Shown: positions 1 to 40,273 of the stretch, in pieces
Position numbering within the stretch: the stretch's first letter is position 1
How the letters are laid out: the number at the start of each line of letters is the position of its first letter
Origin: a virus
Lineage: Duplodnaviria > Heunggongvirae > Uroviricota > Caudoviricetes
Virus record (IMG/VR): IMGVR_UViG_3300023371_001771
Coordinates: 64,001-104,273 of that record
Length of the DNA: 40,273 nucleotides
Strand: one strand, 5' to 3'
Notes under the pieces: model-generated
The model's input: the letters and a program-made list of their open reading frames with translations, nothing else
What the model was told of the DNA's origin: nothing
Databases searched by the model: none
Program-made: the position numbers and the translations under genes

Positions 1-255
1 GCTGTTCTTAATAGCGCAGAGTATGCAGAAATTGCAGATTCTGATGAATTTAAGGCGCTTGTTTCTGAAATGGACAATTATTCCGTTGAAGAAATTAAGG
101 TGAAAGCGGATCTGCTATTTGCTGCTTCTATGAAGAAGAAGTTTAGTTTTGACTTTGAGGTTAATAAACCAGAAAAGAAGAGCTCTGTTGGTATTAATTT
201 TAGCGCTAAGCCTGATCCAAAGAAAGAGGCATATGCGGGACTTTTTAATGAATAA
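1..255 (+). CDS. C-terminal part of scaffold/prohead protein (5' truncated by window)
   Basis: Frame is open from base 1 (AVLNSAEYAEIADSDEFKALVSEMDNY...), so the track start at 70 is internal. Acidic helical protein ending AYAGLFNE just upstream of the capsid genes. Confidence 0.6.
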   Translation, partial: AVLNSAEYAEIADSDEFKALVSEMDNYSVEEIKVKADLLFAASMKKKFSFDFEVNKPEKKSSVGINFSAKPDPKKEAYAGLFNE

Positions 256-262
256 TTTTTAA

Positions 263-277
263 CAATACAAAAATAAT
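263..277 (+). repeat. 15-nt motif CAAYACAARAWTAAY, copy 1 of 4 (others 2015-2029, 6910-6924, 8089-8103)
   Basis: CAATACAAAAATAAT, CAACACAAGATTAAT, CAATACAAAATTAAT and CAACACAAAATTAAC, all at or just after gene ends. Confidence 0.55.
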
Positions 278-289
278 ATTTTATTACTT

Positions 290-315
290 AAGTGCCTATA
301 AATGGCACTTTTGTT
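290..315 (+). terminator. Intrinsic terminator-like hairpin
   Basis: AAGTGCC-TATAAAT-GGCACTT followed by TTGTT. Confidence 0.5.
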
Positions 316-355
316 ATATTAAAACAAATTTACAATGATGAAAGGATGAAAAATT

Positions 356-871
356 ATGGCACAGGATATTATTAATGCTAATCACATTGTTTGTGAGTCT
401 ACTAATATTTTGTCTACCAACTTTGGTGGCGGTCACATTTATTCTATCGCTATTTCCGAAGATATGGACAATGGTCTTCTAGTTGCTAGAGCTGACTATG
501 TTGCTGAAGAGTATGAAGACGAGGTTTGGAACATGAAGGAGTACGCCGCTGGCGACGAGCCCCTACTTCTACTAAATCCCCCACTACTACCCATGACCGA
601 GCTAAGAGGCTATTCTGATGAGGAAAGATTCTATAACGCTGAGGGCGATAGAGTTCGTGCTTATACTCTAAGACTGGGTGATCGTATCACCATGTCTGAA
701 AATGCTTTTGATAGGGCTCCTGCCGCAAAGCAGTATGTTACTTTTGATGCCGCTGCTAAGCAGTATGTTGTTGGCGATTCCAAGACCGAAGGTGAGTTCT
801 GCGCTCAGATTCTAACTGTTATTCCTCGTACTAACAGAATGATGTATAAGATGCAGGTCGTAAGCCTATAA
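356..871 (+). CDS. Capsid-associated (decoration/stabilising) protein, 171 aa
   Basis: Lies between scaffold and major capsid genes; high-expression codon style. Function inferred from position only. Confidence 0.55.
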   Translation: MAQDIINANHIVCESTNILSTNFGGGHIYSIAISEDMDNGLLVARADYVAEEYEDEVWNMKEYAAGDEPLLLLNPPLLPMTELRGYSDEERFYNAEGDRVRAYTLRLGDRITMSENAFDRAPAAKQYVTFDAAAKQYVVGDSKTEGEFCAQILTVIPRTNRMMYKMQVVSL

Positions 872-896
872 GTTTGAGAAAGGAGGATGAACAGTT

Positions 897-2009
897 ATGA
901 ATAAGTTAATGAGATTTGATGCTCACGTTCGTGAGATTTTTGAAAACGAAGAAGCTAAGCTAGTTGCTTTTAATAAGCTAATGACTGATGTTGCTAACGG
1001 TAATGAACTAGAGGGTGGTCTAACTGCCAGAGAAGCTAATGACAAGATTGTTTCTATGTTTAACAAGGTTCTTGGTATTAACGAGAATTCTAGTAAGGCA
1101 GATATCCGCAAGGCTATCCGTAGAAATCAGCAGGTTCTATTTGATCTAATTGAGGAAGTTGTTCCAAATCTACTTCGCACTGGTTGGCAGGATAATCCCT
1201 TCTTCAACGAGTATGTTGAGACTAGAAATCTAGACATTGGTGACAAGGCAATGTTCTATACCGAGGACGAAACTCTACTAACTGTTTCCAAGGTTTCTGG
1301 TAACCATTGGGACATTGACAGACAGAGACTCGGCAGAGGCTCTAGCTTCACTGTTGAGACTTCCTGGTATGGCATTGGCGTTTACAGTGAGTATGAGAGA
1401 CTACTAACTGGCGCTGAGGACTTCGCCACTTTCGTGACCAAGCTATATGAAGCTATTGACAGATTTGTTAATGAGTCTATTTATCAGGCAATGATTACTG
1501 CAGCAGAGCAGCTACCTGGCGGCGCTACTGGTTCTGGCCAGTGGGTCAAGACTGGTGATCTAAATGAGACCACCAAGGAAGTGTTTATGCAGCTAGTTGA
1601 AGATATCCAAATGGCTACTGGTATGGATGTTGTCATTATGGGCACCAAGACCGCTCTAAGCAAGCTAGAGGGCATGCAGGATATCGATTGGGTTTCTGAG
1701 GACATGAGAGTTCAGAGAAACACAACTGGTAGAATTGGCTACTTCGAGGGCATTAGACTAGTTGAGCTCAAGCAGGGCTTCCGTCTAAATGATACCACTA
1801 ATAGACTAGTTGACGACAAGCAGCTTCTAATTATGCCTGTTGGCGACAACAAGTTCATTAAGGTTATCAACGAAGGCAATCCTGAAATGAGACAGGTCAA
1901 TGATAACACCGCAAATCAGGACATGACCTACGATTATCGTTACATGTTCAAGATGGGCGTTGGTGTCCAGATTGGTCTACTATTCGGTGTTTGGAACATT
2001 GCGGTTTAA
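897..2009 (+). CDS. Major capsid protein, 370 aa
   Basis: Strong SD (AGGAGG), strongest codon bias in the window, size and position typical of an HK97-fold major capsid protein. Confidence 0.8.
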   Translation: MNKLMRFDAHVREIFENEEAKLVAFNKLMTDVANGNELEGGLTAREANDKIVSMFNKVLGINENSSKADIRKAIRRNQQVLFDLIEEVVPNLLRTGWQDNPFFNEYVETRNLDIGDKAMFYTEDETLLTVSKVSGNHWDIDRQRLGRGSSFTVETSWYGIGVYSEYERLLTGAEDFATFVTKLYEAIDRFVNESIYQAMITAAEQLPGGATGSGQWVKTGDLNETTKEVFMQLVEDIQMATGMDVVIMGTKTALSKLEGMQDIDWVSEDMRVQRNTTGRIGYFEGIRLVELKQGFRLNDTTNRLVDDKQLLIMPVGDNKFIKVINEGNPEMRQVNDNTANQDMTYDYRYMFKMGVGVQIGLLFGVWNIAV

Positions 2010-2054
2010 TCTTACAACACAAGATTAATATAGGAATAAAAGGAGAAATTTAAT

Positions 2055-2615
2055 ATGGCGAACAAGAAAGAAACTATTTCCGAGGAAATTGAAACTATGG
2101 CTGATGTTGAAATGGATGATGAAGTGAAGCCAGCAACAAAGAAGCCCATTGCTAAAAGCTCTCGTAAGTATGCTCCAGATGATATGATCACTTGCCGAAG
2201 CATTACTTACGGAGAGCTTTTGCTCGCAGGTAAGAAATCTAAATTGCTATACAGTTGGGCGAACTACGGCGATACAACTGATGTTGAATTCCAGGATCTT
2301 CAGGCGCTAAAGTCTACAAGATCCACTTATCTATTTAAGCCTAGGATTGTTATTGAAGATGAAGAGCTTGTTGAGCAGTGGGATAAGGATTTTGGCGAGA
2401 TGTATAAGAGTATTGTAGATGTTGATGTTGAAGATATGTTTAAGCTCCCACTGAATCAGTTTAAGTCTAGGCTAAAGAAGGCACCAAAGGGTGTGCAGCA
2501 GGCAGTTAAGAATATTGCTGGAGAGAAGATTCTTAATGGATCTTTAGATAGTTTGGCCAAGGTCAAAGCAATTGATGATATCCTCGGAACTGATCTTAAA
2601 CTTTACATCAAGTAA
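2055..2615 (+). CDS. Phage head-associated hypothetical protein, 186 aa
   Basis: SD AGGAG, directly after the capsid gene; charged N-terminus. Confidence 0.6.
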   Translation: MANKKETISEEIETMADVEMDDEVKPATKKPIAKSSRKYAPDDMITCRSITYGELLLAGKKSKLLYSWANYGDTTDVEFQDLQALKSTRSTYLFKPRIVIEDEELVEQWDKDFGEMYKSIVDVDVEDMFKLPLNQFKSRLKKAPKGVQQAVKNIAGEKILNGSLDSLAKVKAIDDILGTDLKLYIK

Positions 2616-2632
2616 TTTGGAGGTGACCTTAG

Positions 2633-3055
2633 GTGGCTACTCCATATGAAAAGGTGTATGGTCGTTTTTTAAATCGTACTACAGATTTTAATTTGGTAGA
2701 TTTAGATGATTATACATTAAATGAAATGCTTAAAGGTTGGCTAAGTAGTGCAATTGTAAATGTACGAACTTCTAGTGATCTTTCTGCGCGTGATGACGAA
2801 AATGAAGCATTTGATAATGATTTGACTGACAGAGATATTGAGTTACTTGCCATGGGTATGACTATGGCATGGATTGATCAATATTTAAACTCTACCGAGA
2901 ATGTACTTCAGTTTATTGGAGGAAAGGAAGAGAAGTACTATAGTCAAGCAAACCATATTGCTGAACTTCGTGCGTTACGTGAAGATACGAGATTAGAAAT
3001 GAAACGTCTTCACAGTTATGGTACTTATACCAATAATGCTTATTTTGATGATTAA
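2633..3055 (+). CDS. Putative head-tail adaptor, 140 aa
   Basis: GTG start with GGAGG SD; small helical protein in the neck-gene position. Confidence 0.5.
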   Translation: MATPYEKVYGRFLNRTTDFNLVDLDDYTLNEMLKGWLSSAIVNVRTSSDLSARDDENEAFDNDLTDRDIELLAMGMTMAWIDQYLNSTENVLQFIGGKEEKYYSQANHIAELRALREDTRLEMKRLHSYGTYTNNAYFDD

Positions 3056-3068
3056 GGAGGTGCTTTGA

Positions 3069-3374
3069 ATGAACATTTACACAGAAGCGCCTCCAAATCA
3101 GATAGCGGCAGAGAAAGCCTACTTTGTCTCTGCCATATTTAAGCTGCTGCCATACAAGCAAGATAACTACGAATATCTTGATAATTATTTTGAATCAGTG
3201 CTACAACGGCTAATCGGATTCAATAAAATTTCTGGTTTTCAGCCAGAAGTAATTACTATTATGAGCCTTCTTGAATATGCACGAGAAGAAGATAATTATC
3301 AAAAATATCGTAAAGCAATTCTTGACGCTTGTGGATTGGTAGAGTTTATTAAGGAGAGTGACGCTCATGCTTGA
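3069..3374 (+). CDS. Hypothetical virion morphogenesis protein, 101 aa
   Basis: SD AGGAGG; lies within the neck block. Confidence 0.55.
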   Translation: MNIYTEAPPNQIAAEKAYFVSAIFKLLPYKQDNYEYLDNYFESVLQRLIGFNKISGFQPEVITIMSLLEYAREEDNYQKYRKAILDACGLVEFIKESDAHA

Positions 3375-4449
3375 AAGTTATAAACTTCGTATGGCCGCAT
3401 TTGGGTCACATGATGGTGAAGCTAGGCGTAAAAACTCTCAAAAAATTATGGATGCATCATGGATGCGTGATCCAGCCACTAAGCTTGTTTATGTTAAATG
3501 GGTTAATAGTGGCTTACCTGTTGTTGATGATGACGATATTCCAGTTTACGCTAAATTTAACGTAAAGTCGTATCACAACATAACAGGCGATGAAATTGCT
3601 TATTTATTGCAGTTTAGGCTGGAAGATATGAGGCAAAGACCTGATATTAAAGTTGGCTCTTATGTGCAGATTAGAAATGAGATGGACGAACCTGAGTGGT
3701 GGCTGATTGTTCATTATGATGACAGAACACAGTTTAGGCAATATTCAATATTAAAGTGTTTATGGACCTATAAGTGGGTAAGTCATAAAGATGGCAAAAG
3801 AGTTATTCATCAGTGTCTTGGTGCGCCAAGAAAACAAAATTCATATAATAGTGGCGAATGGTTGGATTATACTTTTCAGATTGTAGAAAACCAACATGTT
3901 GCTATGATGCCGTCTAATGATGACGCAAATACTATTGGATATGAAACTAAATTTTTAATCTCAAATGAGGGTAGATATCCTCCGCTCGCATGGAATGTAT
4001 CTAAAGTTCAGCCGTCATTAAATGGTGCTGTTACAAACTTCACTATGACGCAAGAACAATTTAATCCAGCTAAAGATAATGCTGAATTAATGATTGCTGG
4101 CTATTGGGACAATGCAGTGGAGCCAGAAGTTCTAGAATCTGAAGAAATTCCAACATTTAGCGATCTTGAAATTGTGTATTCTAGTAAACCCGCAGTCCGC
4201 GCTGGTGGAGGCTATAAGAAGTTTACACTTAAGGCGCGTGTTGATGGTAAACTTGTTGATTGCACAGACGAGGTTAAATGGGGTTTTGATTTTGGTAAAT
4301 ATCAAGATAAACTTGAGTGCGTGCCAAAAAATGATACATTTAAAGTTAAATGTGAAAATGATTATTCGTTAATTGGCAAAACGTTTACAATTACTGCAAC
4401 AAGCAAGCATAGTTCAACATCTATCATAGTGGAGGTGATTTCATTATGA
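3367..4449 (+). CDS. Putative head-closure/neck protein with C-terminal Ig-like domain
   Basis: ATG 3367 (MLESYK) is better spaced from AGGAG than the track start at 3358. Beta-rich, with an Ig-like tail (FTLKA...VKW...IGKTFTITA). Confidence 0.45.
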   Translation: MLESYKLRMAAFGSHDGEARRKNSQKIMDASWMRDPATKLVYVKWVNSGLPVVDDDDIPVYAKFNVKSYHNITGDEIAYLLQFRLEDMRQRPDIKVGSYVQIRNEMDEPEWWLIVHYDDRTQFRQYSILKCLWTYKWVSHKDGKRVIHQCLGAPRKQNSYNSGEWLDYTFQIVENQHVAMMPSNDDANTIGYETKFLISNEGRYPPLAWNVSKVQPSLNGAVTNFTMTQEQFNPAKDNAELMIAGYWDNAVEPEVLESEEIPTFSDLEIVYSSKPAVRAGGGYKKFTLKARVDGKLVDCTDEVKWGFDFGKYQDKLECVPKNDTFKVKCENDYSLIGKTFTITATSKHSSTSIIVEVISL

Positions 4450-4967
4450 TAAGAAATATTCAGACCGTTAATGACGATATTATTGAAATGAAACGATTGA
4501 TAAAACAAAAGTTAATAGCCGACACGGACATTCTTGAAGCGTTACATGATCCTAAGATTGACATGGATAGTCCAGATGAATTTTTGGACACTCATATTTA
4601 CGGGTTTATTAGAATACCGCAAACACAAGATACTGTTCGAAATTTTATTTGTTTTACAGTTGATGACATTGAGGAACATCGTTTTAATGATGCTATGAAG
4701 ATCCAATACATTCAGTTTAATTGCATATGTCACTTAGAAGATATGAAGACAGAGTATGGAATCGACAGACATGACTTATTAGGTTTCTTGGTTAGAGATA
4801 TATTCAACTGGACCAATATATTTGGGTTACAGTTTAAATTAATTTATAACAAAGAGAGCACTATAGACTCAGACTATTATTGCAGAACATTGAAGTTTGA
4901 AGCCGTAAAACCAAACATGTTAAATAAAGCAAGGATGGACAACTTATATGATAAGTATGGACGTTGA
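4446..4967 (+). CDS. Putative tail terminator/completion protein, 173 aa
   Basis: ATGA overlap with the previous gene; size and position two genes before the tail tube. Confidence 0.45.
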   Translation: MIRNIQTVNDDIIEMKRLIKQKLIADTDILEALHDPKIDMDSPDEFLDTHIYGFIRIPQTQDTVRNFICFTVDDIEEHRFNDAMKIQYIQFNCICHLEDMKTEYGIDRHDLLGFLVRDIFNWTNIFGLQFKLIYNKESTIDSDYYCRTLKFEAVKPNMLNKARMDNLYDKYGR

Positions 4968-5676
4968 TGATTTGAAACTTTATATTGGCGATGATTTTAT
5001 TATTAATGATAATATTAAAGTTTTACAGCCGACAATAAAGAAAATTGCTGAATTTGGTGAGCGCGACTTCTTTTCTGTGGTTCATACAATAACAGCCATA
5101 CCTAGCGACATGAAGTCTCAGCTTTGGGATATGGGGCTGGATTGGGTTGAAGTTGATGATTTTGAACTTTTTATGATGCTTGCGCAGACATTGACACCTG
5201 AGAGAACTGCACTTTTATTTGGAGATTTGGATTTTTCTAAGTTAAGACCATTTAGAAATAATCAAAATGGAGATATTGTTTTAGCTGATAGAGAAACTGG
5301 AACTATTATCGATAAAATGATATATCTCAGAATTGTAGGCTATCTTCGTAAGGCATTTAATATTACGCCGAAAATTGAAAAGGCAGCTAATAAAATGACC
5401 AGAAAAATATTAATTGAAGAAGATAGAAAAAAAATTGAATTTAACAAAGACAAGCCTTTTAAGTCTTTTTTGTTGCCGTTGATTTCATCTGTAAAAGTTA
5501 GGCAAGGTTATACTAAAGATTATGTGCTCAATATGGGGTATGTGGAATTTATGAATGACGTTGCTAGGTTGCAGGTGATTCATAACGCAGATCATTTGTT
5601 GAGTGCGTGTTATGCTGGCACTATAGATATGAAGAAGATTAACAAGGCTGAACTAAACTGGATGAAGGAGCTGTAA
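4948..5676 (+). CDS. Hypothetical tail-associated protein, ~240 aa
   Basis: Overlaps the previous gene and precedes the tail tube gene. Confidence 0.55.
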   Translation: MISMDVDDLKLYIGDDFIINDNIKVLQPTIKKIAEFGERDFFSVVHTITAIPSDMKSQLWDMGLDWVEVDDFELFMMLAQTLTPERTALLFGDLDFSKLRPFRNNQNGDIVLADRETGTIIDKMIYLRIVGYLRKAFNITPKIEKAANKMTRKILIEEDRKKIEFNKDKPFKSFLLPLISSVKVRQGYTKDYVLNMGYVEFMNDVARLQVIHNADHLLSACYAGTIDMKKINKAELNWMKEL

Positions 5677-5723
5677 TGGCTCTTTTATTATATTTAAAAT
5701 TTATTTTATGGAGGTAATTGATT

Positions 5724-6356
5724 ATGGCTTTCGATATTAATAATTTCGTTATTGATAGAATCGTCCGTGGTGTTGCTCTTTCTCAGAAGGATGATTCCGT
5801 ACTATTCTCTATTAACCAGATCCAGAACGCTTCCCTAAACTGCGCTTCTGAGTCTACTGACGCTGTTGACGCTCTAGGTACTCCTATTGCTACCTTCTAT
5901 CGCGCCAAGACTGCCGAATTCTCTGCTGAGAACGCCCTGTTCGACATGAACCTAATGGCCACCCAGCTTGGTACCGAGAAGACTGTTGCTTCCGCATCTT
6001 CCAAGGTGACTGTTCCTGCTATGGAGAGCTTCACTGTTGTTGATGGTGGCAAGTATACTCTAAAGCATGCTCCTAAGGCTGCTCCTACTGAGATTTATGC
6101 TATCAATGGCGACAGCACCTTTGGCGTGAAGTACACCAAGGCAACTGCGGCTTCCGATGTTGCTTTTGCTTATACTGATGCTGATTATACTCTAACTCTA
6201 CCCACTGGCGTTGCAGTTGGTACTGAGATGTTTGTTATGTATGAGTATGAGACTGAGAATGCTGTTGAAGTTGTTAACTCTGCTAAGAACTTCCCTGTTG
6301 GCTGCAAGTTCATCATGGAAGTGCTAGGTTGTGACGTATGCGACCAAACTAACCTT
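5724..6356 (+). CDS. Major tail (tube) protein, exon 1 (211 aa)
   Basis: ATG 5724 is 9 nt after GGAGG. High-expression codons. Ends ...CDQTNL at the predicted 5' splice site; the TAA at 6357 is the start of the intron. Confidence 0.75.
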
Positions 6357-6728
6357 TAAGACTACGAATTAAATTTTCGTCTTACTTAGAGCGCAATAAT
6401 TGGAAACATTATTGTGTATGTTCTTGAATTGCTGGAAACTCCTTAGAGTCTTATTGCTACAACATAAGGATGAAATACGCCTAAGTGTGAACGCTTGAAA
6501 AATATAAGAATTGGAAAATCAGCAGCCAAGCTCCGAACAGGAGAAGGTTCGACGGTCATTCGCTGAAATGCGATTAGGAGCAAGCGCTCCGAAGTGGGAA
6601 CCACCTAAGTTTATATATAAATATGGTGAATGATATGACCTTGACTTGTATGAGAATACAAGAAATACTATTTATATTGAATGAATAGTTCTTTGTTATT
6701 GTAGCGAAATAATGAAGTAAAATAATCG
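6357..6728 (+). mobile_element. Group I intron, ORF-less, 372 nt, subgroup IA-like
   Basis: P1: CTT|TAAG pairs with CTTAGAG (6385-6391), giving U6356.G6389. P element AATTGCTGGAAA (6427-6438); Q element AATCAGCAG (6517-6525). P7: ACGGTCA (6552-6558) with TGACCT (6636-6641). P3: GTTCTT (6420-6425) with GGGAAC (6596-6601). P7.1/P7.2 hairpins present; terminal G at 6728. Splicing restores the reading frame. Confidence 0.9.
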
Positions 6729-6890
6729 ATCTATGCATACGTAATTTTCAACAACTTCAAACTAAGCCCAGACTTCGACTGGAGCATCGCCACTGACGGT
6801 GCACATCCCTTCTCTGGTCGTGCACAGCAGGATTATTGCGATAAAGAGAAGAGACTATTCTCCATCGTTATCCCTGGCGATGAGGAATAA
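6729..6890 (+). CDS. Major tail protein, exon 2 (53 aa; missing from ORF track)
   Basis: Reads IYAYVIFNNFKLSPDFDWSIATDGAHPFSGRAQQDYCDKEKRLFSIVIPGDEE*, in frame with exon 1 after splicing, with the same codon style (CTA, TTC, AAC). Joined product is 264 aa. Confidence 0.85.
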   Translation: MYAYVIFNNFKLSPDFDWSIATDGAHPFSGRAQQDYCDKEKRLFSIVIPGDEE

Positions 6891-6905
6891 TTTGAATTAT
6901 AACAC

Positions 6906-6934
6906 TTGACAATACAAAATTAATGTGTTATAAT
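6906..6934 (+). promoter_or_regulatory. Consensus sigma-A/sigma-70 promoter with extended -10
   Basis: TTGACA (6906-6911), 17-nt spacer ending TGT, TATAAT (6929-6934). Confidence 0.85.
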
Positions 6935-6936
6935 GT

Positions 6937-7051
6937 ATACAAGATAGAGGAAAACTGATCATTTTTCTTGATAAGAGGTGGGGCCTCTCACCCACCTCTT
7001 CTTGTATTATTTAATAATGAGAGAGTGTTAACTAGAGAGGTAGTAATTATG
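6937..7051 (+). promoter_or_regulatory. Structured 5' leader of the HNH gene
   Basis: Closing stem ATACAAGA/TCTTGTAT encloses a GAAAA-CTGATCA-TTTTTC hairpin and a 10-bp AAGAGGTGGG/CCCACCTCTT hairpin. The loop of the latter is complementary to the SD. Confidence 0.55.
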
Positions 7052-8116
7052 AGGTTTACAAAATCATTTTATGATTGGTGCGTTGAAAACAGTCGAATAG
7101 ATTTAAATGATAGATTTGACGAAGAAAAGAATGGTTGTGCGTCAAAAGACATTTCTTGTAAGAGCAATAAAAAGATGTGGTTCAAATGTCCTCGCGATTT
7201 ACATGAAAGTGAGCAGCATTATATGTATGCTGTTACTTTGGATAAAAAAGCAAAAATAATTTGCAGTAAGTGTAATAGTATTGCTCAAGTGGTAATTGAT
7301 AAATTTGGGGAACAATACTTGCGAAATCATTGGCATAAGTCTAATATAATGAACCCATGGGATATTGCTAATGGTCATTCAAGATTAAAGATTCTTATTC
7401 AATGCACAAACAAAGACTATCATGTTTATGAGCAAACGCCTCAATCGTTTGGCAGGGGAATTGGATGTCCATATTGTAATGGAAAAAAAGTACATCCAAA
7501 TGATAGTTTGGCAGTGTTATATCCAGATATTGTAAATAGATGGTCAGATAAAAATGACAAAAGTCCATACGAGTATACTGTACAGTCAAACAAAAAAGTT
7601 TGGTTAAAGTGTCCAGAAGGAAAGCATGATGATTACTTGCAAGCACTCAATGCAGCGTATAAATATCAATATGGATGTTATGAGTGTTACAAAGATGCGC
7701 TTAGTGAAAACAAAAAAGGTGAAAATAATTATTTTTGGAAAGGCGGCATCAATGGCGAGAATGATACTCTAAGACACCGTCGAGAATATAAAGAATGGCG
7801 CACATCTGTTTATGAACGTGATGATTACACATGTCAATGTTGCGGTATTCGTGGTGGCAAATTAAACGCACACCATATTAATCAATTTTCTGACCATCCA
7901 GAGTTAAGATATAATGCTAATAATGGAATCACTTTATGTGTCAAATGCCACGATTCTTCTGAGAGTGGTTCGTTCCATAACATTTATGGAACGCACAACA
8001 CAACTTCTTCTCAGCTTAGAGAATATATTATTAACAAATCTGGAAAAGATATTTTTCAAACTAACCCCAATTTACTATATGATTTCAACAACACAAAATT
8101 AACGTGCGCTTCATAG
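7049..8116 (+). CDS. Free-standing HNH homing endonuclease with N-terminal zinc-ribbon repeats, 355 aa
   Basis: ATG 7049 follows GAGAGG. Zinc-ribbon-type units (KKMWFKC, GCPYC, KKVWLKC) precede RDDYTCQCCG..LNAHH..NGITLCVKCH, an HNH core. Codon style differs from flanking genes. Confidence 0.88.
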   Translation: MRFTKSFYDWCVENSRIDLNDRFDEEKNGCASKDISCKSNKKMWFKCPRDLHESEQHYMYAVTLDKKAKIICSKCNSIAQVVIDKFGEQYLRNHWHKSNIMNPWDIANGHSRLKILIQCTNKDYHVYEQTPQSFGRGIGCPYCNGKKVHPNDSLAVLYPDIVNRWSDKNDKSPYEYTVQSNKKVWLKCPEGKHDDYLQALNAAYKYQYGCYECYKDALSENKKGENNYFWKGGINGENDTLRHRREYKEWRTSVYERDDYTCQCCGIRGGKLNAHHINQFSDHPELRYNANNGITLCVKCHDSSESGSFHNIYGTHNTTSSQLREYIINKSGKDIFQTNPNLLYDFNNTKLTCAS

Positions 8117-8130
8117 CGCACTTTTATTTT
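8104..8130 (+). terminator. Intrinsic terminator at the end of the HNH gene
   Basis: GTGCGCT-TCAT-AGCGCAC followed by TTTTATTTT. Confidence 0.7.
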
Positions 8131-8152
8131 ACTGAAAGGAGCGTGAGCCAAA

Positions 8153-8491
8153 ATGGCAAGGCGTGATAGAAAATGCTATCTATGTAGCACTTCATATAAA
8201 TATTGTCCCACATGCAGTGATGATAAAAATAAACCCTCCTGGATGGCCGAATTCCACAGCGAAAACTGCAAAAACATTTTTCAAATTTGCACAAACTTTA
8301 ACCTAAATCTTCAGTCCAAATCTGAGGCCAAAGCTGCGCTAGAGCAGTGTGACCTCTCCAATAAAGCAAATTTCAAGTCTTTTGTACAGACTGACCTAGA
8401 AAATATTTTTAAAGAAGAACCCAAGGCCAAGCGTTTTAAGCGCGAGGAGCCAGAAGTAATACATGAAGTAGTTGATCAAGAAAATGAATAA
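8153..8491 (+). CDS. Small putative Zn-binding phage protein, 112 aa
   Basis: CYLC-x5-CPTC...HSENC pattern; SD AGGAG. Confidence 0.6.
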   Translation: MARRDRKCYLCSTSYKYCPTCSDDKNKPSWMAEFHSENCKNIFQICTNFNLNLQSKSEAKAALEQCDLSNKANFKSFVQTDLENIFKEEPKAKRFKREEPEVIHEVVDQENE

Positions 8492-8540
8492 GGCACTATA
8501 ACTTCATGTTCAACGCGAGGTTTTGGTGCCTTATTTTTTA
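8487..8540 (+). terminator. Long hairpin terminator
   Basis: AATAAGGCACTA pairs with TGGTGCCTTATT, followed by a T-run. Confidence 0.6.
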
Positions 8541-8562
8541 TGCAAAAAAGGAGAAACGAAAC

Positions 8563-8790
8563 ATGATGACTTTTTCTAAGCTATTTAACCGTTATTATGA
8601 CGCAGAAAACGTAGTTTTTATAACAAACATGTTGCAGTGCCAGAAATATCTCAACAACGGCGCAACAGCAGATCTTGTAGATATTTTATACAGCGGCACA
8701 AAGCACAAAGACACATTAGTCTTCGTATTCCAAAAAACCCCTCTTGTCAAAGAGCTCTATCGCAAATGGCAAGCGCATGAGCTAAATTAA
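8563..8790 (+). CDS. Small hypothetical phage protein, 75 aa
   Basis: ATG 8563 follows AGGAG; the track start at 8506 lies inside the terminator. Confidence 0.6.
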   Translation: MMTFSKLFNRYYDAENVVFITNMLQCQKYLNNGATADLVDILYSGTKHKDTLVFVFQKTPLVKELYRKWQAHELN

Positions 8791-8806
8791 AAGTGAGGTG
8801 TTTCTT

Positions 8807-9043
8807 GTGGAACGCACAGTTAACGACATTCTAAATGATATTATAGAACCAATTGTAGGAGACACGCCAGTGTCAGTTCAACTAGCAACTGCGCTCAACG
8901 GTATGGCCAGCAAAGAAGATGTGGACGCTTTAAGGTCAGACCTTAAAGCGCTCTGTAAAGAAGTTGAAAAATTAACTGAGCTAGTTGGTGACATTTCTGT
9001 GTCAGAACAAATAAATATGGCAATTAACAAGTCTGAAAATTGA
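8807..9043 (+). CDS. Short coiled-coil fibre-like protein, 78 aa
   Basis: GTG 8807 follows GAGGTG. Carries two VGD.xVSxQ motifs that also occur in the longer fibre genes. Confidence 0.55.
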   Translation: MERTVNDILNDIIEPIVGDTPVSVQLATALNGMASKEDVDALRSDLKALCKEVEKLTELVGDISVSEQINMAINKSEN

Positions 9044-9093
9044 TGGCTTGTTTTTTTGAATTTGAAAATTGATAATTCAAAGGAGGACTTAAC

Positions 9094-9792
9094 ATGTCCG
9101 AAAAAATTTTTAATTCGAGAATTATTCATAAACATGATATTGAGGCGCATTGGCTGCTTGCGGTAAATTTCGTTCCCAAGCAGGGCGAAATCATTGTTTA
9201 TGATATAGATTCTGCACATAATTATGAAAGAGTAAAAATTGGTGACGGCAAAACCAATGTAAACGCGTTGCCATTTTATGCTGGTAGCTGGAATGATCTA
9301 TCTGATAGACCGTTTGGAGATTATGCAGATGGAGTTCATCAGCTCGACGCAAAATACATCCCATCAACAATCGCACGCTTAACCGATATACCAAGCACCG
9401 ACACAACCTTATCAGTTGCAGGCGCTCCCGCAGATGCCAAAACTATTGGTGACACAATTAGTTCGCTAGGAACTATCGTCGGTGCCGTTAATGGCAGAGT
9501 AGACGAAGTAAACACGCTTATTGGTGATACTTCGGTTAGCGACCAAATTAGCTCTGCGCTTGATAAAGCCACCGCAGATGACTTTGGTGTATACGTTCAA
9601 GACACTGAGCCAACTGATGCGGTTGCAGGTGACATTTGGGTTGATACCGCAAACGACCCTGCTTTTATTGAACCAAATCTACCAGAAGTCACCGCATCCG
9701 ATAATGGCAAGGTGCTCATGGTAGTGAATGGAAAATGGCAGGCTGTAAATCTCAATCTATCCATCGACGCTAATGGCGTTGTGTATATGTAA
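9094..9792 (+). CDS. Fibre protein with Mtd_N-like (hyaluronidase N-terminal type) head, 232 aa
   Basis: RIIHKHD..W...FVPKQGEIIVY...VKIGDGKTNVNALPF; near-empty KPFG/KYIP cassette; C-terminal EP....GDIWVDT. Confidence 0.65.
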   Translation: MSEKIFNSRIIHKHDIEAHWLLAVNFVPKQGEIIVYDIDSAHNYERVKIGDGKTNVNALPFYAGSWNDLSDRPFGDYADGVHQLDAKYIPSTIARLTDIPSTDTTLSVAGAPADAKTIGDTISSLGTIVGAVNGRVDEVNTLIGDTSVSDQISSALDKATADDFGVYVQDTEPTDAVAGDIWVDTANDPAFIEPNLPEVTASDNGKVLMVVNGKWQAVNLNLSIDANGVVYM

Positions 9793-9806
9793 GGAGGTGG
9801 GTTGAT

Positions 9807-10157
9807 ATGCCAGTATTAAAGATTAAAAAAACTGATGGAACTTGGCAAGAAGTTTGGGGCGCAATTGCTAACACTTCTGCGGCCAGCGCACCAAAGCTCA
9901 CTAGTGTAAAGATGTTGGCTAGTGCATGGGCTGGAACGAGCCAGCCTTATTCTCAAGTTGTTGCATGCAGCGGCGTAAACGCAAACAGTAAGCTTGACTT
10001 GCAGCCCACACCTGCGCAGATTGTTGCGCTACAGGATGCGGAAATTTCATTGATGTTAACCAACAACAATGGGGTTGTGACTGCATGGTCTATTGGCAAT
10101 AAACCTACTTCTGATTATACAATGGATGTGTTAATCACGGAGGTGGTTAATGTATGA
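9807..10157 (+). CDS. Small beta-rich virion protein, paralog of 11459-11770
   Basis: Shared W.G...PY.QVV...G....S..DL.P...Q...T..IG.KP..DYT..V.ITEV pattern. Confidence 0.6.
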   Translation: MPVLKIKKTDGTWQEVWGAIANTSAASAPKLTSVKMLASAWAGTSQPYSQVVACSGVNANSKLDLQPTPAQIVALQDAEISLMLTNNNGVVTAWSIGNKPTSDYTMDVLITEVVNV

Positions 10158-10624
10158 GCATTTATGGCAATGCAGTAGGCGGCACCGCACCTATTAAGAC
10201 GCTTATCATGACCGATGAAGACGGGAATGAAATCACTGGTGTAGTTACTGGATCTGAAGTAATATTTGACGCCACGCCAGCCGACGTTAGAATTGGAAAA
10301 AAGTTTGCCAGTAACGAAGGTATTCAGGTTGGTGAACTGGTTGTTTCATCAAGCTACGGATCTATAGTATTGTCTGCTAATAGTGAAGCAGCCATTCCGG
10401 CTCCAGAGTACGAATACAGCCATTTAATGGTTACAATATGCCGTTATGATACAAATGAGGAGCAAAGTGTAGTTCCCATGTATGTATCAGTTGGTGACGC
10501 AATGTATGATGCAATCAGTGGCACAAAGTTGTCTGACATTGCTGTTGACACAGAAAATGGGCAGATTAACTTGGGCATCACAGTAAACGAAGAATATGTG
10601 CTGAGATATTGCGTTATAGGTTAA
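10154..10624 (+). CDS. Hypothetical fibre-associated protein, 156 aa
   Basis: ATGA overlap with the previous gene. Confidence 0.55.
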   Translation: MSIYGNAVGGTAPIKTLIMTDEDGNEITGVVTGSEVIFDATPADVRIGKKFASNEGIQVGELVVSSSYGSIVLSANSEAAIPAPEYEYSHLMVTICRYDTNEEQSVVPMYVSVGDAMYDAISGTKLSDIAVDTENGQINLGITVNEEYVLRYCVIG

Positions 10625-10678
10625 TAATATTAATAACATAAAACTAATGATAAAACCTCGTAAAAGGAGGGAAAGAAA

Positions 10679-11401
10679 ATGGCACAATATGTAACGAAGA
10701 TTAAAACAGATGCAGGTGACTTGCAAATTGACTATAATGCGCTGGCCAACCTACCCGATGTTGTTACTAAAGAGTACGGCAATGATACCTATGTAACAAA
10801 AGAACTTGGTGCGGCCACATATGCTCCACGTGGTATGGTTTCTCAAACAGTAAGCTATGGCGCAGACGATGATGAAGATGCTATTCTTATGGAGCTGTTT
10901 GCGGCAACACCCAACAATACACAGAGAGTAGTTTATGCAGTAAATAATGGCTCTCCATGGTTTTGGACCATCGCAAAGACATCAGAAGACTATGGTTGTG
11001 TAATTGCATATAAGTATGGATATTGGGGTACGCCATTCATAAAGTATAAAAATATTTGGGGCGGAACTGTTGGTAGCGAATGGAGTGTTACAAATCCTGA
11101 AATGGAGCCAGGTGTTGAATATAGAACTACAGAATATTGGCGCGGTTATCCAGTATACACTAAATTAGTTGACTTTGGGGCGCTGCCAAAGAGCGCCAAA
11201 AAGTCTGTTTCTTATACAGATGTTAGCGTTCGTTCTGCTATTAGATGTTCTGCCACTACTTCTGCAGGAGATACCATTCCATTAAAGAACGGGAGTCAAG
11301 AATTAGCGATTTACGCATCTAATAAAAATATTCATATCACATCCAACTATGACGCAAGTAGTATGACTAGCTATGCGCAAGTGTGGTATGTTAAAAATTA
11401 A
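10679..11401 (+). CDS. Tail-fibre-like protein, 240 aa
   Basis: C-terminal GVEYRTTEYWRGYPVYTKLVDFGALP...VWYVK resembles phage fibre tip domains. Confidence 0.55.
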   Translation: MAQYVTKIKTDAGDLQIDYNALANLPDVVTKEYGNDTYVTKELGAATYAPRGMVSQTVSYGADDDEDAILMELFAATPNNTQRVVYAVNNGSPWFWTIAKTSEDYGCVIAYKYGYWGTPFIKYKNIWGGTVGSEWSVTNPEMEPGVEYRTTEYWRGYPVYTKLVDFGALPKSAKKSVSYTDVSVRSAIRCSATTSAGDTIPLKNGSQELAIYASNKNIHITSNYDASSMTSYAQVWYVKN

Positions 11402-11409
11402 TAATACGT

Positions 11410-11442
11410 AGGAGTCAACTATCCCTTGGCTCCTTTTAATTT
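11410..11442 (+). terminator. Intrinsic terminator-like hairpin
   Basis: AGGAGTCAA-CTATCCC-TTGGCTCCT followed by TTTAATTT. Confidence 0.5.
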
Positions 11443-11458
11443 AAAAGGAGGGATATAA

Positions 11459-11770
11459 ATGGCAACAAAACGAGTTCAAATTATTGGTTCTCTGCTTAAG
11501 CCTAGTGCAAAAATATCTAATGTAGAGCTGTTGTCGGCAAACTGGATGGGTGATGCAAGCCCATATTATCAGGTAGTTGATGTCGAAGGTGCGACACCAT
11601 GTAGCCAGGTTGACTTGACTCCTAGCATTGAGCAGTTGAATATTTTCTACGAAAAAGATTTGAGTTTTGTAACCGAAAATGAAGATGGTATTGTAACTGT
11701 ATATGCAATTGGTCAAAAGCCAGAGAATGATTACACTATTCAAGTCACCATTACGGAGGTGAGCTCATGA
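11459..11770 (+). CDS. Small beta-rich virion protein, paralog of 9807-10157
   Basis: Same motif pattern as 9807-10157; SD AGGAGG. Confidence 0.6.
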   Translation: MATKRVQIIGSLLKPSAKISNVELLSANWMGDASPYYQVVDVEGATPCSQVDLTPSIEQLNIFYEKDLSFVTENEDGIVTVYAIGQKPENDYTIQVTITEVSS

Positions 11771-12414
11771 GCAAGATTATTGGCGTGACTGTTGGAACAC
11801 CATTGCCTAAGCCAAATTTTAAACAAACTGACCCCACCAAGGGTGATTATATTAAAAATAAACCCATATTATCTACAGTTGCTACTTCTGGTTCTTGGGG
11901 CGATCTCAAGGATAAGCCGTTCGGTGAAGAGGGTTGGACTATTGAGTGGGACGGCGATATAACCGACAAGGAAACTGTGACTTTGGACGGGCTGGAGCTT
12001 GTGCGCGTTTCTGACAACACGATTGCGCTTTCCGATGTACTGGGTAGCGTGGTGAGTTATGAGATTTCATACGATGGTGTTGAAACAAGAACATTCTGTG
12101 TCACCGAGGATTGTGTTGCTGACGGCGAAGGATTGATGTTTGCAATTACACACACAGGCTCTGATACTGGTGTTCCGATTGTTATAATTTGCAATCAAGA
12201 CTTGGGAGAGTATGGCATATCAATGCGTGAGGGCGTATATTTCGCAAACAAATTTGTGCATGCGCGTTCTATTTCCAGTACAACCATCAAGACCATCGAC
12301 GAAACCTACATCCCAGACACAATTGCTCGCGCATCAGATGTTGAAGCGAACACTTCTGAGATAAATGCATTCACTCCTATCACTTATGCTGAAATTGAAG
12401 CGCTTTTCGATTAA
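11767..12414 (+). CDS. Cassette-type fibre protein, 215 aa
   Basis: SWGDLKDKPFG-[122 aa]-TIDETYIPDTIAR; ends ITYAEIEALFD. Confidence 0.6.
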   Translation: MSKIIGVTVGTPLPKPNFKQTDPTKGDYIKNKPILSTVATSGSWGDLKDKPFGEEGWTIEWDGDITDKETVTLDGLELVRVSDNTIALSDVLGSVVSYEISYDGVETRTFCVTEDCVADGEGLMFAITHTGSDTGVPIVIICNQDLGEYGISMREGVYFANKFVHARSISSTTIKTIDETYIPDTIARASDVEANTSEINAFTPITYAEIEALFD

Positions 12415-12526
12415 TTAAATAATCAACAAATGCATGTAGGCCATTAATTTAGCCTATTTTTTATAGACATATATTATATTTATTTTTATATTATTTAAAA
12501 TTTAAATAGCAAAGGAGAAATTTATT

Positions 12527-14458
12527 ATGGCTGAAATTAAAAAGTATTTATCTCTTGATAGACTGGCACAGTACGATGCTCTAATCAAAGCAAAGATTGA
12601 TAATGATATTTCTGGCGTAAATGCTTCTATTTCTGATATTACATCTGGTTCTACAGTAGTAAAGAAGGCTGAAGAAGCTACTTCTGCAACAAAGGCAACT
12701 CAGGATGCTTCTGGCAATGTAATTACTGATACATATGAAACCAAAACTGATGCTCAAGCAAAATTAGATGAAGCAAAAGGCTATACTGATACTGCCGAAG
12801 CTAATGCCAAGGCGTATGCAGACGGCAAGGACGCTGCTATTCAGGCCGCTCAAAAGGCTGGCGATGATGCTGCTGCTGCCGCTGGTGTTGCCGATGGTAA
12901 AGCTGTTAAGGCTCAGGGTGATGTTGACACTTTGAAGGGCTACGTCGGCACTATTCCTGCTGATGCAACTGCAACAAACGTTGTCGCTTATGTTCAGGAG
13001 AAGACTGCTGGCATCGCATCTGAAAGTGCAATGATTGAGTTGGGCAATCGTGTTGGTGTTGTTGAGGGCAAAGTTGCTACTATTGAAGGCGATTATTTAA
13101 AGGCTGCTGACAAAACCGAACTTCAGAATGCTATCGACGCTAAGGTTGCTCAGACCGATTATGACACTAAGATGGGTCAAATTGACGAGAAAACTGAGAG
13201 CTTGCAGACTCAGATTAATACTATTATGAACAACCCTGATGCTGAGGGTGCTATTAACTCTATTAATGAGTTTACTAAGTATGTTGAAGATCATGGCACT
13301 ATCGCTGACGGTTTCCGCGCTGATATTGACAAGAACAAGGATGATATTGCTGCTGAAGTGAAGAGAGCTGGCGAAGCTGAGACTGCTTTGTCTGGTCGTT
13401 TAGACACCTTGGAAGCTATCAATCATGATGCATATATTGCCGCCGACGAAGCTATGAAGAATGAGCTTGATGGCGATATTGCCGATCTTGCTGCTGCTAT
13501 TGAAGCTGCTAAGACAGATGCTGCCAATAAGGATGCCGTTGTTCTTGCTGAAGCCCAGAAAGCCACTCAAAAGGCTGCTGTTGCTGCTCAAATTAAATTT
13601 AACGAATTGAATGAAAAAATTGTGCAGAGCGACTGGTCTGTAAATGACGAGAGTGATTCTGCTTATATTAAAGGCAGAACCCATTGGGTTGAAGAAGGGT
13701 CTTATGAAGTCAGTGGAACTTTTGATGGTGATATTAGTTCTAAGACGTACATGAAGGAGCTTGGTGGTGCAAATAAGGGCTATGTTCGATTAACAAGTGA
13801 TACTATAACAAATTTTGATAATTTTATAGATGGTGAAATTATTCTTTATGATGAAAAAAATGATACCGATTATCGTTATAGTGTAGATATTGTTAAAATA
13901 AATAATGATATAAGTGCCACGGATAGAGTCGTTGCTGGCACTGTTTATGGTTTCGCTTCTAGTGATGGAGATATAATTATCGCAACAGAAGGCAGCGCTG
14001 GACTTGTAACAGTTTATGCTGGTGGTAGACAAGGGATGCGTGTCCCGCTAACAGGCCCTGGCATTTGGGTATGGTACGACAATAGCGGCACCAATTTAGT
14101 TAAGATGGAATATATTTCTAGTTATAGTTTCAGATTTGCAGATGAAGTGGCTCATCCATTAGATGAAAAATTTATCCCAGATTCTATTGCGCGTGAGTCT
14201 GATATTGAAGCTCTTGAGAGTGCCGACAATGCTCTATCTGGACGTTTGGATGCTCTGGAAGCTATTGATCATAGCCATAGTAATAAGACTATTCTGGATA
14301 GTATTACTGCCGAAAATATTACCACTTGGAACACTGTTACTTCTAAGGCTGCACAAGCAGATTTAACTGCTGTTGGCGACAGAGTTACTGCAATTGAGAC
14401 TTGGCGTGATAATTTCGTTGAAATTTCTGAGGAAGAAATTAACGGCATGTTCGCCTAA
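12527..14458 (+). CDS. Ala-rich coiled-coil fibre with inserted globular cassette, 643 aa
   Basis: Heptad-like Ala/Asp/Glu/Lys-rich stalk; QSDW..ND..AYIK-[156 aa]-PLDEKFIPDSIAR; begins KKYLSLDRL and ends EISEEEINGMFA. Confidence 0.65.
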   Translation: MAEIKKYLSLDRLAQYDALIKAKIDNDISGVNASISDITSGSTVVKKAEEATSATKATQDASGNVITDTYETKTDAQAKLDEAKGYTDTAEANAKAYADGKDAAIQAAQKAGDDAAAAAGVADGKAVKAQGDVDTLKGYVGTIPADATATNVVAYVQEKTAGIASESAMIELGNRVGVVEGKVATIEGDYLKAADKTELQNAIDAKVAQTDYDTKMGQIDEKTESLQTQINTIMNNPDAEGAINSINEFTKYVEDHGTIADGFRADIDKNKDDIAAEVKRAGEAETALSGRLDTLEAINHDAYIAADEAMKNELDGDIADLAAAIEAAKTDAANKDAVVLAEAQKATQKAAVAAQIKFNELNEKIVQSDWSVNDESDSAYIKGRTHWVEEGSYEVSGTFDGDISSKTYMKELGGANKGYVRLTSDTITNFDNFIDGEIILYDEKNDTDYRYSVDIVKINNDISATDRVVAGTVYGFASSDGDIIIATEGSAGLVTVYAGGRQGMRVPLTGPGIWVWYDNSGTNLVKMEYISSYSFRFADEVAHPLDEKFIPDSIARESDIEALESADNALSGRLDALEAIDHSHSNKTILDSITAENITTWNTVTSKAAQADLTAVGDRVTAIETWRDNFVEISEEEINGMFA

Positions 14459-14486
14459 TTTAAAGTCGTTTGATTAATAATATGTA

Positions 14487-14517
14487 GAAAGACCCTTTAA
14501 TTAGGGTCTTTCGTTTT
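14487..14517 (+). terminator. Intrinsic terminator
   Basis: GAAAGACCCT-TTAATT-AGGGTCTTTC followed by GTTTT. Confidence 0.75.
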
Positions 14518-14537
14518 AAATTAGAAGGAGAAATTTT

Positions 14538-15908
14538 ATGGCAAAGATTGATATTACCTTTAATAATAAAAATTACTCTATTCACGAATCCTCTCTTTCT
14601 GACGTTTCTGACGCTTTAAAGTCTCACTTATCCACTACCATGAGTGGTTCTGGTGCAATGATTAATCTTGGTGGAGATTCTTATAGTGTTGATTCTGAAA
14701 AGTTATCTGCTGCTACTAATGCTTTTGTTTCACATTTAGGCACTATTACTGGTAGTAGTTCTAAGGTTGTCGTTGGTGAAAATGAGTATGGCATTGATTA
14801 TAATAAGGTCAATGAGGCGATTTTGGAATTGGAAACTGTTTTAAGCAATTTACATAATTCTGACAGTCCTGATATTCCGATTGCTAAAAATGTTGTGTTA
14901 GAAGTTAATAAAATAACAGATACTACCTATGTAGATGATACTGCTTATAACGACGAAGAATTTATTTTGCTTAATATCTATCCAAAAACGAATGGTATGA
15001 TTTTTATCACCTATGGTGATTTGACCAAAGTCATTATAGATACAAGTGGGGCAGCAGAGCCAGCTAAACAGCAAGTTTTCTTTGGTACTTTTAATGGCGT
15101 ATCTGACTCTGTAACAACACCTTCTAGTGGCATATTGACGATTGAGGGCGATTATAGAGATTTTGGTGTAGGATCATATGATACTAAGCATAATTTTAAT
15201 TTTTATAATGGCATAACTGCTGTTCATGATTTTGGAAATGTTACTAGTCTTGATCGTACATTCTGGGGCTGTACAAATCTTACAAGCATAACTATTCCTA
15301 ATAGCATTACCAGTATTGGTTATAGCGCATTCCAAAATACAGGTCTTACAAGTGTTATTATCCCCGATAGCGTTATTAGTCTTGGTGATAATGCGTTTAG
15401 AGATTGTGTAAATCTTACAAGCGTTACTATTCCCAATAGTGTTACTGATTTAGGTAATAATACGTTCTGGGGCTGCACAAGCCTTACGAATATCACTATT
15501 CCCAATAGCGTTACTAGTATTAAACATTATGTATTCCATGAATGTACGGGTCTTACAAATGTAATTATTCCTGATAGTGTCGTTCACATTGGTCAGGAAG
15601 CGTTCTATGGCTGTACAAGCCTTATGAATATTACTATTCCCAATAGTGTTACTGACATTTCTGGTAGCGCATTCCAAAATACAGGTCTTACAAGTATTAC
15701 CATTCCTGATAGTGTCGTTCACATTGGCATGGAAACATTCTCTAATTGTACAAATCTTACAAGTGTTAGTTTTGACAATACAGATGGTTGGTTCGTTTCA
15801 AAACATAGTACTGCCACGAGTGGCACACCTATAGATGTAACAGATCCTGTTGCGAATGTGACACTGTTAACTGACACTTATAGCAATTATTATTGGAAAC
15901 GAGCTTAG
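14538..15908 (+). CDS. BspA-type (LRR_5) leucine-rich repeat protein, 456 aa
   Basis: About 8 repeats of (V/I)T(S/D)IG..AF..CT.LT(S/N)ITIP(N/D)S. Confidence 0.85.
   Translation: MAKIDITFNNKNYSIHESSLSDVSDALKSHLSTTMSGSGAMINLGGDSYSVDSEKLSAATNAFVSHLGTITGSSSKVVVGENEYGIDYNKVNEAILELETVLSNLHNSDSPDIPIAKNVVLEVNKITDTTYVDDTAYNDEEFILLNIYPKTNGMIFITYGDLTKVIIDTSGAAEPAKQQVFFGTFNGVSDSVTTPSSGILTIEGDYRDFGVGSYDTKHNFNFYNGITAVHDFGNVTSLDRTFWGCTNLTSITIPNSITSIGYSAFQNTGLTSVIIPDSVISLGDNAFRDCVNLTSVTIPNSVTDLGNNTFWGCTSLTNITIPNSVTSIKHYVFHECTGLTNVIIPDSVVHIGQEAFYGCTSLMNITIPNSVTDISGSAFQNTGLTSITIPDSVVHIGMETFSNCTNLTSVSFDNTDGWFVSKHSTATSGTPIDVTDPVANVTLLTDTYSNYYWKRA
15323..15727 (+). repeat. Exact intragenic repeats in the BspA gene
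   Basis: 31-nt TAGCGCATTCCAAAATACAGGTCTTACAAGT at 15323 and 15665; 26-nt ATTCCTGATAGTGTCGTTCACATTGG at 15567 and 15702. Confidence 0.9.
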
Positions 15909-16094
15909 AACTAAATAAAAATTACTAAATACAAGAGGGGATTTTGCTATCCCCTCTAAATGAGCATTCTATTAGAAATATTTCTAAAGAAAATCTTAAT
16001 CACATATTTAATTAGTACTCATGTATAATGCGCAAATACATGGCTATTAGTTAACTAAGCTGACAAATTATAAATTTTGAAAGGAGATTTCAAA

Positions 16095-16796
16095 ATGCCT
16101 GATTCAATTAAAAAATATTTGTCTCTTGATAGATTGAAAAAATATGACGAGTTGATCAAGACAAAGATTGACAGTGATATTGCCAATCATAAGCATAGCT
16201 GGAATGAGTTGAACGATAAGCCGTTCGGCGAGGAAAGTATTGAGCGCATCGAAATTGATATGATGGGACAGACTATAGGATTCTTGAAAGTTTCGGACAA
16301 TACTGAGCTCGCTGTATCTCCTGCGGCTGATGGTATGGCAAAAGTTTGGCGTACTATATCAGAAGTTTCTGACTTTAATAACGCACCGTGGGTGTTGGTA
16401 GATGATAAAGTCGCTGCAATTTCTGAACTGATGGTACTTGTATTTTTTGAAGATGTTGAGAATTACGAAGTGGAAGAAATCGTCTTTAATGCAACAAAAG
16501 GCGTATACTTCATGGACACTAGGGCACTGGGCTATGAAGCCTTTTTATCTGGATTTGCAAGCGATTCTAAAGCTACTGAACCTGAAATCACTTGGGATGG
16601 TAATGATTCATATATTAAGCAGCTTGATGAAAAGTATATTCCAGATACCATCGCTCGCGTAGAAGACATTCCAGAGATCGAAGTCGCTACAGACGAAGAA
16701 GTAATTACAATGCTAATGGAACTAGATATGCTCCCAACATTCGTTGATAGCGAAGGAGCTCTATTAATTGATAACAATGGTTCAATTCCAATTTAA
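16095..16796 (+). CDS. Cassette-type fibre protein, 233 aa
   Basis: ATG 16095 follows AGGAG. KKYLSLDRL N-terminus as in 12527; SWNELNDKPFG-[130 aa]-QLDEKYIPDTIAR. Confidence 0.6.
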   Translation: MPDSIKKYLSLDRLKKYDELIKTKIDSDIANHKHSWNELNDKPFGEESIERIEIDMMGQTIGFLKVSDNTELAVSPAADGMAKVWRTISEVSDFNNAPWVLVDDKVAAISELMVLVFFEDVENYEVEEIVFNATKGVYFMDTRALGYEAFLSGFASDSKATEPEITWDGNDSYIKQLDEKYIPDTIARVEDIPEIEVATDEEVITMLMELDMLPTFVDSEGALLIDNNGSIPI

Positions 16797-16808
16797 GGAG
16801 GAACTTAT

Positions 16809-17993
16809 ATGACAAACATTAATTTAAAAAATATTGCAAATATTCCTGTTGTAGAAAGCATGAGTGATAATACTCATTTACTTGCGGAGCAGGAAGGAAA
16901 TTATGTAAGAGTACCAAAAAATAGTGTTAATGGTGGTGGCTCTGACATCCCAATGTCGCGTGGACTTAAAAAAGTTGTCTATAACGGCAATAAGGACGAT
17001 TATGAAATAGTTGATATGGATGAAATGTGCTTTGTACGTGTCATGGAAGACGTTATTTCTGAAGACGATCTAATTGGTGGAAAATGTACATATTTTTGGA
17101 TAATAGAAAGTAATACAAAAAAAATTACTGATGAAATGATTTTTGTAGCATCAGAAAATATTGTAGGCGTCGATGTTGCAGGCACGCTTATAATTCTCTT
17201 ATGCTCACAAGATGGTAGTACCTATAACGACTTAACATTCAATAAAGGTGTATATGTTACAGACAATGGCAGTGATAAAGTTATTCAATCATTTGAATAT
17301 TATGGAGAAGTAATTAGCCAAGATATCCTTCCGCGAGATATTGTTTGTGACTGGTCAAATATAACTAATAAACCATTTGGTGAAACACCAATCGAAATTG
17401 TATCTGAATTTGAATGTGAATTTTCAGATAGTTATCCATATAGCAACATTACATCAATTCCTCCATTTACTATTGAAGATAAAAAGAAATATACCGTTAT
17501 ATGGGATGGAGAAACTTATACCTGTACAGCAGACATTAATTGTTTTGGAGATGCTAGTTGTCAAATTGCACAAGTACAACCATCAGAAGAGCCATTTTAT
17601 ATGCTAATGAACGAATATGGTGAAATAGAAATATATGCAGAATCTCCAGGAATGCATACTATAACCATTTATGGCGAAGAAACATATACTATTGATCCCA
17701 GGTATCTTCCACCTGAGGCGGGTTGCAGTGCGTTAAATGTTGTGGTTGAAATGTATAATTCTGATTATATATGTGACACCACTCGCGAGGCTATTGCAAA
17801 CGCACTCAACTCCAGAAAGCCAGTATATATTACGCTTGTAGATTTTAATATTGGATCTGGTATTGTAATGCAAATGTACCCATTAAAAAGGTTGGTATTT
17901 GAAGAAAACGGCAATATTAATATGGAGTTTGAGGGCGACCATCGTATTACATATAACACGGACGAAATGATTTTTGAAACCATACCTTCTTAA
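16809..17993 (+). CDS. Multi-domain fibre-like protein, 394 aa
   Basis: DWSNITNKPFG-[102 aa 'GEPF' domain]-TIDPRYLP. Confidence 0.6.
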   Translation: MTNINLKNIANIPVVESMSDNTHLLAEQEGNYVRVPKNSVNGGGSDIPMSRGLKKVVYNGNKDDYEIVDMDEMCFVRVMEDVISEDDLIGGKCTYFWIIESNTKKITDEMIFVASENIVGVDVAGTLIILLCSQDGSTYNDLTFNKGVYVTDNGSDKVIQSFEYYGEVISQDILPRDIVCDWSNITNKPFGETPIEIVSEFECEFSDSYPYSNITSIPPFTIEDKKKYTVIWDGETYTCTADINCFGDASCQIAQVQPSEEPFYMLMNEYGEIEIYAESPGMHTITIYGEETYTIDPRYLPPEAGCSALNVVVEMYNSDYICDTTREAIANALNSRKPVYITLVDFNIGSGIVMQMYPLKRLVFEENGNINMEFEGDHRITYNTDEMIFETIPS

Positions 17994-18000
17994 TACATAT

Positions 18001-18031
18001 AAAGGCGGTAGTTTAATTCTACCGCCTTTTT
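18001..18031 (+). terminator. Intrinsic terminator
   Basis: AAAGGCGGTAG-TTTAATT-CTACCGCCTTT followed by TT. Confidence 0.75.
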
Positions 18032-18055
18032 AACTAAATAACATGAGGTGATTAA

Positions 18056-19882
18056 ATGGAAAAACTAACACCTTTAAATGGTTTACGCAATAGTATTGCG
18101 TCAATAAAAAGTATTTTAGACACAAAAGCAAATAAAGAAGATATCCGAGCAAACGTACAACCAGACTGGAACCAGAATGATGAAACGGCAGATGATTATG
18201 TTAAGAATAGGCCGTTTTATACTGGTGAGCCTAAGTCAATCACCGTTGAGATTTTGCCAGAAATAAATAGTGCATCCATTGAGGGTGATATTATACTTTC
18301 AGAACCTTTGGTAGAAGGTAGAACTTATACCGTTACATGTGATGGTATTGAGTATGAATGCGTTGCACGCAATTATGATGGTTATTTGATGTTGGGTAAT
18401 AATGCAATTTATGAATATGATGGGGATATTACAACTGATACTGGTGAACCTTTTGCAATGGAAACAGAAGAAACAAGCACAACATTGTGGGTGTATATGG
18501 CAGAAGAAAAAGATTTTACTTTGTCAATTTCTTACTCTGTAATTCAAGAAAATATCGTAAAGCTTCCTATGAAGTATCTACCCGACGGATATCCATATAA
18601 AGAAAGCTATTCTGGAGAAATTGTACCAGAGACTACAATAAATATTGAAAGTACAGGCGATCCTGTTTTTGATCCGTTTGTAATTGAGTTTGTGGCTGGT
18701 GGCATTTATAATGTAACTTGGGATGGCATTGAATACGAATGCGTGTCATACATTGTCCAAGGCCCAAATTCTCCAAGTATCGGTAATGGAGAAATTGCGG
18801 GTGTAAACGGAGGTAATGGAGAGCCATTTTTCTGTACGGTTTACGAAGGTCAAGTAATGTTGTTTGCAGCCGAAGTTGGTACGCATACAATTTCAATAAG
18901 TGGTACAATAGAAAAAGTTGTTCAAATGTCAAGCGAATATATTCCGAAGTTTACAATCAATGTTGATGTAACATACGACCCGCATCCCAACGCGAGTGCT
19001 GCATATTTTTGTACAATGGACAAGAGTGTGGCAGAAATTGCAAAAGCATACCTTGGTGGACTTGAAATGCGAGCCATAAACAAAGAAACGGGAGAATATT
19101 ATATTCTGGAAACTGCAAAACAAGGTACGTTTGGCGATTGGGAATTTGATTTTGTAAACTGGAAGATTGATGGCGACATTCATTTTAAACACTTGCACAT
19201 GTGGACTCCGAGCAGCGGCGATGCGGTCGCATTGTATACAACAGAACAAGCCAATGCCATATATGAAGGAACCAATAATACTAATTATTTGGCGTCAGTA
19301 CCGGCGGTATGCGATTTTGTAAACTCTAAATGTTATATCAGCTATAACGAACAAGAATTAACAGAAGAGCAACAAGCTCAGGCAAGAAAAAATATTGGTG
19401 CAGCAAATTCAAAATCTGTTGATTGTATCAATTTGGTTGACCAAGAAAATGGTTACACATATGCCGTTTGTATGCGCAATGGTACTCTTGTAACATATTG
19501 TCAGATTGAGAAAATAGAAGTAACAACTATGCCCAACAAAACTGAGTATATGGTTGGTGAAATATTCGACCCAACAGGAATTGTAATAACAGCAACTACC
19601 TATGATGGAGTATCAAAGGAAGTAACGAATTTTGAATATGACACTACGCCTATCACAGATAGTACATCATATGTAAAGGTTACTTATACTGAGGGAGGCA
19701 TGAGTCATGCTGTCGAAGTTCCTGTAGCAGTAATACCATTTGATCCTGAGATTGTTCTTGTTGACTTTGATTATACAGATAATGGCAATGGAACTTATAC
19801 GATTACTGGTTGGAAAGAAACTTATAGTGGTCAACCAAGTACAGAACTGATAATTCCAAACAATAGTTTAGTTATATTGTAA
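18056..19882 (+). CDS. Multi-domain fibre/adhesin with two 'GEPF' domains and an Ig-like domain, 608 aa
   Basis: QPDWNQND..DYVKNRPF anchor; QELTEEQQAQARKNIG; IEVTTMPNKTEY.VGE.FDPTG (Big_3-like); ends in a BspA N-cap-like segment. Confidence 0.65.
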   Translation: MEKLTPLNGLRNSIASIKSILDTKANKEDIRANVQPDWNQNDETADDYVKNRPFYTGEPKSITVEILPEINSASIEGDIILSEPLVEGRTYTVTCDGIEYECVARNYDGYLMLGNNAIYEYDGDITTDTGEPFAMETEETSTTLWVYMAEEKDFTLSISYSVIQENIVKLPMKYLPDGYPYKESYSGEIVPETTINIESTGDPVFDPFVIEFVAGGIYNVTWDGIEYECVSYIVQGPNSPSIGNGEIAGVNGGNGEPFFCTVYEGQVMLFAAEVGTHTISISGTIEKVVQMSSEYIPKFTINVDVTYDPHPNASAAYFCTMDKSVAEIAKAYLGGLEMRAINKETGEYYILETAKQGTFGDWEFDFVNWKIDGDIHFKHLHMWTPSSGDAVALYTTEQANAIYEGTNNTNYLASVPAVCDFVNSKCYISYNEQELTEEQQAQARKNIGAANSKSVDCINLVDQENGYTYAVCMRNGTLVTYCQIEKIEVTTMPNKTEYMVGEIFDPTGIVITATTYDGVSKEVTNFEYDTTPITDSTSYVKVTYTEGGMSHAVEVPVAVIPFDPEIVLVDFDYTDNGNGTYTITGWKETYSGQPSTELIIPNNSLVIL

Positions 19883-19896
19883 GGTGGTGAAAAGAT

Positions 19897-21036
19897 ATGA
19901 TAAATTTTAGACAGTACAGCAATGTAACTAAAATTGTAATTCCAGATGGAGTTACTTTAACAAACAATAATTTTGCTTCAAAATTTATGTATTTAAGCAA
20001 TCTTAAAGAAGTTAAATTGTCCAATAAGATTACTCGTATTAGTGCGGCATTTACTTCATGTGGAAGTTTAGTCAGCCCTATTTGTGGTGACAATATAACT
20101 GAAATGCAATATGCGTACAATTCATGTTATAATTTGATTGGTCCGCCTGTATGTGGAAAGAATGTTATCAATATGGCTTCTGCGTATAATAATTGTTGGA
20201 ATTTAACTGGTTCGCCCGTATGTGGTGATAATGTTACAAATATGTCCTCAACATATACTAATTGCAGAAATCTGACAGGCTCGCCTGTGTGTGGTAAGAA
20301 TGTAACTAGCATGATAGCAACATACAATTATTGTCAAAAATTAACTGGTTCCCCTGTTTGCGGTGAAAAAATTACAAATATGTGGCGTACATATTATGGC
20401 TGTAGCAATCTAACAGGCTCTCCTGTTTGTGGAGATAATGTTGTAGATATGTATGAGACATATTGCAGTTGTGTTAATTTAACTGGCTCTCCAGTGTGCG
20501 GTAATAAAGTGACTAATATGGCAAATACATATAGATCCTGTAGAAATTTAACTGGTTTTCCCGTATGCGGGCATAATGTTACTACATTGGATTACGCATA
20601 TTCTAACTGTTCAAATCTAACTGGTTCGCCTGTTTGTGGGCCTAAGGTAACAGATATGATGTTTGCATATCAATCCTGTTATAACTTAACAGGTTCTCCT
20701 GTGTGTGGAGATAGTGTTGTAGATATGTATGGTACATATCAAAATTGTACAAATCTATATGGCAATTCTTATTTTTATTCTGTAAGTGTAAATCGCGCTA
20801 CAGGTTGCTTTAAAGGTCGCAATACTGCAAACATTCTACGCATTTACACAGTAAAGAATTCTACCACAATGACAACACTACTAACCAACAACACTTCTTC
20901 CCTCGTCGGCGCAGCCATCACATGGACTGATGACATCACAACAAACGGCTGCTATTACAACACCCAATACAACATTTACATCTACCCCGTAGATGATGTA
21001 GCCGCCGCACGTACAGCAAACGGCGATGACGAATAA
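19897..21036 (+). CDS. 23-aa Cys-rich LRR-variant repeat protein A, 379 aa
   Basis: 9 full repeats of V(T/V)xMxx(T/A)YxxCxNLTGSPVCGxx plus a C-cap containing NGCYYNTQYNIYIYPV. Confidence 0.8.
   Translation: MINFRQYSNVTKIVIPDGVTLTNNNFASKFMYLSNLKEVKLSNKITRISAAFTSCGSLVSPICGDNITEMQYAYNSCYNLIGPPVCGKNVINMASAYNNCWNLTGSPVCGDNVTNMSSTYTNCRNLTGSPVCGKNVTSMIATYNYCQKLTGSPVCGEKITNMWRTYYGCSNLTGSPVCGDNVVDMYETYCSCVNLTGSPVCGNKVTNMANTYRSCRNLTGFPVCGHNVTTLDYAYSNCSNLTGSPVCGPKVTDMMFAYQSCYNLTGSPVCGDSVVDMYGTYQNCTNLYGNSYFYSVSVNRATGCFKGRNTANILRIYTVKNSTTMTTLLTNNTSSLVGAAITWTDDITTNGCYYNTQYNIYIYPVDDVAAARTANGDDE
20095..20715 (+). repeat. Nine coding 69-nt tandem repeats
   Basis: TTAAC(T/A)GG(T/C)TC.CC.GT.TG(T/C)GG recurs every 69 nt. 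Confidence 0.9.
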
Positions 21037-21072
21037 ATAATCAAAAAAAATATAAAAAGGAAGGTATTATAT

Positions 21073-22119
21073 ATGAAGAAATATAACCGTAAAATTGATG
21101 TAATTATACCCGCCTACAATGTGCCAGATCATGTCCTATTTCGTTGTCTTTCTAGCATTTCTTGCCAAGACATCGTATCTGACCTTGAGGTAACCATTGT
21201 AGATGACGCTTCAACTAAACAGAACTACGCTGAAGTAATTAAAGCTTTTACTCCGGTAATGAAAATCAATCTGCTACGATACGAAATTAATGGTGGTCCA
21301 GGCGTGGCACGTCAATATGGTATTGATCACACCAAGAACGGTTATATGACCTTCATTGATGCCGACGATACTCTAAATGGAGCCTTCGCACTCAAAGCAC
21401 TGCGCAACGGCATTGAAATGGGAGACGGCATCTTCCATATGTGCGTTGGTGTTTTTGATGAAGTGCATGAGGAAGGGTTTAAGCCTGGTGAAGGCCCAAT
21501 TCTAATGACACATGAGCAGGATATGGTTTGGATGTTTGGTAAGCTTTATCGTAGAAGTTTTATCGACAGATATAAGATTCACTTCCATGAAAGCTCTAGA
21601 GCAAATGAAGATAATGGCTTCAATACCATGATTCGTCTGTGTTCTAGCGATCAAGAACAGATCAACTTCATTCCTGCTCATGTGTATTATTGGCATGAGA
21701 ATCCCAACAGCATTACTCGCGCAAATGACTGCCAGTATAGCTACGGCAGCTCTGAGCGTGATAGCTTCTATGGTTATGTTGAAAATATGATTTTTGCAAT
21801 CAAGGAAGCTAAGACCAGAAAGCCATATAATGGTTTTATTACAATGTGGTCTGTAATGTGCATGTTAAATATTTATGAGTATTACATTGAATGTTATGCT
21901 CGCGCAAGAGAGCATGCGGATACTAATTTCAAGTGGTGTAAGCGTTATTATGACGAAGTTTATAGTTTAATTGAACATGATATTTCCGATGAAATTCTTG
22001 CAGAGCATTATAACGATGTAATGAAGAATGCTTATATGGGGGACAAGCTGAATGGCATTATTCCTTGTATGGGCATTTATGAATTTTTAGATAAACTAAA
22101 GGACGCAAGTGTTGATTGA
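21073..22119 (+). CDS. Family 2 (GT-A) glycosyltransferase, 348 aa
   Basis: IDVIIPAYN, IVDDAS, GPGVARQYG, FIDADD (DxD) and NEDNGF motifs. Confidence 0.9.
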   Translation: MKKYNRKIDVIIPAYNVPDHVLFRCLSSISCQDIVSDLEVTIVDDASTKQNYAEVIKAFTPVMKINLLRYEINGGPGVARQYGIDHTKNGYMTFIDADDTLNGAFALKALRNGIEMGDGIFHMCVGVFDEVHEEGFKPGEGPILMTHEQDMVWMFGKLYRRSFIDRYKIHFHESSRANEDNGFNTMIRLCSSDQEQINFIPAHVYYWHENPNSITRANDCQYSYGSSERDSFYGYVENMIFAIKEAKTRKPYNGFITMWSVMCMLNIYEYYIECYARAREHADTNFKWCKRYYDEVYSLIEHDISDEILAEHYNDVMKNAYMGDKLNGIIPCMGIYEFLDKLKDASVD

Positions 22120-22146
22120 TTATTACAGAAAGGAGGCAAGGTATGA

Positions 22147-24285
22147 GTGAGTGGTTCATATAAAATATACGCCTCTGAAAATTACGTCTCAGAACAAATA
22201 AATGTAGCTATCGAATCTTTAAAGGACGATGGTTACATTGTTGAACCAAAGTCAAATGATATACCAAAAGTTTTTATAGATGGTATAATCCCGACTACAA
22301 AGGACGATGCGCTTGCAGAGTTGACTTATATTTCCGCGACGCACCAATTCCATGCTTATTTATTAATTAAGTGTCAAGGAACTTCGTCTATGAAATATCC
22401 AAAGAAAAACTTTACCATAAAGCTATATAAAGATGAGGCTCGTTCCGAAAAATTTAAAATAAATTTTAAGGGCTGGGGACGGCAGTATAAATTCTGTTTG
22501 AAAGCAAATTGGATAGATATATCTCACACAAGGAATATTGTGTCAGCTCAAATTGCCGGAGACATTGTTAAGACGCGTCCAAATTATTTAGAGCTTCCTG
22601 AGCTTTTGCGCACCAGTCCAAACCAGGGCATGATAGATGGCTTTCCAATTAAAGTATACGCAAATGGTATATATCAAGGCCGGTATACTTGGAATATTCC
22701 AAAGGATGCTTGGATGACTAACATGGATGGTTCGCTTGATAACCATTGCATTCTTTGCGGTGAAAATTATGTAGGCGGATGTTTTCGCGCCCTACCTTTA
22801 ATAGATGGAACTGACTGGTCTGACGAAGTTCATGATAGTGCTCCAGCTTCCATAGTGTCTCGCTGGTCTGAAGTTGTAAATTTTGTAATGACAAGCAGCG
22901 ATGAAGATTTTAAAGCAAATATAAGCAATTATATTGATTTGCAAAGTCTAATTGATTATCATATATTCGGCATATATGCTTGTGGTTCAGACTCGTATGG
23001 TAAAAATCAAATCTATTTAACTTACGATGGAATTAAATGGTATGCCTCACTTTACGATCTTGATACTACTTGGGGTTTGTATTGGAATGGTGAAGCTGTA
23101 ATGGGTTATGACTATGGACGAGAAAAATATGAAGATAGGATTCAAAATAGAGAAGGTAACCTTCTATTTGAGAGAATAGAGCAAAATTTTTATTTAGAGC
23201 TTCAAGCTAGATGGGCAGAATTAAAACAATCTGCTTTGTCTATGTCCAACGTCATTAATCGTTTTGAAAGATTTTCTGACTTATTCACTTCTGATTTGAT
23301 TAAAGAAGATTATGCTTCTACTACTGCTGGCGGTGCTTATAGTGGAATTCCTTCCGTGGCCAAAAATAATATTCAACAGATTAGAAATTTTGCAGCCGCA
23401 CGCAGAAGTTGGACTGATGAGTATTTTAATAGCTTAACTCCAGTAGTAAGAATTCCTTGTACTGGTATTACATTATCTGCGACTGAATTAATTTTCTTAG
23501 AAGCAAGCTCTCAAACCATTACTGCTTCTGTAACTCCAGTAGATACCACAGATAAAATTATTTGGTCTTCTGATAATACTGAAGTAGTAATAGTAGAGAA
23601 TGGAGTTGTAACCGCTATTGACAATGGTACAGCTACTATAACCGCTACTTGCGGCGACTATTCTGCTACTTGTTCAATTTCTGTTTCTGGTATTGAAGAA
23701 CCAGTAATTCCAGATGAACCAGAAGTTGATGAAAGAATTCTCTATCAACTACCTGAACCTACTACCTTTACTGGCTCTAATTATATTGACACTGGTGTAG
23801 CACCTCTTGCCGAAGATAAACCATTTACTCTTATACTTGACTGGACGCACACTGGTGAAAGTGAATTCGTTGGAAGCAGATATGTTATTGCTCATGCTAT
23901 GACAGAAACTTCTCCATATCCAGGTATTATTCTACAATACAATAGTAATGGTATTGTTTCTGAATATAGACAGGGCACAAATACTATTTCTTCTAACTCT
24001 ACCAGCGGTCTCATTGACAATGCTGACCTACATCGCGTAAAGGTTGTATATCGCAAGGACGAAAGTGGTAAAGTTACTGTCGCGAGATGTTACAATGAAA
24101 ATGGACAAATCCATAAGAATGAAAAAACTATGGATTATTACGCAGTACATGAAGAGCTACGACTTGGATGTTATCGCTCCAACGTTGGAGGAACAGGACG
24201 TTTTGCTAAGGGTCTCTTAAATGATTGTAAGATTTATAACTACGCATTAAGCGATGAACAGATGGAAGAATTACTTACAATGTGA
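22147..24285 (+). CDS. CotH-like atypical kinase fused to Big_2 Ig-like and ConA/LamG-like domains, 712 aa
   Basis: KCQGTSS..YPKKN, FCLKANWID..HTRN, DSYGKN (22990-23007), YDLD (23053-23064). Then a Big_2-like segment (CTGITLS...W.SDNTEVVIVENGVVTA..NGTATITAT) and a lectin-like segment (..LNDCKIYNYALSDEQM). Confidence 0.75.
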   Translation: MSGSYKIYASENYVSEQINVAIESLKDDGYIVEPKSNDIPKVFIDGIIPTTKDDALAELTYISATHQFHAYLLIKCQGTSSMKYPKKNFTIKLYKDEARSEKFKINFKGWGRQYKFCLKANWIDISHTRNIVSAQIAGDIVKTRPNYLELPELLRTSPNQGMIDGFPIKVYANGIYQGRYTWNIPKDAWMTNMDGSLDNHCILCGENYVGGCFRALPLIDGTDWSDEVHDSAPASIVSRWSEVVNFVMTSSDEDFKANISNYIDLQSLIDYHIFGIYACGSDSYGKNQIYLTYDGIKWYASLYDLDTTWGLYWNGEAVMGYDYGREKYEDRIQNREGNLLFERIEQNFYLELQARWAELKQSALSMSNVINRFERFSDLFTSDLIKEDYASTTAGGAYSGIPSVAKNNIQQIRNFAAARRSWTDEYFNSLTPVVRIPCTGITLSATELIFLEASSQTITASVTPVDTTDKIIWSSDNTEVVIVENGVVTAIDNGTATITATCGDYSATCSISVSGIEEPVIPDEPEVDERILYQLPEPTTFTGSNYIDTGVAPLAEDKPFTLILDWTHTGESEFVGSRYVIAHAMTETSPYPGIILQYNSNGIVSEYRQGTNTISSNSTSGLIDNADLHRVKVVYRKDESGKVTVARCYNENGQIHKNEKTMDYYAVHEELRLGCYRSNVGGTGRFAKGLLNDCKIYNYALSDEQMEELLTM

Positions 24286-24296
24286 GGTGAATAATT

Positions 24297-25481
24297 ATGA
24301 ATGATTCATATAAAGTATATGCTTCTCAAGAATATGTAGATAATAAAGTACCAGAGGCGCAAGGTGCGCATAAGCAGCTTGTAACCGATGCAGATGGCAA
24401 TGTGAAGTGGGAAGATAGAGCTGGTGGGTATAGCGTCGGTCCAATCGAAAGTGTTTTAATGGAGGAACAAACGATATCGTTTACGTATGACACAGATGCG
24501 ACAATGTCCGCCCCATCGAACTGGCCAGAGACTCGATTGGAAATAGTAGCTGGAAACACATATCATGTTTATATCGACGGCGCAACATATACATGTAATG
24601 CTACAGCATTTTATTCATATGTATTAATCGGTAATGCGGCTGTGTTAGGAATGGACGACACGGGCGAGCCTTTTTTATGGATGGATAATGGGGCGCAGCA
24701 GATGTTGTATATGTTCTCTGACACTTCCGATGCTGAACATATAATAAGAATTTCAGAGATTAAAATCGTTGATATTACAATTCCGGGCAAGTATCTTCCG
24801 ATCGCTTCTGATGATTCATACGGCTCTGTGAAGCTCACAGACATTGTTACCACGTATGTGTTTTCCTCTGATTACCCTAACGCTTCCCAGATGCAAGAAG
24901 CTGTATCTAAACTCAATGAGGGCAGAGCGACAATCGTGTGGCAAGGTGAACGATACGTAGATGGGTTCTTGGATGATGATCTAAACATCTATTTAAAGCG
25001 GCTCGACGAAGTGACGTGTTATCGCAAATACCCCCTTCGATTAGAAGAAGGAACCCAAGAATATTATAGCCTTAACATGTTCGAGCGCGCCGAGGAAACG
25101 AGCGACATCTTTCTGAAGACAAAAGGAACACCCGGAATTTCGGCACGTTTTTGCATAGGCAGTGATAACATCCCTATTATCGTTAGGTCCGACGACAACC
25201 AAACTATATGGACCCCATCGACCAAGGTTTCAGAACTGGAAAACGATGCTGGATATATTACAAGTTATACTGAAACCGATCCTACCGTGCCAGCTTGGGC
25301 GAAGGAGCCAAATAAACCTACATATGCTGCCAGCGAAATTGGTGCAGGCACTTTGGCTGGCGAAGTAGTTGCAAGCACATCTTCTCAAGCGCCAGATACC
25401 GCTTTGCTTAGAAACAGTAAATTAGTTTCAACAGACACTAATCCAACCGTTAATGGCGAAATTTATTGGACCTACGGTTAA
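24297..25481 (+). CDS. Fibre-like protein with a 'GEPF' domain, 394 aa
   Basis: N-terminus SYKVYASQEYV matches the kinase gene's SYKIYASENYV; contains ETDPTVPAWAK; ends PTVNGEIYWTYG. Confidence 0.6.
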   Translation: MNDSYKVYASQEYVDNKVPEAQGAHKQLVTDADGNVKWEDRAGGYSVGPIESVLMEEQTISFTYDTDATMSAPSNWPETRLEIVAGNTYHVYIDGATYTCNATAFYSYVLIGNAAVLGMDDTGEPFLWMDNGAQQMLYMFSDTSDAEHIIRISEIKIVDITIPGKYLPIASDDSYGSVKLTDIVTTYVFSSDYPNASQMQEAVSKLNEGRATIVWQGERYVDGFLDDDLNIYLKRLDEVTCYRKYPLRLEEGTQEYYSLNMFERAEETSDIFLKTKGTPGISARFCIGSDNIPIIVRSDDNQTIWTPSTKVSELENDAGYITSYTETDPTVPAWAKEPNKPTYAASEIGAGTLAGEVVASTSSQAPDTALLRNSKLVSTDTNPTVNGEIYWTYG

Positions 25482-25493
25482 GGAGGTTGTTTT

Positions 25494-27911
25494 ATGGCTC
25501 ATAAAGTTTTAGTGGGCGGAACAGCCTATAATGTAACTGGCGGTAAAAGCATGGTTAGCGGCACAGTGTATGGTATTAAAAAAGGTAGAACTTTAGTTGG
25601 TGGAACTGGATATGATATTAAGTTTCTAGAAGATGCTTATGCTATGTTGTATAGTAGTGGTAACTTTGTATTCCAAAGAGGCGACGATGTTGCTGAGGGA
25701 GAGACGTTAGTTAAGAGTTATACTGGGTTTGAGGACAAAAAACCAGATACTGTGGTTGAAACACTATGGTATGGATATAGAAATAATATTATAAATGTTT
25801 CTTTTAAAGATGAAATAACTCCAATTTCACTATTTGCTTGGTTTTACACTTCACGAAATATTAAAATTATGGACCCTACTAATTTAAATTTAAGTCGCGC
25901 AACAAGTATGAGCAGAGCTTTTGAAGATTGTTATAATTTAATTAGATATCCTATATGTGGCGAAAATATTACTACTATGTATAGAGCATATAGCGATTGT
26001 TATAATTTAACAGGTTCTCCAGTATGCGGCAATAATGTCATTAATATGGCTAATACATATTATTACTGCAATAATTTAACTGGCTCTCCTATATGCGGTG
26101 AAAGAGTAATTGATATGAATTATTCATATTATAATTGCTCAAACTTAACTGGCTCACCTGTTTGTGGCGATAATGTTGTTAGTATGGCACGTACATATAC
26201 CAATTGTATAAACTTAACTGGCTCGCCTGTTTGTGGCAAAGAAGTTGTTGATATGACTGCCACTTATAGCAATTGCTATAACTTAACAGGTCAACCAGTT
26301 TGTGGCGAAAAAGTTACCACTATGAGTTATGCTTACCATAGTTGCACTAATCTTACAGGACATGTTGTTGTAGGTGAAAATGTTACAAATATTTCCCACA
26401 CATATTATTCATGTAGAAATCTTACAGGGTCTCCAGTATGTGGAGATAAGATTACAAATATGTATATGGCATATATGCAATGTTATAATTTAACTGGCTC
26501 TCCTGTGTGTGGAAATAATGTTATTGATATGTTTCGTGCTTATGAATCCTGTTCAAATCTAACGGGTTCGCCAGTTTGCGGGCCAAATGTGACTAATATG
26601 TGTAGCGCGTATTCGAGCTGCAAAGGTTTAACAGGGGTTCCAGCATGTGGCGATAAAGTTATAAATATGGCAAGTGCATTTTCAGGATGTACTGGTTTAA
26701 CTGGAAACCCAATATGTGGAAGTAATGTAACGGACATGGGTAGTGCTTACGCGGGCTGTACGGGTTTAACTGGCGTTCCAGTTTGCGGCGATAATGTAAC
26801 AAGCATGGAGAGTACTTATAGAGGATGTATTAATTTAACTGGTTCACCTGTTTGCGGAGAAAATGTTATTCATATGCCTAGTACCTATGAAAACTGCTTT
26901 AATATAACTGGTTCTCCTGTATGTGGTAGTAATGTAACTTCTATGCAACGCACTTATGCAAATTGTTATAACTTAACAGGTTCTCCAGTCTGTGGGGAGA
27001 ATGTTACAAGTATGGCGGGCGCATATTATAGATCTGGCGTAACTGGTTCCCCTGTATGTGGAGACAAGGTTACAACAATGCGTGAAACTTATGCTTCTAG
27101 TAAAATAACAGGCTCTCCAGTCTGTGGACCAAATGTAATAGATATGTATTATACTTATGTAGATTGCAGCATAACTGGTTCTCCAGTTTGTGGAAATAAT
27201 GTTACGAACATGAGCTGGGCATATTATGGCTGTAAAAAGCTTAATGGTCTTCCTGTTTGTGGAAAGAATGTTATTAATATGATTAGAACATATTATGGTT
27301 GTACCAATTTAATTGGTTCACCAGCATGTGGAAATAGTGTTGTAGATATGTTTGCCGCTTATGAAGCATGCAAAAATTTAACTGGTTCACCTATTTGTGG
27401 GGAAAATGTTGTTAGAATATCCAGTACATATCAAAATTGCACCAATCTTGCCACAAATGGATATTTCTATTCAGCAATTATTTCTGATGCCTCAAATTGC
27501 TTTAATGGCAGAAATAGACAAACATATTTAAACCTTTATGTTCCAGTTAATTCTGTTACTTTAAATACTGTTTTGATTAATAACTCCAATTCTCTCATAG
27601 GCAGAACAATAACTTGGACAAATGATATTGCCACAAATGGCTGTTATTACAACACTGCATATAATATTTATATTTATCCAGTGGAAAGCGTAGAAGCCAC
27701 ACGGTTTGAAAACGAATTTGATGAAACATTAAATTTATCAGATGAAAATGATGATAGATATTTTGATGTTATTGAAGAATCCATCAAAGCTAAAACAGAA
27801 TGGGTATGCGCGGCGACTTCATTGAGTATTGATAACGGATATGCATTCGCTATAAGTGTAAATCTACATGATCTAGAAAATGTAACAATTGAAAATATGG
27901 AGGTGAAATAA
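25494..27911 (+). CDS. 23-aa Cys-rich LRR-variant repeat protein B, 805 aa
   Basis: 21 full repeats (three of 22 aa); same C-cap as protein A (NGCYYNTAYNIYIYPV); N-terminal LVGGTxY hairpin repeats. Confidence 0.8.
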   Translation: MAHKVLVGGTAYNVTGGKSMVSGTVYGIKKGRTLVGGTGYDIKFLEDAYAMLYSSGNFVFQRGDDVAEGETLVKSYTGFEDKKPDTVVETLWYGYRNNIINVSFKDEITPISLFAWFYTSRNIKIMDPTNLNLSRATSMSRAFEDCYNLIRYPICGENITTMYRAYSDCYNLTGSPVCGNNVINMANTYYYCNNLTGSPICGERVIDMNYSYYNCSNLTGSPVCGDNVVSMARTYTNCINLTGSPVCGKEVVDMTATYSNCYNLTGQPVCGEKVTTMSYAYHSCTNLTGHVVVGENVTNISHTYYSCRNLTGSPVCGDKITNMYMAYMQCYNLTGSPVCGNNVIDMFRAYESCSNLTGSPVCGPNVTNMCSAYSSCKGLTGVPACGDKVINMASAFSGCTGLTGNPICGSNVTDMGSAYAGCTGLTGVPVCGDNVTSMESTYRGCINLTGSPVCGENVIHMPSTYENCFNITGSPVCGSNVTSMQRTYANCYNLTGSPVCGENVTSMAGAYYRSGVTGSPVCGDKVTTMRETYASSKITGSPVCGPNVIDMYYTYVDCSITGSPVCGNNVTNMSWAYYGCKKLNGLPVCGKNVINMIRTYYGCTNLIGSPACGNSVVDMFAAYEACKNLTGSPICGENVVRISSTYQNCTNLATNGYFYSAIISDASNCFNGRNRQTYLNLYVPVNSVTLNTVLINNSNSLIGRTITWTNDIATNGCYYNTAYNIYIYPVESVEATRFENEFDETLNLSDENDDRYFDVIEESIKAKTEWVCAATSLSIDNGYAFAISVNLHDLENVTIENMEVK
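25968..27407 (+). repeat. 21 coding tandem repeats (18 x 69 nt, 3 x 66 nt)
   Basis: GSPVCG-encoding core recurs with a 69/66-nt period. Confidence 0.9.
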
Positions 27912-27913
27912 GA

Positions 27914-28996
27914 ATGAATTATAATTCTATAGATGAAATTTTATCTGCTGGTATTACAAACATGGAAGTAATTAGGGACAATACCAAACAAGATGATGGC
28001 ACAGATACCATTACTGGCGTATCATGGTTTACTTTTAATGGAACTGTTGCGTCCACTATTTACGTAAGTGGCAACTCTTGGATTGGGTTTGGCTCAAGTT
28101 CAGAACATTTAAAAGTAAATAGAAGAAATGGAGCAATGTGGTCATTTTATAGAGAAGAAGGAACATTATATGATTATTATAAATTTCTAAAGATAAGATG
28201 GAAAGGATACAGCCGAAATAGTCAAACTTCATTTTCGTATGCTATAGAATATGACGTAATTCTTTGGGATACTGGCGATATATCTCTCCATATGATTTCC
28301 ATTCCTACTTCATATAATACTGGAACATATTCGTTAGTTGCCTCTTCTACTTATACTTATAATGTTTCTACTACATCTCCATATGTTACATTTACAAAAA
28401 CGGACGCGGGATTTGATGTAAAAAATGAAATTATTAACTTAGAGTTTCCATACGAAAAAATATATTTAATTCGTTCTGGTTCTACTTACTATACTGTTGT
28501 GAATGACGTTCTTAGTGAAGTTATTGGTGCAGATATTTCTTCTACAACATTTTTAAATTATGGTATTAAAATGATTCCAGAATTATCTTTGTTAGCTGGT
28601 TTGTCCAATCCTGAAATACTTTATTGGACTGACAGTGAAAAGTGTCTTATAAACAATTTAAGAATTCAAGGTTCACCTTCTCCTCAATTAATACACTACA
28701 ATCCACAAACTATACCAGAAGGTTCAGGAATCAAAGGAATTGAAGCAAAACGTGCACATGATGATGTTTTATTCACCATCACTTTCAATGGTGGCACAAC
28801 ATGGCATTATTATGATACTGTAACCATGACATGGATTACGGCAGAGTCAAATTTAGTTGGTATGAGTCCATCTGTTCTAAAAGCTTTGATACCAAGTATA
28901 TGGGCAGAAATTACAACGTCTTCTACGTTTCAAATTCGTTGCTTGTTGCCATCAACAGAAAGTTATGTTGATAAAATATATGTTGGATATGTTTAA
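27914..28996 (+). CDS. Hypothetical beta-rich virion protein, 360 aa
   Basis: Starts 2 nt after the previous stop; aromatic, Ser/Thr-rich beta protein. Confidence 0.55.
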   Translation: MNYNSIDEILSAGITNMEVIRDNTKQDDGTDTITGVSWFTFNGTVASTIYVSGNSWIGFGSSSEHLKVNRRNGAMWSFYREEGTLYDYYKFLKIRWKGYSRNSQTSFSYAIEYDVILWDTGDISLHMISIPTSYNTGTYSLVASSTYTYNVSTTSPYVTFTKTDAGFDVKNEIINLEFPYEKIYLIRSGSTYYTVVNDVLSEVIGADISSTTFLNYGIKMIPELSLLAGLSNPEILYWTDSEKCLINNLRIQGSPSPQLIHYNPQTIPEGSGIKGIEAKRAHDDVLFTITFNGGTTWHYYDTVTMTWITAESNLVGMSPSVLKALIPSIWAEITTSSTFQIRCLLPSTESYVDKIYVGYV

Positions 28997-29094
28997 ATAA
29001 AAAGAATACAAAATAAAAAATGCTTGCGTGAGGATATACACTTGCGTAAGCATTTTGGATAAACCAAAACTTCTTAATAGGAGGTTGATTAATA

Positions 29095-29463
29095 ATGGCG
29101 ACTTATATTGAGATTAACGAAGTAAGATATCCTGCCAGTATTACTGGCAGACTAGTTGATAGAGACTGGGATGACAGAGAATCCAAGGCTATCAAGTTAG
29201 AGATGTCTTACGCTGATGCTATTGCGCTTTTCGTTGATGATATTTCTTGGAGTATTGTTCAGGACATTGAAGAAGTTACTGTAGAATATGACGAAGAGGC
29301 AGGCGAAATGGTGTCTAAAACTACAACTAAGTATGAATATTTTGATAACAGCGAATATAGCATTGCTGGCGATGTTGTAGATCACAGAGATGGTACTGTT
29401 ACTGTAAAAATGGGCAAGTCTACTGCGGCAGAATTGCTTGCTATGCTTGAGGAGGTGCTGTAA
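29095..29463 (+). CDS. Hypothetical acidic phage protein, 122 aa
   Basis: SD AGGAGG; tightly linked to the CBM gene. Confidence 0.6.
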   Translation: MATYIEINEVRYPASITGRLVDRDWDDRESKAIKLEMSYADAIALFVDDISWSIVQDIEEVTVEYDEEAGEMVSKTTTKYEYFDNSEYSIAGDVVDHRDGTVTVKMGKSTAAELLAMLEEVL

Positions 29464-29465
29464 TT

Positions 29466-29867
29466 ATGCTGACAAAATCTAAAGCAAAAGCAATTGTAGA
29501 TGCTCTTGTTAAACTTCGTAATTTGGCTACAGATGAACAAGCGATAGAAGTTCCTGCGCTGTATCCAGTTTGGTCAGAAGAAATTATGTATGAAGTTGGC
29601 GAGAGAGTTGTATATAATGATGTTTTATACAAGGTGCTGCAATCACACACTTCTCAAGCAGATTGGACTCCAGATGTAGCAGTTAGCCTATTTGCTAAAG
29701 TTCTTATTGTGGATGAAAATGTTGTTTCTGAATGGGAGCAGCCTGAAAGTACTAATCCTTATATGACTGGCGATAAAGTTTCTTATAATGGTAAGACTTA
29801 TGTTTCTACTGTTGATAATAACGTATGGTCGCCCGACACATATGGTTGGCAGGAAGTAACTGAATAA
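29466..29867 (+). CDS. Protein with two CBM5/12-type carbohydrate-binding modules, 133 aa
   Basis: W....Y.VGERVVYNDVLYKVLQSHTSQADWTP and Y..GDKVSYNGKTY.S..DNNVWSP...W. Confidence 0.75.
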   Translation: MLTKSKAKAIVDALVKLRNLATDEQAIEVPALYPVWSEEIMYEVGERVVYNDVLYKVLQSHTSQADWTPDVAVSLFAKVLIVDENVVSEWEQPESTNPYMTGDKVSYNGKTYVSTVDNNVWSPDTYGWQEVTE

Positions 29868-29901
29868 AACTTAATACTCACATCGATAGGAGGTGAGAAA
29901 A

Positions 29902-30600
29902 GTGTCGCAAAATATATTCAAAATTTATGACGGACGCACAAATTTCTGGCAATGGGATACTAAACAAAAGTTAATTGTTTTAGATGAACGTGTTACAGAA
30001 GTGCGTTTTTCAAATAGAAACATGGAGCACTCTAAGCGCAGACCTGTTTATACTGACAAAGATGGTGTGCGCATTTGTAATGTACCTGATATTCTACTAC
30101 AGCTTCCCAAGAATTTGATCGCATATGCGATTGTTAAAGGCGAAGATGGATGCTGCAGTACACTCAAGGCGGTCAAGTTTGCCGTTTATCAGCAGCCAAT
30201 TCCTACCGATTATATTTGTGAACAAGATGCGGTTGTTGATGATATTCTTATGAGGCTTGAAATTCTTGAAAGTCTGCTTAAGGATGTTTCAACTGGCGCA
30301 CAGCAGCTTACTAAGTTTACTAGCATGGTTGATGCGGCCAAGTGGGCTATTGAAGATGGACAGCCTGGAGATATTGTTGTTATAAAGCTGGATATCGGCT
30401 GGGTGCCACATGTTGTTGAAGAGGACAAGAGTCTCACTCCAATTTGCAATTGTGATGGTGAGATGGTTACTATTAAGCTTGATGGTGATGATGCCGATGG
30501 AATCCCAAGCGGAGAAATTGAAGTATTCTACGATGGAAACTACGTAGAAGACGAAAATTTAATTCAATATTTTGATGGTGGAAGCGCTGCTGGCATTTAA
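29902..30600 (+). CDS. Fibre-anchoring (BppU N-terminal-like) protein, 232 aa
   Basis: GTG 29902 follows GGAGGT; FWQWD.KQKL...VRF.N...ICNVPDILLQ; ends FDGGSAAGI. Confidence 0.45.
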   Translation: MSQNIFKIYDGRTNFWQWDTKQKLIVLDERVTEVRFSNRNMEHSKRRPVYTDKDGVRICNVPDILLQLPKNLIAYAIVKGEDGCCSTLKAVKFAVYQQPIPTDYICEQDAVVDDILMRLEILESLLKDVSTGAQQLTKFTSMVDAAKWAIEDGQPGDIVVIKLDIGWVPHVVEEDKSLTPICNCDGEMVTIKLDGDDADGIPSGEIEVFYDGNYVEDENLIQYFDGGSAAGI

Positions 30601-30650
30601 TATGTCAGTAGCTTTTTCATATATAAAATCTTAAGAAAGGATGATGTTAA

Positions 30651-32051
30651 ATGGCAACGAAAGTTATTAAGACGGTCTTTCAATTTAGAAGAGCAACGAC
30701 CGCCGAATGGCTTGCCAACAAGGACGTTATTCCTGCCCCAGGTGAACCTTGTTACGATTTAACTGCGCATACACTAAGAATTGGTGATGGCGTTCTCACA
30801 TATGAGAATCTACCAGTTATTGGTGGCGTAGACGTAAAGGTAGAAGCCGACGGCAAATCTATTGTCCTAGAAGACGATGTTTTTAAACTTGCGGGTTTTG
30901 ATGCTGCCGCAACTGGCGCTCAGCCCCGCAAAAATGACAAAGGCGAATTAGAATGGGTTGTTCCTTCTACTGAAGCGTTTGACGATCTAAAGTCTGAAGT
31001 GGAAACTCTACAGGAGACAGTTACCACTATTAAGGAGATTGTCACACCTTCTGCTGATGGTGCTGCTCCACTGCTTTCTAGACTTGAAACTCTAGAGCAC
31101 AAAATGGACAAAACTGGCGATGGTACAGTTGACGCCAAGATTGATGCAAAGATTAAGGAATTTGCCTCTGACCTAACTGAGAATGATAAGGTTGACACTT
31201 TACTTGAGCTTATCAATTATGTTGACACTCACGGCAAAGACGTTGCTGGTATGGTTGCTGACATTGCAGCCCTTCAGGATCTAGTTGGCGATACATCTGT
31301 TGAAGAGCAGATTGAAGCGGCTGGTCATGTATCTAAGGATGAAGCTGCTGTAACTCTACAGCGCATAAAGTACGAGATTTCTCATAAACCAGTTGGCACT
31401 CTAGTTGATTACAACGACAAGGAAATCAGAGTTATGGTTCCTGCTAATACCCAGTGGGTAAAGCAGTCTGTTGGTAGCACTGGCAATGCTAACATGTATT
31501 ATATGGGCTTTAAAGCCTATGCTCCCGAAGGCGCTGTAAGCTTCAAAGAAGGCGATAAGGGTGTTGTCGAAGACAAGATGTTCACATTTGACGATGACTT
31601 TGCTGGCATTGACGAATATGGCAGAAAGTATAGTATTGTTTGGCTTGCGCTTGCGTCCTATGATGAGGCGAAAGATGAGTGGACTTACTTCGGCAAGAAC
31701 TCTTCTGCGAAGAAGTATGTTGGTTGGACTTACGTTGTTGAATGGTATGATGCTGATGGTGCGATCATTGAATCTGACTGTATCCGCATTAACCTGAGCA
31801 ATGAATCTTGTCATAACATTGTTGAACCCTATTATGCTACAAACCTGATTAAGGGCGTTAGCGTTGGTGGATCCCTACTAGATATTGTTGATGGTGTTGT
31901 TAGTATTCCCGCTTTTGCTGGTCTCAAGAGCTCTGATGAAATTGTTGTCAATGAAGATGGTACGCTAAGTGTTGGTGTTATCAGCTTTGACAAGATTGCT
32001 CAGGGTGAAGGTGAAGTCATCATTATGGATGGCGGCAATGCAGTGGGTTAA
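30651..32051 (+). CDS. Fibre protein with Mtd_N-like head, 466 aa
   Basis: FQFRRATTAEW...IPAPGEPCYD....LRIGDGVLTYENLP; ends IIMDGGNAVG. Confidence 0.7.
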   Translation: MATKVIKTVFQFRRATTAEWLANKDVIPAPGEPCYDLTAHTLRIGDGVLTYENLPVIGGVDVKVEADGKSIVLEDDVFKLAGFDAAATGAQPRKNDKGELEWVVPSTEAFDDLKSEVETLQETVTTIKEIVTPSADGAAPLLSRLETLEHKMDKTGDGTVDAKIDAKIKEFASDLTENDKVDTLLELINYVDTHGKDVAGMVADIAALQDLVGDTSVEEQIEAAGHVSKDEAAVTLQRIKYEISHKPVGTLVDYNDKEIRVMVPANTQWVKQSVGSTGNANMYYMGFKAYAPEGAVSFKEGDKGVVEDKMFTFDDDFAGIDEYGRKYSIVWLALASYDEAKDEWTYFGKNSSAKKYVGWTYVVEWYDADGAIIESDCIRINLSNESCHNIVEPYYATNLIKGVSVGGSLLDIVDGVVSIPAFAGLKSSDEIVVNEDGTLSVGVISFDKIAQGEGEVIIMDGGNAVG

Positions 32052-32088
32052 TATTAAAAAATTATTTATTTAAAGGAGAGAATTGATT

Positions 32089-33939
32089 ATGGCTATTGAA
32101 AATGCAAAGACTCTAAATGTAAGAATTAAGAATAAGTATGACTCCTATGAAAACTGGGCTGAATCTGGTCTCATTCTAGAAGCTGGCGAAATTGCTATTG
32201 CGTATACTACTGTTAATGTTGAAGTTGGTAACGGTAAGATTGAACAGCATCCCGAACTACTAATGAAGGTCGGTGATGGCTCCAAAACTTTTGCGAACCT
32301 TCCTTGGCTAAGCGCGAAGGCTGCTGACGTAGCTGCTTGGGCCAAGGCCGCAACCAAGCCCACTTATGCTGCCAGCGAAATCACTGGTATTGATGCCAAG
32401 ATCGCTGACTATGTTACCAATGAGATGGGCATTCAGGTTGACACTGATACCCAGTACAAGATGGTTAAGGTAAATGATTATCAGTACAAGCTAATGGCTA
32501 AGTCCAAGGCTGATGCTGACTACACTGTTGAAGTTGGCACCATCGAGATCCCCAATGACACCGCAGCTATTTCTGCTCTTGAAGCTCTAGTTGGTACCGA
32601 TTCTGTTGCAACTCAGATTGCAGACGCTCTAAAGGTGTATTCTACCACCGAGCAGATGAACGCTGCAATCGCTACCGCTAAGGGCGAAGCAGTGTCTCAT
32701 GCTGATGGTCTAAACACCGCCATGAATACCCGTGTTGCTGCTCTAGAGGCCATTGATCACACTCACACCTTCGTTGAGTCTGAGCTAAACCTCATCAAGG
32801 AAGGCGACGTTGAAAAGTGGAACGCTGCTGAGCAGAATGCCAAGACCTATGCCAAGGACTATGCTGACGGTCTAAATACTGCTATGGACGAGCGTGTTGC
32901 TGAACTAGAGGGTATGTTCGGTGATGGCGAAGGCACTGTTGAAGCTCAGATCGAAGCTGCTGTTGCTGCCGAGGCTGCACTACGTGAGGCTGCTGACAAT
33001 GGTCTTTCCGGCAGAATCAAGGCTATCGAGGATGACCATCTAGTTGGCGCTGACAAGACTGCCCTACAGGAGCAGATCACCGCTAACGCTGATGCTATTG
33101 AAGATCTAGAAGAGCTAGTTGGCACTACCGCTGTTGCTACCCAGATCGAAGAGGCCGTTGCCGCTGAAGCTGAAATCGCTCGTGCTGCCGAGAAGGCCAA
33201 TGCTGATGCTATTGGTGTTCTAAATGGTGATGCCGAAACCGCAGGCTCTGTTGACTACAAGATCGCTCAGAAGTTCGCTACTCTAATGGAGAATCCTGAC
33301 GAAGCAATGAACTCCATTCAGGAGCTAGTTGACTGGACCACTGAGCATGCTGGTTCCGCTCTAGAGATGAGCAATCAGGTTACTGCCAATAAGAACGCTA
33401 TTGCTACCCTAAACGGTGGTGCTGATGTTGCTGGCTCTGTGGACAAGAAGATTGCTGATGCCATTGCCGCTGAAAATCTATCTCAGTATGCTACTGACAC
33501 TGAGCTTTCTGGTGTCGATTCCAGACTACAGGCCGTTGAGACCGCTATTGGCGAGACTGGCTCTGTTGCTACCGCTATTGAAGGCGCTGTGACCGAAGCT
33601 AAGGGTTACACTGATGCTGAAGTTAAGAAGCTTGCTGAGGGCGCTGTTGCTGACAATGCTGCTGCCATTGGCGAGCTAGAGGAGCTAGTTGGTACCACTG
33701 CAGTTTCCACTCAGATCGAAAATGCTATTGCCGCTCTAAAGATCGGCGATTATGCTAAGGCCGCTGACCTAACTGCTGCTATCGAACAGCACGCTAAGGA
33801 TAAGAAGACTCTTGAGGATGCTATCGCTCTAAAGGCAAATGACGCTGATCTAGCTGCTATCGCTAAGACTGGCTCTACTGACGATCTAGTTCAGGGTACT
33901 CAAGTCCTCGTGTTCGACTGCGGTACCTCTGCTGTCTAA
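32089..33939 (+). CDS. Long Ala-rich coiled-coil fibre with Mtd_N-like head, 616 aa
   Basis: RIKNKYD...W...LILEAGEIAI...MKVGDG.KTFANLPW; repeated LExLVGTxxVxTQI; ends VLVFDCGTSAV. Confidence 0.7.
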   Translation: MAIENAKTLNVRIKNKYDSYENWAESGLILEAGEIAIAYTTVNVEVGNGKIEQHPELLMKVGDGSKTFANLPWLSAKAADVAAWAKAATKPTYAASEITGIDAKIADYVTNEMGIQVDTDTQYKMVKVNDYQYKLMAKSKADADYTVEVGTIEIPNDTAAISALEALVGTDSVATQIADALKVYSTTEQMNAAIATAKGEAVSHADGLNTAMNTRVAALEAIDHTHTFVESELNLIKEGDVEKWNAAEQNAKTYAKDYADGLNTAMDERVAELEGMFGDGEGTVEAQIEAAVAAEAALREAADNGLSGRIKAIEDDHLVGADKTALQEQITANADAIEDLEELVGTTAVATQIEEAVAAEAEIARAAEKANADAIGVLNGDAETAGSVDYKIAQKFATLMENPDEAMNSIQELVDWTTEHAGSALEMSNQVTANKNAIATLNGGADVAGSVDKKIADAIAAENLSQYATDTELSGVDSRLQAVETAIGETGSVATAIEGAVTEAKGYTDAEVKKLAEGAVADNAAAIGELEELVGTTAVSTQIENAIAALKIGDYAKAADLTAAIEQHAKDKKTLEDAIALKANDADLAAIAKTGSTDDLVQGTQVLVFDCGTSAV

Positions 33940-33963
33940 TTTAATATAACTTAATTATTTGGG

Positions 33964-34000
33964 GCCGCCCTGTTGATTACAACGGGGCGGTTCTATTTAT
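33964..34000 (+). terminator. Intrinsic terminator
   Basis: GCCGCCCTGTTG-ATTA-CAACGGGGCGGT followed by TCTATTTAT. Confidence 0.65.
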
Positions 34001-34017
34001 GTATGGGGGTGTTGCCC

Positions 34018-34356
34018 ATGTTTCATAAATTATTTGAAATGAAGCTTAAAAGAATTGAAAAACGCGGAGAGCGTCAAAAGCGTAAGCATGAGCTTCAAGC
34101 TAAGTATGCGGAATATTATCCCAGCAAGCATAGGAAGGTTTCTAATGTAATGCTTGTTGTGATTGTAATTGCAATTGTTGGATTTGCAATTGCTGATTAT
34201 ATTTTACAGTATTATATGGGAATGGAAATTAGTTCAACTTTGACGACATGTTGGTTTTCATTCTGGGGCGCTGAAATCGTTGGGCTGACAGGAATAAAAG
34301 TGAGTAAAGTTTTAAAAACATATAGGCAAGAAAATGAAGAAGATAGTGTAGGGTAA
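34018..34356 (+). CDS. Small two-TM membrane protein (holin-like), 112 aa
   Basis: ATG 34018 lies after the terminator; basic N-terminus followed by two hydrophobic segments. Confidence 0.5.
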   Translation: MFHKLFEMKLKRIEKRGERQKRKHELQAKYAEYYPSKHRKVSNVMLVVIVIAIVGFAIADYILQYYMGMEISSTLTTCWFSFWGAEIVGLTGIKVSKVLKTYRQENEEDSVG

Positions 34357-34369
34357 AGAGGTGTAGATT

Positions 34370-34705
34370 ATGGAATGGCACGAGGTTGTTGTAAGCATCT
34401 TATCTGGTTTGGCAATAGCTATTCCACTTGTTGTTGAATTAGTAAAGTGGGTTAAGAAAGCCGTAGAGGAAAAAAATTGGCAAGAACTTCTAAAGCTAGT
34501 CACCAATCTTATGACTGAAGCTGAATCGAAGTTTCAAAACGGCGCTGACAGAAAAGAATGGGTGCTCACTTGTGTAAAGGCAAGCGCTGATACTATTAAT
34601 TATAAGATTGATTTAGAACAAGTTGGTAATCTTGTGGATTCTTTGTGCGCTATGTCCAAAATTGTGAATGCGCCAAAGGAAGAAGAAACTGAAGTGAAAG
34701 AATAA
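34370..34705 (+). CDS. Putative holin (LL-H-like single N-terminal TM), 111 aa
   Basis: N-terminal hydrophobic helix followed by AE.KF..GA.RKEWV. Confidence 0.55.
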   Translation: MEWHEVVVSILSGLAIAIPLVVELVKWVKKAVEEKNWQELLKLVTNLMTEAESKFQNGADRKEWVLTCVKASADTINYKIDLEQVGNLVDSLCAMSKIVNAPKEEETEVKE

Positions 34706-34798
34706 GGTGGGATTAACGCCCACCTTAAAATATAACTGTGAAATTATATTAAAATATTATTTTAATTTTATATACAAGAATGAAGAAAAGGAGGTGCC

Positions 34799-37588
34799 AT
34801 GATGGGAATTTCAATTTTAGAAGCATTACGTCGATCTGTTCGTTCTTTATATGTTAAGATTCCTACTGAGCTTAGTGTATCTGGTAACAAGCTGTTCTTG
34901 TCGCATAATGGCACACTATTAGACGAGGGTATTGAATATAATCCTGGCGGCGGTACTGGTGGTGGCAGCGCAGGATATGTCACATTAAAAAATTTATTAT
35001 ATTCATCAAGTATTACAGCTGCGCATGGCAGCACCGTAGAGCTAAAATTCTCATATGCAACTACAGAGGAAACAGATGACGGTAGTGCGAGTATTTATTT
35101 GGATGATGTTTTACAAATGACAACCTCAATTAAAAGAGGCGAAAATTCAATTGATATTACAAAATATTTAAGAAGCGGAACTAATAATATCAAGCTAACA
35201 TGCTCAGATCCCTATGGCAACGAAAGATCTCTTAAATATACTGTTAGCGTTATATCTCTATCTCTTACAACCAGTTTTAGTGACGCAAAACCGTATACTG
35301 GTGATTATTTTGAAATTCCATATATTTTAACAGGCGATGGAGAAAAAATAATGCATTTTGAGTTTGACGGAGAGGACATTACTGAAACAGTATCTTCGTC
35401 TGGCACAAACTCAAAAAAGACAATTTATTTTGAAACAAGAGGGCATGGAACGTACACATTAAAAATGTACGCGGAAATGGAGCTCTCTGGTCAAACTGTT
35501 ACAAGCGACGTTTATTATTTTGATATTATGCGCGTAATGGGTACGACGCCTTTGATTAGTTCAGTTTGTGACATTGTTAGCGCGAAACAGTACGAAACAG
35601 TTGGTATTCCATTTGCTGTTTATCATGCGACAGATGCTGCGCCCGTTGTTGACCTTATTATTAGTAAAGACGGTGTAGTTCATTCTCAAAAAACAATGAC
35701 TGCGAATCGTGGAGAGCGAGTTATTTGGCATGCAAGAACAACAATAGTTGGTAATGTTGATTTTACTATTTCATATGATGGCGTAAGCAAAACTCATACT
35801 ATTGCTATTACAGAAAGCGATATTAATGTGTCTGTAAGACAAAATGATATGGCATTTGAGTTGAGAGCCGCTGGAAAGTCAAATAATGACACAGATAAAG
35901 ATGTGTGGGTTAGTAGCATTGGAGATGTATCTGTAGATTTTGAAAATGTTGGCTGGAATGTTCAGCAAAAAACATTTATTGTAACAGGCGCTGATTCTGG
36001 TTCAGAAATAAAGAAAAAATATGCAATTGGCACTGGATGGGCTACCGATGACAACGGTGATACTGCACTGAGATTGTCAGGAGATGCGAGAGCTACAATC
36101 AACTTTAAGCCATTTGCTGAAGACTGGACTACGTCAAAAACAATTGAGATGGAATTTGCAATTCGCGATGTTAATAACCGTGACGCAGTTGCGATTTCTT
36201 GTATGAATAATAATGTTGGTTTTAAGATTACTGCGGACACGGCTTCTTTGATTCGAAATAATGTTCCTATTGTAGAAGCGAAGTATGTAGATGATGAAAA
36301 AATTCATTTGGCGTTTGTAGTTGAAAAGCAGGTTATGAACGATCATACTGTTAGACTGGTTACATCTTATTTGAATGGTGTGCTGTCTAGCGCGGCTACG
36401 TTTGCTGAGAGTGATTCTATATTTCAAAATCCTGCCGTTAATATATCTGTCGGGTCTTCTGACTGTTCTCTTGACTTATACATGATGCGCTTTTATGATG
36501 TTGCTCTTACTAGTCATGAGTTGAGAGACAATTATATTGCGGATAGCATGGATGCAGATCTATTGGCAGATAATGATGTTTATGTTAATGGTGCAATTGA
36601 ATATAGTAAGCTAGAAAACAAGATTCCAGTTATGAGAATTACTGGCGAACTTCCTTCTAAAAAGGCGGATTCAAATAAGAAAAAGGGCGGCAGAGATTAT
36701 CCTGTTGATGTAATTTATACAAATAAAAGCCCAATTCCAAGTATTCAAGAGAATAATGTGTTAATCCATGTACAAGGCACGAGCTCCGAAGGATATATCA
36801 GAAAAAACTGGGACCTTGATTTTGAAAATGAATACCAACACATGGATGGACAGTTGCCAACCGACTATTTTACTATGAAAGCTGACTATGCAGAGGCTAC
36901 AGGCACGCACAATACCGGCAATGCAAACTATGTGCATACTTTTTATACTGCAGATAAGTTTAGTGATGATGCGCCTTTTGTCATTGATCCACGCGCAAGG
37001 TCGACGATAGCTGGATTTCCATGTGTAATTTTCCATCGCAAAACAGAAAGTGAACCATATACCTTTGCTGGAAAATATAATTTTAACTTTTCAAAAGATT
37101 CTGAAAATGTATTTGGGTTCACAGCTACTCGTGAAGATGGCACTCCAATTTACCCAAAAATTCAGTCATGGGAATTTTGTGAAAACAAATATCTTGCATG
37201 TAGGTTTAGACAAGACCCAGATGCTTCAGATATTACAGAAGATAATTGGAAAGAATGGTTCGATGACAGATATCTTTACGATGGCGGTGACCTAGAAGAC
37301 TTTAAAATTATGTATCGCTGGGTTTATTCTACCTGCCAGGACAATGCAACAGGAGAAAATCTTGCCGATGCTTATGTGGATGTTGACGGTGTAACTCATA
37401 CTAAAGATACAAAAGAATATAGGTTGGCAAAATTTAAGACAGAGTTTAAAGAACACTTTGATTTAGATTTTAGTCTTGTTTATTATTTGTATACTTTTGT
37501 AATGTTGATGTGTGACCAGAGAGCAAAAAATATGTTCTTGACTTCATGGGATGGAATCATATGGCATCCGTGGCTATATGACAACGAT
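34799..37588 (+). CDS. Giant virion protein, exon 1 (930 aa): Ig-like, ConA/LamG-like and CotH-like kinase domains
   Basis: GGGTGGGSAG linker; lectin-like region; VQGTSS (36773), FTMKADYAE, DQRAKN (37514), WLYDND ending at 37588. The last 22 codons of the track ORF are intron sequence. Confidence 0.75.
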
Positions 37589-38607
37589 AAAAATTTTTAT
37601 GTCGTTGTAAAACCTTTTCTAATATACGGCGAAAATCATGAGAATGATAACGCCTAGGAAAATCATAAATAAGTTTTCGATATTTATTACTAATGATAAA
37701 GAGGTGTAATTAATTTTATGCCAAGAGTTAATGTGCTTGAAAAATATATCTATTTAATTGGGCAAAAAATCAATAAATGGACCGTTTTAGAATTAAAGCG
37801 TGATAGAAGAAATTGCGACGCTATATGCATGTGTGAATGTGGGAATATAAAACCCGTCAATGTATACAATCTTATTAACAATAAAACTCAAGATTGTGGA
37901 TGTGGCAGAAAAGCAATGCTTAGAGAGGCAAGAACTAAAAATTTAGTTGGACAAAGGTTTGGAAAACTTGTTGCTGTAGAATTGTTGGAAGAGAGCAATA
38001 AATTTAATCGCAGGCTGTATAGATGTAAGTGCGACTGCGGCAATGAAATCATTGTTCCAAGCAGTTGTTTGACCACAAATCATACTTCTTCGTGCGGATG
38101 TATTCTATCATATTACAACATGTATATTGACATTTTATTGGATAAACTTAATGTTAAGCATAGGCCAGAATATACAATAACTATTGATGGACATAAATTT
38201 AGATATGATTTTTATTTATGTGATTATAATTTAATTATTGAATATGATGGCGAACAACATTATATGCCAGTTAATTTTGGTGACAATGATCCAATTAAAA
38301 TGGAAGAAAATTTAAAAAGGGTTCAAGAACATGATCGTTTAAAAAATAAATATTGTGAAGAAAATAACATAAGCCTTTTAAGAATCCCGTATTGGGAAAA
38401 ATATAATATCGATAAACTTATTCACGATTGCCTACAACGACTGAACGAAAAGGATCTTGCTAAAACAGCTTAAGCAAGATATGTAACAGTCTGAACTGCA
38501 ACTATAATCTAAAAATGAAATTGCAGAGGGAAGGTCGGCGGTAACCAGACCGTCTTGGAAGAACCTTCCCCGCTTGTAGAAATACAAGTCATAAAAGTAA
38601 CAGAGTG
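37589..38607 (+). mobile_element. Group I intron, 1019 nt, carrying a homing endonuclease
   Basis: P1: ACAACGAT| pairs with GTCGTTGT (37601-37608), giving U37588.G37601. P4: GGCG/CGCC. P3: CCTTTTC (37613-37619) with GAAAAGG (38447-38453). P7: ACGACTG (38437-38443) with CAGTCT (38487-38492). P8: ATCTTGCT/AGCAAGAT. P9 hairpins present; terminal G at 38607. Confidence 0.92.
37718..38473 (+). CDS. Intron-encoded endonuclease (Vsr/DUF559-like) with two CxCxCG...SCGC zinc-type repeats, 251 aa
   Basis: Two GQ(K/R)(I/F)..(W/L)...CxC(E/D)CGN...(D/S)CGC units, then RYDFY...IIEYDGEQH...D..K..YC..N.I.LLRIPY. Confidence 0.8.
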   Translation: MPRVNVLEKYIYLIGQKINKWTVLELKRDRRNCDAICMCECGNIKPVNVYNLINNKTQDCGCGRKAMLREARTKNLVGQRFGKLVAVELLEESNKFNRRLYRCKCDCGNEIIVPSSCLTTNHTSSCGCILSYYNMYIDILLDKLNVKHRPEYTITIDGHKFRYDFYLCDYNLIIEYDGEQHYMPVNFGDNDPIKMEENLKRVQEHDRLKNKYCEENNISLLRIPYWEKYNIDKLIHDCLQRLNEKDLAKTA

Positions 38608-40273
38608 ACATGTTTAGGCATTAATAATGAAGGCTATCTTCGTTACGATTATTACCATGAAGATTTAGGACAAAACGATGCTGTTGGCGCAACCAACGTG
38701 TATAACGGATATGATTCCGTGCTATGGAATAACTTTGCAGAAGCATTTAAAGATGATATTCAAAAAACATATAGCTCGTGGAGAAGTGGATATTCTCCGC
38801 TATTAAGTTACAATAATGTTATGAAATATTTTATAACAGATCAGTCTGATAAATGGTGTATATCTATTTACAATGAAGACGCAGAATACAAGTATCTATC
38901 AATGTACAGGAATGGCGACGACTCTTCTTTCTTGTATCAAGTTAAAGGCACAGGCGAAGAACACTTAAAGTATTTTATAAAAAATCGTTTGATGTATTGC
39001 GACTCAAAGTGGCAAGCAGGCGATTTTATTAATAAGGATACAAATACTATTTTATTGCGCCTAAACTCCCCTGACGGCATTGAGGATGATGCAATTAAAC
39101 CAGATATGACGATTAAGTACAAAACATTCTCTAATATGTATACTGGTGTGCGTTATGGTACTAACGGCATATTGTCGTCTATATACACAGACAGAGGCAA
39201 ACTAGTAGAACATAAAATGCCAGATGGTGAAGACCCAAATAACCTTGATACATATATTTTTGGTGCCAACGAAATTTCTGAGCTTGAAGATATGTCGTTA
39301 TTGTATGCAAACTTAATTAATATTAGTGCAGCAAGCAAATTAACAAAGCTAGTAGTTGGCAATAGTCATCCAAATTATAAAAACGATGTTTTAAAAAGCC
39401 TGTCATTTTCTAATAATAGACTGTTGAGAGAAGTAAATGTATGCAATTGTACTGGACTGACAATGACGCTTGACTTCTCGCTATGTCCAGATATTCAATA
39501 TATTTACGCTACTGGTAGCAAGATTTCAGGTGTACAATTGCCAGATTCAGGTTTCTTAAAAGTCATTCATCTACCTGAAACGGTTAGTAACCTTACATTT
39601 GTAAATCAGCATCACATAGAAGAATTTATTTGCGAAGGATATGGCAATGTTACTACGATCAAGATAGAAAACTCCAATAACATTCCATTGCAAGATATTT
39701 TACTTGGTTGTGATTCTTCTGTGTTGGCATCCGTATCTGTAAAAAATATTAATTGGAATGTTAGCTCTGAGGAAAATCTACAGATAATTGTTGACAAACT
39801 AATAGCATGCAATGGATCGGTTGTTGAAGGTGCAGTTTATTTGCCAAGTGGCGTAACTGTATCGGATGATCTAAAAGTTACAATTCATCAGAACTTTCCA
39901 AACTTAAATGTTATTGATGATAATCCAGTATTCTACATTGACTATTTTAATTTTGATAATACAATTTGGGATACTGAAATGGTAAGTGCAGGCGAAGATG
40001 CAATTGGTCCACAGAAAGGTGATCCAGATGATATTGTGCAAGAAGCATTTGGATTAAGACACTTGTTTGTACAATGGAAAGCATTGCCTGTTAATGTAAA
40101 TAAAAATCATCAGATTGATGCAATATGGCAAACTCAATATTGGGTTAAATATTATGATAGCGACATATTGCTGTATGATTATTGGGCAGATCAAGGTAGC
40201 GAAGCAAAAGATCCAGTGTTAGATGGACCTATACCAGCACCAGAAAAACCTGGCAATGATGAGTTGCGATATT
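38608..40273 (+). CDS. Giant virion protein, exon 2 (>555 aa, runs off window; missing from ORF track)
   Basis: Hand-translated with no stop to the window end: TCLGINNEGYLRYDYYHED..., LRR-like segment (LTKLVVG..LKSLSFSNNRLLREVNVCNC), then repeat-like C-terminal units. Splicing gives YDND|TCLG. Confidence 0.88.

Follow-up and report, generated by a model that had tools for sequence, protein, structure and literature searches.

The split tail-tube gene

In the window (the whole 40,273-nt stretch of viral DNA that was analysed), the tail-tube open reading frame at 5718/5724..6359 (+) ended in ...GCDVCDQTNL, followed by TAA at 6357–6359. Removal of the 372 nt between 6357 and 6728 joined CTT|ATC in frame and gave a spliced product of 264 aa, to which 6729–6890, read in the frame of the 6356/6729 join, contributed IYAYVIFNNFKLSPDFDWSIATDGAHPFSGRAQQDYCDKEKRLFSIVIPGDEE* (53 aa, IYAY...IPGDEE). 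The predicted spliced junction was ...AACCTT|ATCTATGCA, corresponding to AAC CUU + AUC UAU in the RNA and TNL|IYAY in the protein. The features of the locus are collected in Table 1.

A search with the exon 1 protein retrieved 1927 relatives. The intron-less homologues (P0044, P0117, P0007 and others) did not end at CDQTNL; they continued without interruption through ...CDQTNL-IYAYVIFNNFKLSPDFDWS...FSIVIPGDEE. The 264-aa spliced product was collinear with them, and full-length relatives measured 262–269 aa. Since the full-length relatives read through CDQTNL-IYAY, the proposed junction TNL|IYAY is exact. The sequence-only reading of this DNA had placed the intron at 6357–6728, with the in-frame CTT|ATC join and the 53-aa extension, and had named an alignment with intron-less homologues as a check; the alignment agreed with it to the base. 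The G+C content was 0.44–0.53 in exon 1, 0.31–0.42 in the insert and again 0.46 in exon 2.

The same reading had called the gene a tail-tube gene, and two lines of evidence from the homologues bear this out. Their stored Pfam label was PF27173 YomU_Tube, with YomW, YomV and YonB-type genes as neighbours. An AF2 model of P0007, an intron-less homologue with 90% identity (pLDDT 77), matched SPR/SPbeta-type tail-tube proteins over its whole length (8ygm_A, E 7e-12; 8xkn_B, E 5e-11; TM 0.67–0.73). Membership of the window's gene in the YomU/SPbeta-type tail-tube family is supported by this label and this modelled fold. The exon 1 product matched the virion structural protein family phrog_2729 at profile positions 4–191 of 252 only. 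A PDB sequence search with the tube protein returned noise only, and megablast and tblastn searches of a phage GenBank collection gave no match.

The fold search with P0007 also returned structures in which the defence protein DSR2 is bound to the tail-tube protein of SPR (8z18, 8yln, 8ygc). The intron-carrying tube family may, from these model matches, be a defence trigger, and it is a speculative thought that allele turnover at the tube locus might bear on escape from host defence.

Table 1. Coordinates of the features at the tail-tube locus, in positions of the window.
Feature	Position	Strand	Remarks
Exon 1, tail-tube gene	5724..6356	+	211 codons; ATG 5724; GGAGG 5709-5713 upstream; last base U6356
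ORF-less group I intron	6357..6728	+	372 nt; opens with in-frame TAA 6357-6359, ends with G6728; RF00028 match
P1 helix	6354..6391	+	CUU|uaag 6354-6360 with guide cuuaGAG 6385-6391; U6356.G6389 wobble at the 5' splice site
Small hairpin in P1 loop	6363-6381	+	folds
P2 hairpin	6393..6415	+	MFE and RNAalifold; invariant in five copies
P3	6420-6425 with 6596-6601	+	Rfam alignment, manual pair table; encloses P4, P5s, P6, P7 5' strand, P7.1, P7.2
P4	6430-35/6519-24	+	Rfam alignment, pair table
P5/P5a/P5b	6440-6515	+	pair table; compensatory changes in P5, P5b
P6	6525-6548	+	pair table; compensatory changes
P7	GGUCA 6554-6558 with UGACC 6636-6640	+	pseudoknot with P3
P7.1	6560-6573	+	compensatory changes
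P7.2	6577-6590	+	compensatory changes
P8, J8/7	P8 6602-6628, within 6602..6640	+	Rfam alignment, pair table; compensatory changes in P8
P9, P9.1, P9.2	6645-6662, 6666-6690, 6691-6717	+	MFE, RNAalifold, pair table
Exon 2	6729..6890	+	53 codons 6729-6887, then TAA 6888-6890; no Met codon, no own start
Promoter, perfect TTGACA-17-TATAAT with TG extension	6906-6934	+	predicted; 16 nt after tube stop
Terminator-like hairpin, 10 bp, GC-rich, T-rich tail	6973-7000	+	between tube gene and HNH gene
Free-standing HNH endonuclease gene	7049..8116	+	treble-clef zinc fingers and HNH; Pfam DUF4379 1.8e-15, HNH 4.5e-5; PHROG HNH families

Group I structure of the insert

The Rfam model RF00028 (Intron_gpI) matched 6371–6662 over its whole length (1–253) with 42.4 bits, at E values of 2e-9 in a 701-nt region and 7e-11 in the whole 104-kb record. 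The curated gathering cut-off of this model is 50 bits, and because the window copy scored below it, a run over the whole window in gathering mode returned nothing and the tube-gene match appeared in E-value mode only. In the whole record, the tube-gene intron was the sole match, and 37,400–38,800 of the window gave none at E <= 1. A complete group I core had been claimed for this insert; the claim holds as regards coverage, since the model is matched end to end, but the score falls short of the curated level. Among copies at the same site, that of L191 (89% identical) reached 55.0 bits, above the cut-off, and that of L188 reached 33.5 bits.

Five distinct same-site copies (window, L005, L191, L196, and L188; 78–90% identical) were aligned. 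The single-sequence MFE fold and RNAalifold on the five copies agreed on P1 with its U.G pair, P2, P4, P5/P5a/P5b, P6, P7.1, P7.2, P8, P9, P9.1, and P9.2. P1 with U6356.G6389 was found independently by both and was invariant in the five copies. Compensatory double changes occurred in 11 of 105 pairs (in P5, P5b, P6, P7.1, P7.2, and P8), and a U.G pair of P3 was replaced by C-G among the copies. P7 was GGUCA/UGACC in the window vs. GACUA/UAGUC in the L001 intron, and P5a of L188 was replaced by another, perfectly complementary helix. The P3–P8 core with its P3/P7 pseudoknot was thus kept by covariation. All same-site copies ended in ...AUCG with the terminal G (omega G; G6728 in the window), and all had U at position -1.

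No ORF longer than 40 aa was present inside the intron. The position of P7.1 and P7.2 between P7 and P3' points to subgroup IA. A search for P10 pairing with exon 2 gave no convincing candidate; RNAalifold proposed a pairing of 6416–6421 with 6733–6738 in exon 2, which was invariant and overlapped P3 and was not counted.

Evidence for splicing

Synonymous vs. non-synonymous codon differences in exon 2 of intron carriers numbered 13:0 between the window and L196 and 22:1 between L188 and L191, which indicates that exon 2 is under purifying selection in these carriers. Since the changes are almost exclusively synonymous and exon 2 lacks a start codon, it must be translated within the tube gene, and its translation as part of that gene requires removal of the intron. 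A single tube gene was found in the window's record and in each of two complete relatives. From the pattern of variation in carrier exon 2 and the single tube gene per genome searched we infer splicing, and the insert is very probably a functional, spliced group I intron.

In the AF2 model of the intron-less homologue P0007, the junction lay inside the strand 207–223, and exon 2 added further strands. That tail assembly depends on splicing of the intron is a sound inference, because there is one tube gene per genome searched, a long beta strand spans the junction and purifying selection acts on exon 2 in carriers.

Two other origins of the split were weighed. If the insert were a decayed remnant that no longer splices, the gene would be a pseudogene or would yield the 211-aa fragment only. 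The Rfam score under the gathering cut-off and the state of the record, an incomplete 104-kb fragment (63% complete), would suit such decay, which is nevertheless very improbable given the helices kept by compensatory changes among five copies, the strong purifying selection on carrier exon 2, the L191 copy above the cut-off, and the presence of one tube gene only, also in complete relatives with split genes. It is more improbable still, to the point of being negligible, that the split is an assembly chimera or a sequencing artefact: the window does come from a metagenome assembly, but an identical intron-plus contig was recovered in an independent run (X1, record 7, 6293–6934, no differences), and at least seven distinct same-site alleles came from several samples and assemblers.

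In the RNA runs, the spliced junction of this phage was found unambiguously in none; there was one clear RNA run, with a small share of words. The only contig of an RNA run that joined exon 1 to exon 2 belonged to a relative (IYAYLVFPN variant). Its DNA may be intron-less, so it says nothing on splicing. Gaps in the cover of contig-based runs likewise do not count as evidence.

For a spliced intron of this structure, catalysis and its timing would be as follows. The intron would fold on the late transcript, where the guide cuuaGAG would pair with CUU|uaag and U6356.G6389 would mark the 5' splice site. A guanosine cofactor would attack at this site, and the freed exon 1 would then attack after the terminal G6728, so that the exons would be ligated as ...AAC CUU + AUC UAU... 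and the 264-aa tube protein restored. On unspliced RNA, the TAA that opens the intron would stop ribosomes and give a 211-aa fragment without some strands of the fold. Some phage group I introns splice in infected cells only and not in vitro (PMC11878797), and therefore the 'self' in self-splicing is not assured for the window's intron.

Presence and absence of the intron at site 211

Among the 120 closest cluster representatives, 51 reached the normal C-terminus and 69 ended early, at nine different positions within the last ~60 codons; seven stopped at TNL like the window. In run X1, the intron-plus allele, equal to the window over 6293–6934, coexisted with an intron-less allele in which 6355 was joined to 6732. 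The flanks common to all seven distinct carriers were CAAACTAACCTT|...|AT(C/T)TA(T/C)GCATACGT. Loci L007, L008, and L061 were intron-less with exactly these flanks, and their exons were 97% identical to those of the carrier L005; they therefore represent empty sites or precise losses. In most other intron-less alleles, Leu211 was encoded by CTA, TTA, CTC, or CTG, and these alleles thus lack the U needed at -1. The distribution of the intron was patchy relative to exon relatedness (L005 a carrier; L007, L008, and L061 empty).

Coding differences between the window and L003 rose only a little near the junction (9 per 45 nt, vs. 1–7 elsewhere), in genomes that were only 78% identical upstream, and they say nothing on co-conversion. 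The exact 14-mer GGTTCGACGGTCAT had at least 116 matches in viral contigs, which were mostly unrelated.

Because about half of the close alleles are intron-less in the 3' region and both alleles occur in one sample, the intron is dispensable and resembles a selfish element more than a regulator. Splicing efficiency could also be imagined as a regulatory checkpoint, as it was in the sequence-only reading; tube production would then be tuned or timed by how much 211-aa read-off product is made relative to the spliced 264-aa protein. Such control would make use of the in-frame stop with which the intron opens (TAA), since it yields a defined truncated product, in a gene whose strong codon bias and G+C are typical of high expression. 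It is unlikely, however, when 51 of 120 close cluster representatives are intron-less in the 3' region and others have introns at other sites, when intron-less alleles coexist in the same sample, and when early in-frame stops are common in phage group I introns anyway (PMC3984707).

As a selfish element, the intron would be gained and lost among alleles. The route of its spread would most likely be DNA-level homing or recombination in co-infections and, occasionally, reverse splicing into new sites; the free-standing HNH gene downstream possibly helps this spread.

The HNH gene next to the tube gene

The HNH gene starts 158 nt downstream of the tube gene and has its own predicted promoter. The tube gene and a conserved gene at 8153–8491 flank it, and it is an optional insertion whose presence varies among loci. 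The same layout of promoter and hairpin was seen at L001:5210–5310, where both hairpin arms were changed. Judged by their sequence and position, the promoter and the hairpin may control expression of the endonuclease.

The gene is a candidate helper of intron mobility, to judge from its sequence and surroundings. Under collaborative homing, the HNH protein would cut intron-less tube genes near codons 209–211, and a genome with the intron would be protected because its target is interrupted; the intron and the HNH gene would then be copied jointly during repair. Such a route of mobility, which we regard as quite possible, is compatible with a spliced, selfish intron. It would account for an intron without an ORF beside an endonuclease gene that has its own promoter. 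Of the intron-bearing loci, 24 of 29 had an endonuclease-sized insertion after the tube gene, as against 13 of 35 loci with no intron (Fisher p 3e-4 without correction for relatedness, in a small sample of related loci). The four closest relatives of the HNH gene (70–74%: L188, L191/L194, L200) all had a neighbouring intron at site 211 or 208.67, and relatives at 58–64% lay beside sites 251 or 253.33 or beside none. However, the same intron in L005 was followed by a different zinc-finger ORF, and HNH orthologues at 58% also followed intron-less genes (L019, L023). The sample was small, its loci were related, and cleavage is putative.

Many insertion sites in related tube genes

A survey of 69 IMG/VR loci and several other contigs, from phages of ~150–170 kb in animal gut or faeces, placed group I introns in the tube gene at about 16 positions. 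In residues of the spliced window protein, the sites were 11, 52, 54.67, ~63, 74, 204, 208.67, 211, 214.33, 220.67, 229.3–229.7, 233.33, 246.33, 251, and 253.33. Rfam matches above the cut-off numbered 29, in 19 loci. The largest number was found at L069:1746–5602, which belongs to a complete genome of 158,164 bp (G002). Its tube gene held six introns (1246, 320, 367, 308, 416, and 369 nt), and the exons of 33, 155, 58, 411, 76, 51, and 47 nt formed an 831-nt coding sequence with a continuous ORF of 276 aa. RF00028 signal was present in all six introns and above the cut-off in four of them, and the genome as a whole had 13 RF00028 matches.

At five of the ~16 sites, the last exon base was G, C, or A instead of U when the junction was placed so that the protein was restored and the intron ended in G (L053/L070 at 52; L200 at 208.67; L024/L036/L069 at 229.3–229.7; L009/L030 at 233.33; L199 at 251). 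Forcing U at -1 at these sites put the intron end one base off G. The P1 pairs at these splice sites may be unusual, or the protein-guided calling of the boundaries may be at fault.

An intron of 1.1–1.25 kb followed codon 11 (L188:2191–2997; L064:2407–3500; L069:1779–3024). It contained a LAGLIDADG-type ORF, 268 aa long in L188, and as a result the start that gene callers assign to the tube gene is an internal one. The site-211 intron of L188 (3625–4042) and the site-246.33 intron of L010 (4233–4593) shared a stretch of 172 nt at 92% identity, and thus introns at different sites exchange segments. Relatives of the window's intron (72–84% over 110–260 nt) were also observed in genes 2–3.4 kb upstream of the tube gene in related phages (L021:49–286, L029:187–313, L036–L047:29–139, L007/L011:273–407, L060/L008:474–608, and L019:1361–1464), so the same intron clan colonised other genes of the structural module.

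A second site 29 nt downstream

The closest relative of the window's intron overall was not another site-211 copy but the L198 intron at site 220.67 (90.1% identity). L201 and L203 had introns at this same site, which is 29 nt downstream of site 211. The site-220.67 intron was inserted at AACUU|UAAG and had the same guide, cuuaGAG, as the window's. Its target reproduced all seven bases of the P1 5' strand (CUU|uaag), and the 3' flanks of the two sites were unrelated. The predicted integration bonds of the two targets were AAUAACUU|UAAGCUAAG and ACUAACCUU|AUCUAUGC.

The introns at sites 211 and 220.67 formed one clade with 100/100 support that was internally unresolved. L188 seemed basal in it, but this copy is a mosaic with the site-246 intron, and for that reason the direction of the move cannot be read from the clade.

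Reverse-splicing transposition is an established concept that has had circumstantial support only so far (PMC3984707, PMC1299323). The two targets resemble each other in the 5' flank only, as reverse splicing predicts and an endonuclease-driven move does not, and this comes from one event. We tentatively suggest that the window's intron lineage might have moved within the gene by reverse splicing, a reading of the target sequences that is possible although rather doubtful. If true, the tube gene would be a natural system for direct tests of RNA-guided transposition of a group I intron into a protein-coding gene.

Comparison with known systems

Phage group I introns lie mostly in genes of DNA or nucleotide metabolism (PMC11878797), as the sequence-only reading had stated. 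The orf142 gene of phage Twort contains three group I introns (PMC22036) and was identified as the tube gene in PMC11878797. Group I introns in a tail-tube gene are therefore already known, and the window is not the first case. The two cases share ORF-less introns of the self-splicing type in a late tail-tube gene and several introns in one small gene, the latter here in the window's relatives. They differ in that the Twort protein is a myovirus tube and the present one is of the SPbeta/YomU type, with no detectable sequence relation between them, and in that the present phages are uncultured gut phages of ~150–170 kb whose splicing is deduced from sequence. Here the sites are also more numerous (about 16), and a single gene can carry more introns (up to six).

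The introns of T4 td, nrdB, and nrdD (sunY) belong to subgroup IA2. Like them, the window's intron has P7.1/P7.2 ahead of P3', its 5' splice site is marked by a U.G pair, and an in-frame stop comes early in it (see also PMC3984707). Unlike them, it lies in a structural gene and not in genes of nucleotide metabolism. The td and sunY introns carry their own endonuclease ORFs, whereas the window's intron is ORF-less.

Collaborative (trans) homing is known from the cyanophage psbA system and the T7-like DNA polymerase system (reviewed in PMC3984707). The present locus resembles these in its ORF-less intron, in the free-standing endonuclease gene adjoining the interrupted gene and in the co-occurrence of endonuclease subtype and intron site; the link here differs in being statistical, with exceptions.

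Introns are dense in crAss-like phages and in Jug phages, the latter with 18.5 group I introns per genome (PMC12880540). These are likewise uncultured gut phages with essential genes split by many group I introns and with stand-alone HNH genes, and one relative of the window phage had a comparable load of 13 RF00028 matches in 158 kb. In contrast to them, the window's lineage has genomes of 150–170 kb with an SPbeta-like tail module, and PMC12880540 describes no such clustering of sites within a single structural gene of 0.8 kb.

For rDNA, related group I introns at two sites served as circumstantial evidence for reverse splicing (PMC1299323; PMC3984707). The present pair is similar in that close introns (90% identical) occupy two sites and target similarity extends no further than the short 5' flank paired with the guide. 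It differs in that the host is a protein-coding phage gene, the sites are 29 nt apart and the whole 7-nt P1 5' strand is reproduced. What is new here and worth following up is the site density in one small structural gene, together with the 211/220.67 pair.

Implications for the phage group

Gene callers end the window's tube protein at 211 aa. Since 69 of the 120 closest representatives are truncated, structural proteins of an abundant group of gut phages are systematically mis-called. After Twort orf142, this tube gene provides another, independent example of colonisation by group I introns, and its locus combines unusually dense insertion sites with an adjacent variable slot for free-standing endonucleases. 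The tube family is thus a convenient natural system for collaborative homing, for intron gain and loss, and possibly for reverse-splicing transposition.

What the first reader, a model, noticed from the sequence alone, without database searches (positions are those of the whole stretch)
8807..33939. Candidate new system: a ~25-kb mix-and-match virion appendage kit whose genes end and begin in matched 'docking' motifs
Seen: about 25 co-oriented fibre/adhesin-like genes lie between the tail tube and the holins, and gene termini recur in pairs. (a) C-terminal DGG/DCG is followed by an Mtd_N head in the next gene. (b) C-terminal ITxxEIxxLF/M is followed by N-terminal KKYLSLDRL. (c) A BspA N-cap at a C-terminus is followed by an LRR body. 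(d) A GDIW/GEIYW motif at or near the C-terminus is followed by a short beta-hairpin N-terminus (9094 to 9807, 24297 to 25494). Inference: these are cognate docking elements that chain separately encoded segments into long or branched appendages, much as PKS docking domains order modules. A kinase and a glycosyltransferase inside the array may tailor the appendages.
Basis: partly seen in the sequence, partly recalled or inferred. Interest (0 to 1): 0.82.

Follow-up and report, generated by a model that had tools for sequence, protein, structure and literature searches.

The report
Phage fibres built from plug-together segments
A gut phage encodes its long surface fibres as about two dozen separate pieces whose ends carry matched connector motifs, and comparison with relatives suggests these connectors replace a peptide bond and let the pieces be chained and swapped.

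Summary
The motifs are real and non-random, and the docking reading is supported for some pairs but not for the array as a whole.

- **Array:** 23 co-oriented ORFs lie in 8798-33939 of a 104-kb uncultured Firmicutes-type siphovirus contig.
- **Pair (a), DGG/DCG tail then Mtd_N-type head:** It recurs in six IMG/VR phages, and six of nine independent MAG contigs show it. It is also the arrangement in Bordetella phage BPP-1 itself, where Bbp9 ends ..ADLGGIA just before mtd.
- **Pair (b), ..EIxxLF tail then KKYL helix head:** It recurs in six relatives, on different upstream bodies.
- **Statistics:** Gene-order shuffles gave 11 observed against 2.5 expected for (a) and 7 against 0.6 for (b). None of 20000 shuffles reached either value.
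- **Fused homologues:** Single-chain relatives join the same bodies directly and lack both tail and head, for (a), (b) and 9094/9807.
- **Complex model for (b):** It scored 0.80 against a best control of 0.29. Its interface is the stretch that the fused form lacks.
- **Pair (c):** This is a conserved true gene split.
- **Second (d) pair and enzyme "tailoring":** Both remain weak.
- **Adjacency is not obligatory:** The DCG tail here precedes a holin.
- **Extra pair found:** An Ig-like mini-protein precedes a hyper-conserved MSKIIGVTVGT head.

First readers of this scan flagged similar "docking codes" in at least six other genomes. All evidence is computational. I rate it a new variant of known branched or segmented fibre systems.

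The parts
8798..9043 (+). 81-aa coiled-coil protein with the recurrent ..LVGD.SVSEQI.. motif; first gene of the array
   Evidence: A homologue at the same place in L048 (3444-3656) follows the zinc-ribbon and 92-aa genes.
9094..9792 (+). Fibre segment with a KHD-type Mtd_N-like head (aa 10-54) and an extra C-terminal hairpin (..GKVLMVVNGKWQAV..)
   Evidence: Pfam Mtd_N E 1.3e-3, 19 bits, below cut-off. The head aligns with relatives. In L025 and L026 it is fused to the 9807-type domain.
9807..10157 (+). Ig-like end domain (..ITEVVNV) that is split off from 9094; it has its own AAGGAGGTG ribosome site
   Evidence: 36% identical to 11459. The same domain ends single-chain fibres P0002, P0013 and P0025.
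10154..10624 (+). 156-aa protein with an MSIYGNAVGG head; it overlaps the stop of 9807 by 4 nt
   Evidence: The same order (Ig-like end, then an MS.I.G..VG head) is seen in L025, L041 and G005.
10679..11401 (+). 240-aa protein of no known family
   Evidence: no hits. Its head resembles that of L025 2633.
11459..11770 (+). Stand-alone 103-aa Ig-like mini-protein (..TIQVTITEVSS)
   Evidence: Near-identical 103-105-aa genes precede MSKIIG-headed genes in L047, L048 and L050, always with a 4-nt overlap.
11767..12414 (+). Segment with the hyper-conserved head MSKIIGVTVGT..KNKP, one KPFGE..YIPDTIAR cassette and an LF tail (aa 194-215, about 12346-12411)
   Evidence: The head occurs on more than 50 unrelated bodies. 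Its codons show 11-17 synonymous against 1-3 non-synonymous changes. The tail forms the predicted interface.
12527..14458 (+). 643-aa coiled-coil fibre with a K-helix head (aa 1-28, 12527-12610) and an ..EINGMFA tail
   Evidence: The fused homologue P0034 starts matching at aa 29.
14538..15908 (+). BspA-type LRR protein with head MAKIDITFNNKNYSIHESS; flanked by hairpins at 14487-14512 and 15934-15957
   Evidence: LRR_5 E 3.6e-58. The same position after an ..LFA tail is seen in L001 and G002. Hairpins.
16077..16796 (+). Second K-helix-headed segment (probable start at 16095), with an ..ATDEEVITMLMELDML.. end module
   Evidence: A 76-nt repeat with 12535-12610 at 78% identity. The same end module terminates single-chain fibres P0018 and P0019.
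16809..17993 (+). 394-aa segment containing one KPFGE-type cassette
   Evidence: No family hit.
18056..19882 (+). 608-aa segment with Big_3 and a C-terminal BspA cap (last 41 aa, about 19757-19879)
   Evidence: Big_3 E 2e-4. The cap is 61% identical to the 76-aa cap-only protein of G001.
19897..21036 (+). Cys-rich 23-aa-repeat LRR body that starts MINFRQYSNVTKIVIP
   Evidence: The G001 homologue starts MINFRNYPNITNVIIP after its own stop codon and ribosome site.
21073..22119 (+). Family-2 glycosyltransferase
   Evidence: PF00535 E 8e-17. The same LRR-then-GT2 order is seen in G001 and L040.
22147..24285 (+). CotH + Big_2 + LamG protein with a fibre-type head (SYKIYASENYV)
   Evidence: CotH E 1.6e-27. 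P0027 carries the same module behind the 29893-type anchor.
24297..25481 (+). 394-aa segment ending ..NGEIYWTYG
   Evidence: The same end module sits on a KHD-headed protein in L038.
25494..27911 (+). 805-aa Cys-rich LRR protein with its own hairpin-repeat N-terminus
   Evidence: Residues 391-744 are 56% identical to 19897.
27914..29867 (+). Three ORFs (360, 122 and 133 aa), the last with CBM5/12
29893..30600 (+). Anchor protein: beta-sandwich (aa 4-105), helix, alpha/beta part, then a DGG tail (aa 188-235, about 30454-30597)
   Evidence: 32 longer homologues have the anchor fused straight to fibre bodies without the tail. Fold.
30651..32051 (+). Fibre segment with an Mtd_N head (aa 11-48) and an ..IIMDGGNAVG tail
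   Evidence: PF18454 35 bits, above the 26.3 cut-off. Syntenic in L025, L026 and L041.
32083..33939 (+). Coiled-coil fibre segment with a KYDSYENW-type Mtd_N-like head and a ..VFDCGTSAV tail
   Evidence: In L025, L026, L027, L033 and L041 this tail is followed by a 9094-type head.

Best explanation
The region encodes virion fibres (most likely tail or baseplate appendages) that are segmented. What related phages make as one long polypeptide is here cut into several genes. That single chain runs from a beta-sandwich anchor, through a coiled coil and swappable cassettes, to an Ig-like, LRR or enzymatic end. At each cut, the upstream protein carries a short C-terminal connector and the downstream protein carries a matching N-terminal connector. 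Together they rebuild the joint without a covalent bond.

At least four connector types appear to be used:
1. A Gly-rich D-G/C-G tail that seats into the Mtd_N-type beta-prism head of the next segment. This is the BPP-1 Bbp9/Mtd arrangement.
2. An amphipathic ..I(T/S)xxEIxxLF helix. Three copies of it pack onto the trimeric N-terminal KKYL..IK coiled coil of the next segment.
3. A BspA cap strand that completes the first repeat of a separately encoded LRR solenoid.
4. A small Ig-like protein paired with the hyper-conserved MSKIIGVTVGT head.

Segments with the same head can compete for, or replace each other on, the same tail. This gives chained or branched appendages and easy exchange.

Shown: the motifs, their conserved order, the fused homologues, protein-level selection on one head, and one supportive complex model. 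Inferred: actual binding, stoichiometry, and presence and position in the virion.
For: Adjacency in relatives with different bodies:
- LF tails are followed by K-helix heads in about 11 of 14 junctions of seven arrays. The upstream bodies are 157, 215 or 387 aa and unrelated.
- DGG/DCG tails are followed by Mtd_N-type heads in L025, L026, L027, L029, L030 and L033. This includes 6 of 6 tailed proteins that have no Mtd_N head themselves, so tandem paralogy does not explain the pattern.
- In an independent sample, 6 of 9 MAG contigs show the same order.
- Shuffles gave 11 against 2.5 and 7 against 0.6, with 0 of 20000 reaching either value. Cross pairs numbered 0.

Fused homologues:
- 32 longer proteins carry the 29893 anchor joined directly to fibre bodies, with neither a DGG tail nor Mtd_N in between.
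- P0034 joins 11767-like residues up to 199 directly to 12527-like residues from 29 on (E 2e-42). It lacks the last 16 residues of one and the first 28 of the other.
- L025 and L026 fuse the 9094 and 9807 types.

Complex model: three tails plus three heads scored ipSAE 0.80 against a best control of 0.29. That mark was reached by 58 of 80 solved complexes and 2 of 110 mismatched pairs. Partner pLDDT was at least 95 and the runs agreed at 95% or more. The interface is tail aa 194-214 with head aa 1-23, the same stretch the fused form lacks.

Archetype: in BPP-1, Bbp9 ends ..ADLGGIA 15 nt before mtd. PMC10743442 states that Mtd sits at the distal end of the tail fibres and presumably attaches through its N-terminal beta-prism.

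Split (c) keeps a stop codon, a ribosome site and an ATG in two phages, in different relative frames.

The MSKIIG head is 90-97% identical in protein and 80-83% in DNA, with 11-17 synonymous against 1-3 non-synonymous codon changes.
Against: - There are no proteomic, structural or binding data. No relative is a cultured phage.
- Only one pair was co-folded, with shallow hand-made alignments (13-14 rows) and an assumed 3:3 stoichiometry. The controls were unrelated proteins, not non-cognate tails from the same array.
- Relatives share ancestry, so conserved order is partly synteny. The shuffle test ignores this.
- Exceptions exist. The 32083 tail precedes a holin. The 9094 head follows a gene without a tail. 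Three of 9 MAG cases lack the tail. Three of 14 LF tails precede an LRR head instead.
- Eleven of 15 DGG-tailed proteins also carry an Mtd_N head, so part of the adjacency is what tandem copies would give.
- P0034 comes from a 2.8-kb contig.
- The DGG tail folds with pLDDT under 50 on its own, which neither supports nor opposes docking.
- The tape measure and baseplate genes of this phage are not on the contig, so where the fibres attach is unknown.
Confidence: 0.62

Rival explanations
1. The heads and tails are independent modules. Every N-terminal head binds a common hub on the baseplate or tail. Every C-terminal motif is a folding, trimerisation or end-cap element of its own fibre. The tail-to-head order is inherited gene order plus tandem duplication of head-body-tail genes, and neighbours make no direct contact.
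For: - Eleven of 15 DGG-tailed proteins also carry Mtd_N heads, and 6 of 14 LF-tailed proteins carry K heads.
- All compared loci are relatives.
- In the window one cognate-type pair is 23 kb apart and the array still exists.
- The MSKIIG head on more than 50 bodies looks like a universal anchor peptide.
Against: - Tails on proteins without the matching head are still followed by that head, in 6 of 6 cases.
- Fused homologues lose the tail and the next protein's head together, while keeping both bodies contiguous. This is not expected if the two had unrelated roles.
- The complex model places the tail on the head.
- In BPP-1, Mtd is reported at the fibre tip, not on a hub.
Confidence: 0.2
2. 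The conserved junctions act mainly at the DNA level. The end of one gene plus the start of the next form a homology arm that lets co-infecting phages swap the bodies between them by recombination.
For: - Bodies between constant termini differ widely among relatives.
- Homing-endonuclease-like genes sit exactly in such junctions in L026, L027, L047 and L050. Such genes typically sit next to sequence conserved among competing phages.
Against: - Conservation is in the protein, not the DNA. The MSKIIG head shows 80-83% nucleotide identity with 11-17 synonymous changes in 31 codons.
- The two K heads in the window share only 78% identity over 76 nt.
- The intergenic spacers are not conserved and vary from -4 to 168 nt.
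- This reading would not explain the fused forms or the complex model. It can coexist with docking as a secondary effect.
Confidence: 0.1
3. The splits are damage or artefact. On this reading they are frameshifts, nonsense mutations or assembly errors in what should be a few long fibre genes, or sites of programmed recoding.
For: - Fused homologues exist.
- The gaps at 9792/9807 and 19882/19897 are only 14 nt, and the partners lie in different frames.
Against: - Each downstream gene has its own Shine-Dalgarno site and ATG.
- The same split (c) occurs in G001 with a TAG stop and the genes in the same frame, and in the window in different frames. This rules out a shared frameshift signal.
- Split forms carry extra terminal modules that fused forms lack.
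- The same splits recur in many independent assemblies.
Confidence: 0.03

Closest known systems
Bordetella phage BPP-1 tail fibre Bbp9 plus Mtd (major tropism determinant)
   Same: A separately encoded trimeric tip protein with an N-terminal Mtd_N beta-prism lies directly downstream of a fibre gene. That fibre's C-terminus is Asp-x-Gly-Gly (..ADLGGIA). Mtd is reported at the distal fibre end, presumably attached through the prism (PMC10743442).
   Different: BPP-1 has one such joint and a C-type-lectin tip diversified by a retroelement. No lectin or DGR target was seen in the array.
Branched receptor-binding-protein systems of Klebsiella podophages KP32/K11/KP34, and Ackermannviridae tailspike complexes
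   Same: A primary protein is anchored to the virion. Further proteins attach to it through a short conserved N-terminal docking peptide, and bodies are exchangeable (PMC13352976; PMC11414711 and PMC10253068). The MSKIIGVTVGT head on more than 50 bodies behaves like such a conserved peptide.
   Different: Those systems use a T4 gp10-like branching domain or XD domains inside the primary protein, not C-terminal tails. No such domain was detected here by Pfam or PHROGs. The hosts are Gram-negative. Those systems are experimentally shown, and this one is not.
T4 long tail fibre (gp34-gp35-gp36-gp37), from established knowledge
   Same: Consecutive genes encode consecutive segments of one long fibre, joined end to end without covalent bonds.
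   Different: There is no sequence relation. T4 has one fixed chain of four proteins. Here there are several connector classes, fused and split versions coexist among relatives, and gene order can be rearranged.
Docking domains of modular polyketide synthases
   Same: Short C-terminal helices of one subunit pack onto an N-terminal coiled coil of the next and set the order. The model for pair (b) has this character.
   Different: This is purely an analogy of principle. The oligomer state differs (trimer against dimer), there is no homology, and the role is structural rather than enzymatic.
TP901-1 BppU / BppL baseplate
   Same: An N-terminal beta-sandwich anchor, a helix, then a C-terminal part that holds separately encoded trimers. 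The 29893 model gave weak Foldseek hits to TP901-1 (4v96) and 80alpha (6v8i) baseplate chains.
   Different: The hits are weak (E about 2e-3, TM 0.23-0.31) and typical of any Ig-like sandwich. There is no sequence match.

Membership tests
Mtd_N-headed fibre proteins (Pfam PF18454) | Profile match above the curated cut-off (26.3 bits) | tested here: met
   30651: 35.0 bits, E 1.4e-8. 9094 (19 bits) and 32083 (17.4 bits) fall below the cut-off. They align with the family's invariant W and G-E columns and a mostly kept IGDG motif, so they are called Mtd_N-like only.
Mtd_N-headed fibre proteins (Pfam PF18454) | The domain sits at the extreme N-terminus of the protein | tested here: met
   This holds for all 23 heads in the loci and for the one long homologue, P0033.
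Mtd_N-headed fibre proteins (Pfam PF18454) | Trimer attached by the prism to the end of another fibre protein | not testable with these tools
   Only gene order and fused homologues bear on it.
Branched RBP systems (anchor / branching domain / conserved peptide) | Conserved N-terminal docking peptide shared by proteins with unrelated bodies | tested here: met
   The MSKIIGVTVGT..KNKP head is 87-100% identical over about 30 residues on proteins carrying pectate-lyase, CotH, YadA-stalk, collar, LRR, NAGPA and phosphatase domains. It is under protein-level selection.
Branched RBP systems (anchor / branching domain / conserved peptide) | T4 gp10-like branching domain or XD domains in the primary RBP | tested here: not met
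   No such family appeared among the Pfam or PHROG hits of any array protein. Remote homology was not examined by fold.
Segmented end-to-end fibre (T4 LTF type) | Consecutive genes correspond to consecutive parts of one fibre | tested here: met
   Single-chain homologues P0002-P0027 run from anchor through coiled coil and cassettes to an Ig-like end, in the order of genes 4455 to 8750 of L025. P0034 bridges 11767 and 12527.
Segmented end-to-end fibre (T4 LTF type) | Physical non-covalent joint between segment termini | tested here: inconclusive
   One pair was modelled: ipSAE 0.80 against a best control of 0.29. The mark was reached by 58 of 80 solved complexes and 2 of 110 mismatched pairs. 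This is a prediction only.
BspA-type LRR (PF13306) | Profile match above the cut-off (27.7 bits) | tested here: met
   14538: 195 bits. 19897 scores 25.5 bits, just under the cut-off. It and 25494 are a Cys-rich 23-aa-repeat variant.
CotH kinase family (PF08757) | Profile match above the cut-off; kinase activity | tested here: met
   22147: 97.3 bits against a 23.8 cut-off. Catalytic residues and activity were not examined.
BppU-like baseplate anchor | Fold match of the N-terminal domain to BppU | tested here: inconclusive
   The model has pLDDT about 90 for aa 4-105. Foldseek hits to 4v96 and 6v8i chains have E about 2e-3 and TM 0.23-0.31, among many generic Ig-like folds.

The most novel reading that the evidence does not exclude
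Large gut-associated siphoviruses may use a small set of orthogonal, portable connector pairs: DGG tail with Mtd_N prism, LF helix with K-helix coiled coil, cap strand with LRR, and Ig mini-protein with MSKIIG peptide. These would form a combinatorial assembly code. Any body flanked by the right head and tail is incorporated at a defined place. One virion could then carry long, branched and heterogeneous appendages displaying adhesins and enzymes (LRR, CotH, pectate lyase and others). Fibres could also switch over evolutionary time between single-chain and multi-gene forms.
Probability: 0.4. Interest if true: 0.82.

Novelty: new variant of a known kind. Interest (0 to 1): 0.68.

Why it matters
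Most uncultured gut phages carry long runs of unannotated fibre-like genes that cannot yet be read. If the connector pairs hold, gene order plus terminal motifs would predict which proteins sit on which. That would turn an opaque 25-kb block into an assembly diagram. It would also explain how enzymes such as CotH or pectate lyases come to be displayed on virions. It extends the anchor and docking-peptide principle, so far shown experimentally only in Gram-negative phages, to a different phage group with different structural solutions. Finally, it gives a concrete role to the common Mtd_N domain beyond BPP-1. The fused and split homologue pairs make the idea directly testable with small protein fragments.

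Tried and rejected
- **Nucleotide and protein searches of cultured phages:** The array gave nothing useful. Only the capsid protein placed the phage near Bacillus, Lactococcus and Clostridioides large siphoviruses, at about 28% identity.
- **PDB sequence searches:** 12527, 30651 and 9094 gave only chance hits.
- **Fused connectors:** I found no single protein with an internal DGG tail followed by Mtd_N, or an LF tail followed by KKYL. This covers the loci and longer database proteins. Mtd_N heads were always N-terminal.
- **Broad Mtd_N head alignment:** It was too diverse for a genome scan, so I used a narrower head family instead.
- **Relatives of 24297:** They shared only the widespread ..PAWAKEPNKPTYAASE.. 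motif, so the second (d) pair could not be tested.
- **Frameshift or read-through at 19882/19897:** Rejected.
- **Split-intein or isopeptide joining:** Considered and dropped. The heads and tails lack the invariant catalytic residues, and the Asp position varies (D/N/G/E).
- **Literature:** Searches found no description of these motif pairs. One search was swamped by 'mtDNA' matches.
- **Family search in five relative records:** Searching with PF18454 found nothing, and the controls were silent too, so the result is uninformative.

Full report
**Setting.** The window is the last 40 kb of a 104-kb linear virus contig.
- The capsid protein (897-2009) is about 28% identical to those of large Bacillus, Lactococcus and Clostridioides siphoviruses.
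- No cultured phage matches the array itself.
- From 8798 to 33939 there are 23 ORFs, all on the + strand. Two holin-like genes follow.
- Recognised domains are Mtd_N (30651 above cut-off; 9094 and 32083 below), BspA LRR, Big_2/Big_3, CotH, LamG, GT2 and CBM5/12. Most other ORFs have no family.
- The tape measure and baseplate genes are not on the contig, so the site of attachment is unknown.

**The observation.** The quoted motifs are all present, but the pairing inside the window is looser than stated.
- Pair (a) holds for two of three DGG/DCG tails. The third, on 32083, precedes a holin.
- Pair (b) is directly adjacent once. The second tail and second head are separated by the LRR gene 14538-15908.
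- Pair (c) is exact.
- Pair (d) lumps two different things together.

The window alone would therefore not be convincing. The weight comes from relatives.

**Relatives.** Scans of IMG/VR with 12527, 30651 and 32083 and with head alignments gave about fifteen distinct contigs. I extended five of them to 40-60 kb.
- In seven arrays, an ..I(T/S)xx(E/D)IxxLF tail is followed by a K..YL..L..Y...IK helix head in about 11 of 14 junctions.
- The tail sits on unrelated upstream bodies: a 157-aa Mtd_N-like protein, a 387-aa protein, and the 215-aa 11767.
- The other three LF tails precede the MxKxxIxFNxKNYSIxES head of a BspA LRR protein. This same order occurs in the window, L001 and G002.
- In L025, L026, L027, L029, L030 and L033, tails of the form hydrophobic-(D/N/G)-(G/C)-G are followed by Mtd_N-type heads almost without exception.
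- Six tailed proteins have no Mtd_N head of their own, and all six are followed by one.
- In four of these phages, and in L041 from the MAG sample below, the 32083-type DCG tail is followed by a 9094-type head. So in the window that pair has been separated by 23 kb.
- An independent sample from bacterial MAG contigs, picked by head alone, showed a D(C/G)G tail upstream in six of nine cases.
- Shuffling gene order within loci gave 11 against 2.5 and 7 against 0.6, with none of 20000 shuffles reaching either value. There were no cross-class neighbours.
- This test does not correct for shared ancestry.

**Fused homologues.** This is the strongest line of evidence.
- The first ~187 residues of 29893 recur at the start of 32 longer proteins of 440-1567 aa. 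There the chain runs straight on into the coiled coil. The 48-residue DGG tail and any Mtd_N domain are absent.
- Many of these single chains end in the Ig-like ..ITEV.. domain that 9807 and 11459 encode separately. Two end like 16077. One (P0027) carries the CotH-LamG module of 22147.
- P0034 matches 11767 up to residue 199 and then 12527 from residue 29 (43% identity, E 2e-42). It omits the last 16 residues of the first protein and the first 28 of the second.
- L025 and L026 have 9094-type and 9807-type parts in one protein. The window's split versions carry extra hairpins at the new ends and a strong ribosome site.
- In each case the tail and the following head are present together or absent together, and they sit where the fused form has a peptide bond.

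**Complex model.**
- I co-folded three copies of the 11767 tail segment with three copies of the 12527 head. The score was ipSAE 0.80 (three runs: 0.82, 0.80, 0.80) against a best control of 0.29.
- In the tool's calibration that mark was reached by 58 of 80 solved complexes and 2 of 110 mismatched pairs.
- Partner pLDDT was at least 95, and the runs shared at least 95% of their contacts.
- The interface is tail residues 194-214 with head residues 1-23, the same segments that P0034 lacks.
- The control that kept the head and replaced the tail scored 0.08, so the score does not come from the head trimer alone.
- Limits: the alignments were shallow and hand-made, the stoichiometry was assumed, and no non-cognate tail was tried.

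**The archetype.** In BPP-1, the putative fibre protein Bbp9 ends ..ANIGLADLGGIA 15 nt before mtd. PMC10743442 states that Mtd sits at the distal end of the tail fibres and presumably attaches by its N-terminal beta-prism. Pair (a) is thus the BPP-1 arrangement, used serially.

**Pair (c).**
- The window and G001 both keep a stop codon, a Shine-Dalgarno site and an ATG between a cap (..PST.LIIP..S..L) and MINFR.Y.N.T..IP. The genes lie once in the same frame and once in different frames.
- The cap sits on a 608-aa protein in the window and on a 76-aa protein in G001. The two caps are 61% identical.
- This excludes error or frameshifting. Binding was not tested.

**A further pair.**
- The 103-aa 11459 overlaps by 4 nt the start of 11767. 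The first ~33 residues of 11767 recur at 87-100% identity on more than 50 proteins with unrelated bodies.
- In three other contigs, the same mini-protein precedes such a gene with the same 4-nt overlap.
- The head shows 11-17 synonymous against 1-3 non-synonymous codon changes in 31 codons. This argues for selection on the peptide rather than on a DNA recombination arm.

**The anchor.** The 29893 model is confident for a beta-sandwich (aa 4-105) and poor for the tail. Foldseek gave weak hits to TP901-1 and 80alpha baseplate chains among generic Ig-like folds. This is suggestive only.

**What remains weak.**
- The second (d) pair has one analogue (G005) and no usable homologues.
- The GT2 gene keeps its place after the Cys-rich LRR gene in G001 and L040, but nothing shows that it modifies the fibres.
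- CotH looks like displayed cargo rather than a tailoring enzyme.

**Comparison with what is known.**
- Experimentally shown systems with a virion anchor and a docking peptide exist in Klebsiella podophages and Ackermannviridae. T4 chains four fibre proteins.
- I found no description of these particular connectors.
- First readers of this scan noted similar head-to-tail codes in at least six other genomes. I did not test those loci.
- I therefore class this as a new variant of a known kind, resting on computational evidence only.

Noticed in passing
window 14487-14512, 15934-15957, 18001-18029, 11410-11434: GC-rich stem-loops sit in the longer intergenic spacers of the array. Two of them bracket the LRR gene 14538-15908, as if it were a self-contained cassette inserted between an LF tail and a K-helix head.
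   Followed up: partly
L026 4114-5094; L027 5619-5993; L047 2470-3615; L050 462-1817: Free-standing homing-endonuclease-like genes lie exactly in tail/head junctions of related arrays. They separate partners that are adjacent elsewhere.
   Followed up: no
window 19897-22119; G001 (L016) 30119-32610; L040 2-2147: The order Cys-rich 23-aa-repeat LRR gene then GT2 glycosyltransferase is conserved in three phages. Every LRR repeat contains N-L-T or N-V-T sequons. A link between the two genes is possible but untested.
   Followed up: no
window 9286-18220 and P0004, P0013, P0018, P0039: Fibre bodies are built from repeated cassettes bounded by W..L.DKPF(G/Y)E and (D)EKYIPDTIAR. Single-chain relatives string up to about ten such cassettes. 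Another first-reader note covers the same feature.
   Followed up: partly
window 8153-9043; L048 2728-3656; G005 600-1309: A zinc-ribbon-like 112-aa protein, a ~90-aa protein and a small coiled-coil protein form a conserved trio. They lie between the tail-tube-like gene and the first fibre gene in three phages. Their function is unknown.
   Followed up: no
window 24297-25481 end; L038 3001-4389 end; L035 4336-5784 end; window 14538-15908 end: C-terminal motifs of the type ..NG(E/D)I(Y/C)W.Y., ..YYWKRA or ..G.IFFKK.. end many fibre proteins and are followed by varied heads. They look like generic end caps rather than specific connectors.
   Followed up: partly
G001-G004 arrays (L015-L021, L024): Another recurrent tail, ..(V/I)(V/I)EF at the very C-terminus, is followed by several different heads (MAD..IKNGQLIF, MSLSFE.SLK, MNNNLQTLID). 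It may be a further connector class or a hub-binding strand.
   Followed up: no
window 34799-40272: Fibre-like genes continue beyond the holins. A 952-aa protein matches long phage proteins (phrog_14959) and resembles the CotH protein 22147. It is followed by a DUF2726 gene and an open-ended ORF. Another first-reader note proposes an intron here.
   Followed up: no

Follow-up and report, generated by a model that had tools for sequence, protein, structure and literature searches.

The fibre genes of an uncultured SPbeta-like phage follow a modular grammar, in which short constant peptides, here called the left and right joints, bracket domains that belong to either of two unrelated families (A or B). 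In related phages, the domain at a given pair of joints is gained, lost, or replaced, and DNA homology between phages ends at the joint codons. The account that we consider likely is that these genes consist of A and B domains plugged between constant joints and exchanged by rare recombination close to the joints, together with selection.

The window, i.e., the whole stretch of 40,273 nucleotides that was analysed, belongs to a phage of ~171 kb from animal faeces, whose host is probably a gut member of Clostridia; the record analysed has 104 kb and is 63% complete. The SPbeta-type structural genes YonB, YomW, and YomU_Tube lie upstream (precomputed Pfam matches PF27364, PF27256, and PF27173 on a contig with an identical protein). 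The same three Pfam matches, again precomputed, are found in L003, a relative used for comparison below, and the genomic context is thus that of an SPbeta-like phage. A degenerate DNA pattern for the joint motif also found matches in Oscillospiraceae, Clostridia, and Eubacteriales MAG contigs among genome contigs. Megablast of positions 9000-20000 against a phage genome collection gave no match, and a literature search for the motif strings, with thin cover of subscription journals, returned nothing relevant.

The array of fibre and adhesin genes considered here spans 9094-19882 and is part of a larger array. Its six fibre genes, all on the + strand, are named by their first nucleotide (L1 and L2, left joints; R, right joint):

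9094-9792, + strand: short fibre protein of 232 aa with an Mtd_N-like N-terminus, an empty cassette, a helical shaft, and a conserved C-terminal domain
9286-9378, + strand: the empty cassette of 9094, with L1 SWNDLSDRPFG (9286-9318), the turn DYADGVHQ (9319-9342), and R LDAKYIPSTIAR (9343-9378)
11767-12414, + strand: fibre protein of 215 aa with an L2-type motif (11806-11865), L1 (11893-11925), type A (11926-12291), and R (12295-12330)
12527-14458, + strand: long coiled fibre of 643 aa with L2 (13625-13687), an insert (13688-14155), and R (14159-14194)
16077-16796, + strand: fibre protein of 239 aa with L1 (16197-16229), type A (16230-16619), and R (16623-16658)
16809-17993, + strand: fibre protein of 394 aa; first half, type A (16953-17315) and a degenerate R (17316-17348); second half, L1 (17349-17381), type B (17382-17687), IDPRYLP (17691-17711), and a C-terminal domain
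18056-19882, + strand: fibre protein of 608 aa; first part, L2 (18158-18220), type B (18221-18562), and LPMKYLP (18563-18583); later part, type B (18599-18925), MSSEYIP (18926-18946), and further domains including Big_3

The left joint has two forms, L1 (SW.DL.DKPFG) and L2 (DW..ND....Y(I/V)K.(K/R); in fuller form, DW.Q.D....DY(I/V)KN(K/R)(P/T)(F/H)(Y/W)), and the right joint reads (L/I)D.K(Y/F)IP..IAR or, more fully, (V/I)x(T/Q)(L/I)D.K(Y/F)(I/L)P..IAR. A first-pass annotation had placed left and right anchors of this kind around inserts of 7, 122, 156, 130, and 102 aa. Its positions are borne out by a six-frame regular-expression scan of the window, in which SW.DL.(D/N)(K/R)PFG matches at 9286-9318, 11893-11925, 16197-16229, and 17349-17381, DW..ND at 13631 and 18164 (within QSDWSVNDESDSAYIKGRTHW and QPDWNQNDETADDYVKNRPFY, respectively), and (L/I)D.K(Y/F)IP..IAR from 9343, 12295, 14159, and 16623. 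Every match is in frame with a real + strand fibre gene, the other frames having none, and the translations give insert lengths of 7-8, 122, 156, 130, and 102 aa. The right anchor is complete in four genes; 16809 (IDPRYLP) and 18056 (LPMKYLP and MSSEYIP) carry degenerate forms only. The L2-type motif in the N-terminal part of 11767 and the type A domain upstream of L1 in 16809 were not part of the annotated scheme.

The inserts are recurrent domains of set size. They are not arbitrary or free-form sequence; they constitute two unrelated, undescribed beta-sandwich families, whose relatedness receives a probability of only 3% from hhalign. Among 188 inserts classified by profile, 30 are type A, 148 type B, and 11 neither, one insert (that of 11767) matching both. 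In the window, the inserts of 11767 (E 2.4e-26) and 16077 (E 3.2e-14) are type A by profile, and the two repeats of 18056, which match each other at E 2e-12, are type B (E 7.8e-22 and 6.5e-28). The 156-aa insert of 12527 is recruited by neither profile; it resembles type A, but below significance (BLASTP E 0.15 against the 11767 insert). With its joints, the type B module matches at least 251 representatives of 50% identity clusters at E<=1e-3. The modules of the window proteins have no Pfam or PHROG family match, a profile search of PDB sequences found no solved relative, and the insert consensus lacks a glycine-rich motif series like that of gp38.

Across ~330 database relatives, the distance from joint to joint peaks at 100-139 aa; this range holds 36 of the 48 left-to-right pairs in one homologue set and 83 of 113 in another count. 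Units are arranged as LR, LRLR, or in tandem up to seven. Besides 9094, four proteins have the closed form of the cassette, in which the turn is conserved as x-A/D-D/E-G-x-V/I. The N-terminus of 9094 scores 19 bits against Pfam Mtd_N (PF18454; E 0.0013), where the gathering threshold is 26.3 bits, and several of its homologues have a precomputed match to this family.

In related phages, the same joints hold nothing, A, B, A+B, or A+A, as seen in orthologues of 9094, 11767, and 16809. At the site where 9094 has 8 aa, orthologues with N-termini 54-72% identical to its own carry A, B, A+B, or A+A, and the homologues of this protein include 288 of near-equal length and 108 longer ones. In L003, the syntenic orthologue of 11767 has type B between the joints that enclose type A in the window, and the gene upstream of it is 76% identical to the window's. 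Relatives of 16809 consist of the N- and C-terminal domains only (133 aa), of these with one A between them (266 aa), or of N, A, an L1-A-R unit, and C (405 aa), while 16809 itself has N, A, an L-B-R unit, and C. Two further proteins, P0338 and P0339, match each other in the N-domain (80%) and in the A insert (67%), yet the insert is reached via L1 in P0338 and via L2 in P0339. The anchors therefore delimit exchangeable units, as the first-pass annotation had claimed: orthologues differ in the presence, number, and family of these units.

The DNA comparisons place the junctions more closely. Homology between the 11767 region and L003 stops at 11864 and restarts at 12298, homology to a bovine-gut contig likewise ends at 11864, and at the 9094 cassette homology to relatives stops at 9320 and 9317. 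In three of three comparisons, the final codons of the left joint are where it ends, and in one it restarts at the right joint. Short conserved motifs thus flank variable segments, as in mosaic tail-fibre adhesins, with exchange junctions in or next to the motifs at both the protein and the DNA level. The expectation that breakpoints would cluster at the anchors held in part: among the first-HSP ends of 9094 homologues, 19 fall at residues 73-79, the end of L1, but 36 fall at residue 61, a domain edge without a motif, so that the clustering at the joints may only reflect selection for intact domains. A search for the contrary pattern, relatives having the same inserts and breakpoints off the anchors, left swapping standing. 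As read from the compared sequences, domain swapping holds on an evolutionary scale.

Micro-homology had been proposed at the joints, where the 14-nt GATAAGCCGTTCGG occurs exactly twice (at 11911 and 16215) and is the longest exact run common to the anchors. This identity does not exceed what the peptide DKPFG and codon usage predict: identical codons at the shared DKPFG have a chance of ~0.06 per pair, and over all anchor pairs there are 13 identical codons against 13.4 expected for the left joints and 24 against 23.6 for the right. Within this genome, the nucleotides of the joints accordingly show no trace of recombination, codon identity being equal to expectation. Nor do the inserts differ in composition from their host genes, as had been proposed; their G+C offsets from the rest of the gene (+0.044, -0.053, +0.036, and -0.026) go in both directions and do not leave the range spanned by equal-length windows of the same genes. 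RecT, ERF, RecA, and Rad52 families have no match in the 104-kb record, from which, at 63% completeness, nothing follows.

An alternative explanation of these observations, which we regard as unlikely, is that the anchors are mere conserved end segments of ordinary fibre domains, which as wholes are duplicated in tandem, lost, and diverge within lineages; breakpoints would then mark no more than the domain borders tolerated by selection, with the joints passive in crossover. The fixed spacing of 100-139 aa would fit such an origin, as would the HMMER matches to the type B module, which cover ~residues 179-303 and take in both anchors, the lack of excess nucleotide identity at the anchors, and the position of the commonest 9094 breakpoint at the motif-less domain edge. 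However, conserved ends of this kind do not readily explain why the unrelated A and B families use identical left and right joints, why five proteins keep the joints although nothing is inserted between them, how one insert can follow L1 in one protein and L2 in another, or why a single site holds A in one phage but B in the syntenic orthologue of another. Recurrence of the motifs by chance or low complexity has a negligible probability: short as the motifs are, the real homologue set has 118 left motifs where shuffled proteins have 0-1, all matches in the window are in frame with fibre genes, and hundreds of proteins have the motif pair at a fixed spacing, which together rule this reading out.

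That the cassettes are an operating diversification system, such as a diversity-generating retroelement (DGR), an invertase shufflon, or frequent switching within the population, is highly improbable, even though the record includes a reverse transcriptase gene, ~38 kb upstream, and the N-terminus of 9094 resembles the Mtd_N of the BPP-1 DGR target. This gene, the only reverse transcriptase in the record, matches class UG27 along its entire length (E 2.7e-204), and between the surrounding 9 kb and all other parts of the 104-kb, 63% complete record there is no repeat that could pair a template with a variable region, so the pairing of a DGR-type reverse transcriptase with an adjacent template repeat is not what is found here. 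The same record has no Resolvase-family (serine invertase) gene, and all fibre genes are on the + strand, unlike in invertase cassettes (Gin/Cin/Min, shufflons). These results agree with the earlier proposal that exchange involves neither an invertase nor a reverse transcriptase. The 22 contigs with an identical 11767 protein have the same gene sizes and order in the neighbourhoods listed, and the contigs of two further faecal runs are colinear without a junction at any anchor. Altogether, contigs of four faecal or gut runs, in which rare variants are invisible, have no junction at the anchors. Several faecal samples contain near-identical copies of the phage, and these are colinear and free of insert swaps at the resolution of contigs, which cannot show rare variants; this points to evolutionary mosaicism rather than an operating switch. 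Contig junctions in the leucine-rich-repeat gene at 15.2-15.7 kb come from other organisms, and a contig joining 16096 to 18167 was distrusted, its shorter side having 30 letters at 80% likeness.

Structure prediction suggests how the joints and domains may be arranged. In the AlphaFold2 model of 16809, A (residues 49-169) and B (residues 191-293) are beta-sandwiches with pLDDT near or above 90, and the joints between them form a linker with short helical turns. A homotrimer model of 9094 scored 0.81 against 0.18 for the best control, a mark that was reached by 20 of 30 solved proteins with same-chain pairs and by 1 of 23 single-chain ones in a calibration that differed from the 9094 run both in alignment (the run used the analyst's own) and in copy number (three). 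At least 82% of contacts are common to the trimer runs, and partner pLDDT is at least 82. The score may lean on the likeness of the N-terminus to solved Mtd-type trimers. The predicted interface includes residues 60-75 and 81-96, residue 94 contacting residue 94 of another copy, which suggests that the joints sit between the chains, more as a fixed joint than as a flexible hinge.

Fold comparisons with VIA-align gave weak matches of domain B to phage receptor-binding tips, the best being 6e1r (Z 5.1, rmsd 4.1, 90 aligned), followed by T7 gp17 4a0t (Z 4.5, rmsd 3.0, 79 aligned) and phage K gp144 5m9f (Z 4.4, rmsd 3.4, 82 aligned); domain A had no telling fold match. Foldseek with the 16809 model found nothing in the PDB at E<=0.001; searches with this model gave nothing telling among AlphaFold DB clusters, and in BFVD only unnamed gut-phage proteins and one entry called 'major tropism determinant'. 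All matches from ESM Atlas feature and structure searches were below a meaningful level.

We propose that the encoded fibre proteins are probably trimeric, a geometry to which the 9094 model points. A left joint, L1 or L2 interchangeably, precedes a 100-140 aa beta-sandwich of family A or B, and a right joint follows it. Units are single, in tandem, or closed ('empty'), with the joints then connected by a four-residue turn. The joints would be kept constant because they build the shaft; lying in the trimer interface, they would therefore be the sole stretches common to otherwise unrelated fibre genes, always in the same codon phase. Rare crossovers in or next to the joints, between co-infecting phages, prophages, or paralogues, would yield in-frame, foldable chimeras, to be retained by selection for adsorption to new host surfaces. 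We infer that A and B bind host surface structures; crossovers are presumably guided by the joints themselves and do not simply arise at random and then pass through selection.

Related arrangements are known from other systems. In Bordetella phage BPP-1, Mtd is diversified by mutagenic retro-homing of a template repeat into its C-type lectin tip. Mtd resembles the proteins described here in being a trimeric host-recognition protein, as 9094 is predicted to be, and the N-terminus of 9094 and many of its homologues may be of the Mtd_N type, whereas here whole domains are exchanged, the reverse transcriptase is UG27, and there is no template/variable repeat. Duplessis and Moineau reportedly described, in 2001, a receptor-binding gene of Streptococcus thermophilus phages with a segment, VR2, flanked by collagen-like repeats. 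This is likewise a host-specificity segment between conserved repeats thought to promote exchange; the VR2 flanks are DNA-level Gly-X-Y repeats, while the flanks here are conserved as peptides only.

In the T-even phages, conserved glycine-rich motifs of gp37/gp38 separate hypervariable segments (Trojet et al. 2011, PMC3157838, which cites Tetart et al. 1998). As in the window fibres, short and highly conserved motifs make up the structural core of gp38 and mark off its variable recognition segments (PMC3157838). The variable parts of gp38 are loops within one monomeric domain, each between a few and some tens of residues long, and recombinants were obtained experimentally. The units exchanged here, as read from sequences, are whole domains of 100-140 aa that come from two unrelated families and may also be repeated in tandem or be absent. 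The window proteins have no sequence relation to gp38 and do not belong to its family. The receptor-binding proteins of Klebsiella phages are also modular, with conserved scaffolds and recombination 'at and beyond domain boundaries' (Panicker et al. 2026, bioRxiv 10.64898/2026.05.12.724579). There, a conserved N-terminal scaffold carries swapped distal modules, mostly depolymerases, whereas the units here are internal, have joint peptides on both sides, and belong to gut Clostridia phages. The MAT fibres of Bdellovibrio bacteriovorus (Caulton et al. 2024, PMC10769870) resemble the present proteins as phage-like trimeric fibres with chimeric, diversified tips that form a paralogue family of one genome. 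They are, however, cellular proteins of a predatory bacterium with diversity at the tip, and the abstract on them mentions no comparable left and right joint motifs.

The present case is a clear new example of the known mosaicism of phage host recognition and no new switching mechanism; the theme dates back to the 1990s, and this is a clean further instance of it that opens no other. To our knowledge, host recognition has hardly been studied in gut Clostridia phages, since their hosts are seldom grown in culture. With two widespread domain families and their joints, annotators can parse featureless 'hypothetical' fibre genes into modules, and natural in-frame junctions that have been exchanged many times may serve the design of chimeric fibres and the prediction of the part that sets host range. 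A more speculative reading, and an improbable one, is that the joints are a shared 'plug and socket' standard across many gut Clostridia phages. The joints may then pack on the trimer axis, with any domain at the intervening turn presented sideways, such that unrelated families may be plugged, stacked, or removed without disturbing the fibre, the x-A-D-G turn being the empty socket. If this were true, evolvability would be part of what the joints were selected for, and receptor-binding proteins of gut phages could be engineered by grafting domains at this existing site.

Orthologues of three fibre genes, 9094, 11767 and 16809 (all genes are named by their start in the window), differ exactly between the conserved anchors, as the first-pass annotation had proposed in calling the inserts there exchangeable. 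From 9094 to 21036 every long ORF lies on the + strand and has a fibre-like product, and a six-frame motif scan recovered the anchors, or joints, where that annotation had placed them. Its insert lengths were also correct, and the 14-nt string it described as identical in two left anchors occurs exactly twice.

Anchors bracketing the cassettes of the six fibre genes
Genes 9094, 11767, 16077 and 16809, + strand: left anchor L1, SW.DL.(D/N)(K/R)PFG
Genes 12527 and 18056, + strand: second left anchor L2, DW..ND then Y(I/V)K
Genes 9094, 11767, 12527 and 16077, + strand: right anchor R, (L/I)D.K(Y/F)IP..IAR
Gene 16809, after its insert: weaker right anchor IDPRYLP
Gene 18056, after its inserts: weaker right anchors LPMKYLP and MSSEYIP

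The N-terminus of 11767 also opens with an L2-type motif. Its first ~30 residues (11767-11865; I-I-G-V-T-V-G-T-P-L-P-K-P ... D-Y-I-K-N-K-P) are found at 94-97% identity on the N-termini of ~60 otherwise unrelated proteins, which suggests an attachment peptide under very strong conservation. Between fibre paralogues, no nucleotide repeat is longer than a 76-nt direct repeat of 78% identity (12535-12610 and 16106-16181), which codes for the N-terminal K-K-Y-L-S-L-D-R-L motif common to 12527 and 16077. Two small paralogous genes, 9807-10157 (116 aa) and 11459-11770 (103 aa), each adjoin a fibre gene and may encode fibre partners such as chaperones or adaptors; their counterparts hold the same position in relatives, with 116-aa genes in loci L005 and L023 and, in the related phage L003, 76% identity to the 103-aa gene upstream of 11767.

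Orthologues of 9094 are 54-72% identical in their N-terminal residues up to L1, and the right anchor and shaft then resume. Between the anchors they hold an insert domain of type A, of type B, A plus a B-like domain (locus L006) or two A domains, where 9094 itself has 8 aa. Among 108 longer 9094 homologues, the first alignment stops where L1 does, at residues 73-79, in 19, and at residue 61, the edge of the N-terminal domain, in 36, which are without L1; other end points are rare. The L003 orthologue of 11767 retains the N-terminal motif, L1 and R, with type B replacing the type A of the window. Relatives of 16809 form a series of N+C only (133 aa), N+A+C (266 aa) and N+A+[L1-A-R]+C (405 aa), alongside the N+A+[L1-B-R]+C of the window, and the nearest relative of its B insert (45-54%) is a protein of quite different context. 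Two relatives, P0338 and P0339, have the N-domain (80%) and an A insert (67%) in common, with L1 in one and L2 in the other; L1 and L2 are therefore interchangeable forms of the left anchor. The same boundaries are seen in DNA: homology to L003 begins at 11440, ends with the last codon of the L2 motif at 11864 and picks up again at 12298, inside the right anchor, and a bovine-gut contig match likewise ceases at 11864. Homology to L006 and L023 stops at 9320 and 9317, respectively, at most 2 bases from the end of L1 at 9318.

The wider 9094 family (9094-9792; P0337-P0456) extends from a 139-aa minimal form with N and C domains only to more than 1000 aa, and a coiled L-V-G-D-T-x-V-S-E-Q-I segment and S-G-K-G-L-S-T-N-D-Y-T repeats are among the middle modules that its members interchange. 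In P0187, a 78% identical relative of 16809-17993, similarity is lost halfway through the type B domain, beyond residue 227, and the C-terminal end reads like out-of-frame sequence; this break is probably a frameshift or assembly error rather than an exchange junction.

Far from being arbitrary sequence, the inserts belong to two specific domain families. In the window itself, the 11767 insert is matched by the 16809 N-terminal domain (E 6e-8), and the two repeats of 18056 match one another (E 2e-12), the second also matching the 16809 C-terminal insert (E 3.5e-8). Profiles derived from inserts in the databases sorted 188 inserts into 30 of type A, 148 of type B and 11 of neither, a sample skewed toward type B because 16809 served as query; one insert, from 11767, matches both profiles. 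Type A is marked by W-D-G-x-T-x-G near its start, Y-K-V-S-D, and G-V-Y-F near its end, and type B by Y-x-V-x-W-D-G-x-x-Y-x-C, T-G-E-P-F and H-T-x-x-I, in that order. An hhalign comparison of A with B gave a probability of 3%.

Insert domains in the window, assigned by profile
Type A: 11767 insert, 16077 insert, 16809 N-terminal domain
Type B: 16809 C-terminal insert, both 18056 repeats
A-like in look, profile match without significance: 12527 insert

The units bracketed by the anchors are of fixed size. Searches with 11767 and 9094 retrieved 185 proteins, in which 36 of 48 left anchors lie 100-139 aa from the next right anchor, and shuffled proteins contain essentially zero left anchors. An exhaustive HMMER search with 16809 matched 251 cluster representatives (E<=1e-3), mostly over residues ~179 to 303, which take in the insert and both its anchors, with up to seven matching stretches per protein. 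Among the top 150, 83 of 113 anchor pairs are spaced 100-139 aa apart and the anchors are ordered LR, LRLR and so on, with seven units at most. None of 93 segments in the resulting alignment matched Pfam, its profile matched no PDB sequence, and no module-bearing window protein matched a Pfam or PHROG family within the module.

The AlphaFold2 model of 16809 (mean pLDDT 77) contains confident beta-sandwich domains A (residues 49-169) and B (191-293), with block means mostly of 86-97, the exception being a weakly modelled loop in B (246-257); the degenerate R and L1 make up a linker that contains short helical turns and is modelled with less confidence. The structures closest to domain B in fold are tip domains from receptor-binding proteins of phages, in matches all too weak for a fold to be assigned: 6e1r (Z 5.1, rmsd 4.1, 90 aligned), 4a0t (Z 4.5, rmsd 3.0, 79 aligned) and 5m9f (Z 4.4, rmsd 3.4, 82 aligned).

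In five proteins including 9094, the anchors are linked by a conserved short turn, (D/E)-x-(A/D/T)-(D/E)-G-x-(V/I)-x-(Q/T), in varying contexts: after L1, after L2 or between filled units. The empty cassette is a recurrent form. At the position concerned, 9094 alone has it among its 120 best near-length homologues, of which seven have a filled cassette and the majority have no cassette, with other middle modules instead. The cassette is modelled at pLDDT 54-63 in the 9094 monomer. Three copies scored 0.81 against 0.18 for the best control, a mark that, in calibration, 20 of 30 proteins solved as pairs of one chain attained, as did 1 of 23 solved as single chains; unlike the calibration set, the 9094 prediction used a custom alignment and three copies, and the likeness of its Mtd_N-like N-terminus to solved Mtd-type trimers may aid the score. 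Across runs, at least 82% of contacts agree, with a partner pLDDT of 82 or more. The predicted interface takes in residues 60-75 and 81-96, spanning both anchors, with residue 94 contacting residue 94 of another copy; the turn (76-80), the domain site in relatives, is not listed as touching, which with this tool is not evidence of absence.

How the exchange comes about was also addressed at the nucleotide level. The anchors had been read as micro-homology crossover points, a reading that nothing other than the peptides supports. Left-anchor pairs together share 13 identical codons at identical residues (13.4 expected) and right-anchor pairs 24 (23.6 expected), and two DKPFG peptides would share all codons with a probability of ~0.06 under the codon usage of the window; with observed codon identity equal to expectation, nucleotide identity at the anchors is therefore a mere shadow of the conserved peptides. 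Nor are the inserts compositionally unlike their host genes, as had been suggested: the G+C differences (+0.044, -0.053, +0.036, -0.026) fall within the spread of same-length windows in the same genes. The proposed lack of an invertase or diversifying reverse transcriptase holds within the record, which is incomplete. It contains no Resolvase-family gene and a single reverse transcriptase, ~38 kb upstream of the window:

G000:C1:26154-26789, - strand (locus L022:1060-2319): reverse transcriptase, 419 aa, UG27 class

This enzyme matches UG27, a defence-associated class, over its full length (E 2.7e-204). No template/variable repeat was found for it anywhere in the record, and no repeats link the 9 kb around it to the rest. 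It adjoins a DUF932 gene. Gene sizes are equal in 22 of 22 contigs with an identical 11767 protein, among the neighbourhoods listed, and further contigs from faecal runs are colinear with the window. The record shows no dedicated exchange machinery for the cassettes.

The window is the final 40 kb of a 104-kb viral record, and its DNA is also present in several faecal metagenome runs. Contigs encoding an identical 11767 protein reach 171 kb and carry the SPbeta-type structural genes YonB, YomW and YomU tube directly upstream. Contigs binned with Oscillospiraceae, Eubacteriales, other Clostridia and one Akkermansia MAG also contain the DNA pattern of the left anchor. A BspA-type leucine-rich-repeat gene (14538-15908) draws very high contig depth at 15220-15840 in the faecal runs, with many spurious joints that stem from other organisms; in these samples the repeat is widespread.

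The architecture and, broadly, the evolutionary conclusion of the first-pass annotation are borne out; the micro-homology is not. The process is slow mosaic evolution, like that described for T-even adhesins (PMC3157838) and for Klebsiella phage receptor-binding proteins (bioRxiv 10.64898/2026.05.12.724579). New here are the particular joint pair, both domain families and the 'empty' form in which the cassette is closed.
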